From positions 5,664,001 through 5,728,000 of the forward strand of contig OZ245742.1 in assembly GCA_965227295.1 (NCBI GenBank): 64,000 nucleotides of DNA. The letters are read 5' to 3'. The notes under the pieces are model-generated. The model was not told the DNA's origin, searched no databases, and saw nothing but the letters and a program-made list of their open reading frames with translations. Numbering within the stretch: the first letter of the stretch is position 1; every line of letters starts with the position of its first letter. This DNA comes from Leptonemataceae bacterium. GTDB lineage: Bacteria; Spirochaetota; Leptospiria; Leptospirales; Leptonemataceae. Shown here piece by piece: positions 1-64,000 of the stretch. Position numbers and translations under genes: made by a program.

Positions 1-422
1 GCGGCGGCCAGGGCGTAATTGCCGCCGGAGCCCACCGCCAGGATGCCGTCGTCCGGCGCAATGACGTCACCGGTACCCGAGACGAGAAACATTTCCTTGG
101 GATCGGCGACAATCAGCATGGCTTCCAGACGGCGCAGCATGCGATCCGTGCGCCAGTCCCGGGCGAGCTCCACCGCGGCCCGGCCGAGGCTGCCCTGGTA
201 CTGTTCTACTTTTTTCTCGAAGAGTTCGAACAATGTGAAGGCGTCCGCGGCGGAACCGGCGAATCCGGCCAGGATGTCGCGGCCGCTCACCCGGCGGACC
301 TTGTGAGCACCGCCCTTCATGACGGTATTGCCCATGCTGACCTGGCCGTCGCCGGCCATGGCGGTCTTTCCGTTTCGGTGAACTGCCAGAATAGTAGTGG
401 ATTTAAATTCGGGGTAGGCCAT
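1..422 (-). CDS. hslV: ATP-dependent protease subunit HslV (partial, runs off window start)
   Basis: Manual translation from ATG at 422: [37 protein letters not shown]...[17 protein letters not shown]...[14 protein letters not shown]...[11 protein letters not shown]. The TTI N-terminal nucleophile and GSGG motifs match HslV. Not in the ORF track because it is truncated. Confidence 0.97.
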
Positions 423-524
423 AAACAAAAGCGCAGCCGTAGCGGTGGCGCGGATTTGTAAAAGATTTTCGCGCCACGCCCTCAGGCATTCAAATTTCCG
501 TTTCGATCGGCGTCCAGCGTTATC

Positions 525-1094
525 ATGCCAACCGAGTGTCCTCGTCCCTACAACCGGGTGCCTGCCCTCCTTTTTGTCGCAGGCACGCTGTTTGCGCCCG
601 CCTGCGTCGCCGTGGAATCCCAGCCCCGCGCCCTGCTTCCGGTGCCGCGCTGGACGAACACGAGCATGCATCTGCCGCCGGAGTCCACCGGCAGTGTCCG
701 TGAGTACACGAACGAATTGCGCCGACTCGCGGTCCCGGCCCTGGAGATCGGGCTTATTCTGGGCGTGCTTTTTTTGATCGCGGCAACCCGCACCCGGCGT
801 CTGGTGCGCGAGTATCTCTTTCTCCAACGACGCGAGGCCTATCTCGACAATCGTTTTCGCCAGCGTGCGCAGGCGGCGGTCCGTTTTACCCGGCGACTCT
901 ACGAGGCTGTCCTGCGCATCGAGGCCTGGTGCCGACAGCCCGGACGGCGACTGCGGACGGGCGCCCCGGGCATGCCGGAGGACGATCTCTCTCCCGCCGA
1001 GTTCGATGCCCGCCTCCGTGAGGCCGCGGCCGCTCCGGTACAACGCCTGCGCGATGTTCGCATCGAAGACGAAACGGAGCATGCCGACGAATGA
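525..1094 (+). CDS. hypothetical membrane protein
   Basis: 189-aa ORF with a hydrophobic N-terminal segment and one TM ([16 protein letters not shown]); stop overlaps the next start (ATGA). Confidence 0.6.
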
Positions 1095-2893
1095 CGGCCG
1101 GTCCGGGGAAACCGCGGCCGGACCTGCCGGCGTGCTCTGCTCTCCTGGGAGTCCTGATCGCCGCCCTTTTCGCGGGGGCCTGCGTGCCTGTGAGCACCAT
1201 GAACGGTGCTCCGTCTACGAACGTCTCCCTGGACCTGCGTCGCGCCGAGTGGTACATCGCCTTCGAAGACAGCCGACGCTTCCTGGACCCAAATATCGAC
1301 GCGAGTACCTCCCGGCGCTGGCAGCGCATTGAGGTGCCGTCGAACTGGATGCGGCTCCGCGATCATCCGGGGGTGGCCTGGTACCGTACGCGCATCAGCC
1401 TGCCGCCGGAGCTCGAGGGTCGACCACTGGGCCTGTTCATCCGAAACATCTTCAACGCCGACGAAGCTTTCTGGGATGGACGGCCCATCGGGAACACCGG
1501 CGTCGTAGACAACTACGACACTCACGGCTATTACCTCCCCCGGGCCTATTCCATTCCCGCCGAACTCACCGGCCCGGGCAGCCACGTCCTGGCCATTCGC
1601 GTACGCGGTCACTTTCCCGACGCCGGCGGCATCCGCGACGGCCCGGTCTTTCTGAGCACGGCCGAGGATGCCGCGCGCCGGTTGGTGCGCCTCGAACAAC
1701 AGAGTCTGCTCTTTGTGTTGATCTTCGGGCTCACGGGTACCTTTTTCGTCTGGCTGCACGCCGTGGCCGGTCGGCCCCGGGGCGCCTTTTCGTTCGGCGC
1801 GGCCAACATATTTGCCGCCCTCCTGGAGCTCGGCCGCGCCCCGCTGACCCAGGAACTCGTCGGTGACTTCCTGGTTGCCCGCGGCATTGTCTATCTCGGG
1901 ACCTACGGTTTCGGTGCGGCCTCGCTGGCGTTCTGGTCGGCCTACTTTCGCGTGGCAACGACCCCGGTCCACGTCGTCTACTACGGCTTTAGTTCGTTGG
2001 TGATGGCGGCGTGTGTTCTGAGTCCGGACGTGATCCTGTGGCGGGAGCTGCAATCGCTGTGGTTCTATATTTCGCTGACGCTCTCTCTGGCCGTGATCTT
2101 TCTTTTGTTCCGGCATATCTGGTTCCGGCACCGCGACGCGCTCTGGCTGGGCGTGGCCTTCGGCGTCTGTATGGCCGGCGCCATCCAACAATGGCTCGTG
2201 GTTCAGGACGTCTTCGACGGGCCGCGACTCTTTCCGTACGGCTTTCTCTGCATGGATCTGATCGTCGCCGTGATCCTGTACCGGAGTTTGTACCAACACT
2301 TCCGCGAGGTGCGGCGACGCGTCGAACTGCTGGACCACATCGATCGCCAGCGCGGCCGGTTCTTTGAAAACGTGGCGATCAGTTGCCTGCCCCTGGCCGA
2401 TCGCCTCCGACGTTCCACCGAGGCCCTGCCTCCTCCCCGCGGAGAACCGGACGCGCCGGACCGCAGGTACGCCGACGTCGAAGCCGACGCCGTAGCCCTC
2501 CGCCGGGCCCTGGGTCGCATGAGCACCGTGGCCCGCATGCACGCCGGCGACTTCGACGAAGCGCCCGGCGTGGAACCGGCGGTGCTCGCCCGCCGCAGTC
2601 CGCAACTCCGCGTCGAAGGCGAACCGGGCCATGTGCGCATCGTCGGCTCGCCGGAACTTTTGGAACGCCTGGTGGAAACCCTGGCCGATTGTTCCCGGGA
2701 CGGCCTGGTGTATCTGCGGATGGAAGAGCGGACCTTTTTGTTTTCCGTGCGGACGCCAGACGGCTTCTTCGGAGACTCGAATCGTCTCATCGATTTCACC
2801 CTGGTTCGCGAAGCGGTCCGCCACCTCGGCGGCAAAGAACCGGCTCTTCGCAAAGATACACTCACCGTACGTTTACGCGCGGCGAAGAAGTAG
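1091..2893 (+). CDS. membrane sensor-like protein: GH2-type sugar-binding/7TM-DISM-like domain, ~7 TM helices and a degenerate kinase-like C-terminus
   Basis: [10 protein letters not shown]...[12 protein letters not shown]...[11 protein letters not shown]...HVLAIRV...GGI resembles a galactose-binding jelly roll; ~7 hydrophobic segments follow, then a coiled coil and a cytoplasmic tail. Confidence 0.7.
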
Positions 2894-2932
2894 GAACCCC
2901 GGAAAGTTTTATTTGCTCCGTAACTCGCAACC

Positions 2933-4824
2933 GCCCCGAATCGTGATGTAAGTGCAGGCCAGTGTACATTAATGCTTTTATGGGTACGGCTGGTTCCAGC
3001 TGACGCGCGGAGGTTATGCCGGGGAACGTGGTACGGCGGACCGGAACGGCGTCTTCGCCGCAAGAAACGCTGCGATAGCTGAGTCTTGCAATTTACCTCA
3101 TGGTTCTCACAGCAACAGTCACGAACCGCAGTCCTTGAATTACCGGAAACGCTCGGGTAATTCGCACACGCCCCGAATTGTGACGTAAGTGGCGGTCAGT
3201 GTACATTAATACTTTTTTGGGTACAACTGGTTCCAGGCGACCACGGAGGTCATGCCGGGGAACGTGGTACGGCGCACCGGAACGGCGTCTTCGTCGTAAA
3301 GATCCATCCCGCGAATCCGCACCCCGGAGCCCCGCTCTATCCGCGGGGCGGAGCGGGTGCGGGTTCGCGATAGCTGAGTCGCAAACCGACGTCCGGGTCG
3401 AACGCAGCATTCTTAACAAAACGAAAATCCACAACATTTCTGAAGTCGGACAGGCCCCGGCTTATCCCTTAATCTCGCCGAAGCGAGATTAAGGCTCCCG
3501 CTCAGCCGTAGCCAAAAAAGGCATTTCACGGTTGCGCAACTTACCTTATGCTTCTCACAGCAACAGTCACGAACCGCAGTCCTTGAACTACCGGAAACGC
3601 TCGGGTAATTCGCACACGCCCCGAATTGTGATGTAAGTAGCGGTCAGTGTACATTAATACTTTCATGGGTACAACTGGTTCCAGGCGACCACGGAGGTCA
3701 TGCCGGGGAACGTGGTACGGCGCACCGGAACGGCGTCTTCGTCGTAAAGATCCATCCCGCGAATCCGCACCCCGGAGCCCCGCTCTATCCGCGGGGCGGA
3801 GCGGGTGCGGGTTCGCGATAGCTGAGTCGCAAACCGACGTCCGGGTCGAACGCAGCATCCGTGAGCAAAACGAAAATCCACAACATTTCTGAAGTCGGAC
3901 AGGCCCCGGCTTATCCCTTAATCTCGCCGAAGCGAGATTAAGGCTCCCGCTCAGCCGTAGCCAAAAAAGGCCTTTCACGGTTGCGCAATTTACCTTATGC
4001 TTCTCACAGCAACAGTCACGAACCGCAGTCCTTGAATTACCGGAAACGCTCGGGTAATTCGCACACGCCCCGAATTGTGATGTAAGTAGCGGTCAGTGTA
4101 CATTAATACTTTCATGGGTACAACTGGTTCCAGGCGACCACGGAGGTCATGCCGGGGAACGTGGCAAGGCGCACCGGAACGGCGTCTTCGTCGTAAAGAT
4201 CCATCCCGCGAATCCGCACCCCGGAGCCCCGCTCTATCCGCGGGGCGGAGCGGGTGCGGGTTCGCGATAGCTGAGTCGCAAACCGACGTCCGGGTCGAAC
4301 GCAGCATTCTTAACAAAACGAAAATCCACAACTCCCGCTCAGCCGTAGCCAAAAAAGGCATTTCACGGTTGCGCAACTTACCTTATGCTTCTCACAGCAA
4401 CAGTCACGAACCGCAGTCCTTGAACTACCGGAAACGCTCGGGTAATTCGCACACGCCCCGAATCGTTGTGTAAGTGGCGGTCAGTGTACATTAATACTTT
4501 TATGGGTACGGCTGGTTCCAGCTGACGCGCGGAGGTTATGCCGGGGAACGTGGTACGGCGGACCGGAACGGCGTCTTCGTCGTAAGGAACGCTGCGATAG
4601 CTGAGTCGCAAACCGACGTCCGGGTCGAACGCAGCATTCTTAACAAAACGAAAATCCACAACATTTCTGAAGTCGGACAGGCCCCGGCTTATCCCTTAAT
4701 CTCGCCGAAGCGAGATTAAGGCTCCCGCAAAGCTGTAGCCAAAAAAGCCCCTTCACAGTTCCGCGACTTACTTCATGTTTCTCACGGCAATCGCAAGGAA
4801 CCGCAGCTCTTGAATTACCGGAAA
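2933..4824. repeat. tandem array 1 of a modular non-coding repeat (5 cores plus a partial unit)
   Basis: Anchor GTACATTAAT at 2964, 3201, 3649, 4098 and 4486 (spacings 237, 448, 449, 388). Units are near-identical, with optional hairpin modules. Confidence 0.95.
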
Positions 4825-4908
4825 TTCTCTGTCGTTCGAACACGCCGAACGGCTGGTTCGCGGCCCATGTGTTGATTGACCGGAATGTTCGCACGGCGAA
4901 ACTCGGCC

Positions 4909-5997
4909 ATGGCCTTCGCCTTTCATTCGGTCGTCCTCGAACGGGCCTCGGGTTTATGGAAGCACCACGACCTGGCCCTGGGCATCGAAGGCATCGACAC
5001 CCAGCATGCCTGGCTGGTGGCGGTGATCCTGGAACTGGAGTGGGTCCTGAATCGCGAGAGCGAAGGCGCGGACCAGTACATCGCCATGTTGATCCAGCAT
5101 GCGAAGAGCTACGCCGCGGAACACTTTAACGTCGAAGAAGAACTCTTTCGCCGCCTGCATTACTCGGACGAAGAGCACCACGTGCGCAGCCACCGGAACT
5201 TCATCCAGGCCGTGGAAAAGGTGGCGCCGGGTTCGTATGATCGCGCCGGGGCGAACAAGCTGTACCGACTGCTGCGCATGTGGCTGGTGCATCACATCTT
5301 GCAGGAAGACCGCGGCTACGCGGAGTACTTTAAGAAGCGCCGGCTCCTGGACGACGCCAACAAATTGTTCGAGGAAATCGATCAGGAAAAACACGTCCTG
5401 GACGACTATCGCCGCCAGGTCTTCAAAACTATTTCCGGTTCGGCGCGGAACATCGAGGTCACCACGCCCGAAATCCAGGCGGAGATCGCTTCCATCTGGA
5501 AACGCCTGAACCTGCAGATCCAGGTCCCGCTGATCGACATCCAGCACCTGTGGTTGATCAAACTCGTCGTGGATATGGACCAGGCCATGCGCGATTCGAA
5601 GCTCACCCGGGACGCGGTGCTCGCGCATACGATCGCCGAGGCCTCGGAGTACATCGACGTGCACTTCCGCACCGAGGAGCAGTTGATGGACATCATCGAG
5701 TATCCGGACAAAGCCCGGCACCAGGCGACCCATCGCAAGTTCGTGGAGTTCGTACAGCAGCGCCGCAAGGAACTGGAGAGCGGCAACACCCGGGCGGCCA
5801 TGACCCTGGTCAACGATCTGCGGCAGTGGCTGACGAATCACATTGCCCTGGACGACAAAACCCTGGCCGAACACTACCGCAACCACCGCGAGGCGGCCCT
5901 GGCGTTTTCGAAAGAAAAAATCGTTTCCGGCGAAGCGCACGTCCGCCGCAATCAGATTAACTTATACCAGATTATTGTTAAGAAGCAGGCCGTATGA
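4909..5997 (+). CDS. bacteriohemerythrin with two tandem hemerythrin domains
   Basis: Two full ligand sets: IDTQH/HFNVEE/HVRSH/WLVHHILQED and IDIQH/HFRTEE/HQATH/WLTNHIALDD. Start ATG 4909 chosen; the ORF extends to 4876. Confidence 0.92.
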   Translation: MAFAFHSVVLERASGLWKHHDLALGIEGIDTQHAWLVAVILELEWVLNRESEGADQYIAMLIQHAKSYAAEHFNVEEELFRRLHYSDEEHHVRSHRNFIQAVEKVAPGSYDRAGANKLYRLLRMWLVHHILQEDRGYAEYFKKRRLLDDANKLFEEIDQEKHVLDDYRRQVFKTISGSARNIEVTTPEIQAEIASIWKRLNLQIQVPLIDIQHLWLIKLVVDMDQAMRDSKLTRDAVLAHTIAEASEYIDVHFRTEEQLMDIIEYPDKARHQATHRKFVEFVQQRRKELESGNTRAAMTLVNDLRQWLTNHIALDDKTLAEHYRNHREAALAFSKEKIVSGEAHVRRNQINLYQIIVKKQAV

Positions 5998-6722
5998 TCG
6001 CGTTGATGATCGCACTCGTTGCCTGGGGGGCCGGACTCACGGCCCTGGCCGGAGGCGCGGCGGCGTTATGGCGGCACAAACCGGGCGGCCGCGAGGCGAG
6101 CGACATTCAACTGCGCCTCCTGCACGGCATCGTCGCCTTCGGCGGCGGCGTGTTACTCGCGGCGGTAGCCTTCGCGCTTTTGCCGGAAAGCATGGATCTG
6201 CTTCCGGGCTACGTGCTCGCCCCCGCGTTCCTGGCCGGCGGCGTAATTTTTGCGCTCTTCGATGCGTGGCAGGCGCGCCACGGCAAAACCAAAAACACCG
6301 CGCAGTTCCCGGCGATGCTCATGGACTTCGTTCCCGAAGCGGTTTCCCTCGGCGCGGTCTTCGGCCACGATCGTCGCCAGGGCATTCTGCTCGCGGCTTT
6401 CATCGCCCTCCAGAATTTTCCCGAGGGTTTCAATTCCATGCGCGAGATGCTGGTATCCGGCACGGCACCGGGCCGTGTACTGCGGCGCCTGGCGCTCGTG
6501 AGCCTGCTCGGCCCCGCCGCGGCACTGGCCGGGCACTTCTTTCTACAGGAATTGCCGTACGTTACCGCGACGTTGATGGTCTTCGCATCCGGCGGGATTC
6601 TGTATTTGATCTTTCAGGACATCGCCCCGCAATCACGACTCCCGCGACACTGGAGCCCCACCCTGGGCGCCGTGCTGGGTTTTCTGCTGGGCATGATCGG
6701 GCATAAGTTTCTTTCACCGTGA
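5994..6722 (+). CDS. ZIP family (ZupT/GufA-like) divalent metal transporter
   Basis: Multi-TM protein with AFGGGVLL...LLPE, MDFVPEAVSLG, IALQNFPEGFNS and FASGGILYLIFQDIAPQ motifs; ATGA overlap with the upstream gene. Confidence 0.9.
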   Translation: MIALMIALVAWGAGLTALAGGAAALWRHKPGGREASDIQLRLLHGIVAFGGGVLLAAVAFALLPESMDLLPGYVLAPAFLAGGVIFALFDAWQARHGKTKNTAQFPAMLMDFVPEAVSLGAVFGHDRRQGILLAAFIALQNFPEGFNSMREMLVSGTAPGRVLRRLALVSLLGPAAALAGHFFLQELPYVTATLMVFASGGILYLIFQDIAPQSRLPRHWSPTLGAVLGFLLGMIGHKFLSP

Positions 6723-6839
6723 GTTAGTTCGCGTAAGATTTTTTCGCGGTTCGCCTGTTTTCGCTAACTATTTGCCGCCGCAAGCTATGTGCGGAATTTT
6801 TTGGATTGCGCGGGCACGTACTTCGAATATGCCGTACGC

Positions 6840-7706
6840 ATGCGCAGTCGATTGGCCGCGGCCGGCCTGGTTTTGGTTTTTTGCATGTTGCCCGGGCCCG
6901 GCCTCGCGTGCCTGGCCCTGCCGGCCACGACGTCCATCAACACCGTCGACGTGGAACGGCCCGTCGATGCGCTCGATCGCAGCGCGGATAGTACGGGCAA
7001 CTGTCTCGGCGGCGCTCCGGCAACGACGGCTCCCCGCGGCCACAATCCGCTGCTCTTCGTCTCGCGCGAGGGCTACTCGCTCGGCTACTCCGGCTTTATG
7101 CGCTCGGCCCTGTGGGTCTGCGAAATCATCGAGGCCAACGAACTCACCGGCGACGCGAAACGCAAGAATCGCTTCAAGGCGGATCCGCTCATTCCGGGAC
7201 AGTGGCAGTCACAGCTCTCCGACTACAAATATTCCGGCTTCGACCGCGGACACCTGGCCGCCGCCGGTAATTACAAGCACGATCAGGAGTTAAACAACGA
7301 GTCGTTCTATCTTTCGAACATGGCGCCGCAGGTTCCGGGCTTCAATCAACAGATCTGGCGGGAGCTGGAAGAACTGAGCCGCGAGTACGTCGACGAGTTC
7401 GACACGGGCATCTACGTGATTACCGGCGGCTTCTTAGAGGATCATCGCGAACTCCGAAGCATCGGCGCCAACAAGGTCGTGGTGCCCTCGCATTTCTACA
7501 AGATTCTTGTGCGCGAAAGTTACGGTGAACATACGAGTCTCGCCTTTGTTCTGGAGAATCGCAAGCACCGCCGGCCGTTCCATTTCGCGGCCTTCCTCGT
7601 GAGCATCGACTCGATCGAAGCACGCACGGGGCAGGATTTTTTTCCGCGGATGCCGGCGACGGAACAACGGCAACTGGAAGGCGCGGCCGCGGCGGGCTTG
7701 TGGTGA
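6840..7706 (+). CDS. secreted DNA/RNA non-specific endonuclease (NucA/Endonuclease_NS family)
   Basis: Signal-like N-terminus; YKYSGFDRGHLAAAG, FYLSNMAPQ, FNQQIWRELE and VPSHFYKI motifs. Confidence 0.93.
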   Translation: MRSRLAAAGLVLVFCMLPGPGLACLALPATTSINTVDVERPVDALDRSADSTGNCLGGAPATTAPRGHNPLLFVSREGYSLGYSGFMRSALWVCEIIEANELTGDAKRKNRFKADPLIPGQWQSQLSDYKYSGFDRGHLAAAGNYKHDQELNNESFYLSNMAPQVPGFNQQIWRELEELSREYVDEFDTGIYVITGGFLEDHRELRSIGANKVVVPSHFYKILVRESYGEHTSLAFVLENRKHRRPFHFAAFLVSIDSIEARTGQDFFPRMPATEQRQLEGAAAAGLW

Positions 7707-8744
7707 TCAGCGCCCGTGCGGGTGGCAGTTCCGCAAGGTATCGCGCAGGCGATCTTTCGAAACGTGGGTGTAGACCTGGGTCGTCGAGAGCGAGGCGTGA
7801 CCGAGCAACTCCTGCACCGCGCGAATGTCCGCTCCGGCGTTGAGCAGGTCCGTGGCGAAGCTGTGGCGAAACTTGTGCGGGCTCACGTTACGGTGAATCA
7901 TGAGGCGCCGCTGAATCATGCGCAGAATGTGTCGCGCCCCGCGATCGCTTAACCTCTCGCCGCGAGCATTTAAGAACAAGGCTTCGTCGCGGGCCGCGGC
8001 CCCGCGCACCTGCAGGTATTCACGTACCGCCTCACGCGCGGCGTCGCCGAAAAAAACGATGCGGTCTTTGCGCCCCTTGCCGGTGATCTTGAGTTCCCGC
8101 GGCGCGCGAACCAGCTGATCCGCCGTGAGCGAGAGCAGTTCGCTGATCCGCATGCCGGAGGAGTACAACATTTCGCACAGCGCCCGGTTACGGCGTTGCA
8201 GAAACACCCGGCGCTCCGGGTTTACCGTGCCCGTTTCGGCATGCGCCGCCGGATCATCGTCTTCCAGCAGATGCCCCAGATCGGCCGGGGTCAGAACCAC
8301 CGGCAACGGCCGGCTGAACTTCGGCGCGTTGAGTTCCGCCGCGGGATTATCGCCGACGAGTTTCTCCCGGCGCTCCAGATCCCTGTAGTAACTTTTAATG
8401 GCCGAAAGTTTGCGTGCTTGAGAACGCGCTCCGAGTTTTCGCCGTTTGCTGCGGCCGGCAACGCTGTTGGCCTCGGCGCGGCCGCCGCCAAAACGCGCGC
8501 CGGTGCGTTCGGCGAAGTAGGTGCGCAGTTCTTTCGGAGTAATGCGCTCCGGTTCGCCGGCGTTCTTTGCGAGATAGACGAAGAACTCCCAGAGATCCTT
8601 GAGATACGCACGCAGGCTGTGCGGCGAAAGATCGCGCTGGTAGGCGAGCGTGTCGTGAAACGTGCTCAGCTCGGCCTGGAGATCCGGGCGGGCGTCCAGT
8701 TGTTCCCAGGCGCCGACGGGGAGATGGGTGGCGGCTTCGGGCAT
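7707..8744 (-). CDS. xerC: tyrosine recombinase XerC
   Basis: Catalytic residues present: YSSGMRISEL (R), GKGRKDR (K), HKFRHSFATDL (HxxR), LGHASLSTTQVY (H, Y); ends in HPHG. Co-oriented with hslV. XerD cannot be fully excluded. Confidence 0.85.
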   Translation of the reverse strand: MPEAATHLPVGAWEQLDARPDLQAELSTFHDTLAYQRDLSPHSLRAYLKDLWEFFVYLAKNAGEPERITPKELRTYFAERTGARFGGGRAEANSVAGRSKRRKLGARSQARKLSAIKSYYRDLERREKLVGDNPAAELNAPKFSRPLPVVLTPADLGHLLEDDDPAAHAETGTVNPERRVFLQRRNRALCEMLYSSGMRISELLSLTADQLVRAPRELKITGKGRKDRIVFFGDAAREAVREYLQVRGAAARDEALFLNARGERLSDRGARHILRMIQRRLMIHRNVSPHKFRHSFATDLLNAGADIRAVQELLGHASLSTTQVYTHVSKDRLRDTLRNCHPHGR

Positions 8745-8785
8745 GATTTGATTATCGGAAGATTTTTACAGGAGGTAGAGAGGGT

Positions 8786-8939
8786 CTCAGCTATCGCAGC
8801 GTTTCTTACGGCGAAGACGCCGTTCCGGTCCGCCGTACCACGTTCCCCGGCATAACCTCCGCGCGCCAGCTGGAACCAGCCGTACCCATACAAAGCTTAA
8901 TGTACACTGGCCGCCACTTACATCACGATTCGGGGCGTG
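8786..8939 (-). repeat. solo inverted copy of the ~150-bp core of the modular repeat
   Basis: Reverse complement matches the array core CGCCCCGAATCGTGATGTAAGT...GTGTACATTAAG...GCGATAGCTGAG. Confidence 0.93.
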
Positions 8940-9004
8940 CACAAACAACCCGTCACCAATCGCTAACACAAGAAATCAACACGATCCTGTTGTCCCGGTC
9001 GCCC

Positions 9005-10174
9005 TTATTCCCCGCCGCTCCGAAACTCCGCCACCGAATCCACGCTGCCCTTCAAATGCTCGGTGGTATCCGTGTAGAATCGCACCATCTTCGCCCGCGC
9101 GCTCGCGGGTAACTGGAGCGGCATGCCCGCATTATTCTGTAAGTACTCGTTCACCGGCAGCACAAAATACTTCCGCCCCGCCTGCCCGCGTTCCACATAA
9201 ACCCACACGGGCTCGTAAGAAATATCGCGAAACACCACTTTTTGATCCGATTGCTCGTCCGGGTTGCGTTCGATGGTGAACTGGAAGATCTTGCCGCCGT
9301 CGGTGTAGCGCCGTTGCTGATTCGATACGAAGTTGCCCAGGCTGAACGCGATCAAACGATCGGCGGTGCGGCCGAATTTGTCGGTAACGTTCGTGCGTAC
9401 ACCGAACGGTTGCAGCACGTGCGGGTGCCCGCCGATGACGATGTCGGCGCCGTGTTCGATGGCGAAGTCCGTCCACTTCTTCTGGTAGGCATCCGGCTGC
9501 CGCAGGTACTCGCCGCCGTAATGGTAGATCACAATGATGGCATCGGCGTTCGTGCGGCGCGCGGCGGCCAGGTCGTAGACGATGCGTTGTTCGTCGATGA
9601 GGTTCACCACGGTACCGCGCGGAACTTTGATGCCGTTGGTACCGTACGTAAAATTCAAGAACGCCAGGCGCAGGCCGTTCTTTTCAACGACGAGCACGCG
9701 CCGATCTTCTTTGTCCTGCACGCTGCGATACGATCCCAGGTGCGCGAACCCCAAACGTTCCACGACCTCGATGGTACGCAGCATGCCGGACTTGCCCTTG
9801 TCGAGGGTGTGATTGTTCGCGAGCGTGAGCACGTCGATGCCCGCATCCTTTAAGGCGACCGCCAGGGAATCCGGCGCGCCGAACGTCGGGTAGCCGCTGT
9901 ATTTTTTGCGGTCCCCCGGCAGCGTCGTTTCGAGATTGGCAATGGCCAGATCGGCGCGGCTCAGATACGGGGCCACCGGTTCGAAGGTATGCGCGAATTC
10001 GTAGCGTTTCGTCTGCGCGTTCCAGGCGGCGCTCAGTTGCGGGGCATGGCACATCACATCGCCGACAACGGCCATGCTCACGCGATCCGGGCGCTCGTCG
10101 GAGCCGTTCAGGGCAAACGTACACCCGGCGGCGGTTAAGAGAATCGCGAGACTGTACTTTACGAAACGTTTCAT
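9005..10174 (-). CDS. CapA family (PGA_cap) metallophosphatase-fold protein
   Basis: VGDVMCH, ANLET, LANNHTLDKG, HYGGEY, IGGHPHVLQ and FSLGNFVSNQ motifs; signal peptide from Met at 10174. Confidence 0.92.
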   Translation of the reverse strand: MKRFVKYSLAILLTAAGCTFALNGSDERPDRVSMAVVGDVMCHAPQLSAAWNAQTKRYEFAHTFEPVAPYLSRADLAIANLETTLPGDRKKYSGYPTFGAPDSLAVALKDAGIDVLTLANNHTLDKGKSGMLRTIEVVERLGFAHLGSYRSVQDKEDRRVLVVEKNGLRLAFLNFTYGTNGIKVPRGTVVNLIDEQRIVYDLAAARRTNADAIIVIYHYGGEYLRQPDAYQKKWTDFAIEHGADIVIGGHPHVLQPFGVRTNVTDKFGRTADRLIAFSLGNFVSNQQRRYTDGGKIFQFTIERNPDEQSDQKVVFRDISYEPVWVYVERGQAGRKYFVLPVNEYLQNNAGMPLQLPASARAKMVRFYTDTTEHLKGSVDSVAEFRSGGE

Positions 10175-10185
10175 AAGAATGTATG

Positions 10186-10323
10186 ACTCCGAGGACCGAG
10201 GTACCGAGATAGAAGATGAGAGCATCCGTATGAAGAGCACTGACAGGCTAAGACGACTATTTTTAACAAGCTCGCCCATCCAAACTCTTTCTTTTTATTC
10301 CTCGGTCCCTCAGTCCTCGGAGT
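10186..10323. repeat. short REP/MITE-like element with 23-bp imperfect terminal inverted repeats
   Basis: ACTCCGAGGACCGAGGTACCGAG (10186-10208) versus CTCGGTCCCTCAGTCCTCGGAGT (10301-10323), 2 mismatches. A related copy lies at 21842. Confidence 0.75.
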
Positions 10324-10333
10324 AAAAAAGTTT

Positions 10334-11395
10334 TCACTGCTTGCCCGCGGTCTCCAGTTGCCCCGGCGTTTGTTCCTGGATCGAGAGGCCCTGCTCCAGT
10401 TTGCGGTTGTGTCGGATCATGTCCAGCACGCGGAAGCCGCCGTCTTTGCGCATCCAGGCCTGGTAGACCAGCAGCGGCTGGATGTTGTAGTGAAACGGGA
10501 AGTCGTCCGGAAACTTTTCGCCCTCGGGATATCCCAGCGTGTGCTTCGTGCCGGTGGTCGTCGTGCGAATGATGAGACTCTTTTCGTCGGCCGGCAATGC
10601 CAGCATGTTCGCTTTCATCGGATCCGGGAAGCGCATGTACTCCTCGGCGTTGGACGTGTAGACCAGGCGCACCGGGACCTGCATGCGCCGCGCCGACATG
10701 GCGATGTTTTGCATGGTCACACTGCCTTTCAAATCTCCCGGCACCGCCTGGATGCGATTGTCCAGGATCATGGTGCGGATGTATTGATAGTCCGCGGGAT
10801 TGTTGGAGAACGTGGACAGACCGAAGCGTTTGCTCATCATGTCCAGTTCGCGCAGACGTTCGGGCACGTCGTTCCAGTTGCGATGCGCCACCTTCCAGGC
10901 GTTGCGAATGCGATAGAAATCCGGCTCGCCGCCGAAGCGTTTTTCCAGGAGCTCGAAGCTGCTCTTGCGATTCTTGCGCTGCCAGAGCTCTTTGTACTCC
11001 GCGTAGGTCGGCGCCTGGCGAATGAAGAACATGTGAATGCGATTCACGTCCACGGAAACGTAGTCGAAGTCCATGAGCCAGGCATACTCACTCTTCGCCC
11101 AGGCGATGAACGTGAAGTTTTGATCGGTGCCGACGCCGATGTAACCGCCGCCCAGGTTTTGAATGTGCGGCGCGAACAGATCGATGCGACGTTCGTTGGA
11201 CGACGGATAGTGATCGGCGTGGAGGTTGCGGTCCTCGGGCAGCGAATCCACCGCGGACAAGACGAAGTGCCGGGCGCGCTCGCGTTTGTCCGGGCCGGTC
11301 TCACAGGCGCTCAGCGCAAGCACGAAGATCAGGGGAATCCACACCGTCCAGCGGTGGTACGAACGACGGCGGTGGAAGACAGGACGAGGAAGCAT
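10334..11395 (-). CDS. hypothetical lipoprotein (resembles a Leptospira conserved lipoprotein family)
   Basis: Lipobox LSAC after a hydrophobic stretch; SNERRIDLF...GGGYIGVGTDQNF...YTSNAEEY motifs, possibly a methyltransferase-like fold. Confidence 0.75.
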   Translation of the reverse strand: MLPRPVFHRRRSYHRWTVWIPLIFVLALSACETGPDKRERARHFVLSAVDSLPEDRNLHADHYPSSNERRIDLFAPHIQNLGGGYIGVGTDQNFTFIAWAKSEYAWLMDFDYVSVDVNRIHMFFIRQAPTYAEYKELWQRKNRKSSFELLEKRFGGEPDFYRIRNAWKVAHRNWNDVPERLRELDMMSKRFGLSTFSNNPADYQYIRTMILDNRIQAVPGDLKGSVTMQNIAMSARRMQVPVRLVYTSNAEEYMRFPDPMKANMLALPADEKSLIIRTTTTGTKHTLGYPEGEKFPDDFPFHYNIQPLLVYQAWMRKDGGFRVLDMIRHNRKLEQGLSIQEQTPGQLETAGKQ

Positions 11396-11494
11396 TGCAG
11401 GGCCAGAATTCCGACCGCCTGGCGCGAGGGCAATTGGAATCCGACCGCTGTTTTCTCATTTACACGCATCCGTGCGATTGCACGCTGGCCGGTC

Positions 11495-12808
11495 ATGACG
11501 GAACCGAATCTGAAGCAGCAGTACGCCCCGCTGCGCTCGAAAATCATACTGGCATTCAAAGGCATGACCATGGGCATCGCCGATGCCATCCCCGGCGTGT
11601 CCGGCGGCACCATCGCGCTCATCAGCGGCATCTATGATCACCTCATTCATGCCATCTCGTCCGTGGGGCCGTCCCACGCTCTCGCCGCGCTGCAACTGCT
11701 GATCTTCTGCTGGCACGGCGAACGGCGGCGCCGCGCCCTGGAACGCCTGAGCGAGATCGAGTGGTCGTTTCTGATTCCGCTGCTCATCGGCATTCTGTGC
11801 GCGCTGGTGTTCATGCTCTTTTTCATTCCGTTCATCCTGGAACACTACGCTTACTTCGCCTACGCGTTCTTCTTCGGACTCATCGTGTTCTCCATCAGCA
11901 TCCCGTTTCGCATGATGAATCGGCGCCCGCTGGAATTCGTGCTCATCGTGGTGGCGGCCGTCGTCGTCTTTTTCGTGGTGGGCCTGTCCCGCATCGCCGA
12001 CGCTACGATCACCCTCAAACCCGTGACGGGTCTCACCGAAGACACGGAAATGCCGCCGCCGCTGCAGCCCATCTCAGTCGACGCGAAGGGCGAGTGGCAC
12101 CTGGGTGTGCCCGCGACCGGCGCGGTCTACGCCGGCACGATCACCGCGTCCGGCGGCGACTCCCTCGGTACGTTCAGCGTCTCCGTCACGCCTCGCGGCG
12201 ACACGGAACCGGCCGTAGAGTTCATGGATGTAGAGTTAAAGAACGTCGAGGTCTCCTTCGAGGAAGTGGAGGGCCTTGCCGCAGACGGCAGCCTCGACCT
12301 CAAGATGCGCCTGTCCGAGGCCGGCAGCCGGGGATTTCTGTACGTGCTCTTCAGCGGCGCCCTGGCCATCTGCGCCATGATCCTGCCCGGCATCTCCGGC
12401 GCCTACATCCTGGTAATTTTAGGTGAGTACAAGTTAATCGCCTCGGCGGGGCGGGACCTGGTCAAGGGGGGGATCGACACGCTGCGCTCCGGCAGTCTGG
12501 ACCCCATGCTGATCGACAACGGCCTGGTGGTCCTGGCCTTCGTGCTGGGCGTGCTGATCGGCATTCTGTCGTTCGTGCGGCTGCTGCGCTTCTTTCTCGA
12601 TCGTTACCACTCGCTGACCATGGCGGTGCTCACGGGACTGATGATCGGCTCGTTGCGCGGCATCTGGCCGGTGCAGCATTTGCACGGCGAGGAACTGAGC
12701 ACCGGCTACATCATCGGCGGCGTCGCCCTGGCCATCGGCGGCGGCATTGCCATCTTCGCGCTGGAGCAGATCAGTAAAAAGCTGCAGGACCCGGAGCCGC
12801 CGGTTTGA
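11495..12808 (+). CDS. DUF368 family (undecaprenyl-phosphate translocase-like) membrane protein with an internal soluble insertion
   Basis: Two repeats, KGMTMGIADAIPGVSGGTIALISGIYD and SGALAICAMILPGISGAYILVILGEY, and C-terminal LTGLMIGSL. Start taken at ATG 11495. Confidence 0.92.
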   Translation: MTEPNLKQQYAPLRSKIILAFKGMTMGIADAIPGVSGGTIALISGIYDHLIHAISSVGPSHALAALQLLIFCWHGERRRRALERLSEIEWSFLIPLLIGILCALVFMLFFIPFILEHYAYFAYAFFFGLIVFSISIPFRMMNRRPLEFVLIVVAAVVVFFVVGLSRIADATITLKPVTGLTEDTEMPPPLQPISVDAKGEWHLGVPATGAVYAGTITASGGDSLGTFSVSVTPRGDTEPAVEFMDVELKNVEVSFEEVEGLAADGSLDLKMRLSEAGSRGFLYVLFSGALAICAMILPGISGAYILVILGEYKLIASAGRDLVKGGIDTLRSGSLDPMLIDNGLVVLAFVLGVLIGILSFVRLLRFFLDRYHSLTMAVLTGLMIGSLRGIWPVQHLHGEELSTGYIIGGVALAIGGGIAIFALEQISKKLQDPEPPV

Positions 12809-12814
12809 TCTTTT

Positions 12815-12925
12815 GCCACAGAGGCACAGAGTTTTAAAGAAGTGGGGTTTAGACGAAAGAACGGTGGCGAGCAAAAACCAGCAACCCATCACACCTGAAA
12901 ACTCTTCCTCTGTGTTCTCTGTGGC
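12815..12925. repeat. short REP-like intergenic element with inverted arms
   Basis: GCCACAGAGGCACAGAG (12815-12831) versus CTCTGTGTTCTCTGTGGC (12908-12925). Confidence 0.7.
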
Positions 12926-12937
12926 CAATAGCTCCCC

Positions 12938-14362
12938 ATGCCCTCCCGCGATCACATCAACGACCTCCGCCCGCTGATCACCGAGGGCTCACTGCACGTC
13001 CGCGGGGACGGCTCTTACGATGACGACGCCTTTCTCGCGTTCGGTACCGATCGCAGCAAACAGTTCGCGCCGGACTTTCACGTACTGGTCTTTCCCGGCT
13101 CCACCGCGGAGACCGCGCGGCTGGTAAAGTTTTGCAACGAACGTAAACTGAACATCGTGCCGTCCGGCGGACGAACGGGACTCGCGGGCGGCGCCGTGGC
13201 CACACGCGATGAAATCGTCGTTTCGTTCGCAAAGATGAATCGCATTACCGGCTTCGATCCGCACCTGCCCGCGCTGCTTCTGGAAGCGGGGGTCATTACG
13301 AAGATCGCGCAAAACGACGCCGCAGAACGCGGGTACCTCTTTCCCCTGGACCTGGCCGCGGCGGGTTCTTCGTTCGTCGGCGGCAACGTCGCCACAAACG
13401 CCGGCGGCCTGCGCGTCATTCGCCTGGGCATGCTGCGCGATTACGTCGCCGGTATGACCGTGGTCACCGGAGCCGGAGAGATCTTAACTTTCCCCGGTAC
13501 AATCTTAAAAAACAACACCGGCGTCGACCTCAAACAACTCTTCATCGGCAGCGAGGGCACCCTGGGCCTCATTACCGAACTTACGATTCGCCTGGCCCCG
13601 CGTCCGCGCGCGGCGTCCACCGCGCTCTTCGCTGTTCCCGGCGGGCCGGCGGCCGCGCTGGAATTTCTGGGCGCACTGCGCAAGCACGGCATCGCGCCGT
13701 TCGCCTTCGAGTTCTTCGACGCCGCTTCGGTGGACGCCGTGCGCAAACATCTCGATCTTGCGGAGCCGTTTGGGGAACAGTATGATTGGTACGTCCTGGT
13801 GGAATGGGACGCCGCCGAAACCGACGACGACGCCCTGCTGGAACTCTTTCAATCGCTGACGGACGACGGCATTCTCGCGGGCGTGCGCCTCGCGCTGAAC
13901 TCGGCGCAGGTGAACGAACTCTGGAAGTACCGCGAGGGCATCAGCGAATCGCTGTCCCTGGGTTACACCGTGCGCAAGCACGATCTTTCCATCCCCCTCG
14001 CGGAGATCGACGGCTTCGTGCGCACGGCCCGGGCGTTGCTGGCCCCGCACGCGGAGAACGTCCGCGGCGTGTTCTTCGGCCATCTCGGCGACGGCAACGT
14101 GCATCTGAATTTGATCAAGGCGCGGGATGATCTCGCGGACGAGGATTTTCACGAACGTTGCCGGGACCTGGAAGCTTCCCTCTACGAAATCACGGCGAAG
14201 CTGCGGGGATCGGTGAGCGCGGAACACGGCATCGGCCTGCTGAAGAAGGAGCAGCTGCATCACAGCCGTTCGCCGGAAGAGCTGCGCCTGATGCGCGCAC
14301 TGAAGCAGGTCTTCGATCCCGCCGGCGTGCTGAATCCCGGAAAAATCCTGCAAGATGTGTGA
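12938..14362 (+). CDS. FAD-binding oxidoreductase (GlcD / D-2-hydroxyacid dehydrogenase family)
   Basis: PSGGRTGLAGG, GGNVATNAGG, FIGSEGTLG, GHLGDGNVH, SAEHGIG and FDPAGVLNPGK motifs. Confidence 0.93.
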   Translation: MPSRDHINDLRPLITEGSLHVRGDGSYDDDAFLAFGTDRSKQFAPDFHVLVFPGSTAETARLVKFCNERKLNIVPSGGRTGLAGGAVATRDEIVVSFAKMNRITGFDPHLPALLLEAGVITKIAQNDAAERGYLFPLDLAAAGSSFVGGNVATNAGGLRVIRLGMLRDYVAGMTVVTGAGEILTFPGTILKNNTGVDLKQLFIGSEGTLGLITELTIRLAPRPRAASTALFAVPGGPAAALEFLGALRKHGIAPFAFEFFDAASVDAVRKHLDLAEPFGEQYDWYVLVEWDAAETDDDALLELFQSLTDDGILAGVRLALNSAQVNELWKYREGISESLSLGYTVRKHDLSIPLAEIDGFVRTARALLAPHAENVRGVFFGHLGDGNVHLNLIKARDDLADEDFHERCRDLEASLYEITAKLRGSVSAEHGIGLLKKEQLHHSRSPEELRLMRALKQVFDPAGVLNPGKILQDV

Positions 14363-15263
14363 GACATATTCCGTAGCAGCCACGCGACGCGGCTTCGCCG
14401 TACGACCGCTTTTCGCGGTCATTTTTTATTGCGCTTTTCCGTATGCCTGCGCAGACTGCGCGCCTGTGCTGGATCGTGACGTAAGCCCCGGGGCGGAAGC
14501 GCCCGTGAAGCGCATCCCCCTCGACGAACTCGAAAAAACCGTCCGTGAACTTGTCCATGAGGAGCGCATCCTCTCGTTCAAGACCTACATCCTCAGCGAT
14601 CGCGGCGAAGCCATCCTGAAAATCATCGCCACGTCCATCCTGGAAAAGTACGGCCGCATGGATCTCATGGACATCGTCTACACGGCGGCCAAAGAGCTCC
14701 TCATCAACGCCACGAAGGCGAACCTGAAGCGCGTCGTCTTTCACGAGGCCGGCCTGAACCCGGAGGATCTGTCCGAGTATCAGCGCGGCATGGAGCTCTT
14801 CCGGGATCGATTGCAGGGTGCTCGCATCGAGGATTTCCGCGAGGAATTCAAGAATCAGAATTTCCCGGTGGTCGCCACGTTTTACTACAACCAGGACGTG
14901 ATGCACATTAAAGTGAAAAACATGTTCACGCTCCTGCCCTACGAAGAAGGGCGCATCCGCAAGAAGTTCGAAGCCGCCGAATCGTTCAAGTCACTGCTGG
15001 ACTTCTACACCGAGTTCGGCGACGACAGCGAGGGCGCGGGCCTCGGCCTCACCATGGTGGGCATTCTGCTGGACGAGAGCGGCATCGACAAACATGCCTT
15101 CACGGTTTACTCCAACGAATTCAACGAAACCGCCGCCCGCCTGGAAATTCCGCTCAGCGAGGCCTACGTTCCCAAGCGCAAGCACTTCGAAAAGGAACTC
15201 CAGGAAACCGGCGCGGAACGCGAAGAACTCCGCCGCGTTTACGCGCATAAGTCGTTTTTTTGA
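14355..15263 (+). CDS. hypothetical protein with HATPase_c/anti-sigma-like motifs (true start probably GTG 14466 or 14505)
   Basis: ELLINATKAN (N-box-like) and EGAGLGLTMV (G2-box-like) motifs; codon usage looks coding from about 14500. Confidence 0.7.
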   Translation: MCETYSVAATRRGFAVRPLFAVIFYCAFPYACADCAPVLDRDVSPGAEAPVKRIPLDELEKTVRELVHEERILSFKTYILSDRGEAILKIIATSILEKYGRMDLMDIVYTAAKELLINATKANLKRVVFHEAGLNPEDLSEYQRGMELFRDRLQGARIEDFREEFKNQNFPVVATFYYNQDVMHIKVKNMFTLLPYEEGRIRKKFEAAESFKSLLDFYTEFGDDSEGAGLGLTMVGILLDESGIDKHAFTVYSNEFNETAARLEIPLSEAYVPKRKHFEKELQETGAEREELRRVYAHKSFF

Positions 15264-15294
15264 TTCGCGGCTCTTCGCGGCACACCGCGCCGTC

Positions 15295-16263
15295 CTACGG
15301 CTCATCCACCGCCACAATCTTCGAAGCGAACATCGGCTCGACGGGCATCTGTAATTCAAAGTCCACGCTGAGATCCGGAACGTTATAGAAACGAATCACG
15401 CCGGTTTCGCCGTTTTTCATGACCAGGTGGCGGCCTAAACGCAGCCCGATGGATCCGGTATACAAACCCGGCACGGATTTCCAATCGCCGGAGGGCATGG
15501 TCTTCACCGTGCGACCGCTGACGGCATCCACGAGGCGCAGGCTTTTCCAATCGTCCACCGCGACGTAGCGGGAGTGTTCCCACACGCGAAAGAGGTTTTC
15601 GGTAAAGTTCGAGTAGGATGGTACACTGAAGCGGCCCAGGCTGCGGATCTTGCCGGATTGAACATCCACGCATTCAACATTAAAGAAGGCTTCGCCCGTG
15701 GAACTTAACCGCTCGCGGTGCAGGTAGACGATGTGCGTGCCGTTGTTAATGAACGACGGATAGAAGATCCACTCCCGCGAAACGAGCTGCTTCGGTTTCG
15801 CGTTTTTCGCCGCGCCCTTGTAGTAGAGTACCGTCGGGCCGCCCTTGTTGATTTGATAGGGCTGATTCTGATAGTGCCCGCTGCCGTCCGGAAGATACCG
15901 AAACTGCTTGAACGGCCGTTTGTGCGGCTGCCACACGCCGATGCGTTTGTTCCCGCGATACTCGTAGACGGCCTCGCTGGCTTCGCGCTCATCCGCACGT
16001 AATTCGATGCCGTTCTTCAGGCGCCGCGCCAGGGCGAAGCCGCCCGGCGGTTTCACAAGCTTGCGGTTCTTGAGATCGAAGTCGAAGTAACGCACGTCCA
16101 CGACGTCGTTCTCGTTAATGAAGCCTTCCACAACGTAGAAATCCCGCTCGCCGGTTTGATAGATGTCCAGCTCCGCATCGAAGGCGTCGCTCCCATGAGT
16201 GAAGGGCCGCCACTCCCCGCTCTCGAAAAAGAAGATCTTCTGGCCGAACTGCGCCACAATCAA
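15295..16263 (-). CDS. hypothetical protein, possibly beta-rich/TolB-like; start uncertain
   Basis: 322-aa ORF with aromatic beta-strand patterns (YPSFINNGTHIVY, VDVQSGK, VDAVSGR). Confidence 0.6.
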   Translation of the reverse strand: MIVAQFGQKIFFFESGEWRPFTHGSDAFDAELDIYQTGERDFYVVEGFINENDVVDVRYFDFDLKNRKLVKPPGGFALARRLKNGIELRADEREASEAVYEYRGNKRIGVWQPHKRPFKQFRYLPDGSGHYQNQPYQINKGGPTVLYYKGAAKNAKPKQLVSREWIFYPSFINNGTHIVYLHRERLSSTGEAFFNVECVDVQSGKIRSLGRFSVPSYSNFTENLFRVWEHSRYVAVDDWKSLRLVDAVSGRTVKTMPSGDWKSVPGLYTGSIGLRLGRHLVMKNGETGVIRFYNVPDLSVDFELQMPVEPMFASKIVAVDEP

Positions 16264-16470
16264 AGGAACCGAGCCGGACGGCGCATCGTCCTCTTCCTGA
16301 ACGTCTTCGTGCTCGTCGAATAATTGTCAGGCTTTTGTGTCGATCATTAGCGTTGCGTGAGGGCCGTGTTTGCGGAACGTCAGGCAAATTCATCAATATG
16401 CAGAAGGAGTAAGAAGTCCGTGAAGAGATCGTAAATTATACCCCGGACAGTCATTTTTAGACATACCCTG

Positions 16471-16479
16471 TGGTATAAT
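16471..16479 (+). promoter_or_regulatory. extended -10 promoter element
   Basis: TGGTATAAT (TGnTATAAT) about 20 nt upstream of ATG 16499, followed by a GAGG Shine-Dalgarno-like site. Confidence 0.55.
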
Positions 16480-16498
16480 AGGCTCAGAGGTTAAAAAG

Positions 16499-17794
16499 AT
16501 GAAACGTTTTGCAGCCATCCTGATTGTACTGAGCCTGGGACTCACTCAGCCCGCCTGTTCCGGCGGCGGCGGTGACGACGGCATGATGTTTCTGCTGCTC
16601 GGTCTGCTGTTGATGCCGCAGCCGGCAGCCGAACTTGCCGTCTCGCCGGGCAACGAAGAAAGTACGAGCGAGAGCGCGGCCGGCGACGCGGTCGTGGAGA
16701 GCAACGACACGCCGTACAGCCCCGAGGAAGACGGCAGCTTCCAGTTCAACAGCGACCGCCCGTTGCCGCTGGAACTTACCGTAGAAGACGAAAACGGCCC
16801 GGTGCCCGGCGCCGTAATCACTGTCGAGAGCGATGCGGAAGATCTGCTCTTCGAGGGCGTGAGCGATAGCGCCGGCCAGGTCTCCACCGTTCTGAATCTC
16901 ACTCCGGAAGTGGAAAGCGTCTCCGTGTCCGTAAGTTCCGGCGAACAAATGTTAGAGGAGTTTTCGATCGACAACGTCGCGGAGCTGGCCTCCGTGGATC
17001 GTGAGATCGTATTCCCCGGCGACGCCGGCGGCAATCAGCCGGCCCCGGACTCCGACGGCGACGGCATGCCCGATTCCCGGGACCGCTTCCCGTACGACGC
17101 CGAACGCGCGACGGTCCTCGTCCACGCCCCGTTTTTGATCGCTTACGAGGACCTGTATCCGAATCAGGGCGACGCCGATCTCAACGACTACGTGATCCTG
17201 GCGCAGTTTACCGAGGAACTGGACGCGAGCGGGGCCCGCGTTAAGAGCGTGCGCGCCTCCGTGCAGCACGTCGCCCGGGGTGCCGGCTACAAACATACGT
17301 TGAACGTCAGCTTAGACGCCGACGCGACGATTGAGTACGCCTTTGACGGCGCTGAGCCGAACGAGTACGCTGTCCCGGCCGGCACGACCTTCGAGCTGCT
17401 GCCCGCGAGCAACACCACCATCGCTCAGTCGAACAGCAACGCCGGCGGGACCTACGCGCCCGGCAAAGGCGCGACGTTTACCATCACCTTCGCCGCCCCC
17501 GTCGGCCGCGCGCAACTCGGCCTCCCGCCGTACGATCTCTACGCCTTCGTCATCAACACGAACCGCAGCATTCATTTGCCCGGCCGCGCCCTGCGGGAAG
17601 ACGGCAGTGATCCGTATCTGGACGCCGACGGTTTTCCCTGGGCGGTTAAGCTCCCCGCGGAGTGGCGCTGGCCGCTGGAACGGGTGCGTGTGCAGGATGC
17701 GTATCCGGAGTTTGCGGAATGGGCCGCTTCGTTCGGTCGCACGGCGAAAGACTGGTACCTGCGTCCGGACGAGAGCCGGGTCTTCGCCCGCTGA
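16499..17794 (+). CDS. LruC-domain (DUF4842-like) lipoprotein
   Basis: Lipobox-like PAC; Ca-binding-like DSDGDGMPDSRDRFPYD; AYEDLYPNQGDADLNDYV, FPWA...WRWPLE...DAYPEFAEW...DWY motifs. Confidence 0.85.
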   Translation: MKRFAAILIVLSLGLTQPACSGGGGDDGMMFLLLGLLLMPQPAAELAVSPGNEESTSESAAGDAVVESNDTPYSPEEDGSFQFNSDRPLPLELTVEDENGPVPGAVITVESDAEDLLFEGVSDSAGQVSTVLNLTPEVESVSVSVSSGEQMLEEFSIDNVAELASVDREIVFPGDAGGNQPAPDSDGDGMPDSRDRFPYDAERATVLVHAPFLIAYEDLYPNQGDADLNDYVILAQFTEELDASGARVKSVRASVQHVARGAGYKHTLNVSLDADATIEYAFDGAEPNEYAVPAGTTFELLPASNTTIAQSNSNAGGTYAPGKGATFTITFAAPVGRAQLGLPPYDLYAFVINTNRSIHLPGRALREDGSDPYLDADGFPWAVKLPAEWRWPLERVRVQDAYPEFAEWAASFGRTAKDWYLRPDESRVFAR

Positions 17795-17835
17795 GAAGTG
17801 TTTGCCTGATGCGCGGGTGAGTATGATCTTTCATC

Positions 17836-18636
17836 ATGCTCGCCCGCATCTTCCCGCGCAGTCACGGCACCGTCTATGATGCGATCGTCTTTCTCGGCGG
17901 GTTCGTGTTGCCGTACCTCGCCGCCCTGGCCGGCGCAAGCATGCCGTCGCTGGACTTCTTCGGCGAAGAAAACAAAGACTCGTTCTGGATCTTCGGCGTG
18001 CTGCAAACCACCGCCGTGCTCGTGCAAATCCCCGGCGCCTGGCTGAAGCGCGCCGCGTTGCACACGCGCATCCACGCCGACGAAGCAAGCATGCAACGCG
18101 CGGCGGCGGGACAGAATCTCCTTTACTTCCTCCTGATCCTCCACTGGACCTTCGGTTTCGCCATGCTCGCCATGGCCCTCACGGCCGTTCCCGGTATGAC
18201 TGCGGAGTGGGCACTTCCCATCGCCCTCGGCACAAGCACGCTCACGACCTGGATCGTCGGCGCAACAGCGATTACCGGCGAAGGCCGATCCGGGTCTACG
18301 GAAGCGACTCCGGAGCAGCGCCGGGGCCTGGTCCGCCGCGAAGCGATCGGCGACGCGTTCTTGATTGCCGGCGCGCTGATCCTGGTGCACATCTGGTGGG
18401 TTCCGCTGATAAACGAGGTCGCTGCCGGTGACGGCCACATCCAGCGCGAAGCAGGCAACAGTCTCGGCGGACTCATCGCCTACACCCTGGTTATGTTCGT
18501 GCCCTTTCTCATGTTCTACATTCTCCCGCGGCTGCTGTTTTTCGTGGAGGACGCGCGGCACCCCGGCACCTGGATTCGCTTTTTGATTCTCTACGTCTTC
18601 GCGGCCTGGCAAATGTTTACGGGCTCCGCGTTGTAA
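17836..18636 (+). CDS. hypothetical integral membrane protein
   Basis: 266 aa with about 7 hydrophobic segments. Confidence 0.75.
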   Translation: MLARIFPRSHGTVYDAIVFLGGFVLPYLAALAGASMPSLDFFGEENKDSFWIFGVLQTTAVLVQIPGAWLKRAALHTRIHADEASMQRAAAGQNLLYFLLILHWTFGFAMLAMALTAVPGMTAEWALPIALGTSTLTTWIVGATAITGEGRSGSTEATPEQRRGLVRREAIGDAFLIAGALILVHIWWVPLINEVAAGDGHIQREAGNSLGGLIAYTLVMFVPFLMFYILPRLLFFVEDARHPGTWIRFLILYVFAAWQMFTGSAL

Positions 18637-18687
18637 TGTCCCAGGTTTTTGAGTTGCGGTTGCAAGTCCGCCGTTTCCACTACGGAC

Positions 18688-20355
18688 ATGAGCAGCTTTA
18701 AAGAAAGCTTCATGCTCCCGAAGCTCCCTCCTTACGATCCCATCGAACTCCGCAAACAGCCCTTCACCGAACAGGCGCGCCAGGCCTGCGCCGCCTGGGC
18801 CCTGGAGGGCTACGGTTCTCCGCCGTCGGTCTACCTAGTCTACGCCCTGAAGGTCGTCGGTTACATCGCCGGCTGGATCGCGTTCTGCGGGTTCACGCCC
18901 GGCCTCGGATCCTGGACCTCCATCGATTGGTGGCTGCATCCGGTGGCGTTCCAGAAGGCCATTGCCTGGAGCATGCTCTTTGAAGTGCTCGGCCTCGGTT
19001 GCGGCAGCGGCCCGCTGACCGGTCGTTATCTGCCGCCCCTCGGCGGTTTTCTGTATTTTCTACGCCCCGGCACCACGAAGCTGCCGTTCTTTCCGGGCGT
19101 ACCGCTCATCGGCACCATCCGCCGCACGGTCCTCGACGCCGGCCTCTATCTCGCGCTGATCATCTTCAGTGTGCTGGCCCTCATTCATCCGCAGCCCGGC
19201 TACGCCCAGTGGCTGCCGCTGTTCATACTGGTACCGCTGCTCGGCCTGCTCGATAAAACCATCTTCCTCGCCGCGCGCGCCGAACACTACTGGGTCACGA
19301 TCACGGTCTTCGCCTTCGCGCAAAACTGGATCGCCGGGGCCATGGTGGTGCAACTCGCGCTCTGGTTCTACGCCGGCCTCTCGAAGTTGAATCATCACTT
19401 CCCCACCGTCGTCTGTGTGATGGCCTCCAACGGCCCGTTCACGCCCTGGCAGTGGTTCCGCAAGAAGATGTACCGGGACTACCCGAACGACCTCAATCCC
19501 TCGGACGCGGCCGTCATAAAGTCCCGCATCGGCACGGCCCTGGAGTTCAGCGTGCCCATCGTCATGTTGATCGGCCTCTTCAGCGGTTCGTATACGATCA
19601 TCATCGCCGGCCTGGTGTTGATGTTGATGCTGCACAGCTACATTACTTCCAACGTGCCCATGGGTGTGCCCATCGAGTGGAACTTCATGGTGGTCTACGC
19701 CGGTTTCTTTTTGTTCGGCGCCAACTCGCACATCATGCCGCTCGCCGTGGGCAACGTGCCCCTGGCGATCTTTCTCGTCGTAGTTTCCGTGATCCTGCCG
19801 TTCGTCGGCAACATCATCCCGGAACGTTTTTCGTTTCTCCTTGCCATGCGTTACTACGCCGGCAACTGGCCCATGGGCGTGTGGCTGTTCAAGGGTGACG
19901 CCCACAAGAAACTCGATCGTCTCAAGAAGTCGTCGCCCTGGGTCCTCGACCAGTTGAACATGTTGTATCCGGAGAAGATCGGTCGCGCGGTGGCCTCGAA
20001 GCTCATGGCGTTCCGGCTCATGCACCTGCACGGCCGCGCCCTGCCCGGTCTCGTGGACAAGGCCGTGGGCGATCGTTTCACCGACTATACCTGGATGGAC
20101 GGCGAGGTGGTCTGCGGCCTGGTGCTGGGCTACAACTTCGGCGAAGGCCATCTGCACAAAGAGCAGATGATCGAGGCCATGCAGCAGCAGTGCGAGTTCG
20201 AAGAAGGCGAGGTGCGCGTCATTTTGATGGAACCGCAATCGCTCTTTGGTTATACTCAGGAGTACCGCATCGTCGACGCGAAGACGGGCCTCATGGAAAA
20301 GGGCCGCGTCGACATGCGCCCACTGCGCACGACGCAGCCCTGGCAACATGCCTGA
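18688..20355 (+). CDS. DUF3556 family membrane protein
   Basis: LGLGCGSGPLTGRY, DKTIFLAARAEHY, SKLNHHFPTVV, PMGVPIEWN, MRYYAGNW and NFGEGHLH motifs recalled for DUF3556. Confidence 0.85.
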   Translation: MSSFKESFMLPKLPPYDPIELRKQPFTEQARQACAAWALEGYGSPPSVYLVYALKVVGYIAGWIAFCGFTPGLGSWTSIDWWLHPVAFQKAIAWSMLFEVLGLGCGSGPLTGRYLPPLGGFLYFLRPGTTKLPFFPGVPLIGTIRRTVLDAGLYLALIIFSVLALIHPQPGYAQWLPLFILVPLLGLLDKTIFLAARAEHYWVTITVFAFAQNWIAGAMVVQLALWFYAGLSKLNHHFPTVVCVMASNGPFTPWQWFRKKMYRDYPNDLNPSDAAVIKSRIGTALEFSVPIVMLIGLFSGSYTIIIAGLVLMLMLHSYITSNVPMGVPIEWNFMVVYAGFFLFGANSHIMPLAVGNVPLAIFLVVVSVILPFVGNIIPERFSFLLAMRYYAGNWPMGVWLFKGDAHKKLDRLKKSSPWVLDQLNMLYPEKIGRAVASKLMAFRLMHLHGRALPGLVDKAVGDRFTDYTWMDGEVVCGLVLGYNFGEGHLHKEQMIEAMQQQCEFEEGEVRVILMEPQSLFGYTQEYRIVDAKTGLMEKGRVDMRPLRTTQPWQHA

Positions 20356-21841
20356 GAACGCGAAAGATTTTTCTACTAATAGTTACGGATTCTCCGCTAA
20401 CGAGTACGACGCCGTCATCATCGGCTCCGGGCCGAACGGCCTGGCCGCGGCGGCGGTGCTCACGGATGCCGGCGCCCGGGTGCTCGTCCTGGAAATGGCC
20501 GACGAGTTCGGCGGCGGCACGCGCACCGCGGAACTCACGCTCCCGGGATTTCACCACGACGTCTGCTCCGCCGCCCATCCCATGGGCATCCTCTCGCCGT
20601 ACTTAAAGACGCTGCCCCTGGAACGTTACGGACTGCGCTGGATCCAACCTCCGGTTTCGGTGGCCCATCCTCTCGCCGACGAACCCGCGGTGCTGATGCA
20701 TCTTTCCATCGAAGAAACCGCGGCGAACCTGGACCCGGAAGACGCGCGCGCCTACGAAAAACTCTATCGATCGTTCGTCCGCCACGGCGAAGATCTCTTG
20801 AGCGATGCCCTGGGTCCGTTGAATCGATTTCCGGCGCGGCCGCTGCAGATGATGCGCTTCGGCCTCCTGGGCCTGCGTTCGGCGGCGGGCCTCGCGAAGT
20901 CCCGCTTTCGCGGCCAACGCGCCCGGGCCCTCTTCGCCGGCTGCGCCGCGCACTCGATCCTGCCGCTTTCGTCGCCGCTCTCGGCGGCCCTGGGCCTGGT
21001 ATTTACGGTGACGGGGCACCTGGCGCGCTGGCCGGTGGCCGCCGGCGGCTCCCGGAACATTACTAAGGCACTTTCAGCATACATTAGCGACCGCGGCGGA
21101 GAACTCCGGGCCGGCGTGCGGGTCCGCAGCCTGGAAGATCTTCCGCCGGCGAAGGCCGTGCTCTTCGACACGTCTCCGGCCGAACTCCTGAACATCGCTA
21201 AAGATGCGCTGCCCGCAGGTTACGTAAAAAAACTCCGGCGGTATCGCTACGGGCCGGGCGTCTTCAAACTGGACTGGGCTCTCGACGGCCCGATTCCCTG
21301 GAAAGACGAGCGCTGCCTGCAGGCATCCACGGTGCACGTCGGCGGCACGCTGGACGAGATTGCCGCGGCCGAGTTCGAGGTGGGCGCCGGGCGCCACGCC
21401 GAACGACCGTACGTGCTGGCCGTCCAACAATCGCAATTCGATGACAGCCGCGCACCGGCCGGCAAACATACCGGCTACGCCTACATTCACGTGCCGGGGG
21501 GATCGACTCTGGATCAGAGCGATGTGCTGGAGTCGCAGATCGAACGTTTCGCCCCGGGTTTTCGGGATCGCATCCTGGCGCGCCGGGCCATGCACGCCAT
21601 GGACTTCGAGGCCTACAATCCGAACTACATCGGCGGCGCCATCACCGGCGGTGTCGCCGATCTGCCCCAGGCCTTTCTACGACCGGTCGCCCGCTTCGAT
21701 CCTTACAGTACACCGAACAAACATTTGTACATCTGTTCGGCGGCCACGCCGCCCGGCGGCGGCGTGCACGGCATGTGCGGATACTTCGCCGCGCAGAGTG
21801 TACTGAAGCGGCTTCGGAAGCTTTCCATAAAACGGTTTTGA
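20348..21841 (+). CDS. phytoene desaturase-like NAD(P)/FAD-dependent oxidoreductase
   Basis: DAVIIGSGPNGLAAA, GGGTRTAELTLPGFHHDVCSAAHP and CSAATPPGGGVHGMCG motifs; overlaps the upstream stop. Confidence 0.92.
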   Translation: MPENAKDFSTNSYGFSANEYDAVIIGSGPNGLAAAAVLTDAGARVLVLEMADEFGGGTRTAELTLPGFHHDVCSAAHPMGILSPYLKTLPLERYGLRWIQPPVSVAHPLADEPAVLMHLSIEETAANLDPEDARAYEKLYRSFVRHGEDLLSDALGPLNRFPARPLQMMRFGLLGLRSAAGLAKSRFRGQRARALFAGCAAHSILPLSSPLSAALGLVFTVTGHLARWPVAAGGSRNITKALSAYISDRGGELRAGVRVRSLEDLPPAKAVLFDTSPAELLNIAKDALPAGYVKKLRRYRYGPGVFKLDWALDGPIPWKDERCLQASTVHVGGTLDEIAAAEFEVGAGRHAERPYVLAVQQSQFDDSRAPAGKHTGYAYIHVPGGSTLDQSDVLESQIERFAPGFRDRILARRAMHAMDFEAYNPNYIGGAITGGVADLPQAFLRPVARFDPYSTPNKHLYICSAATPPGGGVHGMCGYFAAQSVLKRLRKLSIKRF

Positions 21842-21915
21842 ACTCCGAGGACCGAGGTTCCGAGGAAAAGAGGAGGTTGCCACCACACTCTCATTCTTCC
21901 CTCGATCCTCGGAGT
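21842..21915. repeat. REP-like inverted repeat between convergent genes (same family as 10186-10323)
   Basis: ACTCCGAGGACCGAGG (21842-21857) versus CCTCGATCCTCGGAGT (21900-21915), 1 mismatch. Confidence 0.75.
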
Positions 21916-21927
21916 CAATCTTCCTTT

Positions 21928-23547
21928 TCAGGCCGCGCCGGCCGCCGCGTTTTTTGCGGCCTTGAGGACCTTCATGAATCCGATGCCGTCCGGGATGGCC
22001 CCTAATGTCGCCATAGCGCCCATTAAGGCGCCGGCGACGCCGGGGCTGCTGACGTCGGCGCCGGTAAGATACAGTCCCTCCACCGGCGTCGCGGCCTGGC
22101 ACCAGGGCGCCACGTCGGAACGAAAGCGCTCGCGCACTGCCGGCACGCCGTAGATCGAACCGCGCGGATGGCCGGTGAAGTACGAAACGGTGAGCGGTGT
22201 CGACAACTCGCGGTATTCGATGAGATCGGCAAAGCCCGGATACTTGCCGTTGATGTAGGCGACCAGGTCATCGGCGATCTTCGTCTTGAAGGCCTCGTAG
22301 TCTTCGCCGCGACGTTTCCAGGTCGTTTCTTTCCATTTCGCGAACGGTTCGTACGGCGTGAGTGCGATGATTTCCGCCGTGTGTCCTTTGGCCTCCGGGT
22401 TTTTCAGTGAGGGAAACGAAAGATACGCGCCGCCGAGAGCGCCCGTGCCTTCGAGCCAGCCCTCGGCGCCGCCGAAGTTTTGGTCATGATTGTAGCTTTC
22501 GTAAATCCAGTGGTTTTCTCCCGCGAACCCCAGGGACCGCGGATCGTCTTTCAAGCCGCAGTAGAGTGTCACCGAGGCCGTCACCGGCATGTTCTTGTAG
22601 AATTCGTTCAGTTCGTTCTTGAACGGAACCGCCGCGCTTTCCGGCAGCAGCCGGTTGTAGGTTACGTGAGCGCCCGCGTTCGAGATGATCAACGGTGCGC
22701 GAAATTCCATGACGTCCGCTTCGCCCTTACGCGCCGTTAACTTGCGCGCACGAACACCTACGGCCTTGCCGTTTTCAACGAGGATCTCCTCCACCTCGTG
22801 AGACAACAACACCTGACCGCCCTTTTCTTCGAGGACGGGCTTCACGGCCTTCGCAATCGAGCCGGCGCCGCCCGTGGGATAATAACCGCCGTTGAGATAA
22901 TGCGCGACGACACTGGCGTGGATCATGAACGAACTCTTTGACGGTGGAATGCCGTAGTCGCCCCACTGAGATTGCAAGAGCGCGCGCAACTGCGGGTTCC
23001 GGAAGTTTTTGTCGAAGTACTGCTGCACCGTGATGTCCGCCGTATCGAAGCCGCTGATATTCAACTGCGATTTGACTTTGTCGACGAAGGGCTCGGATGA
23101 TTTCATGTTGTGCCGGCCGAACCAGGCGTTGGTCTTGCGCACGTCTTCGAAGTAAGCCTCGACGGCCTCGCGTTCGTCCGGGAATTTTTCGATGACCGCG
23201 GCCTTGTAACGATCCTCGCCCGTGGGCACGGCGAACGTGAAGTCCGGGTACACGAACTTTTCGAAGTGATCCGGCATGGGGTTCCAGCCGATGTTTCCGC
23301 GACCGATGATGTCAAAGAGCGTGCGCAGTACCGAGGCTTTGCCCATGTCGCCGATGTAATGGATGCCCACGTCCCAGCTCCATTTTTGTTTGCGGCCGAA
23401 CTCGTGGGTAAAACCGCCCATTACATAGTGCCGCTCCAGCATGAGCACGCGTTTGTCGCGGAACTGGGCGAGAATCGAAGCGGCGGCCATGGCCCCCATG
23501 CCGCTGCCGATGAAGATTACGTCGTAATTGTTTTCGTTCTGAGTCAT
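21928..23547 (-). CDS. phytoene desaturase family / retinol saturase-like FAD oxidoreductase
   Basis: YDVIFIGSGMG, LERHYVMGGFTHEF, WDVGIHYIG, QWGDYG, GGYYP and GLYLTGADV...GVAGA motifs; GGAGG SD upstream of ATG 23547. Confidence 0.92.
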   Translation of the reverse strand: MTQNENNYDVIFIGSGMGAMAAASILAQFRDKRVLMLERHYVMGGFTHEFGRKQKWSWDVGIHYIGDMGKASVLRTLFDIIGRGNIGWNPMPDHFEKFVYPDFTFAVPTGEDRYKAAVIEKFPDEREAVEAYFEDVRKTNAWFGRHNMKSSEPFVDKVKSQLNISGFDTADITVQQYFDKNFRNPQLRALLQSQWGDYGIPPSKSSFMIHASVVAHYLNGGYYPTGGAGSIAKAVKPVLEEKGGQVLLSHEVEEILVENGKAVGVRARKLTARKGEADVMEFRAPLIISNAGAHVTYNRLLPESAAVPFKNELNEFYKNMPVTASVTLYCGLKDDPRSLGFAGENHWIYESYNHDQNFGGAEGWLEGTGALGGAYLSFPSLKNPEAKGHTAEIIALTPYEPFAKWKETTWKRRGEDYEAFKTKIADDLVAYINGKYPGFADLIEYRELSTPLTVSYFTGHPRGSIYGVPAVRERFRSDVAPWCQAATPVEGLYLTGADVSSPGVAGALMGAMATLGAIPDGIGFMKVLKAAKNAAAGAA

Positions 23548-23565
23548 GATCACTCCTCCGCCGGC

Positions 23566-23638
23566 CGGAGCCGGGAATGTTGCCAACGGTAACATTCCCG
23601 GCTCCGAAAGCAAGCAAAAAAGTTACCAGTGGAAACAT
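23566..23638. promoter_or_regulatory. probable TetR operator pair in a divergent promoter region
   Basis: 41-bp palindrome CGGAGCCGGGAATGTTGCC-AAC-GGTAACATTCCCGGCTCCG (23566-23606, one mismatch) and a related site AAGTTACCAGTGGAAACAT (23620-23638). Confidence 0.65.
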
Positions 23639-23702
23639 CCGTTTTTCTTCGCGGCCGCGGGAATTTCCTTGTCCCGTTCCGGCGACCGTGCTCGACTGGC
23701 CC

Positions 23703-24347
23703 GTGGCCCGGAGCGCATCACAGGCGGCCTCTAAGAAAGAGGCGCGTCCCTATCATGTCGGCGACCTGCGCGCGAAGTTGATCGCCGCGGGCCTGGACCT
23801 GGTCCGTACGGACGGCGGGGAACGCGAGCTGAGTCTGCGCCGGGTGGCCCGGGCGGCCGGCGTCACCCATACGGCGGCGTATCGTCACTTCGACGACCGC
23901 GACGCGCTGATCGCCGCCATGGCCGAAGAAGGCTACCGCAAGTTCTACGAGTACCAGAGCGAGCGCCTGGTCGACGCGGGCGAGGACTTCGGCGAACGCT
24001 TTCGCAGCTTAGGTTACGCTTACGTAAGCTTTACGATCGAGAATCCCGAGTACGCCCGGCTCATGTTCGGCCGCGGGGGCATCGACTTCAAGGCCTATCC
24101 GGCGCTCGTCGCCGCGGCCACCCGCACGTTCCGGCGGCTACAGGAAATCATCCGCCTGGGTCAGCGTGTGGGTTTGATCAAGGGCGGGCGCAGCAAGGAG
24201 AAAACGCTCGCGGCCTGGTCCATGGTGCACGGACTGTCCATGTTGATCCTGGACGGCCAGATCAGCCTGCGCGGCGGAGCGGACGACCCGGCGACGGAGG
24301 CCCTGGTTACGTCGGTGATCGGTTTTGTTTATTCGGGAATGCAGTAA
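23703..24347 (+). CDS. TetR/AcrR family transcriptional regulator (WHG-type C-terminal domain)
   Basis: YHVGDLRAKLI...LSLRRVARAAGVTHTAAYRHF helix-turn-helix; WSMVHGL motif. Start uncertain (ORF open from 23577). Confidence 0.92.
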   Translation: MARSASQAASKKEARPYHVGDLRAKLIAAGLDLVRTDGGERELSLRRVARAAGVTHTAAYRHFDDRDALIAAMAEEGYRKFYEYQSERLVDAGEDFGERFRSLGYAYVSFTIENPEYARLMFGRGGIDFKAYPALVAAATRTFRRLQEIIRLGQRVGLIKGGRSKEKTLAAWSMVHGLSMLILDGQISLRGGADDPATEALVTSVIGFVYSGMQ

Positions 24348-24364
24348 CGACGCGGGCTTAAGGC

Positions 24365-25105
24365 GTGTACAATCCGGTCCAGAAAGGCATAGAAAAATCG
24401 GTGCGCTCCGTGCGTTACACCGAGGTGGAGCCGCCGGTAGATCTTTCCACCTTCGTCCATCGTTTCTGGGAGATCAGATCGGAACGAAAGTTAAACGAGG
24501 ACTTTGTGTTTCATGTCCTGCCCGACGCCTGCATCCACCTGGTCTTTAACCTGACCGCTCCGGGAACCGCCGGGCTTACGGCATTGCGCACCGGCGCTGA
24601 AGAACTGAATCTCGGCAGAAGCTTTCACTTTGTCGGCGCGAGATTTCTGCCGGGCATCTGGCGGGGCGGCCGTAGTGAGATCGTTCGCGGCGTCGTTGAT
24701 TCTCCGTATGCGGGGAACCTGCCGTTGATTGAGGTGAGCCGTGAACTCGCGCGTAAAAGTTTTTCGGCAATGCAGCCCGTCTTATCGAATCTGGTCCGGC
24801 AGTTGATCGCGCAAAAATTGCTCACTGATGACGAAGTCACAACCTGTCTACTGGCGAATCTCGACGAGATCGATTCGGTGAGCGACATGGCGAATGCGGT
24901 GGGCATGTCGGCGCGCCAGTTACAGCGGGTCATCCGACAAACAACAGGATTCAGTCCCCACGATCTTCTGAAAGTACTGCGCCTGCAGAAGTCGTTCGTG
25001 CGGAACTACCTGGATTTTTACGCGGACCAATCTCACTATATTCATTCGTTTCGCAGAATCACCGGCTACACTCCGAAAAAGTACGCCGGCAAATTCGGTG
25101 TCTGA
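24365..25105 (+). CDS. AraC-type HTH regulator (DUF6597-like N-terminal domain)
   Basis: VLPDACIHLVF, GARFLPG, MSARQLQR...TGFSP and YADQSHYIHSFRRITGYTP motifs. Confidence 0.85.
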   Translation: MYNPVQKGIEKSVRSVRYTEVEPPVDLSTFVHRFWEIRSERKLNEDFVFHVLPDACIHLVFNLTAPGTAGLTALRTGAEELNLGRSFHFVGARFLPGIWRGGRSEIVRGVVDSPYAGNLPLIEVSRELARKSFSAMQPVLSNLVRQLIAQKLLTDDEVTTCLLANLDEIDSVSDMANAVGMSARQLQRVIRQTTGFSPHDLLKVLRLQKSFVRNYLDFYADQSHYIHSFRRITGYTPKKYAGKFGV

Positions 25106-25174
25106 TTTATACAATACAGCCGGGCCGGAATCGGTTACTCTCCACGTTATATTTTACGTCGAGAGGAATTGGAG

Positions 25175-25549
25175 ATGAGGAAGGCGGGTTTTTTCGATAT
25201 TTATGTAGAGGAAATGGATCGGGCACAGAAGTTCTACGAAGCGGTACTGGATACGAAGCTTCAGAAAATGGACGACCCGAACGACAGCAGCGTGGAAATG
25301 CGCATGTTTGCCGATGATTTCCAGTCCCACGGCGCGGGCGGCGCTCTGGTGAAGATGGACGCCGCCAGGCCGGGCCCCGGCGGAACGATGATCTACTTTA
25401 CGTGTGAAGACTGTTCCGTGGAAGAAGGCCGCGTCGAGAAAGCCGGCGGCAAGATTATCCGGCCGAAATTCCCCATCGGAGAACACGGCTTTGTCTCACT
25501 CGCCGCCGATACCGAGGGCAACATGATCGGCTTGCATTCGATGAAGTAG
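25175..25549 (+). CDS. VOC/glyoxalase family protein
   Basis: FDIYVEEMDRAQKFY...GGALVKM...IYF...GGKI...DTEGNMIGLHS motifs. Confidence 0.92.
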   Translation: MRKAGFFDIYVEEMDRAQKFYEAVLDTKLQKMDDPNDSSVEMRMFADDFQSHGAGGALVKMDAARPGPGGTMIYFTCEDCSVEEGRVEKAGGKIIRPKFPIGEHGFVSLAADTEGNMIGLHSMK

Positions 25550-25584
25550 GTCGAGGCGCGATCCGGAACAATTACGGCATTCTC

Positions 25585-25895
25585 ACCGCAGAGGTGCGGA
25601 GGGCGCGAAGTGGAGGATGGTTTGCGGGATTGAATGCTAACGCTGATTGGTGATGACGCGCGCGAGCGCGTCCAGTGCGGTTGCCGAAGATGTATCTTCT
25701 TTCACGATGCCGGTGGGCCTTTAACGCTTCGATTTCCGCATCGCCGCGCCCAAATCCGCGACGAAAACTCTCGACCTCGAAAAGAATTTTTGACACTTCA
25801 CTCAAACTCTCCGCACCCTTCGCGCCTCCGCGGTAAAGACGTAACGATCGTACCCGCCGAGACACAAAACTCAGTGTCCTCGGCGCCTCGGTGGT
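25585..25895. repeat. REP-like GAG/CTC-rich imperfect inverted arms between convergent genes
   Basis: ACCGCAGAGGTGCGGAGGGCGCGAAG (25585-25610) versus CTCCGCACCCTTCGCGCCTCCGCGGT (25809-25834), 5 differences; an extra right-arm-like copy ends at 25895. Confidence 0.55.
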
Positions 25896-25904
25896 TTATA
25901 AAAC

Positions 25905-27314
25905 CTACCGCACGTCCTTCACATGAAAGTGCAAATCCACCGGCAAGATCTTCGGGAACAGCGTGATCATGATCGTCCCGGCGACGTACATCCACAGCCC
26001 GAATAATCCCGACACCGCAAACATGGACGAGTGAAAGTCCCCCATGCGATCCTGTAAGAGAATCGCGATGGTCATGGCCAGGGCGGCGTTCTGTAGTCCC
26101 GTTTCCAATGCGATGGCGCGGGTTTGAAAGTTATCGACGCGCAGGATCTTCGCGACCACGAGGCTGAAGACCATGGCCGAGAGCGTCAGCGTAAGTACCA
26201 CCGCGTAGAAACTAAGGCCGTAGCGGTCGAAGTCCAGGAAGTGGTGCAGGTTGTTCAGGATGCCCGTAATGATCAAGAACAGCAGCGCGAACACGCCCAG
26301 GCCCGAAAAGTATTTCTCGGACGCCTTCGCGAAGTTCTCGAAGCGCGCGCGAATGCCGAGGCCCACGAGCAGCGGCACGATCACCAATACCAGTATCTGC
26401 ACGATGACGTCTTTCACCGGGATCTCGACGTTGGGTACTCCGGCGGCGTAGAGTTGCAGCAAGAGCGGCGTGAATACGAGCGAGAGAATCGTGGATACGC
26501 CGGTCATGGAAACCGAGAGCGCCAAATCGCCCTTCGCCCAGTAGGTCATGAGATTCGAAGTCACGCCGCCGGGCGACGCCGAAACAAGAATGAGGCCGAT
26601 GAAAATAAACGGATAGCTCTCCGGATAACCGGCGGCGCTGCCCAGGAGATACGCGAGGAACGGCAGCAATCCGAACTGGCACAGCGGCCCCACGATCATG
26701 GCGCGAGGTTTGATGGCCACCATGGCGAAGTCGCGCACGGTGAGCGTCATGCCCATGCCCATCATCACGAAAAAGAGCATGAGCACGATGAAGATAAAAA
26801 ACAAACGATCGATGAAGCCGCGTTCGGGCACGGACTCGAGGCGCGCGAAGTGCCAGAGTTCGCCGTCCACCGTGGCGGTGCCGGCGCGCACGTTGAACTT
26901 CATTTTGTTTTTGATTTTATCGGCGATGCCGGCGTAGGGCGAGTCGCTTTCGGCGGCCAGGGCGGAAGCGTCCTCCGGAATGGAGAGGATGTAGATGTCA
27001 TCGTCGAGGGAGCGCACGAGATAGAGTCCGCGCACCGCGATGCCGGCGTCCGTGTGCACATCGAGGCGGCGCAGGTTGCCGGTGAACTCCAGGGCTTCGG
27101 CGTTTTCGTAATTGTAGTCCCGCGCCGCGTCGGACAACTTCGCGAACAACACCGCGGCATCGAGGCTGCGCTGCATCTTCAGCAGGCGTTCGTACTGTTC
27201 CTCTCCGGAGACCTCTTGCGGTTGTGCCGGTTCGTCTTGCGCTCGCAGGACCGCCGTGCTGACGACTGCCGCCGCCACGGCGATGATGAGAATGTTGTTT
27301 TTATGTTTTCGCAT
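25905..27314 (-). CDS. bile acid:sodium symporter family protein with an N-terminal exported domain
   Basis: MMGMGMTLT, QFGLLP, SPGGVTSNLMTYWAKGDLALSVSMT and ALETGLQNAALA motifs; signal peptide plus ~150-aa soluble extension. Confidence 0.9.
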   Translation of the reverse strand: MRKHKNNILIIAVAAAVVSTAVLRAQDEPAQPQEVSGEEQYERLLKMQRSLDAAVLFAKLSDAARDYNYENAEALEFTGNLRRLDVHTDAGIAVRGLYLVRSLDDDIYILSIPEDASALAAESDSPYAGIADKIKNKMKFNVRAGTATVDGELWHFARLESVPERGFIDRLFFIFIVLMLFFVMMGMGMTLTVRDFAMVAIKPRAMIVGPLCQFGLLPFLAYLLGSAAGYPESYPFIFIGLILVSASPGGVTSNLMTYWAKGDLALSVSMTGVSTILSLVFTPLLLQLYAAGVPNVEIPVKDVIVQILVLVIVPLLVGLGIRARFENFAKASEKYFSGLGVFALLFLIITGILNNLHHFLDFDRYGLSFYAVVLTLTLSAMVFSLVVAKILRVDNFQTRAIALETGLQNAALAMTIAILLQDRMGDFHSSMFAVSGLFGLWMYVAGTIMITLFPKILPVDLHFHVKDVR

Positions 27315-27442
27315 GAAGGACTCCTATCATAGGAGTGGCACCCCGCCCGTGCGCCGCAAGCGAATTTCCGGGGATCCTGCCGCGATTTCGATATGTCCCC
27401 CTTCCCGACTTCCATCGACTTGCGGACAGCAAAATGAATCCA

Positions 27443-28735
27443 TTCATGTTTCTCACGGCAACGCAACGAACCGCAGCTCTTGAACTACCGGAAACGCACG
27501 GGTTTTTCGCACACGCCCTGAATTGTGGTGTAAGTGAAGGCCAGTGTACATTAAGGCTTTTATGGGTACAGCTGGTTCCAGCTGACGCGCGGAGGTCATG
27601 CCGGGGAAATGTGGGGTGCGCACCGGAACGGCGTCTTCGTCGTAAGAAATGCTGCGATAGCTGAGTCGCCAACCGACGTCCGGGTCGAACGCAGTATTCT
27701 TAGCAAAACGAAAATCCACAACTCCCGCAAAGCCGTAGCCAAAAAAACCACTGCACGATACGGCAACCGCAACGAGTCGCAGTTCTTGAATTACCGGAAA
27801 CTCTCGGGTGATTCGCATACGCCCCGAATCGTGGTGTAAGTGGCGGCCAGTTTGTATTAAGCCTTGTATGGGTACGGCTGGTTCCAGCAGATGAACGGAG
27901 GTCATGCCGGGGAATGTGGTAAGGCGCACCGGAACGGCGTCTTCGTCGTAAGGAACGCTGCGATAGCTGAGTCGCAAACCCGCGTCCGGGTCGAACGCAG
28001 CATTTTTTGCGAAACGAAACTCCACAACGTTTCTGAAGGCGGACATGTCCCGGCCTATCCCTCAATCTCGCCGAAGCGAGATTGAGGCTCCCGCTCAGCC
28101 GTAGCCAAAAAAACCACTGCACGATACGGCAACTTACTTCACGTTTCTCACCGCAACCGCAACGAGTCGCAGTTCTTGAATTACCGGAAACTCTCGGGTG
28201 ATTCGCATACGCCCCGAATCGTGGTGTAAGTGGCGGCCAGTTTGTATTAAGCCTTGTATGGGTACGGCTGGTTCCAGCAGATGAACGGAGGTCATGTCGG
28301 GGAATGTGGTAAGGCGCACCGGAACGGCGTCTTCGCCGCAAGAAACGCTACTGTAGCTGAGTCGCAAACCCGCGTCCGGGTCGAACGCAGCATTTTTTGC
28401 GAAACGAAACTCCACAACGTTTCTGAAGGCGGACATGTCCCGGCCTATCCCTCAATCTCGCCGAAGCGAGATTGAGGCTCCCGCTCAGCCGTAGCCAAAA
28501 AAATCCCTTCACCATTGCGCAACTTACCTTGTGTGTCTCACGGCAAACGCCGCGAACCGCAGCTCTTGAACTACCGGAAACGCGCGGGTTATTCGCACAC
28601 GCCCCGAATCGTGAAGTAAGTGAAGGCCAGTGTACATTAAGGCTTTTATGGGTACAGCTGGTTCCAGCTGACGCGCGGAGGTCGTGCCGGGGAACGTGGT
28701 ACGGCGGACCGGAACGGCGTCTTCGTCGTAAGAAA
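27443..28735. repeat. tandem array 2 of the modular non-coding repeat (4 cores)
   Basis: Equivalent anchor positions 27546, 27852, 28242 and 28632 (spacings 306, 390, 390); same core and orientation as array 1. Confidence 0.95.
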
Positions 28736-28749
28736 ACTTCGGCTACACC

Positions 28750-30702
28750 TCAGTACCCGTTGTTCGCGTATTGAAACATCGTCACGCCGGTAACAAAGCC
28801 GGGAATGAAGTTATCGTACCCGACAAGCCCGGTCTTCACTTTCACCAGGGCGCCGTGGCCCTGGTACGCGCCGATGTTCGGCGTGTGAATGCAACGTTCG
28901 TTCGACTCACAGAGGGCGTCGTCGTCACCGACAAAGTCGTCTAAGATCTCCGTAGCGCACTTTAAGAACGTTTGCGTGCTGCCGTCGGAGTTCGTGTGCG
29001 TGAGGGCGTCGGCGCCCGTGGGCATGGGGCAACGAGCGCGCAAGAGCGTATCGTCGGAACGCAGGGCGTAGTCGTAAATGCGGCAGGTCCCGCTGGCACA
29101 GGGCGCACGAATGGAGGTATCGATGAGCGACGTGCCGTCGCGGCCCCAGGTGCGATAGATGTGTTCGAAGTCCGTCCAGCCGAAATTTGTAATCGAAGCG
29201 AAGGACTGCGCGCCGCTTGCATCGGCCACGTTGACGCTGTCGTCGGCGGTAAGGCGCCCGACGAAACTGGAGCCGATCTCAGGCCCCACCGTGAACGTCG
29301 CGTCGGATGATCCCTGGTTGCCGCAGCCGTCCTGGAGACCCGAGGACGGACTGCTCACTGAACTGCAATCGGTCGTGGCGTTTTGCCCGACGATCACCTC
29401 GCCGGTGAATCGATTCCCCGTCGCCCCGGTGCCCATGTCGATGCCGATCGCGCCGGTGTTTGCGGCGGCGATGTTGCTGATGGTATTGTTGGTATTCCCA
29501 TCAAAAGAAAAACCGGACGAGACCTGATTGTTCGTCGCCACGGCCGAGACCACGATGTTCTGCGCTCCGGTGCCGGTGTTCAGCCCGTCGCCGCCGGCGT
29601 TGGAGACGGTCATGTTCGTGTAGACGGTATCTTTGAACACGCTGCCGCCGAAGGATACCGACGGACTCGAAGTTACGAGCACCCCGGTGAATACGTTGCT
29701 GATGCCGCCGGTTCCGAGGGCACCCAGGCCCGTCGAGTGGATCACCGAATCACTGACGACGTTGTATGAGCCGTCGTTCGTGTTCACGCCGACGGTTCCG
29801 GGTCTTCCGGCGCGCAGGTAGCGAATGCGATTATTGGAACTGCCGTTACTGAACACGAGGCCGTTGTTCGGTGATCCGGTAATGCGCACATTGTTAACAG
29901 TTACGAAATGCGAGTTATCGAGATCGATGGAGTTGTCGGCGGCGGCGGAGTTCAGGAGGCCGCCTTCGATCCAGGCATAGCGCGCACCGATGACGTCGAT
30001 GAGGTCCACGAAACCACCGGTGCCCAGCAGTTGCGTTCCGGAGCGCATGAGCAACGTAACGTTGTCGTTGGTGATGACGTAGACGTTGGAGGTATCCGCC
30101 GTCATTGCGTAGATGAAACCGGAACTGAGCTCTCCCGCCGCGGCGCCGTTGTTGTCGACGACGATGGGCGTGCTCCACCACACGGACTCCTCGGTTTGCG
30201 CCGGCAGCCAGGTTCCGTACTGAACCGTAATGGAATTCGAACGAAACGTAAGCGAACTATAATCGATGAGATCTTCGAGACCCTTCTCCGGTTGAAATCC
30301 GGCCAGCACGGCCTTGAGGCCTTCCGAAGTAGAGACGCAGCGCCATTGAAAGACGCCGAGGTTGTCGCTGATCTCCACGTCCGTACACGACGGCGGTCCG
30401 CTGATGGAAAACGTGCGCAGAAAGCCCGCGCGGAAGCACTGGTTTTGTGACGGATCACCGCTGCCCGGACAGGCGGCACCCGTGGCGCTGAGGGTGTCGA
30501 CGCCGTCGTTGCGCAGCCAGTCCGCCCAGTTCGCGGCGCCGCTGTACGGCGTCGTTACCGTACCGACGGCGGGCTTGAGTTGCACCAGGAGCAACAGACT
30601 TGCCGGATCGCAGCTGAGGTCGCCGCCGACGCACTCGGAGTCGATGGCCTGGCAGGCGGGGAAGGCCGCCGCAAAGATCGCGATGCAGAACAATGTGCGC
30701 AT
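28750..30702 (-). CDS. lipoprotein with right-handed parallel beta-helix repeats
   Basis: Lipobox-like FPAC; Asn/Gly/Ser/Thr-rich ~22-residue repeats (NGLVFSNGSSNNRI, GFSFDGNTNNTISNI); Cys-containing C-terminus GDDDALCESNERC. Confidence 0.8.
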   Translation of the reverse strand: MRTLFCIAIFAAAFPACQAIDSECVGGDLSCDPASLLLLVQLKPAVGTVTTPYSGAANWADWLRNDGVDTLSATGAACPGSGDPSQNQCFRAGFLRTFSISGPPSCTDVEISDNLGVFQWRCVSTSEGLKAVLAGFQPEKGLEDLIDYSSLTFRSNSITVQYGTWLPAQTEESVWWSTPIVVDNNGAAAGELSSGFIYAMTADTSNVYVITNDNVTLLMRSGTQLLGTGGFVDLIDVIGARYAWIEGGLLNSAAADNSIDLDNSHFVTVNNVRITGSPNNGLVFSNGSSNNRIRYLRAGRPGTVGVNTNDGSYNVVSDSVIHSTGLGALGTGGISNVFTGVLVTSSPSVSFGGSVFKDTVYTNMTVSNAGGDGLNTGTGAQNIVVSAVATNNQVSSGFSFDGNTNNTISNIAAANTGAIGIDMGTGATGNRFTGEVIVGQNATTDCSSVSSPSSGLQDGCGNQGSSDATFTVGPEIGSSFVGRLTADDSVNVADASGAQSFASITNFGWTDFEHIYRTWGRDGTSLIDTSIRAPCASGTCRIYDYALRSDDTLLRARCPMPTGADALTHTNSDGSTQTFLKCATEILDDFVGDDDALCESNERCIHTPNIGAYQGHGALVKVKTGLVGYDNFIPGFVTGVTMFQYANNGY

Positions 30703-30817
30703 GAGCGATTATCGAACGGCGGGTGAAGTTGTAAAGGGGAATACGCAAGGCCCCGGAACACACTAAGTTCTCTTCTCATGATGTTAGCCCGCATCTTCGC
30801 GTGAGGGATTGAAAGGG

Positions 30818-30900
30818 TGGCGCGCAGCGCCAGTCCGGAGCGCGAAGCGCGGAGGACCGCAGCGATAGCGGAGCCCTGCCCCCGCGCACCGCGCGGGGGC
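30818..30900. other. cluster of four consecutive GC-rich hairpins in a divergent intergenic region
   Basis: TGGCGC-GCA-GCGCCA; GTCC-GGA-GCGC-GAA-GCGC-GGA-GGAC; CCGC-N7-GCGG; GCCCCCGCGC-ACC-GCGCGGGGGC. Confidence 0.6.
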
Positions 30901-30979
30901 CGCCCAAAAAACCCCGGTTCGGCTTGACACTCACCCACCCCGCGCAATATTTCCGCATCATTTTCGAACAGGAGCCGGC

Positions 30980-31933
30980 ATGAACGAACCCATTCAGAAC
31001 TTCGATCAGGTCCTCGCAAAAATCAAAGATTACCCCACACAAAGAATATGTGTGGCCTCCGGCATCGACGAACAAACGTTGATCGCCGTTACGGAAGCGC
31101 GGGATCGCGGCATCGCCACTTCGGTGCTGGTCGGCGACGAAAACATTATGCGTGAGAACGCCGAGAAAACCGGCGTGGATCTGAAAGACATCGAGATCAT
31201 CGACGTAAAGGGCGATCCGTCGCTGGCGGCGAAACGCGCGGTACAGGAAGTCAGCGAAGGCCGCGCGCAAATCTACATGAAAGGCTACATCCACTCGGAC
31301 GATTTTTTGCGCACGGTCATCGGCCGGGACGCGGGCCTGCGCACCGAGAACATTCTGAATCACGTGTTCATCCTGGACGCGAAACATCTCGGGCGTTTGT
31401 TGTTCATCACCGACGGCGCCATGAACATCGCGCCGGACCTGGAAGATAAAGCGCGCATCGTGGCGAACACCGTGGCGCTCGCGCAATTGTTTAACATTGA
31501 ACGACCGAAGGTTGCGGTACTCTCGGCCGTCGAAGTCATCAACCCGAAGATCGAGTCCACCCTGGAAGCCGCGGCCCTCGCGAAGATGAGCGATCGCAAT
31601 CAGTTTCACGGCGGCATCGTGGACGGCCCGTTCGCGTTGGACAACGCCATCTCCGAAGAAGCCGCCCGGTACAAAAAGATCGGCGGCGAGGTCGCGGGCA
31701 AGGCCGACATCATTCTCGTGCCGGAGATCATTACCGGAAACGCGCTGGCGAAATCGTTCGCGCACATCGCCGGCGGCCTCAGCGCGGGTCTGCTCTTCGG
31801 CGCAAGCGCCCCGGTGGTCCTGCCCTCGCGCTCGGACCCCATGGAATGCAAACTCATGGGCATCGCCTGCGCGGTTTTTGCCGCGGGCTCCCACGCCGAG
31901 AAGAGAGTGAAGATCGGCAAGGTGCATTTCTAA
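30980..31933 (+). CDS. phosphate acyltransferase (phosphate butyryltransferase/acetyltransferase family)
   Basis: YMKG, FITDGAMNIAPD, PKVAVLSAVE, DGPFALDNAIS, VAGKADI, GNALAK and PSRSD motifs; GGAG SD; TTGACA at 30924. Confidence 0.92.
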   Translation: MNEPIQNFDQVLAKIKDYPTQRICVASGIDEQTLIAVTEARDRGIATSVLVGDENIMRENAEKTGVDLKDIEIIDVKGDPSLAAKRAVQEVSEGRAQIYMKGYIHSDDFLRTVIGRDAGLRTENILNHVFILDAKHLGRLLFITDGAMNIAPDLEDKARIVANTVALAQLFNIERPKVAVLSAVEVINPKIESTLEAAALAKMSDRNQFHGGIVDGPFALDNAISEEAARYKKIGGEVAGKADIILVPEIITGNALAKSFAHIAGGLSAGLLFGASAPVVLPSRSDPMECKLMGIACAVFAAGSHAEKRVKIGKVHF

Positions 31934-33178
31934 ATGCGAGAAATTCTGGTCGTTAACTGCGGATCGTCCTCACTTAAGGTCGACGTCTTTTCGTACGATC
32001 CGAAACTCCCGGCGACGGACGACGCGGCCTTCGCCTGCATCGCCTCGGCGGCGGCCGAACGCTTACATTCTCCTGAAACGCAGTTAAAATTCGAGGTAAA
32101 GGCCTCGCCGAAACGCGACGTCGCCGGCGCCGAAGAAAAGCTCAGCCCCGGCGAACGCGATCACGCCGGCGCCCTGCGGGACGTGGCGGAGTTCTTCGCG
32201 CGCCACGACGTCTTCGCATCGGAACGACGCCTGGCCGTGGGGCATCGCATCGTGCACGGCGGGCCCACGATTACGAAACCGGCGCGCCTGGATGCGGCGA
32301 CGTTGCAAACCATTGAAGCCTGCGCCGAGTTCGCGCCGCTGCACAATCCACCGAACCTGGCCGGCGTACGCGCGGCGCGGGAAATCTTCGGCGAACTGAA
32401 CGGCGCCCACGTCGGCGTCTTCGATACGGCCTTCCACGCGACCATGCCGGCGTTCGCCTACACGTACGCTTTACCGCAAGAGATGGCCGAACGCCACGGC
32501 TTGCGGCGCTTCGGTTTTCACGGCACGTCTCACGAGTACGTCGGCCGCAAGGCGGCGGAACTTCTTAAGAAGCCTTTCGATGAAGTTAAGGTCATCACGC
32601 TGCATCTGGGCAACGGCGCCTCGGCCTGCGCCATCCAACACGGCCGATCCGTGGATACGTCCATGGGTTTCACGCCCCTCGAAGGCCTCGCCATGGGCAC
32701 GCGCTGCGGCGACCTCGACCCCGCGATCGTGCCGGTGTTGATGGAAAAAGAAAACCTCGATACCGACGCGGTGGATCTGCTTTTGAACAAACAGAGCGGA
32801 CTCAAGGGCCTTGCCGGCGTAAACGACATGCGCGATCTGCTGCAACGCGCAAATGCCGGCGACGAGTCGGCCGAACTCGCCGTGGACGTGTTTTGTTATC
32901 GCATTCGCAAGTACGTCGGCGCGTATCTCGCGACGCTCGACGGCGCCGATGCGATCGTGTTCACCGCGGGCATCGGCGAAAACGCCGCGGAGATTCGCCG
33001 ACGCGTGATGTCGGATTTCGAGTATGCCGGGATCTTTCTGGACGAGGGGCGCAACAACGATCCGCGGAAGTTCGGCGGCACGGTTTCGCCGGAACATTCG
33101 AAGACGCTCGTGGCCGTGATTCCCACGGATGAGGAGTTGATGATTGCGAAGAGTGCGGCGGGTGTTGTGGGGGAATAA
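31934..33178 (+). CDS. ackA: acetate kinase
   Basis: ILVVNCGSSSLK, GHRIVHGG, APLHNP, FDTAFH, GFHGTSH, HLGNGAS, TSMGFTPLEG, FTAGIGEN and PTDEEL motifs. Confidence 0.97.
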   Translation: MREILVVNCGSSSLKVDVFSYDPKLPATDDAAFACIASAAAERLHSPETQLKFEVKASPKRDVAGAEEKLSPGERDHAGALRDVAEFFARHDVFASERRLAVGHRIVHGGPTITKPARLDAATLQTIEACAEFAPLHNPPNLAGVRAAREIFGELNGAHVGVFDTAFHATMPAFAYTYALPQEMAERHGLRRFGFHGTSHEYVGRKAAELLKKPFDEVKVITLHLGNGASACAIQHGRSVDTSMGFTPLEGLAMGTRCGDLDPAIVPVLMEKENLDTDAVDLLLNKQSGLKGLAGVNDMRDLLQRANAGDESAELAVDVFCYRIRKYVGAYLATLDGADAIVFTAGIGENAAEIRRRVMSDFEYAGIFLDEGRNNDPRKFGGTVSPEHSKTLVAVIPTDEELMIAKSAAGVVGE

Positions 33179-33361
33179 TGCACCCGGGTTTTATTCGAAA
33201 AAGAGAGGATCATTCATTCTTTCCGCTTGATTCGAAGTGGTTCCGGGAGGCCAAAATGCTTCGCCCCTGTATTATGGCCATCTGAAGAGTCGTAGAACGA
33301 GAACCTTCGTGAAAATTTGTAGCTAAGGATCCTGTGGAACTCACATCGACGCTCCCACTAA

Positions 33362-34760
33362 CAGGCTGCTGAAAAAGTCATGCGAAAGCGGAATCTGTGA
33401 AATTCATTTGGGCGTTGCGCCCGGCCGGCGCCAACAAGGCCCCGCTGGACGGGGCCGCTGTTCGCTCCTTCCCCTCTGAAGCCGGCCGGGCGCCGGGCTG
33501 CTCCGGGCTCCGCGTTCGCTTCGGTCCTCCGTGCTTCGCACTTCGGACTGCCGCTGCGCGGCACCCTGCACATCCCTAACGCTTGTATTTCGCAAGTTAG
33601 CATTCGCGATCATGTTGCTGCCTCTTGTAGGTTTCTGATTCGCAGCAAGTTGTAGACGGCAACAGCGAAGCGGAAAATCCACCCGACACGATCCGGACCA
33701 CGGAAGCGCATCTTTCGGCAGACCCCTATCGACTTCAACCAGCCAAAAATTTCTTCGACGGCTTTGCGACGACGTTGACTTCTTGCATAGGCGGGGCTCC
33801 GGGCGGTTCGATAATCGACGGCGCTGGAGCGGCTCTTCTGTGCGATGTGCGGCACAATCCGGTTCGCTTTAAGTTCTTCTACGAAAGCTTTAGTATCGTA
33901 GCCTTTGTCGGCGCCCAGAGTTACGCGGGGCCGATGATTGCTTCGGCGTAGTTCCTTCATGAAGATGGCTGCCGCATCGCGTTCCGCCGTTCCGGTTGCG
34001 CGAGTCACGCCGGCCATCACAGCGAGGCAGTTACGGTTTTCCATAAGGACATGCCCTATGTAAACCAGCCGGGCCTCTTTGCCGTTGCCTTTGCGGAATA
34101 GCTTCGCATCTGGATCGGTCGTGGATTCATGTGTATCGTTGCGGCGCTTTTCGCCGTGAAAGCTCACGAACGGATTGCCCGGATCATCATCCGAGGGGGA
34201 TTGCCGACCGTCTTTTTTCTGGAAGCTCTTCAGGCTCGCCGCAGCCTCCAGCAACGTGGCATCCACGGTGAAATGTTCTTCGCTGATCAGCCCGCGATCA
34301 TCCGCCACTTCCAGCACGCCACGAAAGAATTCGTCGGCGATACCGCCTTCCATCAGACGATCACGATTCTTTGAAAAGACGCTCGCATCCCAGACGGGAT
34401 CGTCGGCGCTCAACCCGATGAACCAGCGATAGAGCAGATTGTAGTTCGTTTGCTCCATCAACTGACGTTCGCTGCGGACGCTGAACAACACTTGCAGCAA
34501 CAGAGCGCGCAACAGGTACTCCGGCGGAATCGAGGGCCACCCGAAAGCCGGATACATTTCATCAAATCGATCGCTAAGATTCGCGAGGACCGCATCCGTC
34601 AACTTGCGAATGTCACGCAACGGATGGTTGGCCGGAATCCGGTCCTCCATCGAAACGTGACTCCAGATACTCGGTTGCTTTTCTTCTTCGCCGCGCATGC
34701 GACGAAATCTGAACGGGTACCGCAAAATCGCCAGGAGATTTCGACTTTTTCAGCAGCCTG
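33362..34760 (-). mobile_element. IS5-family insertion sequence, 1399 bp, apparently intact
   Basis: Perfect 18-bp terminal inverted repeats CAGGCTGCTGAAAAAGTC (33362-33379) and GACTTTTTCAGCAGCCTG (34743-34760); CTAA direct repeat on both sides (33358-33361, 34761-34764). Confidence 0.93.
33610..34698 (-). CDS. IS5-family DDE transposase
   Basis: RIPANHPLR, SIPPEYLLRALLLQ...SERQL, VDATL, TTDPDA, GADKGYD and RKAVEEIFGWLK motifs. Confidence 0.93.
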   Translation of the reverse strand: MRGEEEKQPSIWSHVSMEDRIPANHPLRDIRKLTDAVLANLSDRFDEMYPAFGWPSIPPEYLLRALLLQVLFSVRSERQLMEQTNYNLLYRWFIGLSADDPVWDASVFSKNRDRLMEGGIADEFFRGVLEVADDRGLISEEHFTVDATLLEAAASLKSFQKKDGRQSPSDDDPGNPFVSFHGEKRRNDTHESTTDPDAKLFRKGNGKEARLVYIGHVLMENRNCLAVMAGVTRATGTAERDAAAIFMKELRRSNHRPRVTLGADKGYDTKAFVEELKANRIVPHIAQKSRSSAVDYRTARSPAYARSQRRRKAVEEIFGWLKSIGVCRKMRFRGPDRVGWIFRFAVAVYNLLRIRNLQEAAT

Positions 34761-34777
34761 CTAAAAATTGGATTCTC

Positions 34778-35329
34778 TCAAATCTCCGCTAACATCACAG
34801 TCTTTCCAAACACCGCCAGCCCATCGGCAAACCCCTGCTCGCGTGTCTTCGCATAACCGTCGCTTAGCGGCTCTTCGAATATCTCCACGCGCCTTCCGTC
34901 CAAATCCACAATCCAGTAGACCGGCACGCCGGCCGCGGCGTAGATCGTAGCTTTCGCCCGATCAAACTCAAGCGACGACCGCGCCACTTCGACCACCAGT
35001 TCCGCCGTCGCGGGGTTGCGTTCGCGATACGAGGCCAGGGGCCCCTTCACGATCATGAGATCCGGCTCGACGTCCGAGTTCGCGTGCGTCAGGGTTTTCT
35101 CGGTCATGATCAACAGACCGTCCGGAAGAATAGTGCGCAACTGTTCATAGAGCGCGCCGACGAAGTAGTTATGAGCAGGGCTTTTGGTCATTTTGTCGAC
35201 GATGGCTCCATCGATGAGTTCGGTCCGCTCCGAGACGGCCCCGGCTTCCAGCATGCGATGATAGTCGGCCAGCGTGATAAACGTGGCCCGCTGACGGATG
35301 GCGGGATTGTTCAAAAGCGGAGACATCAC
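34778..35329 (-). CDS. Uma2 (DUF820) family PD-(D/E)XK endonuclease
   Basis: ELIDG, EPDL, LVVEVARSSLEFDRAKATIYAAAGVPVYWIVDL motifs. Confidence 0.9.
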   Translation of the reverse strand: MMSPLLNNPAIRQRATFITLADYHRMLEAGAVSERTELIDGAIVDKMTKSPAHNYFVGALYEQLRTILPDGLLIMTEKTLTHANSDVEPDLMIVKGPLASYRERNPATAELVVEVARSSLEFDRAKATIYAAAGVPVYWIVDLDGRRVEIFEEPLSDGYAKTREQGFADGLAVFGKTVMLAEI

Positions 35330-35432
35330 GCCGAAAATCTACTACGGCACCTGCGCCTGTCAATTCCAAACTCCACCGCAGCCCAGCTCCGGAACTTGAT
35401 TGACACGCCCCTCCCTGGAACGACGATCCCTC

Positions 35433-36620
35433 ATGCTCCGCGCATCGGCCTCGCTCCCCCTCCTCTGCCTGGTGATGACACTCATCGCCTGCAATCCTGA
35501 TCCGAACATCGAACGCGAGTCCACGTACCACTCGCCCGTGTTTGCGGTGGACGGAGTCTACAAATCCATGCAGGGTCCCATCGGCTCGGTGGAGTTTGAT
35601 GTGGGCGCCGGGGCGGAACTCCAGCGCGGCCCGGAACTCGTATGGTTGCGCGGCTTTCGCAGTGTCGTCGTCGACGAACGTGCCGAAAAACAACTGCCGC
35701 AGTACTTCATGTGCCATACGAATCTCGTCTACCGCGGCCTGGCCGCGCATCGGAAAATCTTCGGCGGCGGCAGCCCCACATCCCAGGTGGCCAGAGAAAA
35801 GATTTTTACGATCTCCCAGGGCGAAGAACACGTGCGGTTCCCCGAGGGCTTCGGCATTCCCGTCGTCAGCAATCTGCCCGGCCGGAGCTTCGGCGTATAC
35901 AACCAAATGCTCAACGTGAATCACACGGATGCCCGGCCGAATCGCAAAGATAACATTAAGTTACGTTACCAGAACACGGTCTATTACGTGCGCGAGTCCG
36001 AGCGCCGCCGCCCCGTCAAACCGCTCTACCAGGCCCTGGGACAGATCATGGTCGCGCTGAACACGGACAACGCGGTCTACAACATGCCCGTGCCCACCGG
36101 CGTCCACGCCCGGGCAAGCTGCGGCAACGGCAAGGCCGCGTCTCCGCTGCGCTTCACCGACGACTACGGCCAGGAGTTTTCGTACCACTGGAAACTTCCT
36201 CCCGGTCGCGAGGTCCGCAGCACGGTCATAAGCGGCAGCATGCTGAACCTGAAGTACGATACGACGATTCACTACATCATGGCGCACATGCACCCGTACG
36301 GCGAGTCCCTGGCATTGAAGGATCTCACCGAGGACCGCATCATTTTCGAAAGCAAGATGACGGGTTACGCGGATCACATCGGCCTGGAAAAGGTCGAACA
36401 CTACGAGAGCGCCGAGGGCATTCCCGTGTACAGGGACCACAAGTACGCGCTCATCAGCACTTACAACAACACCACGAACGAGACCCACGACGCCATGGCC
36501 ATCATGTACTTCTTCCTGCACGACAAAGACTTCGCCATGCCGGCGAAGGCACAGCTCGAGGCCGCGCGTACCTTTCCACCGCCCCAGGACGGCAATGCCC
36601 ACGCCCACGGGAGCATGTAA
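35433..36620 (+). CDS. lipoprotein with a PHM/copper monooxygenase-like C-terminal motif set
   Basis: Lipobox LIAC; MAHMHPYG and YNNTT...HDAMAIMYFF resemble the CuM site of copper type II monooxygenases. Confidence 0.6.
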   Translation: MLRASASLPLLCLVMTLIACNPDPNIERESTYHSPVFAVDGVYKSMQGPIGSVEFDVGAGAELQRGPELVWLRGFRSVVVDERAEKQLPQYFMCHTNLVYRGLAAHRKIFGGGSPTSQVAREKIFTISQGEEHVRFPEGFGIPVVSNLPGRSFGVYNQMLNVNHTDARPNRKDNIKLRYQNTVYYVRESERRRPVKPLYQALGQIMVALNTDNAVYNMPVPTGVHARASCGNGKAASPLRFTDDYGQEFSYHWKLPPGREVRSTVISGSMLNLKYDTTIHYIMAHMHPYGESLALKDLTEDRIIFESKMTGYADHIGLEKVEHYESAEGIPVYRDHKYALISTYNNTTNETHDAMAIMYFFLHDKDFAMPAKAQLEAARTFPPPQDGNAHAHGSM

Positions 36621-36621
36621 C

Positions 36622-37977
36622 ATGATAGGCCGGATCATTTTCATCTCCACCCTGGCGCTCGTGTGCGCAGGCCCGGTAGCGGCCGAAAGCACCACGCTGT
36701 CCATCCTCTACTTTCAAAACACGCGCGGGGAAAAACAACACGACTGGCTGCGCAAGGGCATCACGGACATGCTCATCGGCGACGCGGCCCGCTCACCGGC
36801 GCTCAAAGTAGTGGAACGTGAGGATCTACAAAACGTGCTGAAAGAACAGGCCCTGGCCCAGTCGGGCATCCTGGAAGACGGCCAGGCCCTGGAGCTGGGA
36901 AGATTGCTGCGCGCTAAACTGATTGTCAGTGGAAGTTACATCGTCTCCGGCGGTGTGCTGCGCATCGAAGCGAAGCTCACGGATGTGCAGAGCGGTACGG
37001 TCCGGGACACGGCGCGGGCCGAGGGCAAACTCGCCGACGTCTTCGTCGTGCAACGCCGCCTCGCCGTGGATCTCTTTCGCGCGCTGAAGATCGAGGCGCC
37101 GCCCGGGCTCGGCCCCGCAACCGATCCGCCCACCGAATCCATAGAGGCCGTCGAGAATTACTACCAGGGCCTGGATCTGTTCGATCAGGGCGAGGTCGAG
37201 GCCGCAAAAGACAAATTCGAACAGGCGAGTCGCCTGGATCCGGTCTACGACAAACCGGCCGGAGCCTTAGAAAACGCCTACAAACTGTTAAGCGATCTGG
37301 GTCGCCTCCGCCGGCAGCGGGATTTGCGTAAATTTACGGATCGCATTACGCAACTGCGGCGGCGCCGTAGCGAACAGCCCTTCGTCAGCGCGAGCGACTT
37401 CGCCAAAGAAACCTACGCGCGCGAGGATCTTTCCATCGAAGAAAAGCAGCGCCTGGTTCAAGAACGGTTGCCGCATTTAAATCTTTGCGCGAGTCCGACC
37501 GACTGCGCGGAGAAGCAGTTGCAAACCATGCTGCAGCTCGGCGGTTTTTTCCAGCGCGACATGGAGGATCCGGACACCGCGCACGGCATCTACGAACGCG
37601 TCGTGAGCGGTGCGCGCGCGGCCGCCGGGCGCGCGGCAAAGGACGATCCCCTGCGACCGAAGATCCTGGTCCGCCGGTTGGAGGCCTACGAAAAGCTGGA
37701 GCAGTACGAACAGCAAGAGCAGGTCGTGGCATTGATCGTCCGGGACCACGCCGATTTCCAGGACCTGGGTTACGTCGAGCGCCTGCAACAGCGCGGCCTG
37801 GAACGCCTCGAAGACATTCGCGAACGCTTCGAAGAGATGGCCGAGGAACTCCAGGAGCAGGACTACCGGGGCCTCGACCTTAAGGCCCAACTCTTTTTAG
37901 GATTTTATAAGTACCGGCCGGAACGCGAGCGCGCGCAGAAGTACCGCGAGCTGGCGGCGCAAGAACTCGGGAAGTAG
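36622..37977 (+). CDS. CsgG/HfaB/FlgO-like domain plus TPR-containing exported protein
   Basis: Signal peptide; ILYFQN...WLRKGITDML...VVEREDLQNVLKEQAL...LGRLLRA...SGSY; TPR AVENYYQGL...FEQASRLDP. Confidence 0.8.
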   Translation: MIGRIIFISTLALVCAGPVAAESTTLSILYFQNTRGEKQHDWLRKGITDMLIGDAARSPALKVVEREDLQNVLKEQALAQSGILEDGQALELGRLLRAKLIVSGSYIVSGGVLRIEAKLTDVQSGTVRDTARAEGKLADVFVVQRRLAVDLFRALKIEAPPGLGPATDPPTESIEAVENYYQGLDLFDQGEVEAAKDKFEQASRLDPVYDKPAGALENAYKLLSDLGRLRRQRDLRKFTDRITQLRRRRSEQPFVSASDFAKETYAREDLSIEEKQRLVQERLPHLNLCASPTDCAEKQLQTMLQLGGFFQRDMEDPDTAHGIYERVVSGARAAAGRAAKDDPLRPKILVRRLEAYEKLEQYEQQEQVVALIVRDHADFQDLGYVERLQQRGLERLEDIRERFEEMAEELQEQDYRGLDLKAQLFLGFYKYRPERERAQKYRELAAQELGK

Positions 37978-37988
37978 ATCCGCACGGA

Positions 37989-38405
37989 ATGCGTTACCAT
38001 CGTTACTTCGCCTACACCGTCGCGGCGATCTACGGCCTGGCCGCCGTCGTCGAACTCGTACTGCTCGCTTCGATCTACGTACCGCGGTTCGGCGTCGTAA
38101 CCCCGCAGCATCTGCGTCTGTTGATTCTCGTCGGCCTCGGCCTGGCCGTGCCCGCGTTTTTTACCGGCGGCGCCTTCATCGGCAACACGCCGGACGATCC
38201 GCGCATCTTAAAAAAACTCGGCGACCACACGCTCTTGATTACGCTGGGTCTCTTAGTGTACGGCGGCCTGTTGTTAGTGATCGATCTGGAACTCGCGACC
38301 GTTCTGCGTACGGCGACGCACGCCTGCGCGGCCATCGTCCTGATCTTCGGCGTGCGCGCAGGACGGCGCCTCGCCCGGCGACCGCTGTGGTCCCGGCGCC
38401 GTTGA
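37989..38405 (+). CDS. hypothetical membrane protein
   Basis: 138 aa with 4 hydrophobic segments. Confidence 0.65.
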   Translation: MRYHRYFAYTVAAIYGLAAVVELVLLASIYVPRFGVVTPQHLRLLILVGLGLAVPAFFTGGAFIGNTPDDPRILKKLGDHTLLITLGLLVYGGLLLVIDLELATVLRTATHACAAIVLIFGVRAGRRLARRPLWSRRR

Positions 38406-38420
38406 ATCCGGACATAAAGC

Positions 38421-38918
38421 TCAGCCGCGCTCCCGTTTCCGCCGGTGAAACCAGGAGTCCTTCATCACCCCGCGTTCGCGAAAGATGTCGCACAGCCGTT
38501 CCCACTCTTCGTCCGGGAACGGCGGCGAGGCGATGGTAAAACGACGGCCGTCTTTCAGGCTGAGCTTCAACGCCTCACGCAGGCGATTCTTCGTGGTGCG
38601 CGCAAGCGTAACTTCTTCGAAGCGAACGCTGCGTGTTTCTCCGCCGAACCGCGGTTCCAACAGCAGGCGCTCGGTTTCCACGCGGACCTCGGACCAGCGG
38701 CCGGATTCCAGGACGACAATCACCGCGGTGACGACCAGGATTATCACGCCGATCACGAAGCTTTCTTCACTGAAGAACGATTCCAGCATGCCGTCGCGTT
38801 CTTCCGGATGGCAGCCGTAGACCCAGGCCAGCATCAGAACCAACACCAGAAGCACGCCGAGCAGCAGACGAACGAAGCGGGAGACCATCGACTCCACCTG
38901 CATGGTAAACGGGGACAT
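38421..38918 (-). CDS. hypothetical membrane protein (2 TM plus PH-like soluble part)
   Basis: Two strong TM segments followed by a short beta-rich domain. Confidence 0.6.
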   Translation of the reverse strand: MSPFTMQVESMVSRFVRLLLGVLLVLVLMLAWVYGCHPEERDGMLESFFSEESFVIGVIILVVTAVIVVLESGRWSEVRVETERLLLEPRFGGETRSVRFEEVTLARTTKNRLREALKLSLKDGRRFTIASPPFPDEEWERLCDIFRERGVMKDSWFHRRKRERG

Positions 38919-39002
38919 GCATCATAGAACCGCGGCCACGAATCATCGCAAGTGATTTCGAAATTTCCTTGAACGCCCCGGCCCGGCCCGGCGGATAGTC
39001 GC

Positions 39003-39794
39003 GTGCAGGAACGCGAACTCGACTGGTACGAAACGCCGCTCTACTACGACATCATCTTCGACACGGACACGCAGATCGAAGCCGACTTCCTGGAAGAAGC
39101 CTATCGCCGGTACGGCGCCGACGGAAAAAAGAGCCGCCGGTTGCTCGAACCCGCCTGCGGCAGCGGACGCCTGGTCCTGGAACTCGCCCGCCGCGGCTGG
39201 AAGGTCACGGGCCTGGATCTTTCCGACGGCATGCTCCGCTTCGCCCGGAGGCGACTCAAGCAAGCCGGCGTTTCGGCAAACCTCAAAAAAGCGGACATGG
39301 CGAACTTCGACTTTCCCGCGGCGAACTCCTTCGATCTGGCGCACAACCTCGTAAGTTCGTTTAAGTATTTGTTAACGGAAGATGACGCGCGTTCGCATCT
39401 CCAATGCGTGGCGCGGGCCCTGCGTCCCGGCGGGCTCTACGTCCTGGGCCTGCATCTCTCCGACTACGACGATCGGGACGTCGGCCGGGAACGCTGGAAG
39501 GGCGAACGCGACGGCGTCTTTGTGGACTGCGTGATTGAAGGCGATCCGCCGAACCGACGGCGCCGCCGGGAGACGGTCCGTTCGATCTTAACGATCCGCG
39601 AAAACGGAGAACGCTTTCGCGCGCGCACGGAATGGACCTTTCGCACGTACGACGACCGCCAGCTCGCGAAGCTGCTCCGCAGCGTGCCGGAGTTCGAAGT
39701 CGCGGCGATCTTCGATTTTCACTATCGCTTCGACCGCCCGCATACGCTCGACGACGATCAACTGGATACGTTGTTGATCTTACGGAAGTTGTAA
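39003..39794 (+). CDS. class I SAM-dependent methyltransferase
   Basis: LLEPACGSGR, VTGLDLSDGML, ADMANF and ALRPGGLYV motifs. Confidence 0.92.
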   Translation: MQERELDWYETPLYYDIIFDTDTQIEADFLEEAYRRYGADGKKSRRLLEPACGSGRLVLELARRGWKVTGLDLSDGMLRFARRRLKQAGVSANLKKADMANFDFPAANSFDLAHNLVSSFKYLLTEDDARSHLQCVARALRPGGLYVLGLHLSDYDDRDVGRERWKGERDGVFVDCVIEGDPPNRRRRRETVRSILTIRENGERFRARTEWTFRTYDDRQLAKLLRSVPEFEVAAIFDFHYRFDRPHTLDDDQLDTLLILRKL

Positions 39795-39880
39795 CGACGG
39801 CGAATCTTTGACGAGTTTTCCTGAATTTCAAGACTACAAGACTTAACCAAGATTCACTTTTCGACCCATCCCTTTTCTCG

Positions 39881-40123
39881 ATGACAGGCTTCGTCTTCGC
39901 CGGGCTTGCTGTTTTCTTTCTACGAAAGGATATGGCCGCGCCATATTTGCAAAATTACGCGCGCGGGCGGCGATGGCAACGGCGGGAGCCGCCACCTAAA
40001 GGTTATGAACAGGGCATGAACATCGCCGATGTGCAAGCGGCGCACGTTCGGGAAATTGACGCGGATCTTGCAGCAGCGTCGCCGGAAATGCTGCGGCTTT
40101 ACCGACAAAAGCAGGCGCAATGA
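39881..40123 (+). CDS. small hypothetical ORF, possibly a gene remnant
   Basis: 80-aa ORF whose stop overlaps the next ATG (ATGA). Confidence 0.35.
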   Translation: MTGFVFAGLAVFFLRKDMAAPYLQNYARGRRWQRREPPPKGYEQGMNIADVQAAHVREIDADLAAASPEMLRLYRQKQAQ

Positions 40124-41427
40124 AAGATGTATGCACGCGAGTCGTGAGTGTCGGCATTGTTGCCGGGGTACTTTGCGGTGCGCCGGTCTTATGGGCTCAG
40201 CCTGCGCAAAAGGGATTCGTCGATGATGTGGGCGATGTCCTGGAAGGTTCCGCGAATCCGGCTCACTTGTTTGACGGCCCACTCGCAGATCTCATCCAGG
40301 CGGATCTTAACGCGGATATGAATTCGGCCATGTTTGACGGCATTGGCGAAATGATCGTTCTCAAGTACTTTACTGTCCAACCGACTTTTCGCAATCAATG
40401 CGGGTGTAGTCTAAAGGCCGCTCAGCCGCGTTCCGTGAATTTCTTTCGTCCGAATCGACCAGCTTTAGATTCCTATGCCCGTTACGAATCCCCCATCATA
40501 AACAGTTTCGGCGCGGACATTGACGATTCACCGAACCAATACAATAATGTCATGCTTGGCGATTCCATTACGGAACTTGCGGGAGATTTTACCATATACA
40601 CTCCAGGATATGGAATCGTAAATGCTGGAGTGGGCGGCGCTACATCGGAGGATCTGGCCGACTGGTTAGATTTTTGCGCATCTCAGAACCCCGCCCTATG
40701 GACTGGCAAGCCTCATGCACAGGCCGGATGTGGCGACGGTGTGGGGAACGGTGGTCGTTTCGCCTGCAATCCGCCGCCGGGTGCCGCTCCCGGGCAAATA
40801 CCCTTTGGCAGCGCATCGGCGCTATCCGCGCCGGAGAAATATCAAGGTTATGTCCAGTTTCAGAATCGGAATGTCTACATCATGATAGGCGGGAACGATT
40901 TTGCGATCAAACTATACAAGAGCCAAATGGAGACGCTACCGGCTTTGATTCCCTTCAGGCATTTGCACGTTGGGAATCAAATCAACAAAGCGATCACGTA
41001 CGTCCAGCATCAAGCTAATACCAGAGTCACCCTGGTAGGCTATCCTCCTTTCCCTTCATATTATCCGGGCTCTGAACTTGACAATCCGTACTTTAACTTA
41101 CTCGCAACCCTGAGCGGGCTAGGACTGTATCATCGCTTTGACGAGTGGTTCGAAAAATCCGGCCTTGGTTATTCAAATGTCAAAGTTGGATTTCGTGCGC
41201 AGGGCGACAGCTTTAAGCTTATCAACGGCGAGTGTGTAGACACAACGCCACCGCCGCCGCCCGTACATGTTCCGGTCATTGTAGAAAACGCTAACGCCGC
41301 ACCGACGGACCGACCTGATGCGGCTGTTACAAATCCGACATACGAACCACCGCCCGCCGCCGGGTTAACTGACACACATATGCTTTTAATCGCTTTGTGT
41401 TTTCTTACGGGAATCTGTGCGTTCTAA
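40120..41427 (+). CDS. exported SGNH/GDSL-hydrolase-like protein, possibly incomplete
   Basis: Signal peptide; blocks MLGDSIT, NAGVGGATS and IMIGGNDF; no clear DxxH block; Pro-rich linker and hydrophobic C-terminal tail; visibly more AT-rich than flanks. Confidence 0.65.
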   Translation: MKDVCTRVVSVGIVAGVLCGAPVLWAQPAQKGFVDDVGDVLEGSANPAHLFDGPLADLIQADLNADMNSAMFDGIGEMIVLKYFTVQPTFRNQCGCSLKAAQPRSVNFFRPNRPALDSYARYESPIINSFGADIDDSPNQYNNVMLGDSITELAGDFTIYTPGYGIVNAGVGGATSEDLADWLDFCASQNPALWTGKPHAQAGCGDGVGNGGRFACNPPPGAAPGQIPFGSASALSAPEKYQGYVQFQNRNVYIMIGGNDFAIKLYKSQMETLPALIPFRHLHVGNQINKAITYVQHQANTRVTLVGYPPFPSYYPGSELDNPYFNLLATLSGLGLYHRFDEWFEKSGLGYSNVKVGFRAQGDSFKLINGECVDTTPPPPPVHVPVIVENANAAPTDRPDAAVTNPTYEPPPAAGLTDTHMLLIALCFLTGICAF

Positions 41428-41441
41428 AGCAGGAGTAAATC

Positions 41442-41642
41442 ATGCGGCACTTCTTTCTCATTATTGTGATCTTACTGGTTCTCTTCGCCAGGTGCGAAGA
41501 CAAGGACGAGTCATCGCCTGAAGACCGGGCTATCTTGTGCCTCGCTTCAGTTTTGCTGTGCGAGGACGAACCAGAAGAGCAAAAGGGAACCTGTCGAGCA
41601 AACAGAGCGCTCTTGTTTTGCATCGAAGGGGGCACACTATGA
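41442..41642 (+). CDS. small Cys-rich lipoprotein
   Basis: AGGAG SD; hydrophobic signal ending FARC, then four more Cys residues. Confidence 0.65.
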   Translation: MRHFFLIIVILLVLFARCEDKDESSPEDRAILCLASVLLCEDEPEEQKGTCRANRALLFCIEGGTL

Positions 41643-41683
41643 ACAAAGCTGTCCTGGAAGAGATCCGCTTAGACACCGAAAAC

Positions 41684-42151
41684 CTAAAACTCCAGCGTGG
41701 CCTTGCCGTAGTAATCAGGGGGAGCGTCGGGGTTCAAAGCGAAGGCCGTTTCGTAGGCTTCCAGCGCTTCCGACAACCGGCCCAGGTTGCGGAGTACGTG
41801 ACCGCGACCGTAGTGCGCGAGGCTGTGCGCGGGATCCAGGGCCACCGCGGCCTCGTAGGCCTGCAGGGCTTCGGGCAACATGCCCAGGTACCGAAAGACA
41901 TGGCCGCGGCCGAGGTGCGGCAGGCAGTAACTCTGATCCAGGCGAATGGCCGTGCCGTAGGATTCCAGGGCGCCGTGAGGTAAATTCAACAGATACAGAA
42001 CGTTGCCGCGGCCGTTATAGAAAGGGGCCCGGGTGGGCTGGAGCCGAATCGTCTCGTCAAAAATTTCCAGGGCCTGGAGGGCCTCCCCGCGATTCGCGAG
42101 GCTGACCGCTTCCTGATAAATATCCTCAATATTTGCCTGCATCTCTACCAT
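41684..42151 (-). CDS. tetratricopeptide repeat protein, probably C-terminally truncated
   Basis: 34-residue repeats (YNGRGNVL, HLGRGHVF, HYGRGHVL); stops early in the next repeat (YYGKATLEF). Confidence 0.8.
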   Translation of the reverse strand: MVEMQANIEDIYQEAVSLANRGEALQALEIFDETIRLQPTRAPFYNGRGNVLYLLNLPHGALESYGTAIRLDQSYCLPHLGRGHVFRYLGMLPEALQAYEAAVALDPAHSLAHYGRGHVLRNLGRLSEALEAYETAFALNPDAPPDYYGKATLEF

Positions 42152-42305
42152 CGCCGTTCCTCTTCCGGTTAAATGCCGCATTCCCCGTGTTTCACGACTA
42201 ACTTTTAGTATTTGTGTTTTTGTTAGATTTTTTGCATGAGCTTGAATGCTTCTGTCACCGGGGCCGGGGACAGAAGAATCGGCAAGATTAATTATGATTG
42301 GCTAT

Positions 42306-42336
42306 AAAAAAAATGCCCCTTCGTGCGAAGGGGCAT
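42306..42336 (-). terminator. intrinsic terminator of the contractile injection operon
   Basis: On the minus strand ATGCCCCTTC-GCAC-GAAGGGGCAT is followed by a T run, about 80 nt after the last operon gene. Confidence 0.85.
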
Positions 42337-42417
42337 ACTTTCTGTGCGGGCGAACGCAACCGGCGGTTTCCACCCCGCTTCAATACTACGCGCCGCCCGG
42401 CTTCGAACGGGCCGGAA

Positions 42418-44670
42418 TCATTCTGCGTCGACGCGCGGCACGACGAAGAAGACGCCTGCTTCTTTTCCGAACCGCAGGTACTCGACAATGTTCGTTCGCA
42501 GGTTGCCTTCGCGCTGGGCCTCTTTCAAATGATAGAGGGCGCCCATCTCCGATCCGTCCTCCGCCCCGGTCCGAATCTCTTCCGGTACATCTTCCCGCAG
42601 ACGCATGTACGCCGGATGGCCGAAGTCCGTGGTTACGAAAATCGGACGCACCCGCTCGCGCACGATGGACTCTTCGGTAAAGAGCGTATGCGGTCCTTCG
42701 CCCTGGTTCCAAAGGTTGACGGCCAGGCCGGGCTGGCAGCGGAACCGGCGCGGGGTCAGAGAATTGTCGGCGATGCTGCTGTAACGGATGCATCCGCTCT
42801 GGCGACGCTCGGCATCGATGATGCCCTGGAAGATCGAGTTCTCTGCTTCGAGATAACGCACGTGGGTTTCACCGAGAATGGTCGTCGCCTCGATGTCGGC
42901 GCGACTGCGCTCCGCATCTACGGCGCGTCCGCTGTGAGCGTGCACAATGCTGTCCACGAGCACCAGAGCGGCGGTGGACGTGCCGAACGCAAGTTGCGCG
43001 GCGATGCTGCGTTCAAAAACAACGGTCAGGTTCTCGTTGTATGTACCGGCCACGTTCGGTACGGCGTTCGCCTGCACGGAGAGCACGCCCTCCCCGGAAT
43101 TGGAACCGGTCAGCGTCGAATGCGCGAACCGCAAGCGCCCTAAGTTTCCCTGTACCACAGTTAACGCGCCTTCCACCAGCAGGCCGTCGCACAGCAAACG
43201 CCCCGGCGTGCGACTTTCCGCCGGCGCCGTTCCTTCCACTTCGATGGAACCGACAAGGTGCGGTCGCAGGCCGGCCGGCACCATGACTCCGGTCCGGCGC
43301 TCGCCGGCGATTACGTTGGGAATCTCGCCCGTCACGGGCCAGTCCGCCGCGGCAATCATGAGGCTGGAGCCGTCTTGCATAACGATGCGCGACGCGGCGG
43401 TGAGATCCTCCGCGTAGCTGGAGTTGTCCATGATCGTAATCAGCCCCACGGTACCGGCGGCCCCGGCGTTCCAGGCCGCAACGGCCTCGCCCAGGGTCGC
43501 ATAGATCGTTTCCGTCCCCACCGGCGTATGACTCTTCGAAACGCCGACGTGCCAGGTAACGCTGTCCAGGTCCAGGGCCTCGTCCACGGAGGCGCGACGG
43601 TTGTAGGGGCCGCCGCCGAGGTCGCCGCTGAATCCGTAAGAGTACGTTACGCGTACGTTAGAGGGAGTAGCCGATTCCGGAAAAGCGATGCGACCGAGCA
43701 CCGGGTCCACGGCGACACTGATCGGTTGATCCACGCTTTGTTCGACGCCGTCCTCGTAGTAGATGTATGTCTTCGTAGACGGCGGTTTTTCCCAGGCGCT
43801 CAGATCCGTAACCAGGATCTCCGCCGGAGGAATCACCGTACCGTTGTCGCTTACGACCAGGACCTCGTCGTCTTCGGCGAAGTACAGATACTCGCGGGTG
43901 ATGTCGCCGTCCGGATCGCGCAGGTTTTCGGTTTCGTCGTAGAGCGGGCGACGACGCAGGGGTGTTGGCAGATTCACCTCGCCGGCGAAACTGCTGATGC
44001 TCTCTTCGGTGCGCGGTCGGTTAAACAACGGCAGGTCCATGCCGAGAGGACTGAAGTTATAACAGCCGGGTTGGACTTCAAAGGCCTCGGCGCTACGCAC
44101 CTCGTAGGACGGCACCGGCCAGACGTAGATGCCGACGTTCGGAATGTTGTAGGCCCCGCCACCTTCCGGGCGACGTACATCCACGGTATGCGCCTGGGTA
44201 TCGAAGGCGGTGTACACGAGATCCATGGCATTCGCGTCCCGAATGTTCGCGGTGCCGCCTTTACCGATGCGCGGGTGATTGATGTTCTGGGTCGCACCGA
44301 GCAGCTCGAAAAACTCCACGACCTTCGAAGGCCAGCCGGTGGCGTCCCGGGCCAGTTGTTCGAGCACGGCCGCGGTACCTTTGCGGCGACGATACGCGAG
44401 CGTATTCGCCACGAAGGCGCGCTGACTGAAGATACCGGGAATCCCGGGATACAGACCGCGCAATCCCAACAGATCGCCCAGGTACGGGACGGCCCATTCC
44501 TCGCACGTCTCGACGAACCAGTTTTCGTAGAGGGTATCGAGATCGTCCTCGAAGATCTTCAGTTCTTCTTCCATGACCCCCAGGAGGGCGCGCAGGGGTT
44601 CTCCTTGCGCGGCGTCCCGGCGACGGTGCACGGCCGGTAATAGATTATAGAGTCTTTCGCTGGTTGCCAT
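42418..44670 (-). CDS. eCIS baseplate wedge / phage tail protein I-like protein
   Basis: LYNLLPAVHRRRD...LYENWFVETCEEWAVPYLGDLLG, RRRKGTAAVLEQLA, VDPVLGRIAF and GAEDGSEMGA motifs, typical of the gene after eCIS baseplate J proteins. Confidence 0.8.
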   Translation of the reverse strand: MATSERLYNLLPAVHRRRDAAQGEPLRALLGVMEEELKIFEDDLDTLYENWFVETCEEWAVPYLGDLLGLRGLYPGIPGIFSQRAFVANTLAYRRRKGTAAVLEQLARDATGWPSKVVEFFELLGATQNINHPRIGKGGTANIRDANAMDLVYTAFDTQAHTVDVRRPEGGGAYNIPNVGIYVWPVPSYEVRSAEAFEVQPGCYNFSPLGMDLPLFNRPRTEESISSFAGEVNLPTPLRRRPLYDETENLRDPDGDITREYLYFAEDDEVLVVSDNGTVIPPAEILVTDLSAWEKPPSTKTYIYYEDGVEQSVDQPISVAVDPVLGRIAFPESATPSNVRVTYSYGFSGDLGGGPYNRRASVDEALDLDSVTWHVGVSKSHTPVGTETIYATLGEAVAAWNAGAAGTVGLITIMDNSSYAEDLTAASRIVMQDGSSLMIAAADWPVTGEIPNVIAGERRTGVMVPAGLRPHLVGSIEVEGTAPAESRTPGRLLCDGLLVEGALTVVQGNLGRLRFAHSTLTGSNSGEGVLSVQANAVPNVAGTYNENLTVVFERSIAAQLAFGTSTAALVLVDSIVHAHSGRAVDAERSRADIEATTILGETHVRYLEAENSIFQGIIDAERRQSGCIRYSSIADNSLTPRRFRCQPGLAVNLWNQGEGPHTLFTEESIVRERVRPIFVTTDFGHPAYMRLREDVPEEIRTGAEDGSEMGALYHLKEAQREGNLRTNIVEYLRFGKEAGVFFVVPRVDAE

Positions 44671-44681
44671 GTCGGATGTCC

Positions 44682-47600
44682 TTAAATGAATTGCATGAGA
44701 ATGATTCCGGCCGTGTCCTCGTTCAGGAGGAGCATCTGTGCCGGCAGGAAGTCCCCGGTGCTGCCGTCCCGGCGCGCCAGTTCCGCCGCCAGGGTGGAGT
44801 CCACCGCCGCCCGGTATTCATAGACGTTCAGGCGGCCGCGTTCCTTCACCACGGCCAGGCCGTCCGCCGCGTCCGGTTCCCGGATCGTCCAGCGCAGACC
44901 GCGTTTTTCCTGGAAGATCAGCGCGTCCGTGGTGGGCACGTCGAAATCCGTGAGACCGAGTTCGGTGACCTTCGCCTGGATGTTGCTTTGCAGATCCGTC
45001 GTTACCGTGCTGGAACTCTCGAGGTAGTTCTGATTCGGTTCGATATCCAGGCCGAAGATGACGCTGGACGTAAGATACAGCTGATCGAGGTCCACGGCCT
45101 CGACGCCGTCCACGGATTCCAGGACCGTCACGATTTCCGCCGCGGAGACCTCCTGGCCGAAGCCGCGATTCCGAAACGCGAAGTGATTGCGCAAGGCCGT
45201 GTTGGCCGCGGCGAAGACTCGCTCCGGTATGTAACTTGCGTCGATTAGAAGTTTGGCCGCGATATTGAAGCGCAGCGGTTCGTAGGACGCCACGCGGACC
45301 GGCTGAAAGGGGTCGCGCACGGAATCGATACTGCGGATCAAATTCTGGTACAGCCCGGAATTCGTGGCCACGCTGCTGCCGCCGTCCCCGGCCACCGTAA
45401 TGTAGACGAGCTGGATCTCATCCTGCCACAGGCTTACGGCCCGGGCCTTACCGATGCCGCCGAAACCGCGGGCGAAGTTTTCGAAATCTTTCAACGAAAC
45501 AATGCGATCCAGGGTCAGCACCGAAAACGGGGCCCGCTCCCGCGCCTCGCCGAGGTCCTCCGGGGCCGAAGCTCCGGTGGCCGGCAACGGATTGTCCACT
45601 TCCGCAATGCCCACGGGCTGCGTTTGCATGAGTCGCAGGGTATTCGCGGAGACCTGACCGTCCGGACCGATGCCCTTGCGATAGGCAGCGGAAATGTTTT
45701 CGATTCCCGTGGGCAGACGTTCGCCGTTCTCGCCGTCACCGAAGATGATGCGAATGGTACCGTCATCGTCGTGGCGGACCGCGTACTTGCGATCCCGGGC
45801 GCCGAGATCGTACAGTGACGGGCTCTCTTCCCAGAGGACGTCATTGACGCGAACCTCCAGGCTGGTCTCCGTTCCCGTCGCCGTCGGCGCGGATACGTAG
45901 GTCAGCGGCGGTTCGCGCAGCGCGAAGACCTGATTCTTCAGCGACGCATCGCCGGAGCCGAGAACCTCGGAGATCGTTTCGCCGTGAGTCGCCGCGACGA
46001 CGTTCGCCTGGATCGTCACCGTAAGTCTATCGTAGCTGAAGTTAAGCGGAGCTTCGAATTGAAGCGTGCTGTACTTCTGGCTTTGCAGTACGTTCTTCAA
46101 AATTACGGCTTCGCTTACGATCTCGTCGTCCTCGTCCGCGGCCAAAGTGACGAAGGGCTCCGCGCCCGGGGCGACGGTGACCGTACCGATGAAACCCTTA
46201 TCCGTTTCCAGGGCCCAGACCGTTTCACCGGCCAGGGTCGTGACCGGGCTTTCGAGTACGGTGAGGATGTCACCGGGCACGAGGCTGATCGTCTGTGAAC
46301 CGTCGTCGGAAATCATGCGCGGCCGATCGATCTCCTGCAGATCTTCCACGACCTGCAGTCGACTGCGTTTGCCGCTGACGATCAGCACCCGACCGGTCTC
46401 AAGCTCCGTAACGATGCCGGCCAGATCGATCTGATCGCCGCCGACGACTTCCGCGCGCTGGATCGGTGCGGCGGCCAATGTCAACTCTTCACTCTGCAAG
46501 TATACGGTGGTGTCGCGCAGGCCGTAGTTGCCGAGGCCGGTCGGCGTATCCAGTTGCAGACGACTCAACCGTTCGCTCAGGAGAAAGTCCTGGCGATTCA
46601 TCGTTAAGTTCTGTTCAATGCGATATAAGCGACGGCCGGCGCTGTTTTCGAGCACCACCCATCCGCCGGCGAGGGCCTGGGTATAGGTGGTGTCCAGGTC
46701 CACGTACGAATCGAAGATCTTAAAGTCCGGCCATTCCTCGGGATAATCGTCCGGAAGCGGAATCGCGAAGCGCAGTTCCACCGGATAACCGGCCTGCTCG
46801 TTCAGAAGCGTGAGCTGGATCTCGTCGTTCGCCGCGGAAAGAACGCGCGCATCGTCCGCCGTATACACGGCCTCGTTCACCGCGAGATCGTGTCCCTCGA
46901 AGACCCGGGCTTCCGGCCAGATGCTGTCGTCCGCCGTCTTTAATTGCCATTCCTGCACCGAGCCGTTCTGCCCGCCGATCAAAATACGATCCGGCCAATC
47001 ACCGTTTGTCGCCGTGCCAATCGTACCGGCCGTGCCCGGAAAAGCGACACTGTTTGCCGGAGCATTCGCCACGATAAAACTGATCGTGGCGTCGTCCTGG
47101 AGCCGGCGGATGACCAGGTTCCGGGCGGCGTCCACGAACGCCAGGTAGGCGTTGTCCGCGGATACGGCGAGGTCGTAGATCACTCCGTAGTCGCCGTCGG
47201 TGAAAGTAGCACCGGCCGCGGCGCTGGAGCCGTTCCAGGTCCAGAAGCTCACGGTCTTGTTGCTGCCGGCCGCAACGATGATGGAACCGCCGCCGTCGGA
47301 GTACCACTTCACCGTGTTTACGGGACTTGTATCGACGACGATCGTGTGCACCAGCGCCCCGTTGCTGCGATTCCATACACGCACCTTTCCGTCCGTGTAG
47401 GCGCCGGCAATGTAGGCGTCGTCCGGAGAAAACGTGACGTCGTACACATAGACCGTAGATCGATCTTCGTCATCGAGGGGGATCGTCGCATCGAACATGC
47501 TTTGCAACGGAGCCGTACTCGTCCCCGTGTTCCAGCTCCACAGCGTTCCGTCAAGACCGCCGGCGGCCACGGTGGTGTTGTCGCCGGACACGGCGACCGC

Positions 47601-48632
47601 CATGATCGCCTGCGCCGTCGGCGCGGGATCGGGCGCGCCGAAGTACGGATCAAACTTCGTCGGTGAACCGCCGCTGAGATTCCATTTGTAGACCAGGCCG
47701 TCGCCGCCGCCGACGAAGAAAGCCGTCGTCGATAACAGGGCGACCGCGTTGCCGTTCAAGGAAGTCGGCCGGATATTATCGCGTTCCTCTTGCGTCAGAT
47801 CGTTCCAGTAGGGAGCGTTGAAGCCGAACAACAACGCGCTCTGCCGGAAGACGAAGACGCGCGGCTTCGCGGGCAGGCGGGCGTCGTCTAACATCGTACT
47901 CCAGGAAACTACGGTGGTGTCCTCTTCGTCGAGGACGGTGACCTTGCTTACGGTGCGCAGTTCGAAGACGTCGTAATCTTCCGGCGCGGCGGCGGCTTCG
48001 CGTTCGCTACCGACGATCAGCAATAGATCGCCCTGCTGGATCAAAACATCGAGGCCGGCGAGGTACAGCGAAGTCGTTGTACCGTCGATCGTTTGCGCCA
48101 CGTTGATCTGCGCGCCGAGAGAGTTGTACTCGTAACGAGCGATGAAGTCTTCCGACGTTTCGAAGGTTTGCGGGGATTGATCCTGGCCCGGAATGGAAAG
48201 GACCTGAGTGCCGCGCGGTACGAGAACCGTATCGGGGGCGTCTTCGCCTTCTTCGACGGAGAACGCAAGATACGTCGACGCGGCGACACCGGGCTTGAGT
48301 TCGTAACCGATGGACCGGGCCAGTTCCAGTACGGAGCGCCGTTCGCCGGCGGTACGCACGTAACCTTCGTTGGCGATTCGTTCCTGATAAAAGGTCAGCA
48401 CGTCCAGCGCCGACGACCAGGCATCCAGAAAGGCCACCGTCGGATCGTCCGCGGCGCGCGTGGTGAGCGCCTGCAACGGCCGCTCACCGGAAGGCGTCTC
48501 GTGCGACGCCAGCCGTGCCAGCATGCGCGCATAAAACGCCGAGTGCGTACCGATGCGATACTTAATCTTAGAAAGTCCGGGGCGATTGAAGCGTTCCGGT
48601 ACTTCCAGTTCGTCCGTTTGATCGGGCGTCAT
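44682..48632 (-). CDS. eCIS baseplate J-like assembly protein with an inserted WD40-like propeller
   Basis: DVLTFYQERIANEGY, ANVVAATHGET, FGDGENGERLPTG and RIVSLKDFENFA motifs; 7 WD40-like repeats at about 46800-47760. Confidence 0.88.
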   Translation of the reverse strand: MTPDQTDELEVPERFNRPGLSKIKYRIGTHSAFYARMLARLASHETPSGERPLQALTTRAADDPTVAFLDAWSSALDVLTFYQERIANEGYVRTAGERRSVLELARSIGYELKPGVAASTYLAFSVEEGEDAPDTVLVPRGTQVLSIPGQDQSPQTFETSEDFIARYEYNSLGAQINVAQTIDGTTTSLYLAGLDVLIQQGDLLLIVGSEREAAAAPEDYDVFELRTVSKVTVLDEEDTTVVSWSTMLDDARLPAKPRVFVFRQSALLFGFNAPYWNDLTQEERDNIRPTSLNGNAVALLSTTAFFVGGGDGLVYKWNLSGGSPTKFDPYFGAPDPAPTAQAIMAVAVSGDNTTVAAGGLDGTLWSWNTGTSTAPLQSMFDATIPLDDEDRSTVYVYDVTFSPDDAYIAGAYTDGKVRVWNRSNGALVHTIVVDTSPVNTVKWYSDGGGSIIVAAGSNKTVSFWTWNGSSAAAGATFTDGDYGVIYDLAVSADNAYLAFVDAARNLVIRRLQDDATISFIVANAPANSVAFPGTAGTIGTATNGDWPDRILIGGQNGSVQEWQLKTADDSIWPEARVFEGHDLAVNEAVYTADDARVLSAANDEIQLTLLNEQAGYPVELRFAIPLPDDYPEEWPDFKIFDSYVDLDTTYTQALAGGWVVLENSAGRRLYRIEQNLTMNRQDFLLSERLSRLQLDTPTGLGNYGLRDTTVYLQSEELTLAAAPIQRAEVVGGDQIDLAGIVTELETGRVLIVSGKRSRLQVVEDLQEIDRPRMISDDGSQTISLVPGDILTVLESPVTTLAGETVWALETDKGFIGTVTVAPGAEPFVTLAADEDDEIVSEAVILKNVLQSQKYSTLQFEAPLNFSYDRLTVTIQANVVAATHGETISEVLGSGDASLKNQVFALREPPLTYVSAPTATGTETSLEVRVNDVLWEESPSLYDLGARDRKYAVRHDDDGTIRIIFGDGENGERLPTGIENISAAYRKGIGPDGQVSANTLRLMQTQPVGIAEVDNPLPATGASAPEDLGEARERAPFSVLTLDRIVSLKDFENFARGFGGIGKARAVSLWQDEIQLVYITVAGDGGSSVATNSGLYQNLIRSIDSVRDPFQPVRVASYEPLRFNIAAKLLIDASYIPERVFAAANTALRNHFAFRNRGFGQEVSAAEIVTVLESVDGVEAVDLDQLYLTSSVIFGLDIEPNQNYLESSSTVTTDLQSNIQAKVTELGLTDFDVPTTDALIFQEKRGLRWTIREPDAADGLAVVKERGRLNVYEYRAAVDSTLAAELARRDGSTGDFLPAQMLLLNEDTAGIILMQFI

Positions 48633-51118
48633 AATCCACCTTCCATGAGAAATTCGATTTTACCGTTTTCCGGAGCGTTCTGATCGTTATCGACTCGTAC
48701 GATTTCCAGACGCTCCATTTCGATCAGTCCTTCGGTGACCGTTTCCGTAACTTCACCCGGGGCAACATCAACGCCGAAGCGTACGAAACGCACCGTATCC
48801 ACGCGCTCCACGCCGGTGGTTTCCATCGCCGCGGCGATGATGTTCGACAGGTATACCGGCTCGCCGAAGGTATAGTTATCGGGGTGAAAGAAACCGCGGC
48901 TGCCGTCGGGAAGATCTTCACTGGAGAAGAGTTCGAGCAACGATTCTTTCACGGTACTCTTGAGATAACCGTCCTGGACCTGCACGCGCAGGATGATGTC
49001 CAGGCCGACGAAGTTCGGAGCCTCGATCTCCAGGTCGTGCCCGGTGAGTCGATACGGATCGATGAACGCGCGCAGTTCTTCTTTGAATGCATCGTCCACG
49101 TCCAGTCCGCCCTCGCGGTCGATGGACAGAAAGACCGTATGCCAGGAACCGGTCCAGCGCAGGGTCGCCTGGGCCTTCTGTACTTCCGGATGGCGTTCGG
49201 CAATGCGCACGTAATCTTCTTCCGTAACTGCTCTTTCCTGGCTCTTAAAGAAAGTCGGAGCGTACAACTTCACCTGGTCGATGGACTCCGGCTCGTAACC
49301 GCCGGAAGCCGGCAGCGGATTAAAGACGGCGCTCAGTCCGATCAGTTCGGTATCCGGATCGTCCACCACCACGTGGGCGAGGCTGCGCGCGCCGATGTTG
49401 CCGCTCCGCCCGTTGCCGATGCGATAACGCGCCTGAAAACGCGTTCCCGCCGGCGGGCGTTTGCCGAGAACGTTATCACCGAAACGCAGGACCGCCCGGC
49501 CGTCATCCTCGGTTTCCACGACGAAATCGGTGGAGAAACGATCGCTGTTTAAAAGATCGGGCCGGGCCGTCCATTCTTCGTCATCGTCATAGAGCCGGAC
49601 CGCCGGCTCGGCCAGACGCGTGTCCTGAACTGTTGCCTGGCCCGCCGCACGACGCAGCGCCGTTTCGTTGGAGTACGGCTGGCGCTGCGTAATGCGCGGC
49701 AAACGTAACTCAGGGCGATAGCGCGGTGTGTCTTCCGGAACCTCGGCGGGGATTAAGTCTTCATCGGGGATCGTCCGCCCGTGATCTGCAAGGACGACGT
49801 TCGCATAGGCCACGGTAATCGGCGCGAGCGTCGCGGACTCGGTTTCCACATCGCCGAGAAAGAGATCGAAGGGCAGTGCATCGCCCTTGTACCATTCGAT
49901 TTCGATGTAATCTTCGCCGTAGAGATCGTCGGTGCCGGGAGTGCCGTCGCGCTCCAGGCGTACGGCGTGGCGGCGATTCGGATTCGCGTCGAACGTGCGG
50001 CCGCTTTCGGGACTGCGCTTCTCTTCGAAGATGAGCACGTCGCCGGCCTTTAAGTTTATTTCCGTGGCACTTACGTTCGCTTTCAACACGGCGCTGGTGG
50101 CCCCGGCGGGCAGTACCGCCCGGGTTTCCCCCCAGGTATAAAACTCCAGTTCGTTGCGCGCCTCTTTGATTTCGATGGCAAACATCGTCTCAAACACGCG
50201 CGCCCCGCGACTTACCGCCGTACCGATCTGCGCCGACGCGATGCGCGCATCCCCCTCACCTTCGATCTTCGTGAGCAACTGCGTGCGCACGGGTAACACC
50301 GCGCCCTCGGCGTTCTGGCCGCCGACGCTCGTATCCACCTGCAGGGCGACCCAGGTTCGGGCGTTGCAGCCGTCGTGCATGGGATAGTCCAGAACCCGCG
50401 CGTGTCGCCGCACCGAAACCCGGCGACGCGCCGTGCCGAGATAGGCCTCGGTGGATACCGCATCCTGATAATAACTCATGTAATCGGCGGTGTACGCGAG
50501 GAGCTCGACGACGGCCACACCGGTGTCGGCGGCGTTACGCTCCGTCCATTCCGGAACGAGAGACGTCATGCGGTCTAACATCAACCGACGAAAACTTTGA
50601 TAGTCCTTCACCAGGTAATCGATGGCCGGCTCCTGCGGGCGCGCGGCGATCGCCACCTCGTCTTCTTCGCAGTCGAATTCGTTCGGGCATTCCACCTTGA
50701 ACGAAAACGCGACGCTGCTCAGAATGCGATCGATGCCCTCCGGCGGTTCGTCGCTGCGGCGATCGCGCACCAGGCGCAACGTATACTCGGAAAAATCGCC
50801 GGCCTTGTCCAGCTCCACCTCCACGTAACCGCGCACGTCCGCCCCGTCCACCGGGTCGGTGGTCGAGGTATCGATGACGACGTCCACGACCTCGATGTCC
50901 CGGATCCGCTGGCCGCCTTCGATGCGAACATTATCCTTCGTGAGTTCAATGGCGACGTCGAGGGATTTCAAGAAGTGCAGACGCAACTTCTTCTGGCGCA
51001 GGGAGTCCTGGACGCCCACCAACTCCAGGTCCAGGACTTCCAGGTAGTCGATGCCGTTGATCGTTGCGCTCTCAACGACCTTGCGCCGCCGTGATTCGTT
51101 ATCCGTGATGTATTGCAT
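48629..51118 (-). CDS. eCIS baseplate J-like assembly protein
   Basis: NGIDYLEV, IDYLVKDYQSFRRLMLDR, YYQDAVSTEAYLGTAR, RFGDNVLG and RAVTEEDY motifs. Confidence 0.9.
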   Translation of the reverse strand: MQYITDNESRRRKVVESATINGIDYLEVLDLELVGVQDSLRQKKLRLHFLKSLDVAIELTKDNVRIEGGQRIRDIEVVDVVIDTSTTDPVDGADVRGYVEVELDKAGDFSEYTLRLVRDRRSDEPPEGIDRILSSVAFSFKVECPNEFDCEEDEVAIAARPQEPAIDYLVKDYQSFRRLMLDRMTSLVPEWTERNAADTGVAVVELLAYTADYMSYYQDAVSTEAYLGTARRRVSVRRHARVLDYPMHDGCNARTWVALQVDTSVGGQNAEGAVLPVRTQLLTKIEGEGDARIASAQIGTAVSRGARVFETMFAIEIKEARNELEFYTWGETRAVLPAGATSAVLKANVSATEINLKAGDVLIFEEKRSPESGRTFDANPNRRHAVRLERDGTPGTDDLYGEDYIEIEWYKGDALPFDLFLGDVETESATLAPITVAYANVVLADHGRTIPDEDLIPAEVPEDTPRYRPELRLPRITQRQPYSNETALRRAAGQATVQDTRLAEPAVRLYDDDEEWTARPDLLNSDRFSTDFVVETEDDGRAVLRFGDNVLGKRPPAGTRFQARYRIGNGRSGNIGARSLAHVVVDDPDTELIGLSAVFNPLPASGGYEPESIDQVKLYAPTFFKSQERAVTEEDYVRIAERHPEVQKAQATLRWTGSWHTVFLSIDREGGLDVDDAFKEELRAFIDPYRLTGHDLEIEAPNFVGLDIILRVQVQDGYLKSTVKESLLELFSSEDLPDGSRGFFHPDNYTFGEPVYLSNIIAAAMETTGVERVDTVRFVRFGVDVAPGEVTETVTEGLIEMERLEIVRVDNDQNAPENGKIEFLMEGGL

Positions 51119-51158
51119 GATTCTGCTCGTTCGTTATTTTCTTAAGTGTGCTCAACCG

Positions 51159-51515
51159 TTAATTAGAGACCGAGAACTCCTCGGTAACCCGTGTTTGATT
51201 CTGAAGTATGACGTACTGCACCGTGACCGTCAGAGTGGAATCCTCGGCGGCAACCCGCACGTCCTCGCAGCGTACGAAATCCCCCAGCCACTGCTGGATC
51301 GCTCCCTGCACCAGGAATTGCGTGGTGGACGCAAGCTCACCGCTGTTCGGCGCGAAGACCAATTGCATCAGGCCGCAGCCGAAGTCGGGTCGGTTCACGC
51401 GTTCGCCGGGCATCGTAAAGAGCAGTTGCTCGAGCATCTCTTTGATGTGGGCCTCGTACTCCGAGTCCGCCGTTTGGCCGTTGCCGTCGATTTGATAGGG
51501 GTACTTGATTTGCAT
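51159..51515 (-). CDS. GPW/gp25 family baseplate protein
   Basis: EQLLFTMPGERVNRPDFGCGL motif. Confidence 0.93.
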   Translation of the reverse strand: MQIKYPYQIDGNGQTADSEYEAHIKEMLEQLLFTMPGERVNRPDFGCGLMQLVFAPNSGELASTTQFLVQGAIQQWLGDFVRCEDVRVAAEDSTLTVTVQYVILQNQTRVTEEFSVSN

Positions 51516-51536
51516 ATCGTCCTCTGTATTGCTCGT

Positions 51537-51860
51537 TTACTTGCCTTTTACTTTCGTCTGTCCCGCGTCGTCGCACTTCGCGCTGGCCCCCGTGGGGGTA
51601 CAGGAAGCGCGGAAGTCCTTTAAGAGGATCTTCTTTCCGCCGGCCTTGACCTTCGATGAACCGCTTGAAGGCGAGGCTTTCACGCACGGCCCGTTGGCGG
51701 CGATGGGCGGCGGCAAAGAACATCCGGAGACCATGTAACTCGTGGACTTCGGAATCACCTTCGAACCGTTCACCTTTACCTTCGCTACCTTCTCCGTGGC
51801 GGTACACGAACCCGAATGCGTACACTGCACGGTGGACGACGATGTCACCAGCTCCGGCAT
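51537..51860 (-). CDS. PAAR-like spike tip protein
   Basis: 107 aa with CTHSG, GC, PC and SC potential Zn ligands; ends GQTKVKG; directly after the spike gene. Confidence 0.75.
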   Translation of the reverse strand: MPELVTSSSTVQCTHSGSCTATEKVAKVKVNGSKVIPKSTSYMVSGCSLPPPIAANGPCVKASPSSGSSKVKAGGKKILLKDFRASCTPTGASAKCDDAGQTKVKGK

Positions 51861-52585
51861 CAGCTGACCTCCAGGGAGCTTTTGTTGATCTTGACCTTCG
51901 CGGAGCCGAGATCCACCGAGGAGCCGCCGTTCTTAAGATTGATTCCGGAACTCTTAACGTTCATCTTCGCACCGCCGTTCTTCACTTCCACATTCGAAGG
52001 CGAAATCAACGCTTCGGCGGCTTTGGACTTCATCTTCACGCTGGCGGGACTTACATCCACGGTGGACTGAGCATTCAGCTTCACCGCGGTCGCCTTCACG
52101 GAAGCACTGGAGCTGTTATAGGAAAGCTTCGCGTCGGAAGCGCTGAGATTCATCTTCGCGGCCTTGTTTTTTACCTCGACCCCCTTTGCATCGAAGGTCA
52201 TACCGAGGGTCGGCGCCGGTCCGACCTGGAGTTTTGCGCTCCTTTTGAGGTCGTTCAGTTCGAAGGTGTTCAGTTTCGTCTGAATGACGAACTGCGAAGA
52301 AGACTTCACCTTTATGGGAAACTCGGCGAGTCCCCAGAAGCAGCCGGTCCAGATGGGTTTATTGATGTCCCCTTCCTCGAATTCGATCCAGACCTTCGCA
52401 CCCCGCGGCGGACGCATGACGAAACCCACCTGCGGCCCGGCGTAAGGAACGCAGGGCATGGCCCAGACGCTCGTGGCCAGCCCGTAAACCTTCGGGCATT
52501 TAATCTTAATGCGCCCGATCTGTTTTTTATCCGCCGTGGGGCTGTTTTCGACGACGATGCCTCGATATTTTCCGAAGTATTTCAT
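51860..52585 (-). CDS. spike protein (baseplate assembly protein V / gp5 OB-fold plus beta-helix)
   Basis: KYFGKYRGIV, WAMPCVPYAG and VWIEFEEGDINKPIWTGCFW motifs, followed by Lys/Ser-rich beta repeats. Confidence 0.9.
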   Translation of the reverse strand: MKYFGKYRGIVVENSPTADKKQIGRIKIKCPKVYGLATSVWAMPCVPYAGPQVGFVMRPPRGAKVWIEFEEGDINKPIWTGCFWGLAEFPIKVKSSSQFVIQTKLNTFELNDLKRSAKLQVGPAPTLGMTFDAKGVEVKNKAAKMNLSASDAKLSYNSSSASVKATAVKLNAQSTVDVSPASVKMKSKAAEALISPSNVEVKNGGAKMNVKSSGINLKNGGSSVDLGSAKVKINKSSLEVS

Positions 52586-53784
52586 ACAGGTAACACCGGT
52601 GTAATCGATCCGATTCCTTCCCGAATCAATTGAAAAGATTGCGTATAAGTAGCGGAAGACGGCTTAATGTTATGCGTAACGCTCTTAACGTAGTAGAGGC
52701 CGTCGTAGGTAAAACCGACGCCGCGCAGCCCGACCAGCAGCCGGGGCATCAGAATATGCCCGTAGCTCGCCACGTCCAGCTCGCCGGAAGCACTGACGGC
52801 TTCCTGATTGGATTTGTTGCTTTCATCGAAGAGCCGGGTAATGATTTCTTGCGTGGCATTGTCCGTCCCGGCCTTGCGATCCTGGGCCTTCAGTGCCTTG
52901 AGCTCCTCATCCTGACTTAAATCCAGAAAGCGTTCCTTGTAGTACGGAAGATTGTTCAACCATGCCGGAATCGGAGCCAGGGGCGGCAAGTAGGCCAGCG
53001 GCGGAATGAAGTTCTTAAACGAAAAAGGCACGTTGAAGTTCTCGTCCTGGTACGTGGTCTTAAAGTGCGTCGGCGCCTTGAAGTTGTTCGAAAAGTTTAT
53101 CGATTTAACGTTCGTATTCGCGCCCATATTCACGGTCAGGGCCGGCTGGGGGATCGGAATCCGTACTTTAGGACCGAAGTAAGCGATGTTCGTGGCCGGC
53201 AAAGGCCCCGGCTGTAAATAGAACGCGTAGCCTACGCTGCTCGCCAGTTCCTGAAGAAATTTCAGGTCGGTGCCGCGTTGAAACTTAAAGTCCTTCGGAA
53301 GCGGGACTTTTTCCGGAATCGGCAGGGGTCTGATTCCGTAACGAAGATAGCGGGTCAGAACAGTTGAGGCGATGGAGAAGACCGGCTGTTGTTTGAACGG
53401 CTGCACGCGCTCGGTTTCATCCATCATCACTGTGAGGTCTTCACAATTGATCGAAACCTTCGACTGCCCCGGTTCGTTCGAAGGCGTGAGGCTCTGCGTG
53501 GTAATCACACCGTCAAAGAGAACACGTGGAAAAGCCCGCACGGTCATCATGATGATCACCCGGTTGAACGGCCGCAGGTACTGGCGGATCAAATGCGGGT
53601 AGTCCAGGAGATCCCGCGCGCCGTTCCGGCCGGTTGCAAAGCTTAACTGCGCCCCGGACGTTCCGTAGTCCTGAAGACTGACACTGATGCTCTCCAGGCT
53701 GTCCACCAGCCATACCGGCGCCGGCACGGGCACGGTCGGCCCTATCAGTAATGTTAAATTTGTTCCGAGCATAACTTCATTCAC
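52582..53784 (-). CDS. eCIS baseplate hub (gpD/gp27-like) protein
   Basis: LTLLIGPTVPVPAP, QRGTDLKFLQELA and GELDVASYGHIL...DGLYYVKSVTHNI motifs; lies just before the spike gene. Confidence 0.8.
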   Translation of the reverse strand: MNEVMLGTNLTLLIGPTVPVPAPVWLVDSLESISVSLQDYGTSGAQLSFATGRNGARDLLDYPHLIRQYLRPFNRVIIMMTVRAFPRVLFDGVITTQSLTPSNEPGQSKVSINCEDLTVMMDETERVQPFKQQPVFSIASTVLTRYLRYGIRPLPIPEKVPLPKDFKFQRGTDLKFLQELASSVGYAFYLQPGPLPATNIAYFGPKVRIPIPQPALTVNMGANTNVKSINFSNNFKAPTHFKTTYQDENFNVPFSFKNFIPPLAYLPPLAPIPAWLNNLPYYKERFLDLSQDEELKALKAQDRKAGTDNATQEIITRLFDESNKSNQEAVSASGELDVASYGHILMPRLLVGLRGVGFTYDGLYYVKSVTHNIKPSSATYTQSFQLIREGIGSITPVLPV

Positions 53785-53826
53785 TTCAGCGACCGGACGG
53801 GGTCGCTAATATCACTTCATATATAC

Positions 53827-54135
53827 TTAACCAAAGCTCGCGTCCGGCACCGGAATGCGAATGCGCCGGCCGGGCATTTCCGTAAGCGCGAACGGATTCA
53901 TGGCGTTGTTCGCGTCCGCCACCCGCCAGAATTGCTCCGGGTTCCCGAGCGTTCTCGTAACGACCTGATCCAGACGGTCCCCCTGACCGATTTCGGATTC
54001 GGTAAGGAGCTGCATTTTCTCACCGCGCGGAAGAAAGCGGCGTTTCTTGTACGCGATCTCTCGCGTTCCGGTGACGGCGGCGGAGACCTTCACGGTCTCG
54101 ACGTTATAGTAACGGCTTTCGGTATCGAACATCAC
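53827..54135 (-). CDS. LysM/tail-X-like baseplate protein
   Basis: SRYY...YKKRRFLP...GDRLD...LGNPEQFWRVADAN...PGRRIRIP motif. Confidence 0.85.
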   Translation of the reverse strand: MMFDTESRYYNVETVKVSAAVTGTREIAYKKRRFLPRGEKMQLLTESEIGQGDRLDQVVTRTLGNPEQFWRVADANNAMNPFALTEMPGRRIRIPVPDASFG

Positions 54136-54767
54136 AGGCCTCCCAGGCTGTTGATACTGCCGATGGCCGCCATAACCTCTTTCGTCACCTGGTGACTGAG
54201 GAAGATATGAAAGCCCGGCTGCGTAATGCTGAAGTCGTTGTAACTCAACACCTGCATGCTGAGATCAACCTTAGCGCGAATCGGATTCAGGTGCGTGTCG
54301 TGCTGTTCCTCGGTCACCGAGAAACTGGAGATGCGCACCGGCAACACCCGACGATCGCCCCAGATGAAGAGCGTCATAATGGGCTCCGGCGGAACGACTT
54401 CGATCGTACCCAGGGCCGCCAGGGCGGCGTTGGATATTACCGAAATCGCACGCGGATACATGAACATTTCCAGAGCCGCGAGTTGCGGGTGCACCCCCAG
54501 GCGCGTCGCCGTGGAGTCCGCCTCTTCCAGTTGATCGGTGGCGTCGATTTCGACGTTCACCTTGATCGTTTCTTTCGGCGCGCCGGAGATGCGATACTGC
54601 TCCGCCTTCGAAGCGCTCCCGGAACCGCCGGTGCCGGTGGTTTCGAGCGAGCGCGTCAGCGACTCCGGGTTGTACTGAAAAACAATGACGTTCGCGATCG
54701 GACTCAAAGGATCGATGCCGACGATGGCTCCCTTTGTGACTCGCGGAGATCCAGGAAAACCGGTCAT
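54132..54767 (-). CDS. CIS tube-initiator-like protein (Afp7 N-terminal-like)
   Basis: VFQYNPESLTRSL, LFIWGDRRVLPVRISS and LNPIRAKVDLSM motifs. Confidence 0.82.
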   Translation of the reverse strand: MTGFPGSPRVTKGAIVGIDPLSPIANVIVFQYNPESLTRSLETTGTGGSGSASKAEQYRISGAPKETIKVNVEIDATDQLEEADSTATRLGVHPQLAALEMFMYPRAISVISNAALAALGTIEVVPPEPIMTLFIWGDRRVLPVRISSFSVTEEQHDTHLNPIRAKVDLSMQVLSYNDFSITQPGFHIFLSHQVTKEVMAAIGSINSLGGL

Positions 54768-54772
54768 AATGT

Positions 54773-55513
54773 TTACACGCCTCCTTGTTGAATTACGTGA
54801 GTCAGTTCGTGAGCCAGGAGACGTTTACCGTTCGTGGAATCGGGATCGAACTGGCCGTCGTTGAAAACGATGTCGCGTTTGGATGCGAAGGCCCGGGCGT
54901 TCAAGGAACGCGCCGTTTCCGAAGCGCGGGCCCCGGTGTGAATCCGCACATTGCTGAAGTCATAACCGAAGCGAGGCTCCATGTATGCACGCACGCCGTC
55001 CGAAAGCGGCCGGCCGCCGCCGCGCATACTGCGCAGTCCGCTTTTTACCGTAGCTTCGGCTGAGCTATTCTTGGCGGGAGCCGCGGCGGCCGCGCCCTCA
55101 CCTTTGGCGTTCAGTGAGTCGACTTCATCCTCGCGTTTGTCCTCGTCGCGAGGATCCCGGGTTTCGCGCATGAGCTTCGTGTCCGCCTCTTCCTCTTCCA
55201 TGTCGCTCTGGCGCATAAGCTTCATGCCGACTTCCTCGTCTTCTTCGGTCATGCCTTCGCGCATGATCATGCGCTGGGTTGCGTCTTTGTCCTCGGACTC
55301 GCAGGCGGCGCACTTGCGCTGGATCATGGGACGAGACTGCGATACCCTGCCCGCGTCCTGCATGGACACGACACGATCCGCCACCTGATCGGCTTCTTGC
55401 TCGAAGGCGTCTCCCGGTCGGCTGACTTTCAGTTTCGTCTGCACCCGAAAACCGGAGACAGGTGCGCTGGAAACGTTGAGTGGGTTTTGATAATCCGGAA
55501 TCGTACTTCTCAT
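54773..55513 (-). CDS. DUF4157 (eCIS core domain) protein
   Basis: GDAFEQEADQVA, QRKCAACE, GRPLS...MEPRFGYDFSNVRIH...ARAF and LLAHELTHVIQQ motifs. Confidence 0.93.
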   Translation of the reverse strand: MRSTIPDYQNPLNVSSAPVSGFRVQTKLKVSRPGDAFEQEADQVADRVVSMQDAGRVSQSRPMIQRKCAACESEDKDATQRMIMREGMTEEDEEVGMKLMRQSDMEEEEADTKLMRETRDPRDEDKREDEVDSLNAKGEGAAAAAPAKNSSAEATVKSGLRSMRGGGRPLSDGVRAYMEPRFGYDFSNVRIHTGARASETARSLNARAFASKRDIVFNDGQFDPDSTNGKRLLAHELTHVIQQGGV

Positions 55514-55788
55514 TATTTCATCCTCCCATTGCCGAAATTGCCGTAGACCGCCCGCGCCGATTGTCGGCCCAGGCCCGACGCCCCGCCCGGGGCGCTACCC
55601 CGCACCGTACCGGCGTCGATGAAGTCGCTGTTGCGTAAGTGAAATGATTGATTCAGACCGCGCGCGGCGACGAGTCGTTCGAGTTCCGCACGAAAGGCCG
55701 CCGCAAAGGCGCGACCGTCGCGCCGCGAAAAATTCGGCCCGGCCTCGATCACGAGTTCCTCGATGTTCAATTCAATCGTCTTTGCCAC
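55513..55788 (-). CDS. small conserved eCIS hypothetical protein
   Basis: IELNIEELVIE...AELERL...LGRQSARAVY pattern typical of the gene after eCIS ATPases. Confidence 0.75.
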   Translation of the reverse strand: MAKTIELNIEELVIEAGPNFSRRDGRAFAAAFRAELERLVAARGLNQSFHLRNSDFIDAGTVRGSAPGGASGLGRQSARAVYGNFGNGRMK

Positions 55789-55792
55789 GGTC

Positions 55793-57799
55793 TTACTTAC
55801 CCCAATCCCTGAATTCAGTGCCGCTGATGGTTTTTTCGAGTTTCATGTACTCGCCCTTCGCGGCCTGTAAAAGATGATTCATGTTCACCGGCGCATCGTC
55901 TTCGGCGGCGAGAAAGGCCGCCGACATGGCGATGTTCTTAATATTCCCTCCCGCAACATTCAGCTGCGCCAGGCGTTTATAGTTCAATTCGCCGAGGGGC
56001 ATCGCCGCGGGGAACGCCTTGCGCCAGATCTCCTCGCGCTGCCCCGCGTCCGGAAACGGAAACTGCACCACGAAACGGATGCGTCGCAGAAAGGCCGTAT
56101 CCAGGGAATTCTTCAGGTTCGTCGTTAAAACGGCCAGGCCGCGATAGCTTTCCATGCGTTGCAGTAGATAGCTGACTTCGATGTTCGCATGGCGGTCGTG
56201 ACTGTCCTTGACCTCACTGCGTTTTCCAAACAGAGCGTCCGCTTCATCAAAGAGTAGGATTGCTCCGCCGCTTTCCGCGGCGTCGAAGACCTTGCGCAGG
56301 TTCTTCTCCGTCTCGCCGATGTATTTGCTGACAACCTGACTCAGATCAATGCGAAAGAGATCCAGATCCAGTTCCCGGGCCAGCACTTCACCGGCCATGG
56401 TCTTACCGGTCCCGCTCGGCCCGGCGAATAGAGCACTGATGCCGAGGCCGCGATTGCTGCGATTGCCGAAGCCCCATTCCTCGTAGACCCGGGCGCGATG
56501 TTTCACCTGCACGGCCACATCCCGCAACATCTGCATTTGCAGCGGCGGGAGCACCAGATCGTCCCAGCCCGAGCGCACGTCGATGGGCTGCGCAAGATCT
56601 TCCAGGGCCGGCCGGGCCAGGGCGCGACAGGAACGCCAGAGGGCGCGGCCGATGTCATTGTCTTCGGGAGCGTTGCGCATCTCCCGCACCGTGGCCGCCC
56701 CGGCTTCGCGAATGCGTTCCACACCCAGGTTAAACTGAGACGTAATCAAACTGAGCACCTGATCGGCGCCACCGTTCATCGCCTGCCATTCCGGATACGC
56801 GCTCAGTTCCCGGCGCCAGATCTCGCGCTGCTCCATCGCGCTCGGCTTGCTAACTTCGATTCGTTGCATATTACCGGCCGGAATCAACGCCGGCACGGAT
56901 AGAATGCGCGGCACGCTCAAATCTTCGAAGAAGGCCAGAACGCTTGCGGCCGGATTGCGTTCCTCGGGAACTTCCACGAAGAGCACGAAACCTCCGAGCA
57001 CAACCTCGCGTTCCCACAAACGTGCCAGGGCCTCGCGCTCATCCGCCGCGGCGGGGACGGCCGTGGCCTGCATTTCCATGAGCCGCAGACCGGCGCGCGC
57101 CGCCGCGAAAGCCGCAAGGCTACGCTTATCCGCTTCGGCGCTTCCGTAGAGCTGGACGGCAGGCAAACCGGCGAGCCCGCCGACCGGAGCGCCCCACAGC
57201 TCGTTCATGAGCCCGGCGCTACGAAGACGTTCCCCGGATAACATCTCCGGTGCGGGGACGGGACGGATCATGCCGGCCAGCAGTTCGTCGCGGCTGGCAA
57301 GACCGAGTAAGTAATGCAGGACACGCTCCGGAATGCGCAGGCGGCGATGAATGAGTACGTCACCCGGTTCGCATTCAATCAAACGCCAGCGACGCAGCGG
57401 GGCATCGGGCAGGAGCGCGCTCCAGTGAGCTTCGGCAAGGGCGTCGAGGGCGACAGCGAAGGTCAGGCGCGCATGTCCCTGGGGATGGAAAGCGGCACAC
57501 AGCTCCGCGATCCTGGCATCCAGCTCAATGCCGGCGCACAGCAAAAGCAGATCGCGCTCGAAATTCGAAAGCTGAAATTCCTGGGTTATTTTTTCCAGGG
57601 CCGGCAGCATCCCGGAATCACTGTTCGATGCAGGCGTCCTCCCCGGAAGAGGAGCCGCATCGAAGGCCAGGTTCGGCACGTCCTGTTCACGCAGGGCGTC
57701 CAGGCGCCGCGAAAGCCTTTCGCGCACTTCCTCCAGGCGACCGCGCAGGTACAGCCGGTTCTCCTGCTCCCAGTTCGTATGTGTAAGACTGTTCTGCAT
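55793..57799 (-). CDS. eCIS AAA+ ATPase (Afp15/Pvc15-like)
   Basis: Walker A GPSGTGKT, VVSKYIGETEKNL, Walker B LLFDEADALFGKR, DRHANIEVSYLLQRME; FQLSNFERDLLLL N-terminal domain. Confidence 0.95.
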   Translation of the reverse strand: MQNSLTHTNWEQENRLYLRGRLEEVRERLSRRLDALREQDVPNLAFDAAPLPGRTPASNSDSGMLPALEKITQEFQLSNFERDLLLLCAGIELDARIAELCAAFHPQGHARLTFAVALDALAEAHWSALLPDAPLRRWRLIECEPGDVLIHRRLRIPERVLHYLLGLASRDELLAGMIRPVPAPEMLSGERLRSAGLMNELWGAPVGGLAGLPAVQLYGSAEADKRSLAAFAAARAGLRLMEMQATAVPAAADEREALARLWEREVVLGGFVLFVEVPEERNPAASVLAFFEDLSVPRILSVPALIPAGNMQRIEVSKPSAMEQREIWRRELSAYPEWQAMNGGADQVLSLITSQFNLGVERIREAGAATVREMRNAPEDNDIGRALWRSCRALARPALEDLAQPIDVRSGWDDLVLPPLQMQMLRDVAVQVKHRARVYEEWGFGNRSNRGLGISALFAGPSGTGKTMAGEVLARELDLDLFRIDLSQVVSKYIGETEKNLRKVFDAAESGGAILLFDEADALFGKRSEVKDSHDRHANIEVSYLLQRMESYRGLAVLTTNLKNSLDTAFLRRIRFVVQFPFPDAGQREEIWRKAFPAAMPLGELNYKRLAQLNVAGGNIKNIAMSAAFLAAEDDAPVNMNHLLQAAKGEYMKLEKTISGTEFRDWGK

Positions 57800-57829
57800 T
57801 ATCTTCTAACTTAGCTCTGCTAACTTCTA

Positions 57830-59089
57830 TTACGGAGCATCCAGGTCCACGGTCGGCCCGTTGAAGTCTCCACCGCCGTCCTGGCTCAGCAAACTCTGTA
57901 CGCCGTCGACTTCCACGCGCATGAGGTACTCTCCGCGCAGGACGTTCGTGATGGAGAAGCCCACCGTGCTGCTCGCCGTCGTCACCGGATCGGAGGGAAT
58001 CACGTACGATTCACCGTCCGTACTGCCGGTGCCCGTTAAGAGCAGGCTCACGGCCTGGCCGGCTTCGACATCCGGGGAAAGCGTGAGCGTCAGTGTGGCC
58101 GTAACGAGATCGTCACCGTCGACACTGAGGCCGGAGGTACTCTGTCCGCTAATCGCCGGGCGCAACAAAATCGGACACGGATTCGAAGTCGCCCGGACCC
58201 GCGTGACGGCGCCGTCCAGGTACTTGTGCACGATCCGCACGGCCCGCTGGCCGGCGGAGAGCCCCGAGGGCAACGTGAACTCCACACGTCCGGCCGCGGA
58301 GGCCGAAGGCGTCGTCTCCACGCTATCCACACGCACGTGAACCGTATCGCCCGCGACGGAGGGTGTTAACTTTGTACCAATGACACTTAAGTCGTCGCCG
58401 GCCAGGATGGCCGTATTCTGGCCCCCCGGAGGATGGACCTTCTCCACCAGCGGCCCGGAGAACTGCTCCAGGGCAATGCGACGCTCGTAGACCGGCAGCG
58501 GGGGCTTCGGCACCGCCGAATCCGGCTCCAGGAAGACCGCCGAGGCCCGGTAGGCGATGGACAGGGCGTGGGGCACCTGAAAGAACACCGACCAGATCTT
58601 CGACATCTCCTCTAAGTTTAGAGTGATCGGAGTTAAGCGGATCGATTCCGGCTGTTGGGCCAGGTCCGAATTCCCCAGGTAATGCGTGGGATCGTTCGTC
58701 AGGATCTTTTGAATCACCGCTTCAATGAACTCCGCGCTCAAGAGCGGTTGCGCGTGCAACAACGTGACCACGCCGCCCATCAAACGCTGGTGTTCCAGCA
58801 ACGAATGATCGCCGTAGAACGAAAGAATGAAGTCCAGGTCCAGGACGGCCTGCGGTTTGTTGCGCAGATCGCCGTTGCCGGCCCGCGTCGGAAGATCGTT
58901 GTTGCGGAACGCCGGATTCGGAATACTCTGATACAGATACAGATTCACCCGGGCTGCCGGGGGATCCGTATCCGCGTCTTTGGGACGCAGCGACGAAACC
59001 GTGACACCGGGCACCACCGAACTCACACTGTCGGCGATGGCCTCTTTCAGGATTTCCGTAACCGCGGCGATGGAAAGATAATTGCTCAC
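57830..59089 (-). CDS. DUF4255 / Pvc16-like cap protein with C-terminal Ig/IPT-like domains
   Basis: MSNYLSIAAVT, VNLYLYQ...NPAFRNNDLP, LEEMSKIWS...SIAYRAS motifs; beta-rich C-terminal half ending GEYLMRVEVDGVQS. Confidence 0.88.
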   Translation of the reverse strand: MSNYLSIAAVTEILKEAIADSVSSVVPGVTVSSLRPKDADTDPPAARVNLYLYQSIPNPAFRNNDLPTRAGNGDLRNKPQAVLDLDFILSFYGDHSLLEHQRLMGGVVTLLHAQPLLSAEFIEAVIQKILTNDPTHYLGNSDLAQQPESIRLTPITLNLEEMSKIWSVFFQVPHALSIAYRASAVFLEPDSAVPKPPLPVYERRIALEQFSGPLVEKVHPPGGQNTAILAGDDLSVIGTKLTPSVAGDTVHVRVDSVETTPSASAAGRVEFTLPSGLSAGQRAVRIVHKYLDGAVTRVRATSNPCPILLRPAISGQSTSGLSVDGDDLVTATLTLTLSPDVEAGQAVSLLLTGTGSTDGESYVIPSDPVTTASSTVGFSITNVLRGEYLMRVEVDGVQSLLSQDGGGDFNGPTVDLDAP

Positions 59090-60153
59090 AGGGCCTCTCC
59101 GTTAACTCGCTTAAGATATTCTTCGAGTGACATTGGACGATGACTCGACTGTTCCGCGGCCGGCGCCGGAGCGGAATGAGCCGTCTCGGAAACCGAACGC
59201 ACTTCAATACGGCCGATGTGAATGCGCACCGCCGGCTCGTTCGACGGCGACTGATCCAGCCCGCGCACCGCGGGCGGCGCAGCGTTCGGTCGATGCAGCA
59301 GCGGCGGCGCTTCAAAGAACGCGCTCTTACCGGGACGTACGGGCGGCAACAACGGAGCGTCGTTGATCCCGGACGGGGTCCGGCCGGAAACGCCGACAGG
59401 CGAATCATCAAAAAATGTCTGCTTATGAAAGTTTTCCACTTCTCCGACTTCGGTGGAACGCGGAGCTTCGTAACGGGGTTCGACTCCCGACATCTCATCG
59501 CCCCGGGTGTTAACCGGCGGCATGAGATCACCGGCGAAAGAATCGACGATCGACGCCGATGAATCCCGGGTCTCCAGCGGAACTGCGCCCGCGCGCATCG
59601 AAGACTGCGGCCCGAGATCGGAAAAATCACGGCGCTGCGTCGGTCCGGCAGGGGAAGCCGGCAACACTCCGCTCTCGTTCGCGGCCGGAGTACCCGGAGC
59701 GGACGGAGTGCCCGGAGCGGTCGGAGCATTCGCAGCCAGGCCGGACAATGCAGCCGGCGCCGCGGACGGTGCCGCGCGACGTTGCACAGGCAGGTCCGCG
59801 TTGCCGTCACTCCGCGGCATGAGGTCACCGACTGGTGACTCTTTCCGCTCATTTTCTTCGGAAGCGGTTGCGGGTTCACCGCTCGCCCGTCGCAGAGTAC
59901 TGGCGTCGGCCTGGATCTTGCGTTGCACGGACGGCGCGGCTTCCTCGGTTTCTTCCGGTTCGGCCTCCGGGGAACGTGCGAGGCGCTGCGCTCCGTTTCC
60001 GACAATCGGTGCACCGCCCTCTTCGATGGAAGCATCCCCTCCCTCTTCCCGGGCGTAGCGCGAGACGAAAAGCGGTCGGGCCTTCGGCAGACTGCCGAGA
60101 TTTCGCTGAACCATTCGTTTAATAAAATTACTCATGATCGTACTTACGCTCAT
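59086..60153 (-). CDS. eCIS hypothetical protein, largely disordered (Pro/Ala/Ser/Glu-rich)
   Basis: Overlaps both neighbouring genes by 4 nt; C-terminal VRIHIGRIEVR...SLEEYLKR motif. Confidence 0.8.
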   Translation of the reverse strand: MSVSTIMSNFIKRMVQRNLGSLPKARPLFVSRYAREEGGDASIEEGGAPIVGNGAQRLARSPEAEPEETEEAAPSVQRKIQADASTLRRASGEPATASEENERKESPVGDLMPRSDGNADLPVQRRAAPSAAPAALSGLAANAPTAPGTPSAPGTPAANESGVLPASPAGPTQRRDFSDLGPQSSMRAGAVPLETRDSSASIVDSFAGDLMPPVNTRGDEMSGVEPRYEAPRSTEVGEVENFHKQTFFDDSPVGVSGRTPSGINDAPLLPPVRPGKSAFFEAPPLLHRPNAAPPAVRGLDQSPSNEPAVRIHIGRIEVRSVSETAHSAPAPAAEQSSHRPMSLEEYLKRVNGEAL

Positions 60154-60908
60154 GCGCCCAACATCGCCATGTAGGATCGCCTGCGCCGGACGCTCATGCG
60201 CAGGATCTCCGCTTCGCTCCAGCCGTAGTACCGCGCCAGGCTGTGAACTTCGTAGAGAAGCTCTTTGGCCCGGGACGACAGTTCGGCCCAGAGAAAGTCG
60301 GCCACGTCCAGAAGTTGCTGAAACTCCCGCTCGCAGACCGGACACTGAAGATTCAAAAGAATCTCCGCCTGGGGATCGGCCTCGGCCATGGCCGCCGCCG
60401 CCAATCCCTGTTCGAAATCCGTAAGCTCATCCACACTAACTTCTTGCGAATGTGAATCAGCTTCCGTCTTCGAACGTTTCGCTTTGGTTACGCATCGGCG
60501 TAACAGCGTGCGGTACGCTTCGTTCTCGGTTCCCGTGCTCAGGGCCGCCGCCAGATCGAATGAATCCGGCAGGCGAAACTCCACGCTCAGGTTTCCCCAT
60601 TCACGCCGCAGGACCTCGTCGTTTTCACGCGTCTCTACGTTGGCCCGAACGTCCCCGGTCTCCAGTTGGAGCTCCATCGGCTCCTGGCAGCCGGGGCATT
60701 CGGCGTAAACATTTAGTTCGCGTCCGAACAAACGTTCGCGAACATCCAGGAGCAACTCGTCCCGCCGGCCGATACTCAACGCCGCGAATTCGCGGCGCGG
60801 AGTATCCGGTGCGTTCAGGCTGAGCAGAGCCAGTGCCCGATCCACGGGATGCCGACTCTGCCCGTCTTCCCAGATCCGCAGTACGGCGGCGGCGGAAAGA
60901 GAGCTCAT
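60150..60908 (-). CDS. tail/baseplate assembly chaperone-like protein
   Basis: WEDGQ, LSIGRRD, CPGC, FRLP...DL, DPQAE...CPVC and EVHSLARYYGWSEAEIL...RRRSY motifs. Confidence 0.82.
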   Translation of the reverse strand: MSSLSAAAVLRIWEDGQSRHPVDRALALLSLNAPDTPRREFAALSIGRRDELLLDVRERLFGRELNVYAECPGCQEPMELQLETGDVRANVETRENDEVLRREWGNLSVEFRLPDSFDLAAALSTGTENEAYRTLLRRCVTKAKRSKTEADSHSQEVSVDELTDFEQGLAAAAMAEADPQAEILLNLQCPVCEREFQQLLDVADFLWAELSSRAKELLYEVHSLARYYGWSEAEILRMSVRRRRSYMAMLGA

Positions 60909-60926
60909 ACGATCGCCTGGGCGAAA

Positions 60927-61451
60927 TTACGCCGGTGCCAGGAAGGAAGGCTCAGCGGGTTCTACGACTTCTACGTCGCGCTCCCAGCCTTCGTTCTCGA
61001 GCTTGATGCTCTGGATCGCGATGGCGTTGCCGTTCGCGTCCAGTTCCGGCAGAGCCTGGAAATCCGAAACCCAGCAACGGTAGATCTTGTACGAGATCGC
61101 GAGCTGACCGGCTTCGTTGTAAACTTCCAGGATGATGTCCTTACGGAAATCCTGAAGGGACGTCTCGGCACCGAGACCGGCGCCGTAGTTCCAGACTTTG
61201 TTCGCCCACTGCTCGAAGTCTTTATCGTGAGTGACGCCGCGTTCGAGCATGATCGCTTCGAAATCGGACTTACCCGGAGACTTGCGCGTAGAGCTGGGAT
61301 CGCCGCCTTCGCGGTGTTTTACGACTTCCGTCGTCCGCTTGAGGGCGCCGACCTTGGAAACACCGGCGACGTAGCGGCCGTCCCATTTGACCCGGAACTT
61401 GAAGTTCTTGTAAGGGTCGAATCGGTTTGCATTAACACTGAATTGTGCCAT
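60927..61451 (-). CDS. tail tube protein (T4 gp19-like)
   Basis: RFDPYKNFKFRV, HREGGD, LERGVT and ELDANGNAIAIQSIKLENEGWERD motifs; GGAGG SD. Confidence 0.95.
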   Translation of the reverse strand: MAQFSVNANRFDPYKNFKFRVKWDGRYVAGVSKVGALKRTTEVVKHREGGDPSSTRKSPGKSDFEAIMLERGVTHDKDFEQWANKVWNYGAGLGAETSLQDFRKDIILEVYNEAGQLAISYKIYRCWVSDFQALPELDANGNAIAIQSIKLENEGWERDVEVVEPAEPSFLAPA

Positions 61452-61488
61452 CTAAGTTATCCTCCAATAAACCTTACGAAGCCGGCGA

Positions 61489-62709
61489 TTAAGCCTGCCC
61501 CGCGATCTGCTGCAGCTGGATGATCACGAATTCCGCCGGCTTGAGCGGCGCGAAACCTACGATCACGTTGACGATACCCTTATCGATATCGCTCTGCGGA
61601 TTCACCTCGGCGTCGCACTTCACGAAGTACGCTTCCCGCGGGGAAGTTCCCTGGAACGCTCCCTGACGGAAGAGATCCTGCATGAACGAACCGACATTCA
61701 GGCGCAGTTCGGCCCACAGCGGTGCGTCGTTCGGTTCGAAGACGGCCCACTGCGTTCCGCGGAAAAGGCTCTCCTCGATGTAGAGGGCCAGACGGCGAAC
61801 GGGCAGATACTTCCACTCGCTCGCGGCCGCATCGGTACCGGCCAGAGTCCGCGCGCCCCATACGATACGACCGGCCGGCGGCTTGGAACGCAGGCAGTTA
61901 ACCGCCAGCGGATTCAAGTTACCGTTCTCGGCATCCGTCAGAGGAACGCTGAGCGCGGGCACGCCGTTGAGTCCGGCTTCAATACCGGCGGGCGCTTTCC
62001 ATACGCCCCGGTTCGCATCGGTGGTGGCGATGACGCCGGCGACGGCACCGGAAGGCGCGTAAGTCTTGATCTGGTTGCTGTCGAGGGGATCGGGTTGACG
62101 CAGCCGCGGGAAATACAACGCCGCGTTCTTCTTCTGAGTCGCGCCGATCGTGATGTCCGTGCCGACGTTGGAAACGGCGGTTGCGCTGTCGGTCCAGGTG
62201 GACGGCGGATCAACGAGCAGCATCGCACGACGTTCCTCGCAGTAGGTGGCTGCCGTAGCATATACGGAAGCATCTACTTCGTTGAAGGTGTACGAGCCGT
62301 CACCGTTGTCGGTGGAATCCGGCAGGATGCAGAGTAAGTTAAAGAGATCCGCATCTTCCAATGCATAGATCCCGGTTTTGCTCGCCTGCGAACCGTTGTA
62401 TTCGGTTGCTCCGGCTTCGGAACCGGAAAGCTGTCCGGACTCCGCCACACTGACGATGATTGCGGTAGAACCGCCGTTTACGTAGTAGTCACGAACCGCG
62501 TAGCTCAGAGGGCTCGAGGCATCGAGACCGCCGAAGATTCGTTCATACTCGCCGAAGCTGTTCACCTGTACGGGCGTATTGGTCAGCTCTGCATCGCTGA
62601 CCGGCGTCGTGCCGACGAACGCGGTAATCGACGTGGCCACACCGACTAAGGTGCGCACGCCGCTGGGAATTTCCTGAATATAAACTCCAGGATAGGAAGT
62701 TGTAACCAT
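61489..62709 (-). CDS. contractile tail sheath protein
   Basis: YPGVYIQEIPSG, RGVWKAPAG, WGARTL, WKYLPVRRL, FEPND and GFAPLKPAEFV motifs; start ATG 62709 after a GGAGAG SD. Confidence 0.96.
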   Translation of the reverse strand: MVTTSYPGVYIQEIPSGVRTLVGVATSITAFVGTTPVSDAELTNTPVQVNSFGEYERIFGGLDASSPLSYAVRDYYVNGGSTAIIVSVAESGQLSGSEAGATEYNGSQASKTGIYALEDADLFNLLCILPDSTDNGDGSYTFNEVDASVYATAATYCEERRAMLLVDPPSTWTDSATAVSNVGTDITIGATQKKNAALYFPRLRQPDPLDSNQIKTYAPSGAVAGVIATTDANRGVWKAPAGIEAGLNGVPALSVPLTDAENGNLNPLAVNCLRSKPPAGRIVWGARTLAGTDAAASEWKYLPVRRLALYIEESLFRGTQWAVFEPNDAPLWAELRLNVGSFMQDLFRQGAFQGTSPREAYFVKCDAEVNPQSDIDKGIVNVIVGFAPLKPAEFVIIQLQQIAGQA

Positions 62710-63258
62710 AAGGCTCTCTCTCCAAAAGTGGTCTTGCTGAACTTGCGAGGACGACTCTACACTTTCGGATTTTCGTTCGCAGCCACATTTTGGAACGGGG
62801 CTGCGCGAGACGGCGTTTATTTGCGTTATTATAAGATTGTGAAGCGGCTTAACTTGCGATACACATACTCTTAAGGATTTTGATACTCCGCGACATGCAG
62901 CGGGAACAGTGTTTCGTAAATCGAAGACGGGCTGCAAATATTGAAACAGGGAATTCCTCAATCATGAGGAGGCTCTGCGACGGGGATCGCAGGAGATTCA
63001 CCCTCGGGGGCATGGCCTCGCCCTGGCTCTGAGGTTCAATACGAAAAGCGAAGCTCCACTACCGACGTTCCAGGCCGAAGGCAATCCTCTATTGAAAACG
63101 ACATTCCTCATCTCCCACCGGTTGCGACCATAACCACACGCTCCACGTCCGAATCGTATCATGCGGATATGGGGCCCGGCGAAGAGCGATTGAGCCAGCC
63201 GGGAACGTCACGGCCATAGCTCCCGGGTCAAAAACTCGCTTCCGGCAGGATCTTTTTC

Positions 63259-63297
63259 TTTACACATAACACAAGTGTTATATAATGAAATTATTAT
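63259..63297 (+). promoter_or_regulatory. sigma70-like promoter overlapped by probable ArsR operator sites
   Basis: TTTACA (63259)-16 nt-TATAAT (63281); palindrome ATAACAC-AA-GTGTTAT (63266-63281) and ATAAT-N6-ATTAT (63282-63297) abutting the ATG. Confidence 0.6.
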
Positions 63298-63675
63298 ATG
63301 TCCACGACTCAGCTCGATCGCACCTTTGCCGCCCTGGCGGACCCTACCCGGCGGGCCATTCTCGCGCGTCTGGCCCGGGGAGAGGCCACGGTCATGGAAC
63401 TGGTGGAACCCTTCGCCATCAGCCAGCCGGCCGTTTCGCGGCATCTCAAGGTTCTGGAAGAGGCCGGCCTCATCTCTCGCGGTATCGAAGGCCAGACCCG
63501 GCCGTGCCGCATCGAAACGGAACCGCTGGAAGAGATTACGGACTGGCTGGAAAATTACCGGCGCATCCTGGAACACAACTACCGGCGCCTGGACGTGCTC
63601 TTAAAAAAGATGCAGGTCGCCACCGCGCCGAAGCCGGGCCCCCGCACGAAAAAGAAACGAACCAAAAAGAAGTGA
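63298..63675 (+). CDS. ArsR/SmtB family transcriptional regulator
   Basis: FAALADPTRRAILARL...ISQPAVSRHLKVLEEAGLI motif. Confidence 0.93.
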   Translation: MSTTQLDRTFAALADPTRRAILARLARGEATVMELVEPFAISQPAVSRHLKVLEEAGLISRGIEGQTRPCRIETEPLEEITDWLENYRRILEHNYRRLDVLLKKMQVATAPKPGPRTKKKRTKKK

Positions 63676-63685
63676 GGTTTCCGAA

Positions 63686-63853
63686 ATGGAACAGGTCAAA
63701 CGACTCCACATTCAAAAGTCCGGCGAGCGCGAGTTAGTGATCACACGCACCTTCGCGGCTCCGCGGCAACTCGGCGCGGGCACCTCGCGCTCCACGATTG
63801 TATGCCGCGCGGCCGGACGACACGGAATAAACCCATGGCCCTGGATTCCGTAA
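63686..63853 (+). pseudogene. truncated SRPBCC/AHSA1-family gene
   Basis: MEQVKRLHIQKSGERELVITRTFAAPRQL matches an AHSA1 N-terminus; similarity is lost after about 63770 and a stop follows after 55 aa. It occupies the usual position after this ArsR type. Confidence 0.7.
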
Positions 63854-64000
63854 GTCTCATCCTGAGCGTCGAAGCGCGTTTTTCGATTCACATATCCGGC
63901 GAGGAGGCGGCGCGGATTCACACTGTCGGCGATTTGCACGCGACAGTCTGCGAGAAACTCGGCGCAGCGGAACCGCACCAGGGGGCGGCAATCTACAACG
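63835..64000 (+). CDS. acyl carrier protein-like (partial, runs off window end)
   Basis: Manual translation MALDSVSLILSVEARFSIHISGEEAARIHTVGDL, with an LDS phosphopantetheine motif and TVGDL. Confidence 0.7.
   Translation, partial: MALDSVSLILSVEARFSIHISGEEAARIHTVGDLHATVCEKLGAAEPHQGAAIYN

Follow-up and report, generated by a model that had tools for sequence, protein, structure and literature searches.

A modular family of head-to-tail intergenic repeats in a Leptonemataceae genome

REP/BIME units are imperfect palindromes of 20-40 nt that are clustered in alternating orientation, and the repeat units of NIME are bounded by inverted repeats of ~20 bp (dRS3). BIME of Escherichia coli and NIME of Neisseria are, together with BOX of Streptococcus pneumoniae, described as mosaic intergenic repeats (available part of PMC3184786). 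The family analysed here resembles these three in being intergenic, non-coding and multi-copy within one lineage, in having modules that vary in presence and number, in occurring singly or clustered, and in combining hairpin-forming modules with the properties of a recombination substrate. It differs in that its main module is a non-palindromic sequence of 152 nt and its units of 300-450 bp run strictly head-to-tail; the boxA and boxC ends of BOX are missing.

Three further kinds of system invite comparison. The small RNA gene nsiR1 is reported to occur in 12 tandem copies, each with its own promoter (available part of PMC4030482), and the nsiR1 arrays of heterocystous cyanobacteria share with the present family head-to-tail intergenic repeats and a conserved stretch 5′ of each core. 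NsiR1, however, has a length of 60 nt and is conserved across a whole cyanobacterial group near one gene, whereas the present units are 5-7 times longer, lie at many loci, lack recognisable promoters and terminators and are known from sequence alone. The long direct repeats LDR and QUAD of E. coli (ldr-rdl and ibs-sib) are type I toxin-antitoxin loci (PMC2887945, as far as available). They, too, measure a few hundred bp, are arranged in tandem within one intergenic region, recur elsewhere and are unannotated as genes, but the present units have no conserved small hydrophobic ORF and no coding signal. MITEs, finally, are small, non-coding, multi-copy and without a transposase of their own (available part of PMC3184786), all of which holds for the present family; unlike them, it has no terminal inverted repeats, forms tandem arrays, is dissimilar to the IS5 copy in the analysed stretch and shows no target duplications that we could see.

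Copies and modular anatomy

The window, that is the whole 64-kb stretch of DNA analysed, contains ten copies of the 152-nt core. All are intergenic and fall into three loci, array A with five cores, array B with four and a third locus with a single inverted copy (the solo copy, S). In a motif search with the core motif CGCCCYGAAT...TAGCTGAG, matches on the + strand were found at 2932-3083, 3169-3378, 3617-3826, 4066-4275 and 4454-4605 (A1 to A5) and at 27514-27665, 27820-27971 and 28210-28361 (B1 to B3), together with an additional + strand core (B4) that begins at 28600 and lacks its 3′ end; the single core on the - strand is located at 8937-8786. A core profile run against the 64 kb returned the same 10 cores and no others (E = 9e-48 to 6.5e-44), the next-ranked match having an E value of 0.13. 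BLAST matches of one entire unit with the window were confined to the three loci, and Tandem Repeats Finder reported periods of 449 (97% matches), 306 and 390, the core start-to-start spacings being 448, 449 and 388 nt in array A and 306, 390 and 390 nt in array B. The repeats were confirmed at these positions, far above chance, as the ten cores in two tandem arrays and an inverted solo copy that a preliminary description had listed. Its intergenic placement of all loci is likewise borne out by the flanking starts and stops. Array A starts 39 nt past a stop codon and ends ~60 nt short of the ATG (4909) of a likely hemerythrin gene, array B is flanked by the start of one - strand gene (27314) and the stop of another (28750), and the solo copy lies between a stop (9005) and a start (8744).

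A unit begins with a leader (L) of 84 nt, followed by the core and a tail1 of 57 nt; a double hairpin of 60 nt (M61) is optional and precedes a tail2 of 40 nt. A 58-nt GC hairpin is additionally present in three units. Array A (2902-4846, + strand) comprises the bare core A1, the full units A2 to A5 and the leader-only A6. Core A1 has no tail, is preceded by ~30 nt of diverged leader, directly abuts the leader of A2 and is 95% complementary to the solo copy. Unit A2 (3088-3535) is made up of leader (3088-3168), core, tail1 (to 3434), M61 (3435-3494) and tail2 (3495-3535), and unit A3 (3536-3984; M61 at 3884-3943) is built in the same way except that its tail1 is one base longer. Unit A4 (3985-4372; tail2 at 4332-4372) has the GC hairpin in its core and lacks M61, and unit A5 (4373-4762) lacks the GC hairpin and carries M61 at 4662-4721. 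A6 (4763-4846), on the + strand like the preceding units, is a leader module alone, ~60 nt upstream of the likely hemerythrin ATG; how far the next 90 nt resemble the core was not significant, 16 of 300 shuffles doing as well. This remnant is to be added as a sixth member to the five array A units of the preliminary description, which were themselves confirmed.

The solo copy (8786-8977, - strand) has ~40 nt of diverged leader (8977-8938), so that it and A1 retain ~25-40 nt of this module, and its end is located 41 nt before the ATG (8744) of a XerC-like gene. Array B (27436-28737, + strand) has M61 at 28028-28087 and 28418-28477. B1 is without M61, B2 has a leader shortened by 24 nt, and B3 is complete; B4 (28600 to ~28737) stops ~15 nt short of the core end and 13 nt away from where a convergent gene has its stop. 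All nine leaders contain an exact copy of a 16-nt motif, CTTGAAYTACCGGAAA, and GGAGGT is invariant in all 10 window copies.

Fold energies and shuffles identified strong hairpins in the optional modules only. The long GC-rich hairpin in the A2 core (3310-3369) folds with -49.9 kcal/mol (z = -5.7 on the + strand and -3.8 on the - strand) and recurs in A3 and A4, one and two periods (~448 and ~897 nt) downstream, being restricted to these three units. M61, characterised by fold z-scores and unit alignment, contains two hairpins, the second of which has a 12-bp stem and a CGAA loop (UUCG on the opposite strand). It is present in five of the seven full inter-core spacers, gave z-scores of -3.2 to -4.5 on both strands, and differs between arrays A and B by one U-A to C-G change on both sides. 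The modules named in the preliminary description are present, but some of its lengths needed correction: the UUCG-hairpin module has 60 rather than 61 nt, the deletion between GCAAC repeats 24 rather than 23 nt (their sum of 84 stays), and the GC hairpin of ~60 nt is a net insertion of 58 nt with a 1-nt core deletion.

Assignment to several known classes was rejected. The core, tail1 and tail2-leader fold no better than shuffles and the array units are all in direct orientation, unlike REP/BIME; the palindromic parts of the family are the optional 58-60-nt modules only. A bounding inverted repeat of the dRS3 type, as in NIME, was missing from the unit alignment. For CRISPR, it is the entire 300-450-bp period that repeats, and unique spacers are absent. 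An integron cassette array was rejected because the adjoining recombinase scores 274 bits with XerC versus 108 bits with the integron integrase (cut-off 265) and its 5′ side is not adjoined by the arrays.

Sixteen ORFs have been called over the repeat; one is the window's own, and 15 are distinct from every window copy and all located on the window's own 5,938,550-bp contig. Counted through called ORFs, the external copies number at least 15, which bears out the expectation of many copies genome-wide. These copies are more diverged (best tblastn segment 53-81% identical to the window) and in part truncated, tandem or provided with another 3′ module (e.g. P0005, P0016). The sequence 'MLSADAESRRFRT...' is present in four external ORFs, the fixed blocks PVR, TS, LEPA and LMYTG.HLHHDSG also occur in ORFs from other loci, and VVQEL, the translation of the leader motif, was found in three external copies. 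No copies in other genomes were among the matches listed, which, given the poor sampling of the lineage, is weak evidence of absence (identity to the nearest XerC relative is just 57%). The host lineage is deep-branching, and its XerC is closest to spirochaete sequences among the best 120 matches listed.

Signatures of recombination

There is, in our judgement, an even chance that the repeats form a mosaic intergenic family of the BIME/NIME/BOX kind, unrelated to these in sequence, that persists and changes mainly by recombination. Units have been gained and lost head-to-tail, and the copies are mosaics of one another. The inner units are near-identical, with 96-99% identity among the cores of A2 to A4 and 97% between those of B2 and B3. 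In their 3′ halves, the A1, A5, S and B4 cores are 93-98% alike over three loci and just 84-90% like their own array neighbours. As the 5′ part of the A5 core resembles A2-A4 and its 3′ part A1 and the solo copy, A5 is a chimera. Indels are located at short repeats and affect modules precisely, as seen in the 24-nt deletion between GCAAC repeats and in the palindromic insertions of 60 and 58 nt; at the A1/A2 junction the entire tail was lost. The fraction of variable positions was 0.41 in the leader, 0.33 in the core, 0.19 in tail1 and 0.32 in tail2, and no module was distinguishable as a conserved gene next to a free spacer.

Several observations count against the mosaic-repeat reading: the variable columns of the core are clustered (42 runs versus 60.7 expected, P = 0.0003), the longest invariant run of the core extends over 18 nt (P = 0.015), the blocks named above stay fixed in ORFs from other loci, and the 16-nt leader motif is exact throughout the window and recurs in translation outside it. 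Such clustered variation and fixed blocks fit functional constraint as well as multi-base replacement events. A means of dispersal did not emerge either, since neither terminal inverted repeats nor target duplications nor a transposase were found.

If the family is a mosaic repeat, its arrays would gain and lose length as direct repeats of at least 150 bp cross over unequally or slip during replication; deletion between short homologies would shape the units further, and patchy gene conversion could carry sequence types between loci. Unequal crossing-over accounts well enough for head-to-tail growth. The hairpin modules would be secondary palindromic insertions, and dispersal to new loci would need a trans-acting function or recombination. 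Effects on the host would be by-products, for example of the leader motif before the hemerythrin gene or of the 152-nt inverted pair A1/S, which might act as a substrate for a 5.7 kb inversion.

Alternative explanations

A possible, though rather improbable, alternative is a multicopy sRNA gene family, in which every unit would be transcribed on its own, from a promoter in the leader, into an RNA comprising the core and perhaps also tail1. In that case the invariant GGAGGU, which reads ACCUCC on the opposite strand, would be a Shine-Dalgarno mimic or an anti-Shine-Dalgarno seed. Besides its invariance in 10 of 10 copies, the corresponding translation 'TS' stays unchanged when external ORFs are aligned, the conserved blocks are clustered, and tandem arrays with a promoter per repeat do exist, as in the 12 copies of nsiR1 (available part of PMC4030482). 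The leader motif contains the word TTGAAY at a fixed distance 5′ of full cores (exact in 9 of 9), and homology of the bare copies A1 and S starts within ~40 nt upstream of the same point. The putative -10 element, however, varies (TAATTC, TGATTC, TTTTTC, TTATTC), and scans of both strands of arrays A and B revealed no sigma-70-like promoter, although the organism's own promoters may differ. These scans detected no U-tract terminator on the + strand of the arrays; each array had a single terminator-like site, located on the - strand and confined to the two M61-less spacers, which is fewer than the averages of 3.3 and 2.4 in shuffled sequences. Tail1, which would be the spacer, is better conserved than the core, and many external copies are truncated or chimeric.

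The core itself is not supported as a detectable structured RNA. Its fold z-scores ranged from -0.18 to +1.26 (four copies, two strands), no better than shuffled sequences, and its paired fraction was reached by 500 of 500 shuffles. Compensatory changes were present in none of 39 predicted core pairs, a comparison of low power with 7-10 close copies. The window had no Rfam match at gathering level, and array A gave chance matches only (E ≥ 0.9), on the M61 hairpin. The earlier proposal of a 'multicopy structured RNA' therefore fails for the core.

We consider it unlikely that the units are regulatory RNA genes, 25 or more in number and each transcribed independently, or else a non-autonomous element that targets itself by inserting next to existing copies. 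In either case GGAGGU, GGCUGGUUCCAG and ACCGGAACGGCGUCUUCG would serve as functional motifs of an RNA or as binding sites for a protein, and a dedicated mechanism rather than plain unequal crossing-over would have produced the arrays.

Transposition in general, by a non-autonomous element without inverted ends whose enzyme is encoded elsewhere in the genome (in the style of IS200/IS605, IS91 or IS110), is doubtful. Insertion beside its own copies could build head-to-tail arrays, and the element would explain numerous dispersed copies in one genome, the presence of one sequence type (A1, A5, S, B4) at three loci and the hairpin modules it carries. A1 and S have a common sharp 3′ end, ...TAGCTGAG, in different contexts. 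The 5′ boundary is fuzzy, however, and unit phase differs at the array ends, array A starting and ending at a core start and array B running from a leader to inside a core. We saw no target-site duplications at A1, S and the array ends, a comparison limited to three loci with fuzzy 5′ borders. Like the IS families mentioned, the units have no terminal inverted repeats: inverted pairs (40-nt minimum) all link the solo to array copies and never the ends of one unit, and imperfect matches of 7-10 bp were all that was seen by eye at module borders. Neither shared sharp ends of the family nor a linked transposase, HUH nuclease, IS110-type or reverse transcriptase gene was found in the window, a RAYT (Y1 transposase) gene was absent among 49 window ORFs scanned with Pfam, and the IS5 copy of the window does not resemble the unit. 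The view that the family lacks terminal inverted repeats and unique spacers, and is neither CRISPR, attC nor a typical MITE, was upheld by the inverted-pair search, the unit alignment and the XerC type of the recombinase.

It is very unlikely that the cores are recombination sites for the adjoining XerC-like tyrosine recombinase, be they dif-like, cassette-like or the borders of an invertible A1-S segment. The solo copy does stop 41 nt before the recombinase start codon, A1 and S are a 95% inverted pair flanking a 5.7-kb segment with the recombinase gene, and the most variable patch of the core lies, by eye, between the partial inverted repeat GTACATTAA ... TTATGGGTAC. But the protein scores far higher with XerC and XerD (274 and 258 bits) than with integron integrase (108 bits) or invertase models. 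Because it is the sole entry from the window's contig among the best 120 matches listed, and its relatives are named XerC, it is apparently a housekeeping enzyme. Moreover, at least 15 other copies have no recombinase gene, and an active site arranged in direct repeats would be lost by deletion.

Still more improbable is a small product, encoded by a mini-ORF, a type I toxin-antitoxin pair or the ORF of 93-100 aa on the - strand that public annotation has called as a gene. The mini-ORF of 15-20 codons, MPGNVVRRTGTASSS, follows GGAGGT, starts with ATG or GTG and is uninterrupted in all 10 copies, and tandem intergenic repeats are typical of type I loci (PMC2887945, as far as available). However, the gap between GGAGG and AUG, read from the sequence, is just 2 nt, A2-A4 lose the - strand frame through their 1-nt deletion, and codon periodicity is absent (31/26/35 variable columns per codon phase, p = 0.52). 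Over six frames pN/pS was 0.68-1.21, and the GC3 of ORFs within the arrays was 0.46-0.59 versus 0.76-0.82 in six flanking ORFs read as genes. By the hydrophobicity rule of at least 10 of 15 residues from IVLFCMA in an ORF under 60 aa (available part of PMC2887945), 7 of 59 small ORFs barely qualified (10-11 of 15), and these do not represent a single peptide shared by the units; the conserved mini-ORF is not hydrophobic, and type I toxin-antitoxin repeats were rejected. GC3, codon phase and pN/pS all argue against coding and, with the module alignment, uphold the earlier view of a modular non-coding family.

Short reads can mis-assemble tandem repeats of 300-450 bp, but that the arrays are an assembly artefact is practically out of the question, given orderly unit differences by substitutions (1-20%) and whole modules, unique flanks at all three loci, a record in the form of a single 5.94 Mb contig and diverged copies at numerous other places.

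Implications

The choice between selfish DNA and a set of RNA genes bears on what the family means, a multicopy sRNA family being possible alongside the mosaic-repeat reading. If the units are plain repeated DNA, their importance is mostly practical: the repeat has seeded spurious gene calls (16 unnamed ORFs in public protein sets), is a substrate on which deletions, duplications and possibly a 5.7-kb inversion can arise, and has an array length usable as a strain marker. If they are mobile, the building of arrays head-to-tail without inverted ends merits mechanistic study. If they are transcribed, they would be among the largest bacterial sRNA gene families, in a lineage from which, to our knowledge, no regulatory RNAs are known.

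Three repeat loci and the build of the unit

The repeat family put forward in the preliminary description is real: a search for exact-seed repeats, Tandem Repeats Finder, and a BLAST search of one unit against the window converged on the same three loci and no others. Array A (2902..4846, + strand) consists of the bare core A1, the units A2 to A5 and the leader-only A6, array B (27436..28737, + strand) comprises the units B1 to B4, and the solo inverted copy S is located at 8786..8977 on the - strand. A motif search placed 152-nt cores at starts 2932, 4454, 27514, 27820, and 28210 (+), 210-nt cores at 3169, 3617, and 4066 (+), a core shortened at its 3′ end at 28600 (+), and the solo core S at 8937-8786 (-). 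With a core profile, the ten cores were recovered with E between 9e-48 and 6.5e-44; the runner-up in the 64 kb had E = 0.13. A putative sixth core of degenerate sequence, preceding the hemerythrin gene, was rejected as not significant, its score being equalled by 16 of 300 shuffles.

The build of the unit was derived from the unit alignment and one profile per module, and variable pieces were sized by pairwise alignment. The leader (~84 nt), in which CTTGAAYTACCGGAAA is exact in nine of nine cases, is followed by the core, whose length is 152 nt according to the unit alignment and the module profiles, by tail1 (~57 nt), by the optional module M61, and by tail2 (~40 nt). M61 was found in five of the seven spacers and measures 60 nt, and in the B2 leader 24 nt are deleted between GCAAC repeats; the sizes of 61 and 23 nt given earlier for these pieces were each off by one, and their sum was correct. 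Units A2 to A4 carry a GC-rich insertion of net 58 nt, the GC hairpin, plus a 1-nt core deletion. A1 and S are bare cores, each with a diverged leader of ~25-40 nt, and share the 3′ terminus ...TAGCTGAG. Array A terminates in a leader-only remnant (4763-4846) ~60 nt upstream of the likely hemerythrin start, and array B breaks off within a core, with the stop of a convergent gene 13 nt away.

A1 (2932-3083) and S (8786-8937) form an inverted pair of 152 nt that is 95% complementary and flanks 5.7 kb; this pair is a possible inversion substrate. Between them lie the remainder of array A and hemerythrin, ZIP, nuclease, and XerC-like genes.

Mosaic sequence of the units

Inner units were found to be near-identical, with 96-99% identity for cores A2 to A4 and 97% for B2 and B3. 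For the core 3′ halves of A1, A5, S, and B4, the similarity over the three loci is 93-98%, compared with only 84-90% to their own array neighbours, and in A5 the sequence type changes within the core. The variable fraction amounted to 0.41 in the leader, 0.33 in the core, 0.19 in tail1, and 0.32 in tail2. Divergence is spread over all modules, and therefore the core is not a conserved gene set in a free spacer.

We see an even chance that the repeats belong with BIME, NIME, and BOX elements (PMC3184786) as a mosaic family of intergenic repeats. Their build is unusual: the core is long and not palindromic, the units of 300-450 bp are strictly head-to-tail, and the palindromic modules are optional.

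Transcription signals, folding, and coding potential

The main rival, a multicopy sRNA family with one promoter per unit as in the case of NsiR1 (PMC4030482), appears unlikely. It is favoured by the conservation of the leader motif and by the clustering of invariant blocks; the variable columns of the core, too, are clustered (42 runs versus 60.7 expected, P = 0.0003). A sigma-70 consensus scan found no promoter in array A or B, and in the unit alignment the sequence at the candidate -10 position differs among units. Each array contains one terminator-like site, a number below the shuffle mean; the two sites are of - strand orientation and located at the two spacers lacking M61.

The preliminary description had also offered a structured RNA, an option that did not hold for the core: it is not detectably structured, showing no Rfam match, no fold excess, and no compensatory pairs, although the power of fold and covariation tests is low for ten copies this similar. 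No Rfam family reached its gathering score anywhere in the window, and array A gave only chance matches (E >= 0.9), located on the M61 hairpin. The consensus fold was more stable on the + strand than on the - strand (-35.0 versus -19.6 kcal/mol); we rejected this advantage as a structure signal and ascribe it to base composition, because shuffles fold equally well. Single core copies folded no better than dinucleotide shuffles (z -0.18 to +1.26; 4 copies, 2 strands), two-sided changes were present in 0 of 39 pairs of the 7-copy core alignment, where shuffles score as well, and the folding of tail1 and tail2-leader was unremarkable, too. Strong hairpins on both strands are formed by M61 (z -3.2 to -4.5) and by the GC hairpin (z -3.8 to -5.7), and the M61 stem differs between arrays A and B by one U-A to C-G change affecting both sides.

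The repeat units are non-coding. GC3 was 0.46-0.59 in the array ORFs versus 0.76-0.82 in six flanking ORFs read as genes, variable columns per codon phase were 31/26/35 (p = 0.52), and pN/pS ranged from 0.68 to 1.21 over the six frames. The - strand frame chosen by gene callers is interrupted in A2 to A4 by the 1-nt deletion. All ten copies retain, 3′ of GGAGGT, an intact ORF of 15-20 codons (MPGNVVRRTGTASSS), which lies within an invariant block, 2 nt from GGAGG. When the hydrophobicity rule of Fozo et al. (PMC2887945) was applied to small ORFs, 7 of 59 barely passed, with no single conserved peptide among them. The possibility that the unit is a remnant of a window gene, a pseudogene fragment, was dismissed, as blastx gave no match below E = 0.29.

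Gene neighbourhood and further copies on the chromosome

No transposase, HUH nuclease, or reverse transcriptase was found near any of the three repeat loci. The sole IS in the window, IS5 (33610-34725), is unrelated to the repeat unit; its IS5-family transposase (DUF772 + DDE_Tnp_1) gene lies beside a Uma2-family endonuclease gene (33610-35329), and among the tblastn matches listed against plasmids its identity was at most 54.5%, without a taxonomic signal. The recombinase adjoining S scores as XerC/XerD, not as integron integrase or invertase, those of its relatives that bear a name are XerC proteins of Spirochaetia and Leptospiraceae MAGs, and it is the only entry from the window's contig among the 120 best matches listed. 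A defence-system context was rejected, with only a marginal PADLOC match (E = 4e-4).

The gene after array A (4876-5997) codes for a protein with two hemerythrin domains and likely starts with ATG at 4909, not TTG at 4876. Two long ORFs, 899-2824 (-) and 1091-2893 (+), overlap on opposite strands; the GC3 pattern favours the latter, which encodes a protein with weak similarity to sialate O-acetylesterases (E = 3e-9). A 650-aa neighbour protein has a beta-helix-like appearance, and DUF3556 matches came from Myxococcota and Actinomycetota. Within the pta-like gene (30980-31933) directly before acetate kinase, 50 nt (31714-31764) resemble the leader, including ATTACCGGAAACGCGC; the resemblance (nhmmer E = 0.017) probably reflects chance, and blastx of the units gave no match to the pta-like protein. 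An extracellular contractile injection system gene cluster (42418-62961, - strand throughout) includes genes for sheath (61489-62961), T4-type baseplate (60150-60908), Pvc16_N (57830-59089), AAA ATPase (55793-57799), eCIS core (54773-55513), tube (54132-54767), and a 1316-aa WD40 + Baseplate_J protein (44682-48632). Tandem repeats of 18 bp are present inside long ORFs at 37687-37722 (2.0 copies) and 59681-59726 (2.6 copies).

When the translated - strand ORF 27453-28046 was searched against 1.84 billion representative proteins, the short ORFs matched were translations of other repeat copies. A later profile search yielded 16 ORFs called over the repeat, all on one contig of 5,938,550 bp. One is the window's own (100% at 28137-28436), and the other 15 are unlike every window copy; therefore, no fewer than 15 additional copies, more diverged than those in the window, lie on the same chromosome, and the many genome-wide copies expected earlier were confirmed via these ORFs. 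The 16 unnamed ORFs in public protein sets (P0001-P0003, P0005, P0007, P0011-P0021) are probably mis-annotations; the - strand array ORFs concerned include 27453-28046 and 28134-28436 of the window. A seventeenth, P0006, begins in a truncated copy and continues into an unrelated 190-aa region. Among these ORFs there are whole units (tail2 + tail1 + core + leader), tandem or truncated copies, and a variant with the frameshift of the A2 type; an alternative 3′ module occurs four times.

No other genome turned up in the search of 1.84 billion representative proteins, but the lineage is poorly sampled: for the adjacent XerC-like protein, the top non-self relative has only 57% identity. In reference genomes the invariant 18-mer occurs at at least 79 loci, which are chance matches without bearing on absence, and in the 79 loci listed the core profile matched nothing beyond the 18-mer itself. 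Nothing similar to a unit was found by blastn in plasmid and phage collections, nor the 18-mer by full-text search of the literature.

As a mosaic intergenic repeat family, the repeats would be maintained and reshaped via unequal crossing-over, deletion between short homologies, insertion of palindromes, and gene conversion.

Follow-up and report, generated by a model that had tools for sequence, protein, structure and literature searches.

The analysed stretch, referred to here as the window, comprises 64,000 nucleotides of Leptonemataceae bacterium (GCA_965227295.1, OZ245742.1:5664001-5728000) and carries an intact contractile injection system (CIS) operon of 17 genes, located chromosomally in a Leptospira relative that has not been cultured. 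The operon runs from 62709 down to 42418 on the minus strand as a single unbroken series of intact genes (ORF listing and Pfam), with intergenic gaps of -4 to +42 bp. A Pfam match at E<=0.01 was obtained for 12 of the 17 genes, ten of them above the curated cut-off. From the leader to the terminator the features are as follows.

62710..62960, minus strand: leader, AT-richer, with a ribosome-binding site and a candidate -10 box (from sequence)
61489..62709, minus strand: sheath (Cis2/Afp2-like), 406 aa (Pfam PF04984 and PF17482; PHROG tail sheath, E 1e-55)
60927..61451, minus strand: inner tube protein (Cis1/Afp1-like), 174 aa (Pfam Phage_T4_gp19, E 1e-43)
60150..60908, minus strand: homologue of the T4 gp26/gp51-like baseplate-hub assembly protein, 252 aa (Pfam T4_baseplate, E 6.5e-13; PHROG 'baseplate hub')
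59086..60153, minus strand: Ala/Pro/Ser/Glu-rich protein, 355 aa (translation, composition)
57830..59089, minus strand: tail terminator/cap (Afp16/Pvc16-like, DUF4255), 419 aa (Pfam Pvc16_N, E 1.7e-37, residues 9-197)
55793..57799, minus strand: AAA+ ATPase (Afp15/Pvc15-like), 668 aa (Pfam AAA, E 5e-27; WHD, E 7.5e-19)
55513..55788, minus strand: conserved small protein, 91 aa, first gene of a variable 'cargo slot' (homologues at the same position in related loci L001 and L004)
54773..55513, minus strand: DUF4157 (eCIS core domain) protein, 246 aa (Pfam eCIS_core, E 1.8e-31, residues 169-245)
54132..54767, minus strand: tube-family baseplate protein (tube initiator, Afp7/Cis7-like tube part), 211 aa (Pfam CIS_tube, E 5e-8)
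53827..54135, minus strand: LysM-like small baseplate protein, 102 aa (alignment pattern; PHROG 'baseplate wedge subunit', E 5e-4, weak)
52582..53784, minus strand: gp27-like hub (N-terminal half of Afp8/VgrG), 400 aa (profile match only)
51860..52585, minus strand: gp5-like spike, 241 aa, OB domain plus repetitive beta-helix-like tail (Pfam Phage_base_V, E 6e-20)
51537..51860, minus strand: PAAR-like spike tip candidate (Afp10 position), 107 aa (position, size, conserved Cys/His)
51159..51515, minus strand: gp25-like baseplate wedge protein (Afp9), 118 aa (Pfam GPW_gp25, E 1.5e-18)
48629..51118, minus strand: Baseplate J/gp6-like protein, first copy (Afp11/Cis11a), 829 aa (NCBIfam TIGR02243, 276 bits against a cut-off of 155.8)
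44682..48632, minus strand: second Afp11/Cis11 copy, 1316 aa (Pfam WD40 and Baseplate_J; TIGR02243, 225 bits)
42418..44670, minus strand: last baseplate protein, 750 aa (Pfam Tail_P2_I, E 1e-3, below cut-off)
42313..42336, minus strand: intrinsic terminator closing the operon (10-bp stem with 6 G-C pairs, then TTTTTTT)

The original prediction had described a compact, intact cluster in one run ending at a terminator, and both the short gaps and the 10-bp stem with its T-run, at 42336-42313 some 80 bp past the last stop codon, bear this out. All of its listed parts are present, recognised by Pfam, NCBIfam, profile, alignment pattern or position, together with three it did not list (60150-60908, 252 aa; 59086-60153, 355 aa; 55513-55788, 91 aa). 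Sheath, DUF4255 cap, AAA+ ATPase, gp25, VgrG-type spike and DUF4157 core each exceed their Pfam cut-offs, the hub being recognised by profile, and Afp11 (Baseplate J; two TIGR02243 genes) shares one locus of less than 20 kb with an Afp1/5 tube protein (gp19/TIGR02241). In the leader, the candidate -10 box reads TATAAT at 62833-62828; the -10-like box (TCTTATAAT/TCTTATGAT) and the ribosome-binding site are conserved between the window and L001. A consensus promoter scan did not call the box, and the putative promoter of the cluster consists of this conserved element only. In composition the cluster resembles its host, with a GC of 0.597 against 0.615 and a codon-frequency correlation (r) of 0.93.

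The sheath is of a short form, without the surface insertion of about 130-160 aa present in most relatives; in the alignment this insertion is missing from the window and L001 only. The predicted single short sheath of 406 aa stands, since a start at 62709 gives a canonical N-terminus, is preceded by the ribosome-binding site GGAGAGAGAG and aligns with the nearest relative. Its nearest solved structures are those of the Streptomyces CIS (8bky/8bl4, E 2e-72). The tube protein (TIGR02241, 141 bits against a cut-off of 62) is 87% identical to that of L001. The 252-aa protein carries a CxxC...CxxC pattern, with Cys71/74/189/192 invariant in 105 sequences, and has 6095 representative homologues at E<=1e-3; its AlphaFold model (pLDDT 95.9) gave 46 BFVD matches at E<=1e-3, the top ones T4-like hub assembly proteins, and 0 matches at that threshold in the PDB. 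The start codon of the 355-aa gene overlaps the preceding stop (ATGA). Its product has no family match in Pfam, PHROG or NCBIfam and, compared with L001, L004 and L008, is conserved only at its N- and C-terminal ends; it may be the tape measure. An overlapping, Arg-rich ORF at 58722-60035 (437 aa) was rejected. The cap bears a C-terminal extension and is 61% identical to its L001 counterpart, and the ATPase motifs are intact (Walker A GPSGTGKT at residue 460, Walker B ILLFDE at 514).

Between the ATPase and the tube initiator lies a variable slot. The 91-aa protein has no family match (Pfam, PHROG, NCBIfam) and falls only into unnamed Atlas clusters of 88-92 aa; a 75-aa gene occupies its position in the Mycobacterium JS623 locus. 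The DUF4157 protein retains an intact HExxH motif (HELTH at residue 235) and ends with its domain, bearing no toxin extension. The absence of the C-terminal extension seen in its relatives was counted against a free particle. In those relatives the DUF4157 proteins of the slot measure 360-2417 aa, and L005 adds a nuclease/phosphatase-family protein and a muramidase with a peptidoglycan-binding domain, contents that fit a payload slot. The locus itself encodes only two candidate passengers, the 246-aa protein with its metallopeptidase motif and the 91-aa protein; Pfam and NCBIfam scans of the window ORFs found no recognisable toxin in or beside the cluster.

The 211-aa tube initiator has no sequence match in the PDB but is 44-68% identical in every locus covering its position. 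In the 102-aa protein the motif GDRLD..IA...LG....W..I...N is conserved in nine sequences; there is no Pfam LysM match, and the protein probably corresponds to the LysM part of Afp7, here a separate LysM-like gene. The hub belongs to no Pfam family, and a profile built from ten sequences matches residues 60-343 of VgrG 9rce_F (E 1.4e-7). It is followed by the spike, whose C-terminal sequence is repetitive, and by the tip candidate, in which C13/H15/C47/C59/C87 are invariant in eight sequences and which no PAAR model matched. The two Baseplate J-like proteins are paralogues (E 6e-21), both passing the TIGR02243 cut-off, and the first also matches PHROG baseplate wedge (E 1e-35) and PDB chain 9gtp_1K (E 9e-17). 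Into the second, at about residues 270-615, a WD40 beta-propeller is inserted; a scan of loci other than L011 (pSA1) found this insert in the window, L001, L004 and L005 but not in L003, L007, L008, L009 or L010. Homologues of the 750-aa protein close the cluster in all 11 related loci and are conserved over their full length across the subtype. This protein is weakly P2 gpI/Afp12-like at its N-terminus (Tail_P2_I matched two of eight family members, below cut-off), and its structure model is poor (pLDDT 54).

The original prediction grouped the locus with the Afp/PVC/MAC-like particles, which belong to lineage I. Similarity and gene order instead point to dbeCIS lineage II, subtype IIc, and identity as a CIS of this subtype is very probable, the call being made from similarity to two dbeCIS-labelled loci and gene order and not from placement in the dbeCIS tree. 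In the dbeCIS comparison that had been proposed, the 829-aa protein came closest to the IIc-labelled loci of pSA1 and pMYCSM01 (35-41% over 88-100% of its length), versus 27% over 33% for the IIa-labelled pWB1. As given in the accessible part of the subtype description, IIa and IIc share two afp11 copies and a split Afp8 (Chen et al., 2019). In the window one gene encodes the hub (400 aa) and another the OB spike (241 aa), and the afp10 position is filled by the Cys/His-rich 107-aa gene, PAAR-like but outside the PAAR models. No afp6 or TetR-type gene was detected in the cluster by Pfam. Most IIc loci are described as lacking afp12/afp13; no fibre gene was found in the cluster, but its 750-aa last gene, with a Tail_P2_I match below cut-off and a poor structure model, may be a counterpart of afp12. 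A IIc locus typically has one sheath gene, a split hub and spike and two copies of Afp11, and with 17 genes the cluster is not the minimal variant it had been taken for.

IIc is a catalogued subtype made up of predicted loci only, and no characterised IIc system was found in the literature. The two labelled loci, A0409 (Mycobacterium sp. JS623 pMYCSM01) and A0087 (Novosphingobium resinovorum pSA1), are themselves predictions (Chen et al., 2019). Like the window, they have two Afp11 copies, hub and spike on different genes, a tube initiator encoded apart from the LysM-like protein, a small gene following that of the ATPase, and DUF4157 in the corresponding slot; the annotated JS623 locus has an identical gene order from the cap to the last baseplate gene. 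Identity to the window is 28% to 52%. Their DUF4157 proteins reach 359-2417 aa, against 246 aa without extension in the window; the second Afp11 copy of JS623 lacks the WD40 insert, a kelch-repeat gene following the cluster instead; and the compared loci reside on plasmids of Actinomycetota and Pseudomonadota, whereas the window cluster is chromosomal.

Among studied systems, the Streptomyces coelicolor CIS-Sc (IId) supplies the closest solved chains for both sheath (8BKY/8BL4) and Baseplate J (9GTP). In the available parts of its description it resembles the window in having no Afp13, typical Afp14 or ClpV, and differs in its one Afp11 and fused VgrG; its sheath has 534 aa with an extra domain that the window's lacks. 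It is described there as cytoplasmic, mediating cell death and needing a membrane protein. The T6SS-like CIS of Halogeometricum borinquense (IIa; 9EZM) is likewise, in the accessible account, a lineage II system with two cis11 genes; its sheath matches at E 1.9e-61 but its Cis11 at only 25% over 34%, and its structural genes, unlike those of the window, form two subclusters. The same account has it bound to the cytoplasmic membrane, an attachment that correlates with a 6-TM protein, of which the window cluster encodes no counterpart. Afp, PVC and MAC, proven extracellular, share tube, sheath, cap, ATPase, gp25, Afp11, spike and PAAR-type tip with the window, with sheath C-terminal matches at E 1e-36 to 1e-44. 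Unlike the window, lineage I has three sheath paralogues, fused Afp8, one Afp11, Afp13 tail fibres, an Afp14 tape measure and downstream toxin genes, as far as the accessible part of the survey goes (Chen et al., 2019). A type VI secretion system (T6SS i-iii) was rejected: no TssB/TssC pair, TssJLM or ClpV was found in the scanned window ORFs, and the sheath is a single phage-type protein.

An orthologous cluster, the nearest found, is already present in a public 'Leptospirales bacterium' MAG (L001, CBDEUV010000002.1). L001 belongs to a different organism and has all 17 genes in identical order, with 65% identity over 2678 aligned columns (43-87% for individual proteins); a tree of 2718 columns places it as sister to the window (support 100/100). 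L001 has the short sheath and the WD40 insert too, as well as a DUF4157 protein with no extension and a GC (0.592) close to that of the window, while the L001 cap is longer by 113 aa and its Ala/Pro-rich protein by 80 aa. No annotation or description of the L001 cluster was found in the searches made. The same 17-gene cassette occurs without phage genes in genomes labelled as at least six phyla and in three loosely labelled MAGs.

The host had been predicted to be a Leptospira relative, and the LIC_10091 and acetate kinase genes support a spirochaete probably of the order Leptospirales, not of the genus Leptospira. The contig encodes a LIC_10091-family lipoprotein (414 bits against a cut-off of 350) that is 65% identical to a Leptospirales MAG protein versus 41-50% to those of Leptospira species. 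This family has 146 members at E<=1e-10, and spirochaetes account for 25 of the 26 organism-named members among the matches listed. For acetate kinase, four of the best 24 matches after self carry an organism name, and all four are spirochaete MAGs. The original prediction had no characterised eCIS to cite for this group, in line with the searchable parts of three large surveys, which hold no spirochaete CIS.

From the known roles of homologous parts a build can be proposed. The gp27-like hub, gp5-like spike and Cys/His-rich tip would form the puncturing centre, surrounded by wedges and a cage of gp25, the two Afp11/Cis11 paralogues and the 750-aa protein. The tube would be started by the tube-family protein and its LysM-like partner; tube and single short sheath would then polymerise, possibly along the Ala/Pro-rich tape-measure candidate, until capped by the DUF4255 protein, with the T4 gp26/gp51-like protein and the AAA+ ATPase assisting assembly and loading. 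Sheath contraction would drive tube and spike through a membrane. The leaning is towards a free particle, set free by lysis of some producer cells and docking on its target through modules at the baseplate periphery; candidates for this role are the WD40 propeller inserted in the second copy of Cis11 and the 750-aa protein. That the cluster encodes a functional particle is probable. The reading as a whole, an intact chromosomal single-operon IIc CIS of an uncultured Leptospirales spirochaete leaning to a free particle, is held with moderate confidence; its extracellular mode is only tentative.

Of the term eCIS used at first, 'CIS' holds, while 'extracellular' was an assumption: in the accessible accounts of the lineage II systems studied, the Streptomyces IId one is cytoplasmic, the haloarchaeal IIa one membrane-bound, and neither extracellular. 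The same IIc machine might act from inside its producer, either free in the cytoplasm and firing on its own membrane under stress, as in Streptomyces-type cell death, or docked at the inner membrane and firing outwards on contact, T6SS-like, as in haloarchaea. Besides the behaviour of both studied systems, the closest solved sheath, which is the cytoplasmic Streptomyces one, favours such action, as do the DUF4157 protein without toxin extension and a locus that, like the Streptomyces one in the accessible part of its description, lacks Afp13, typical Afp14 and lysis genes. Neither an Afp13-type tail fibre nor a lysis cassette was detected by Pfam or NCBIfam in or beside the cluster, which was counted against a free particle. 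These systems, however, depend on or correlate with a membrane partner in the accounts available, and the window cluster encodes no membrane protein and has no flank gene in common with the related loci; a diderm spirochaete envelope with its periplasm would be a thick barrier to outward firing; and large DUF4157 fusions and a muramidase in the relatives' payload slot suit delivery into other cells. The lean to a free particle is taken because of these slot contents and because none of the 17 proteins has an anchor-type transmembrane segment, and action from inside is judged rather unlikely.

Two further readings fare worse. That the locus is a remnant or domesticated myovirus tail, a defective prophage or R-type tailocin, would agree with the phage-tail families to which sheath, tube, gp25, Baseplate_J and the T4-like hub-assembly protein belong, and the sequence upstream of the sheath ends after 1.3 kb. 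It is nevertheless extremely improbable: AAA+ ATPase, DUF4255 cap and DUF4157 core are CIS hallmarks without counterpart in phage tails and pyocins, the cassette recurs without phage genes under at least six phylum labels, and the 42 kb downstream contain no capsid, terminase, portal, border integrase, holin or endolysin. Pfam and NCBIfam detected no head, packaging or lysis genes in those 42 kb or in the 1.3 kb upstream, which agrees, for the window with its 1.3 kb visible upstream of the sheath, with the predicted lack of capsid, lysis and T6SS membrane genes. A chimeric contig or a non-Leptospirales organism, with a cluster from another phylum, is very unlikely. The GC of 60% in the window is far above that of cultured Leptospira and was counted for a wrong host; acetate kinase is 52-57% identical to other proteins (52-55% to organism-named ones) except for one 86% metagenomic match, the cassette is found in many phyla, and a distance of 9-31 kb separates the informative host genes from the cluster. 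Against this, the window's own proteins map to a single contig of 5,938,550 bp, GC is even along the window and codon use matches, the LIC_10091 family is small (146) and almost wholly spirochaetal in its listed named members, and the closest cluster likewise lies in a Leptospirales-labelled MAG with a GC of 0.592.

Local peculiarities of the cluster are its short sheath, a second Afp11 copy with an inserted WD40 propeller, and a DUF4157 protein that has no toxin extension. Otherwise ordinary, it widens the known hosts of contractile injection machines to an uncultured relative of Leptospira.

The cluster consists of 17 ORFs that follow one another on the minus strand from window position 62709 to 42418, with intergenic gaps of -4 to +42 bp, and about 80 bp past its last stop lies a G+C-rich 10-bp hairpin followed by a run of seven T. 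Pfam models match 12 of the 17 products at E<=0.01, and for ten of these the score exceeds the curated cut-off.

Family matches of the cluster proteins, all encoded on the minus strand
Sheath: Pfam PF04984 and PF17482
Tube: Pfam gp19; NCBIfam TIGR02241, above its cut-off
60150-60908, minus strand, 252-aa protein: Pfam T4_baseplate; PHROG 'baseplate hub'
Cap: Pfam Pvc16_N/DUF4255
AAA ATPase: Pfam AAA and winged-helix domain
DUF4157 protein: Pfam family now named 'eCIS core domain'
Tube initiator: Pfam CIS_tube
Spike: Pfam OB domain
Wedge protein: Pfam gp25
48629-51118, minus strand, 829-aa protein: Pfam Baseplate_J, below cut-off; NCBIfam TIGR02243 ('putative baseplate assembly protein'), above cut-off
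44682-48632, minus strand, 1316-aa protein: Pfam WD40 and Baseplate_J; TIGR02243, above cut-off
750-aa protein: Pfam Tail_P2_I, below cut-off

The 400-aa hub has no family match. A profile of the hub and nine relatives matches the solved VgrG 9rce_F at residues 60-343 (E 1.4e-7), which identifies the hub as the gp27-like portion of a spike protein divided between two genes. A LysM-like C-terminal motif is conserved in the 102-aa protein, and the 107-aa protein at the Afp10/PAAR position carries five invariant Cys/His residues, in both cases without the support of a family model. Since the ATPase keeps both Walker motifs (A and B), the DUF4157 protein keeps its HExxH motif and each gene is close to the length of its orthologue in the nearest relative, the cluster looks intact. 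The original prediction was thus right about the kind of system, a contractile injection system (CIS), and about its integrity. For the sheath, a TTG start at 62961 was dropped in favor of the ATG at 62709. An Arg-rich ORF of 437 aa at 58722-60035 was rejected as spurious; its GC3 points to the wrong frame, and the genuine gene is the Ala/Pro-rich frame that overlaps it. Searches of the window for tRNAs and Rfam families found none.

Three genes of the run had been left out of the earlier listing, namely those for the 252-aa protein, a 355-aa protein (59086-60153) and a 91-aa protein (55513-55788). Four Cys residues of the 252-aa protein are invariant across 105 sequences, and its structure is predicted very confidently (pLDDT 95.9). 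The model had no PDB match at E<=1e-3, and a PDB sequence search was likewise without relatives. Among predicted viral structures it had 46 matches at E<=1e-3, headed by 'baseplate hub assembly protein, bacteriophage T4-like', gp26 hub subunits and 'hub assembly catalyst', in agreement with the Pfam and PHROG assignments. The family comprises 6095 representatives at E<=1e-3, of which 1478 remain at E<=1e-30. Lineage-II subtype-specific genes are called domain-less in the dbeCIS survey (Chen 2019); one such 'subtype-specific gene of unknown function' can be interpreted as homologous to hub-assembly proteins of the T4 gp26/gp51 type. Rank 24 among the predicted-structure matches is taken by an uncharacterised Leptospira phage LE4 protein. 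Ala, Pro, Ser and Glu are abundant in the 355-aa protein, which is conserved only at its two ends and varies in length among relatives; its position makes it a candidate tape measure. A small gene also occupies the place of the 91-aa gene in relatives, and an Atlas look-up of its product gave unnamed clusters only (0.89, a weak lead).

Within dbeCIS lineage II, according to Chen 2019, two afp11 copies occur in IIa and IIc, and afp8 is split into gp27-like and gp5-like genes in IIa, IIb and IIc. Both features are present in the window, where the 829-aa and 1316-aa Afp11 copies are paralogues (E 6e-21). A tblastn search of plasmids with the 829-aa protein returned 46 records, including Novosphingobium resinovorum pSA1 (41% identity over 88% of the query), Mycobacterium sp. 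JS623 pMYCSM01 (35.5% over 100%) and Rhodococcus sp. WB1 pWB1 (27% over 33%). The table of plasmid-borne loci lists pSA1 and pMYCSM01 as IIc and pWB1 as IIa (Chen 2019). In the annotated JS623 locus the genes are arranged as in the window: DUF4255, ATPase, 75-aa, DUF4157 genes, 218-aa, 121-aa, 374-aa, baseplate V, 111-aa, gp25, Baseplate J and two large genes; JS623 and pSA1 proteins are 28% to 52% identical to those of the window. Judged from sequence, the locus is a member of subtype IIc, the assignment to which the afp11 and afp8 features, the labelled plasmid matches and the JS623 synteny lead. It is consequently misdescribed as Afp/PVC/MAC-like, and the term minimal variant does not hold either, a split hub/spike and a single sheath gene being normal for IIc. 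The JS623 locus differs in what follows its baseplate genes, which are succeeded by a 1394-aa kelch-repeat protein, a glycosyltransferase and a phospholipase D-like protein (21878-30280 of that locus). The kelch protein is another beta-propeller associated with IIc.

Relatives were sought in species-representative genomes with the hub as sole query, a scan that reaches close relatives only. It found nine loci. The best hub match (46% identity) lies on a 6.44-Mb contig of a Leptospirales metagenome-assembled genome (MAG), and the others are labelled Acidobacteriota (three, including Thermoanaerobaculia and Sulfotelmatobacter), SAR324, Neomarinimicrobiota, Gemmatimonadaceae, Limnocylindrales and 'bacterium'. 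Gene order is kept in all nine, as far as each extends, and the Leptospirales MAG has 17 of 17 genes; because a single-protein scan finds close relatives only, this establishes at least one further Leptospirales genome with the cluster. A maximum-likelihood tree of 12 loci, computed from 2718 columns of six concatenated proteins, pairs the window with the Leptospirales MAG (100/100 support), and SAR324 joins this pair next, also with 100/100; window and MAG are 65% identical over 2678 columns. Short metagenomic contigs encode a sheath, an acetate kinase and a lipoprotein (proteins P0003, P0124 and P0244) that are 95%, 86% and 87% identical to those of the window; a close relative of this organism is therefore present in other data and probably carries this cluster too.

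The window and the Leptospirales MAG differ from most other loci in three features: a short sheath, a WD40 insert and a bare DUF4157 protein. The sheath is about 406 aa in both and lacks an insertion of 130-160 aa present in three other loci, the locus L004, whose sheath ORF has an odd N-terminus, being placed in neither length class; the best metagenomic sheath matches include a few short forms (385-407 aa). The WD40 propeller takes up about residues 270-615 of the larger, second Afp11 protein as an insert, and occurs in the window and in three of eight related loci examined (the Leptospirales MAG, L004 and L005), being absent from the other five. The supplementary table of Geller 2021 counts WD40 among the 'shell' domains found in eCIS operons, with 31 occurrences and an odds ratio of 15.5. 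The DUF4157 protein stops directly after its HExxH motif. Its gene lies between those for the ATPase and the tube initiator, a slot that ranges in relatives from empty (L007 and L008) to 7.7 kb.

Filled slots in related loci (positions within each locus)
3740-8914, L002
1469-8232, L005
7442-9013, L006
6151-8978, L009
4097-10632, L010 (Mycobacterium sp. JS623 pMYCSM01)
1663-10274, L011 (Novosphingobium resinovorum pSA1)

These encode DUF4157 proteins (359-2417 aa) whose C-terminal parts are uncharacterised. The slot of L005 additionally encodes an Exo_endo_phos (endonuclease/exonuclease/phosphatase-family) protein, as well as a muramidase that bears a peptidoglycan-binding domain. The slot may be read as a variable payload slot, almost bare in the window.

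The window has about 60% G+C throughout. CIS genes and other window genes have GC of 0.597 and 0.615 and GC3 of 0.72 and 0.78, respectively, and their codon frequencies correlate with r 0.93. The gene at 10334-11395 encodes a lipoprotein of the LIC_10091 family (NCBIfam equivalog, 414 bits, cut-off 350), which has just 146 members at E<=1e-10. Among 120 matches listed, 26 name an organism, and 25 of these are Leptospira, Leptospiraceae, Leptospirales or 'Spirochaetia/Spirochaetales bacterium', the remaining one being 'bacterium'. The window lipoprotein is 65% identical to that of a Leptospirales MAG and 41-50% identical to those of Leptospira species. For acetate kinase, all four organism-named entries among the best 24 matches after self are spirochaete MAGs (52-55% identity), with Firmicutes next at 48% or less. 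Both genes are on one contig of 5,938,550 bp, and together they support a host of the Leptospirales lineage outside the genus Leptospira, bearing out the spirochaete host first proposed.

Other features of the window
3093-4894, minus strand: run of five small ORFs (84-145 aa) with low GC3 (0.47-0.56)
4876-5997, plus strand: protein with two hemerythrin domains
10358-12808, plus strand: long ORF overlapping the real minus-strand LIC_10091 lipoprotein gene
16499-17794, plus strand: LruC-domain protein (DUF4842), another family known from Leptospira
33610-35329, minus strand: IS5-family transposase (245 bits, cut-off 140) adjoining a Uma2-family putative restriction endonuclease, 7 kb from the cluster
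40120-41427, plus strand: gene convergent with the cluster, of low GC3 (0.53, against about 0.78 in its neighbors)
41684-42181, minus strand: 165-aa TPR protein, just past the terminator on the strand of the cluster

The run at 3093-4894 may be a foreign islet; none of its five ORFs has a PADLOC match and none of the four scanned has a Pfam match. The true start of the 10358-12808 ORF is probably near 11500, since its VCA0040-like domains begin only past residue 395. The 435-aa product of 40120-41427 has an N-terminal hydrophobic leader and only weak leads, to the LIC10707 family and SGNH/GDSL hydrolases (Atlas, 0.82). The TPR protein, whose gene contains 102-bp periodic DNA repeats, has a below-cut-off likeness to SycD/LcrH-type chaperones and was not found in related loci. 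No flank gene is common to the window and the related loci, and PADLOC gave no match on 14 flank ORFs.

By homology, the parts list supports the standard contractile mechanism. The spike complex would be seated in a six-fold baseplate, and the tube would be started by the tube-family and LysM-like proteins. The sheath would be held in an extended, high-energy state with its far end closed by the cap, while the AAA+ ATPase and the hub-assembly factor would act in assembly or loading. Release as a free, extracellular particle is tentatively favored, at slightly under an even chance, and modes that act from inside the producing cell, taken jointly, are considered somewhat less likely. No cluster protein has a transmembrane anchor, the flanks offer no conserved membrane partner, and the slot of relatives is loaded with large DUF4157 fusions and a muramidase, all of which argue for the free particle. 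Against it, and for action from inside, the cluster has no tail fiber, lysis gene or toxin, the solved sheath closest to that of the window is from Streptomyces, and the only lineage-II systems studied stay inside the cell. The extracellular mode first claimed is favored but short of proof.

If the particle touches a target or a membrane, the leading candidates for this contact are the WD40 propeller and the 750-aa protein. The model of the latter is poor (pLDDT 54.3, pTM 0.39), and with it a fold search of the PDB gave no match at E<=1e-3, only weak leads to parallel beta-helix and tailspike-like folds; neither this protein nor the tube initiator has sequence relatives in the PDB. A more specific proposal, which we consider unlikely, is that one spirochaete-resident IIc lineage, vertically kept and marked by a trimmed sheath, a WD40-decorated Cis11 cage and a DUF4157 protein without toxin, is common to the window and the Leptospirales MAG. 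Rather than injecting toxins into other cells, its particles would act on or at the producer's own envelope, for instance by causing lysis under stress or by firing across the periplasm upon contact. If true, this would be the first CIS known in spirochaetes and a third, distinct inside-acting mode in lineage II.

CIS have been catalogued in 14 bacterial phyla, and hundreds of spirochaete genomes were among those screened (Geller 2021). No entry for Spirochaet*, Leptospir*, Turneriella or Leptonema occurs in its operon table, which lists 1,425 operons with taxonomy from phylum down to order. In the available material of Chen 2019 no spirochaete system appears in the main text, and spirochaetes occur in the supplements only in the genome list; a 2025 metagenome survey has none in its text or three supplementary files. 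A literature search for eCIS or phage tail-like systems with Leptospira or Spirochaet* returned nothing relevant, and one on IIc contractile injection systems turned up no experimental work on this subtype in the accessible portions of the records. All well-characterised systems came from two related clades according to the Streptomyces paper, and clade IIa had no characterised member before the haloarchaeal study, as that paper states. The locus thus belongs to a known, catalogued subtype, in a host group without an earlier report in the surveys searched, and it has an orthologue in a second public genome of the same lineage. IIc is widespread, as its hub-assembly gene alone has 6095 representative homologues. 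Being compact, apparently intact and free of toxin fusions, the cluster would offer a clean template for IIc particle expression and for the roles of the WD40 propeller and the bare DUF4157 protein. Given that the searched parts of the surveys contain no spirochaete CIS, the window locus and its Leptospirales orthologue add a phylum-level host group to these systems.
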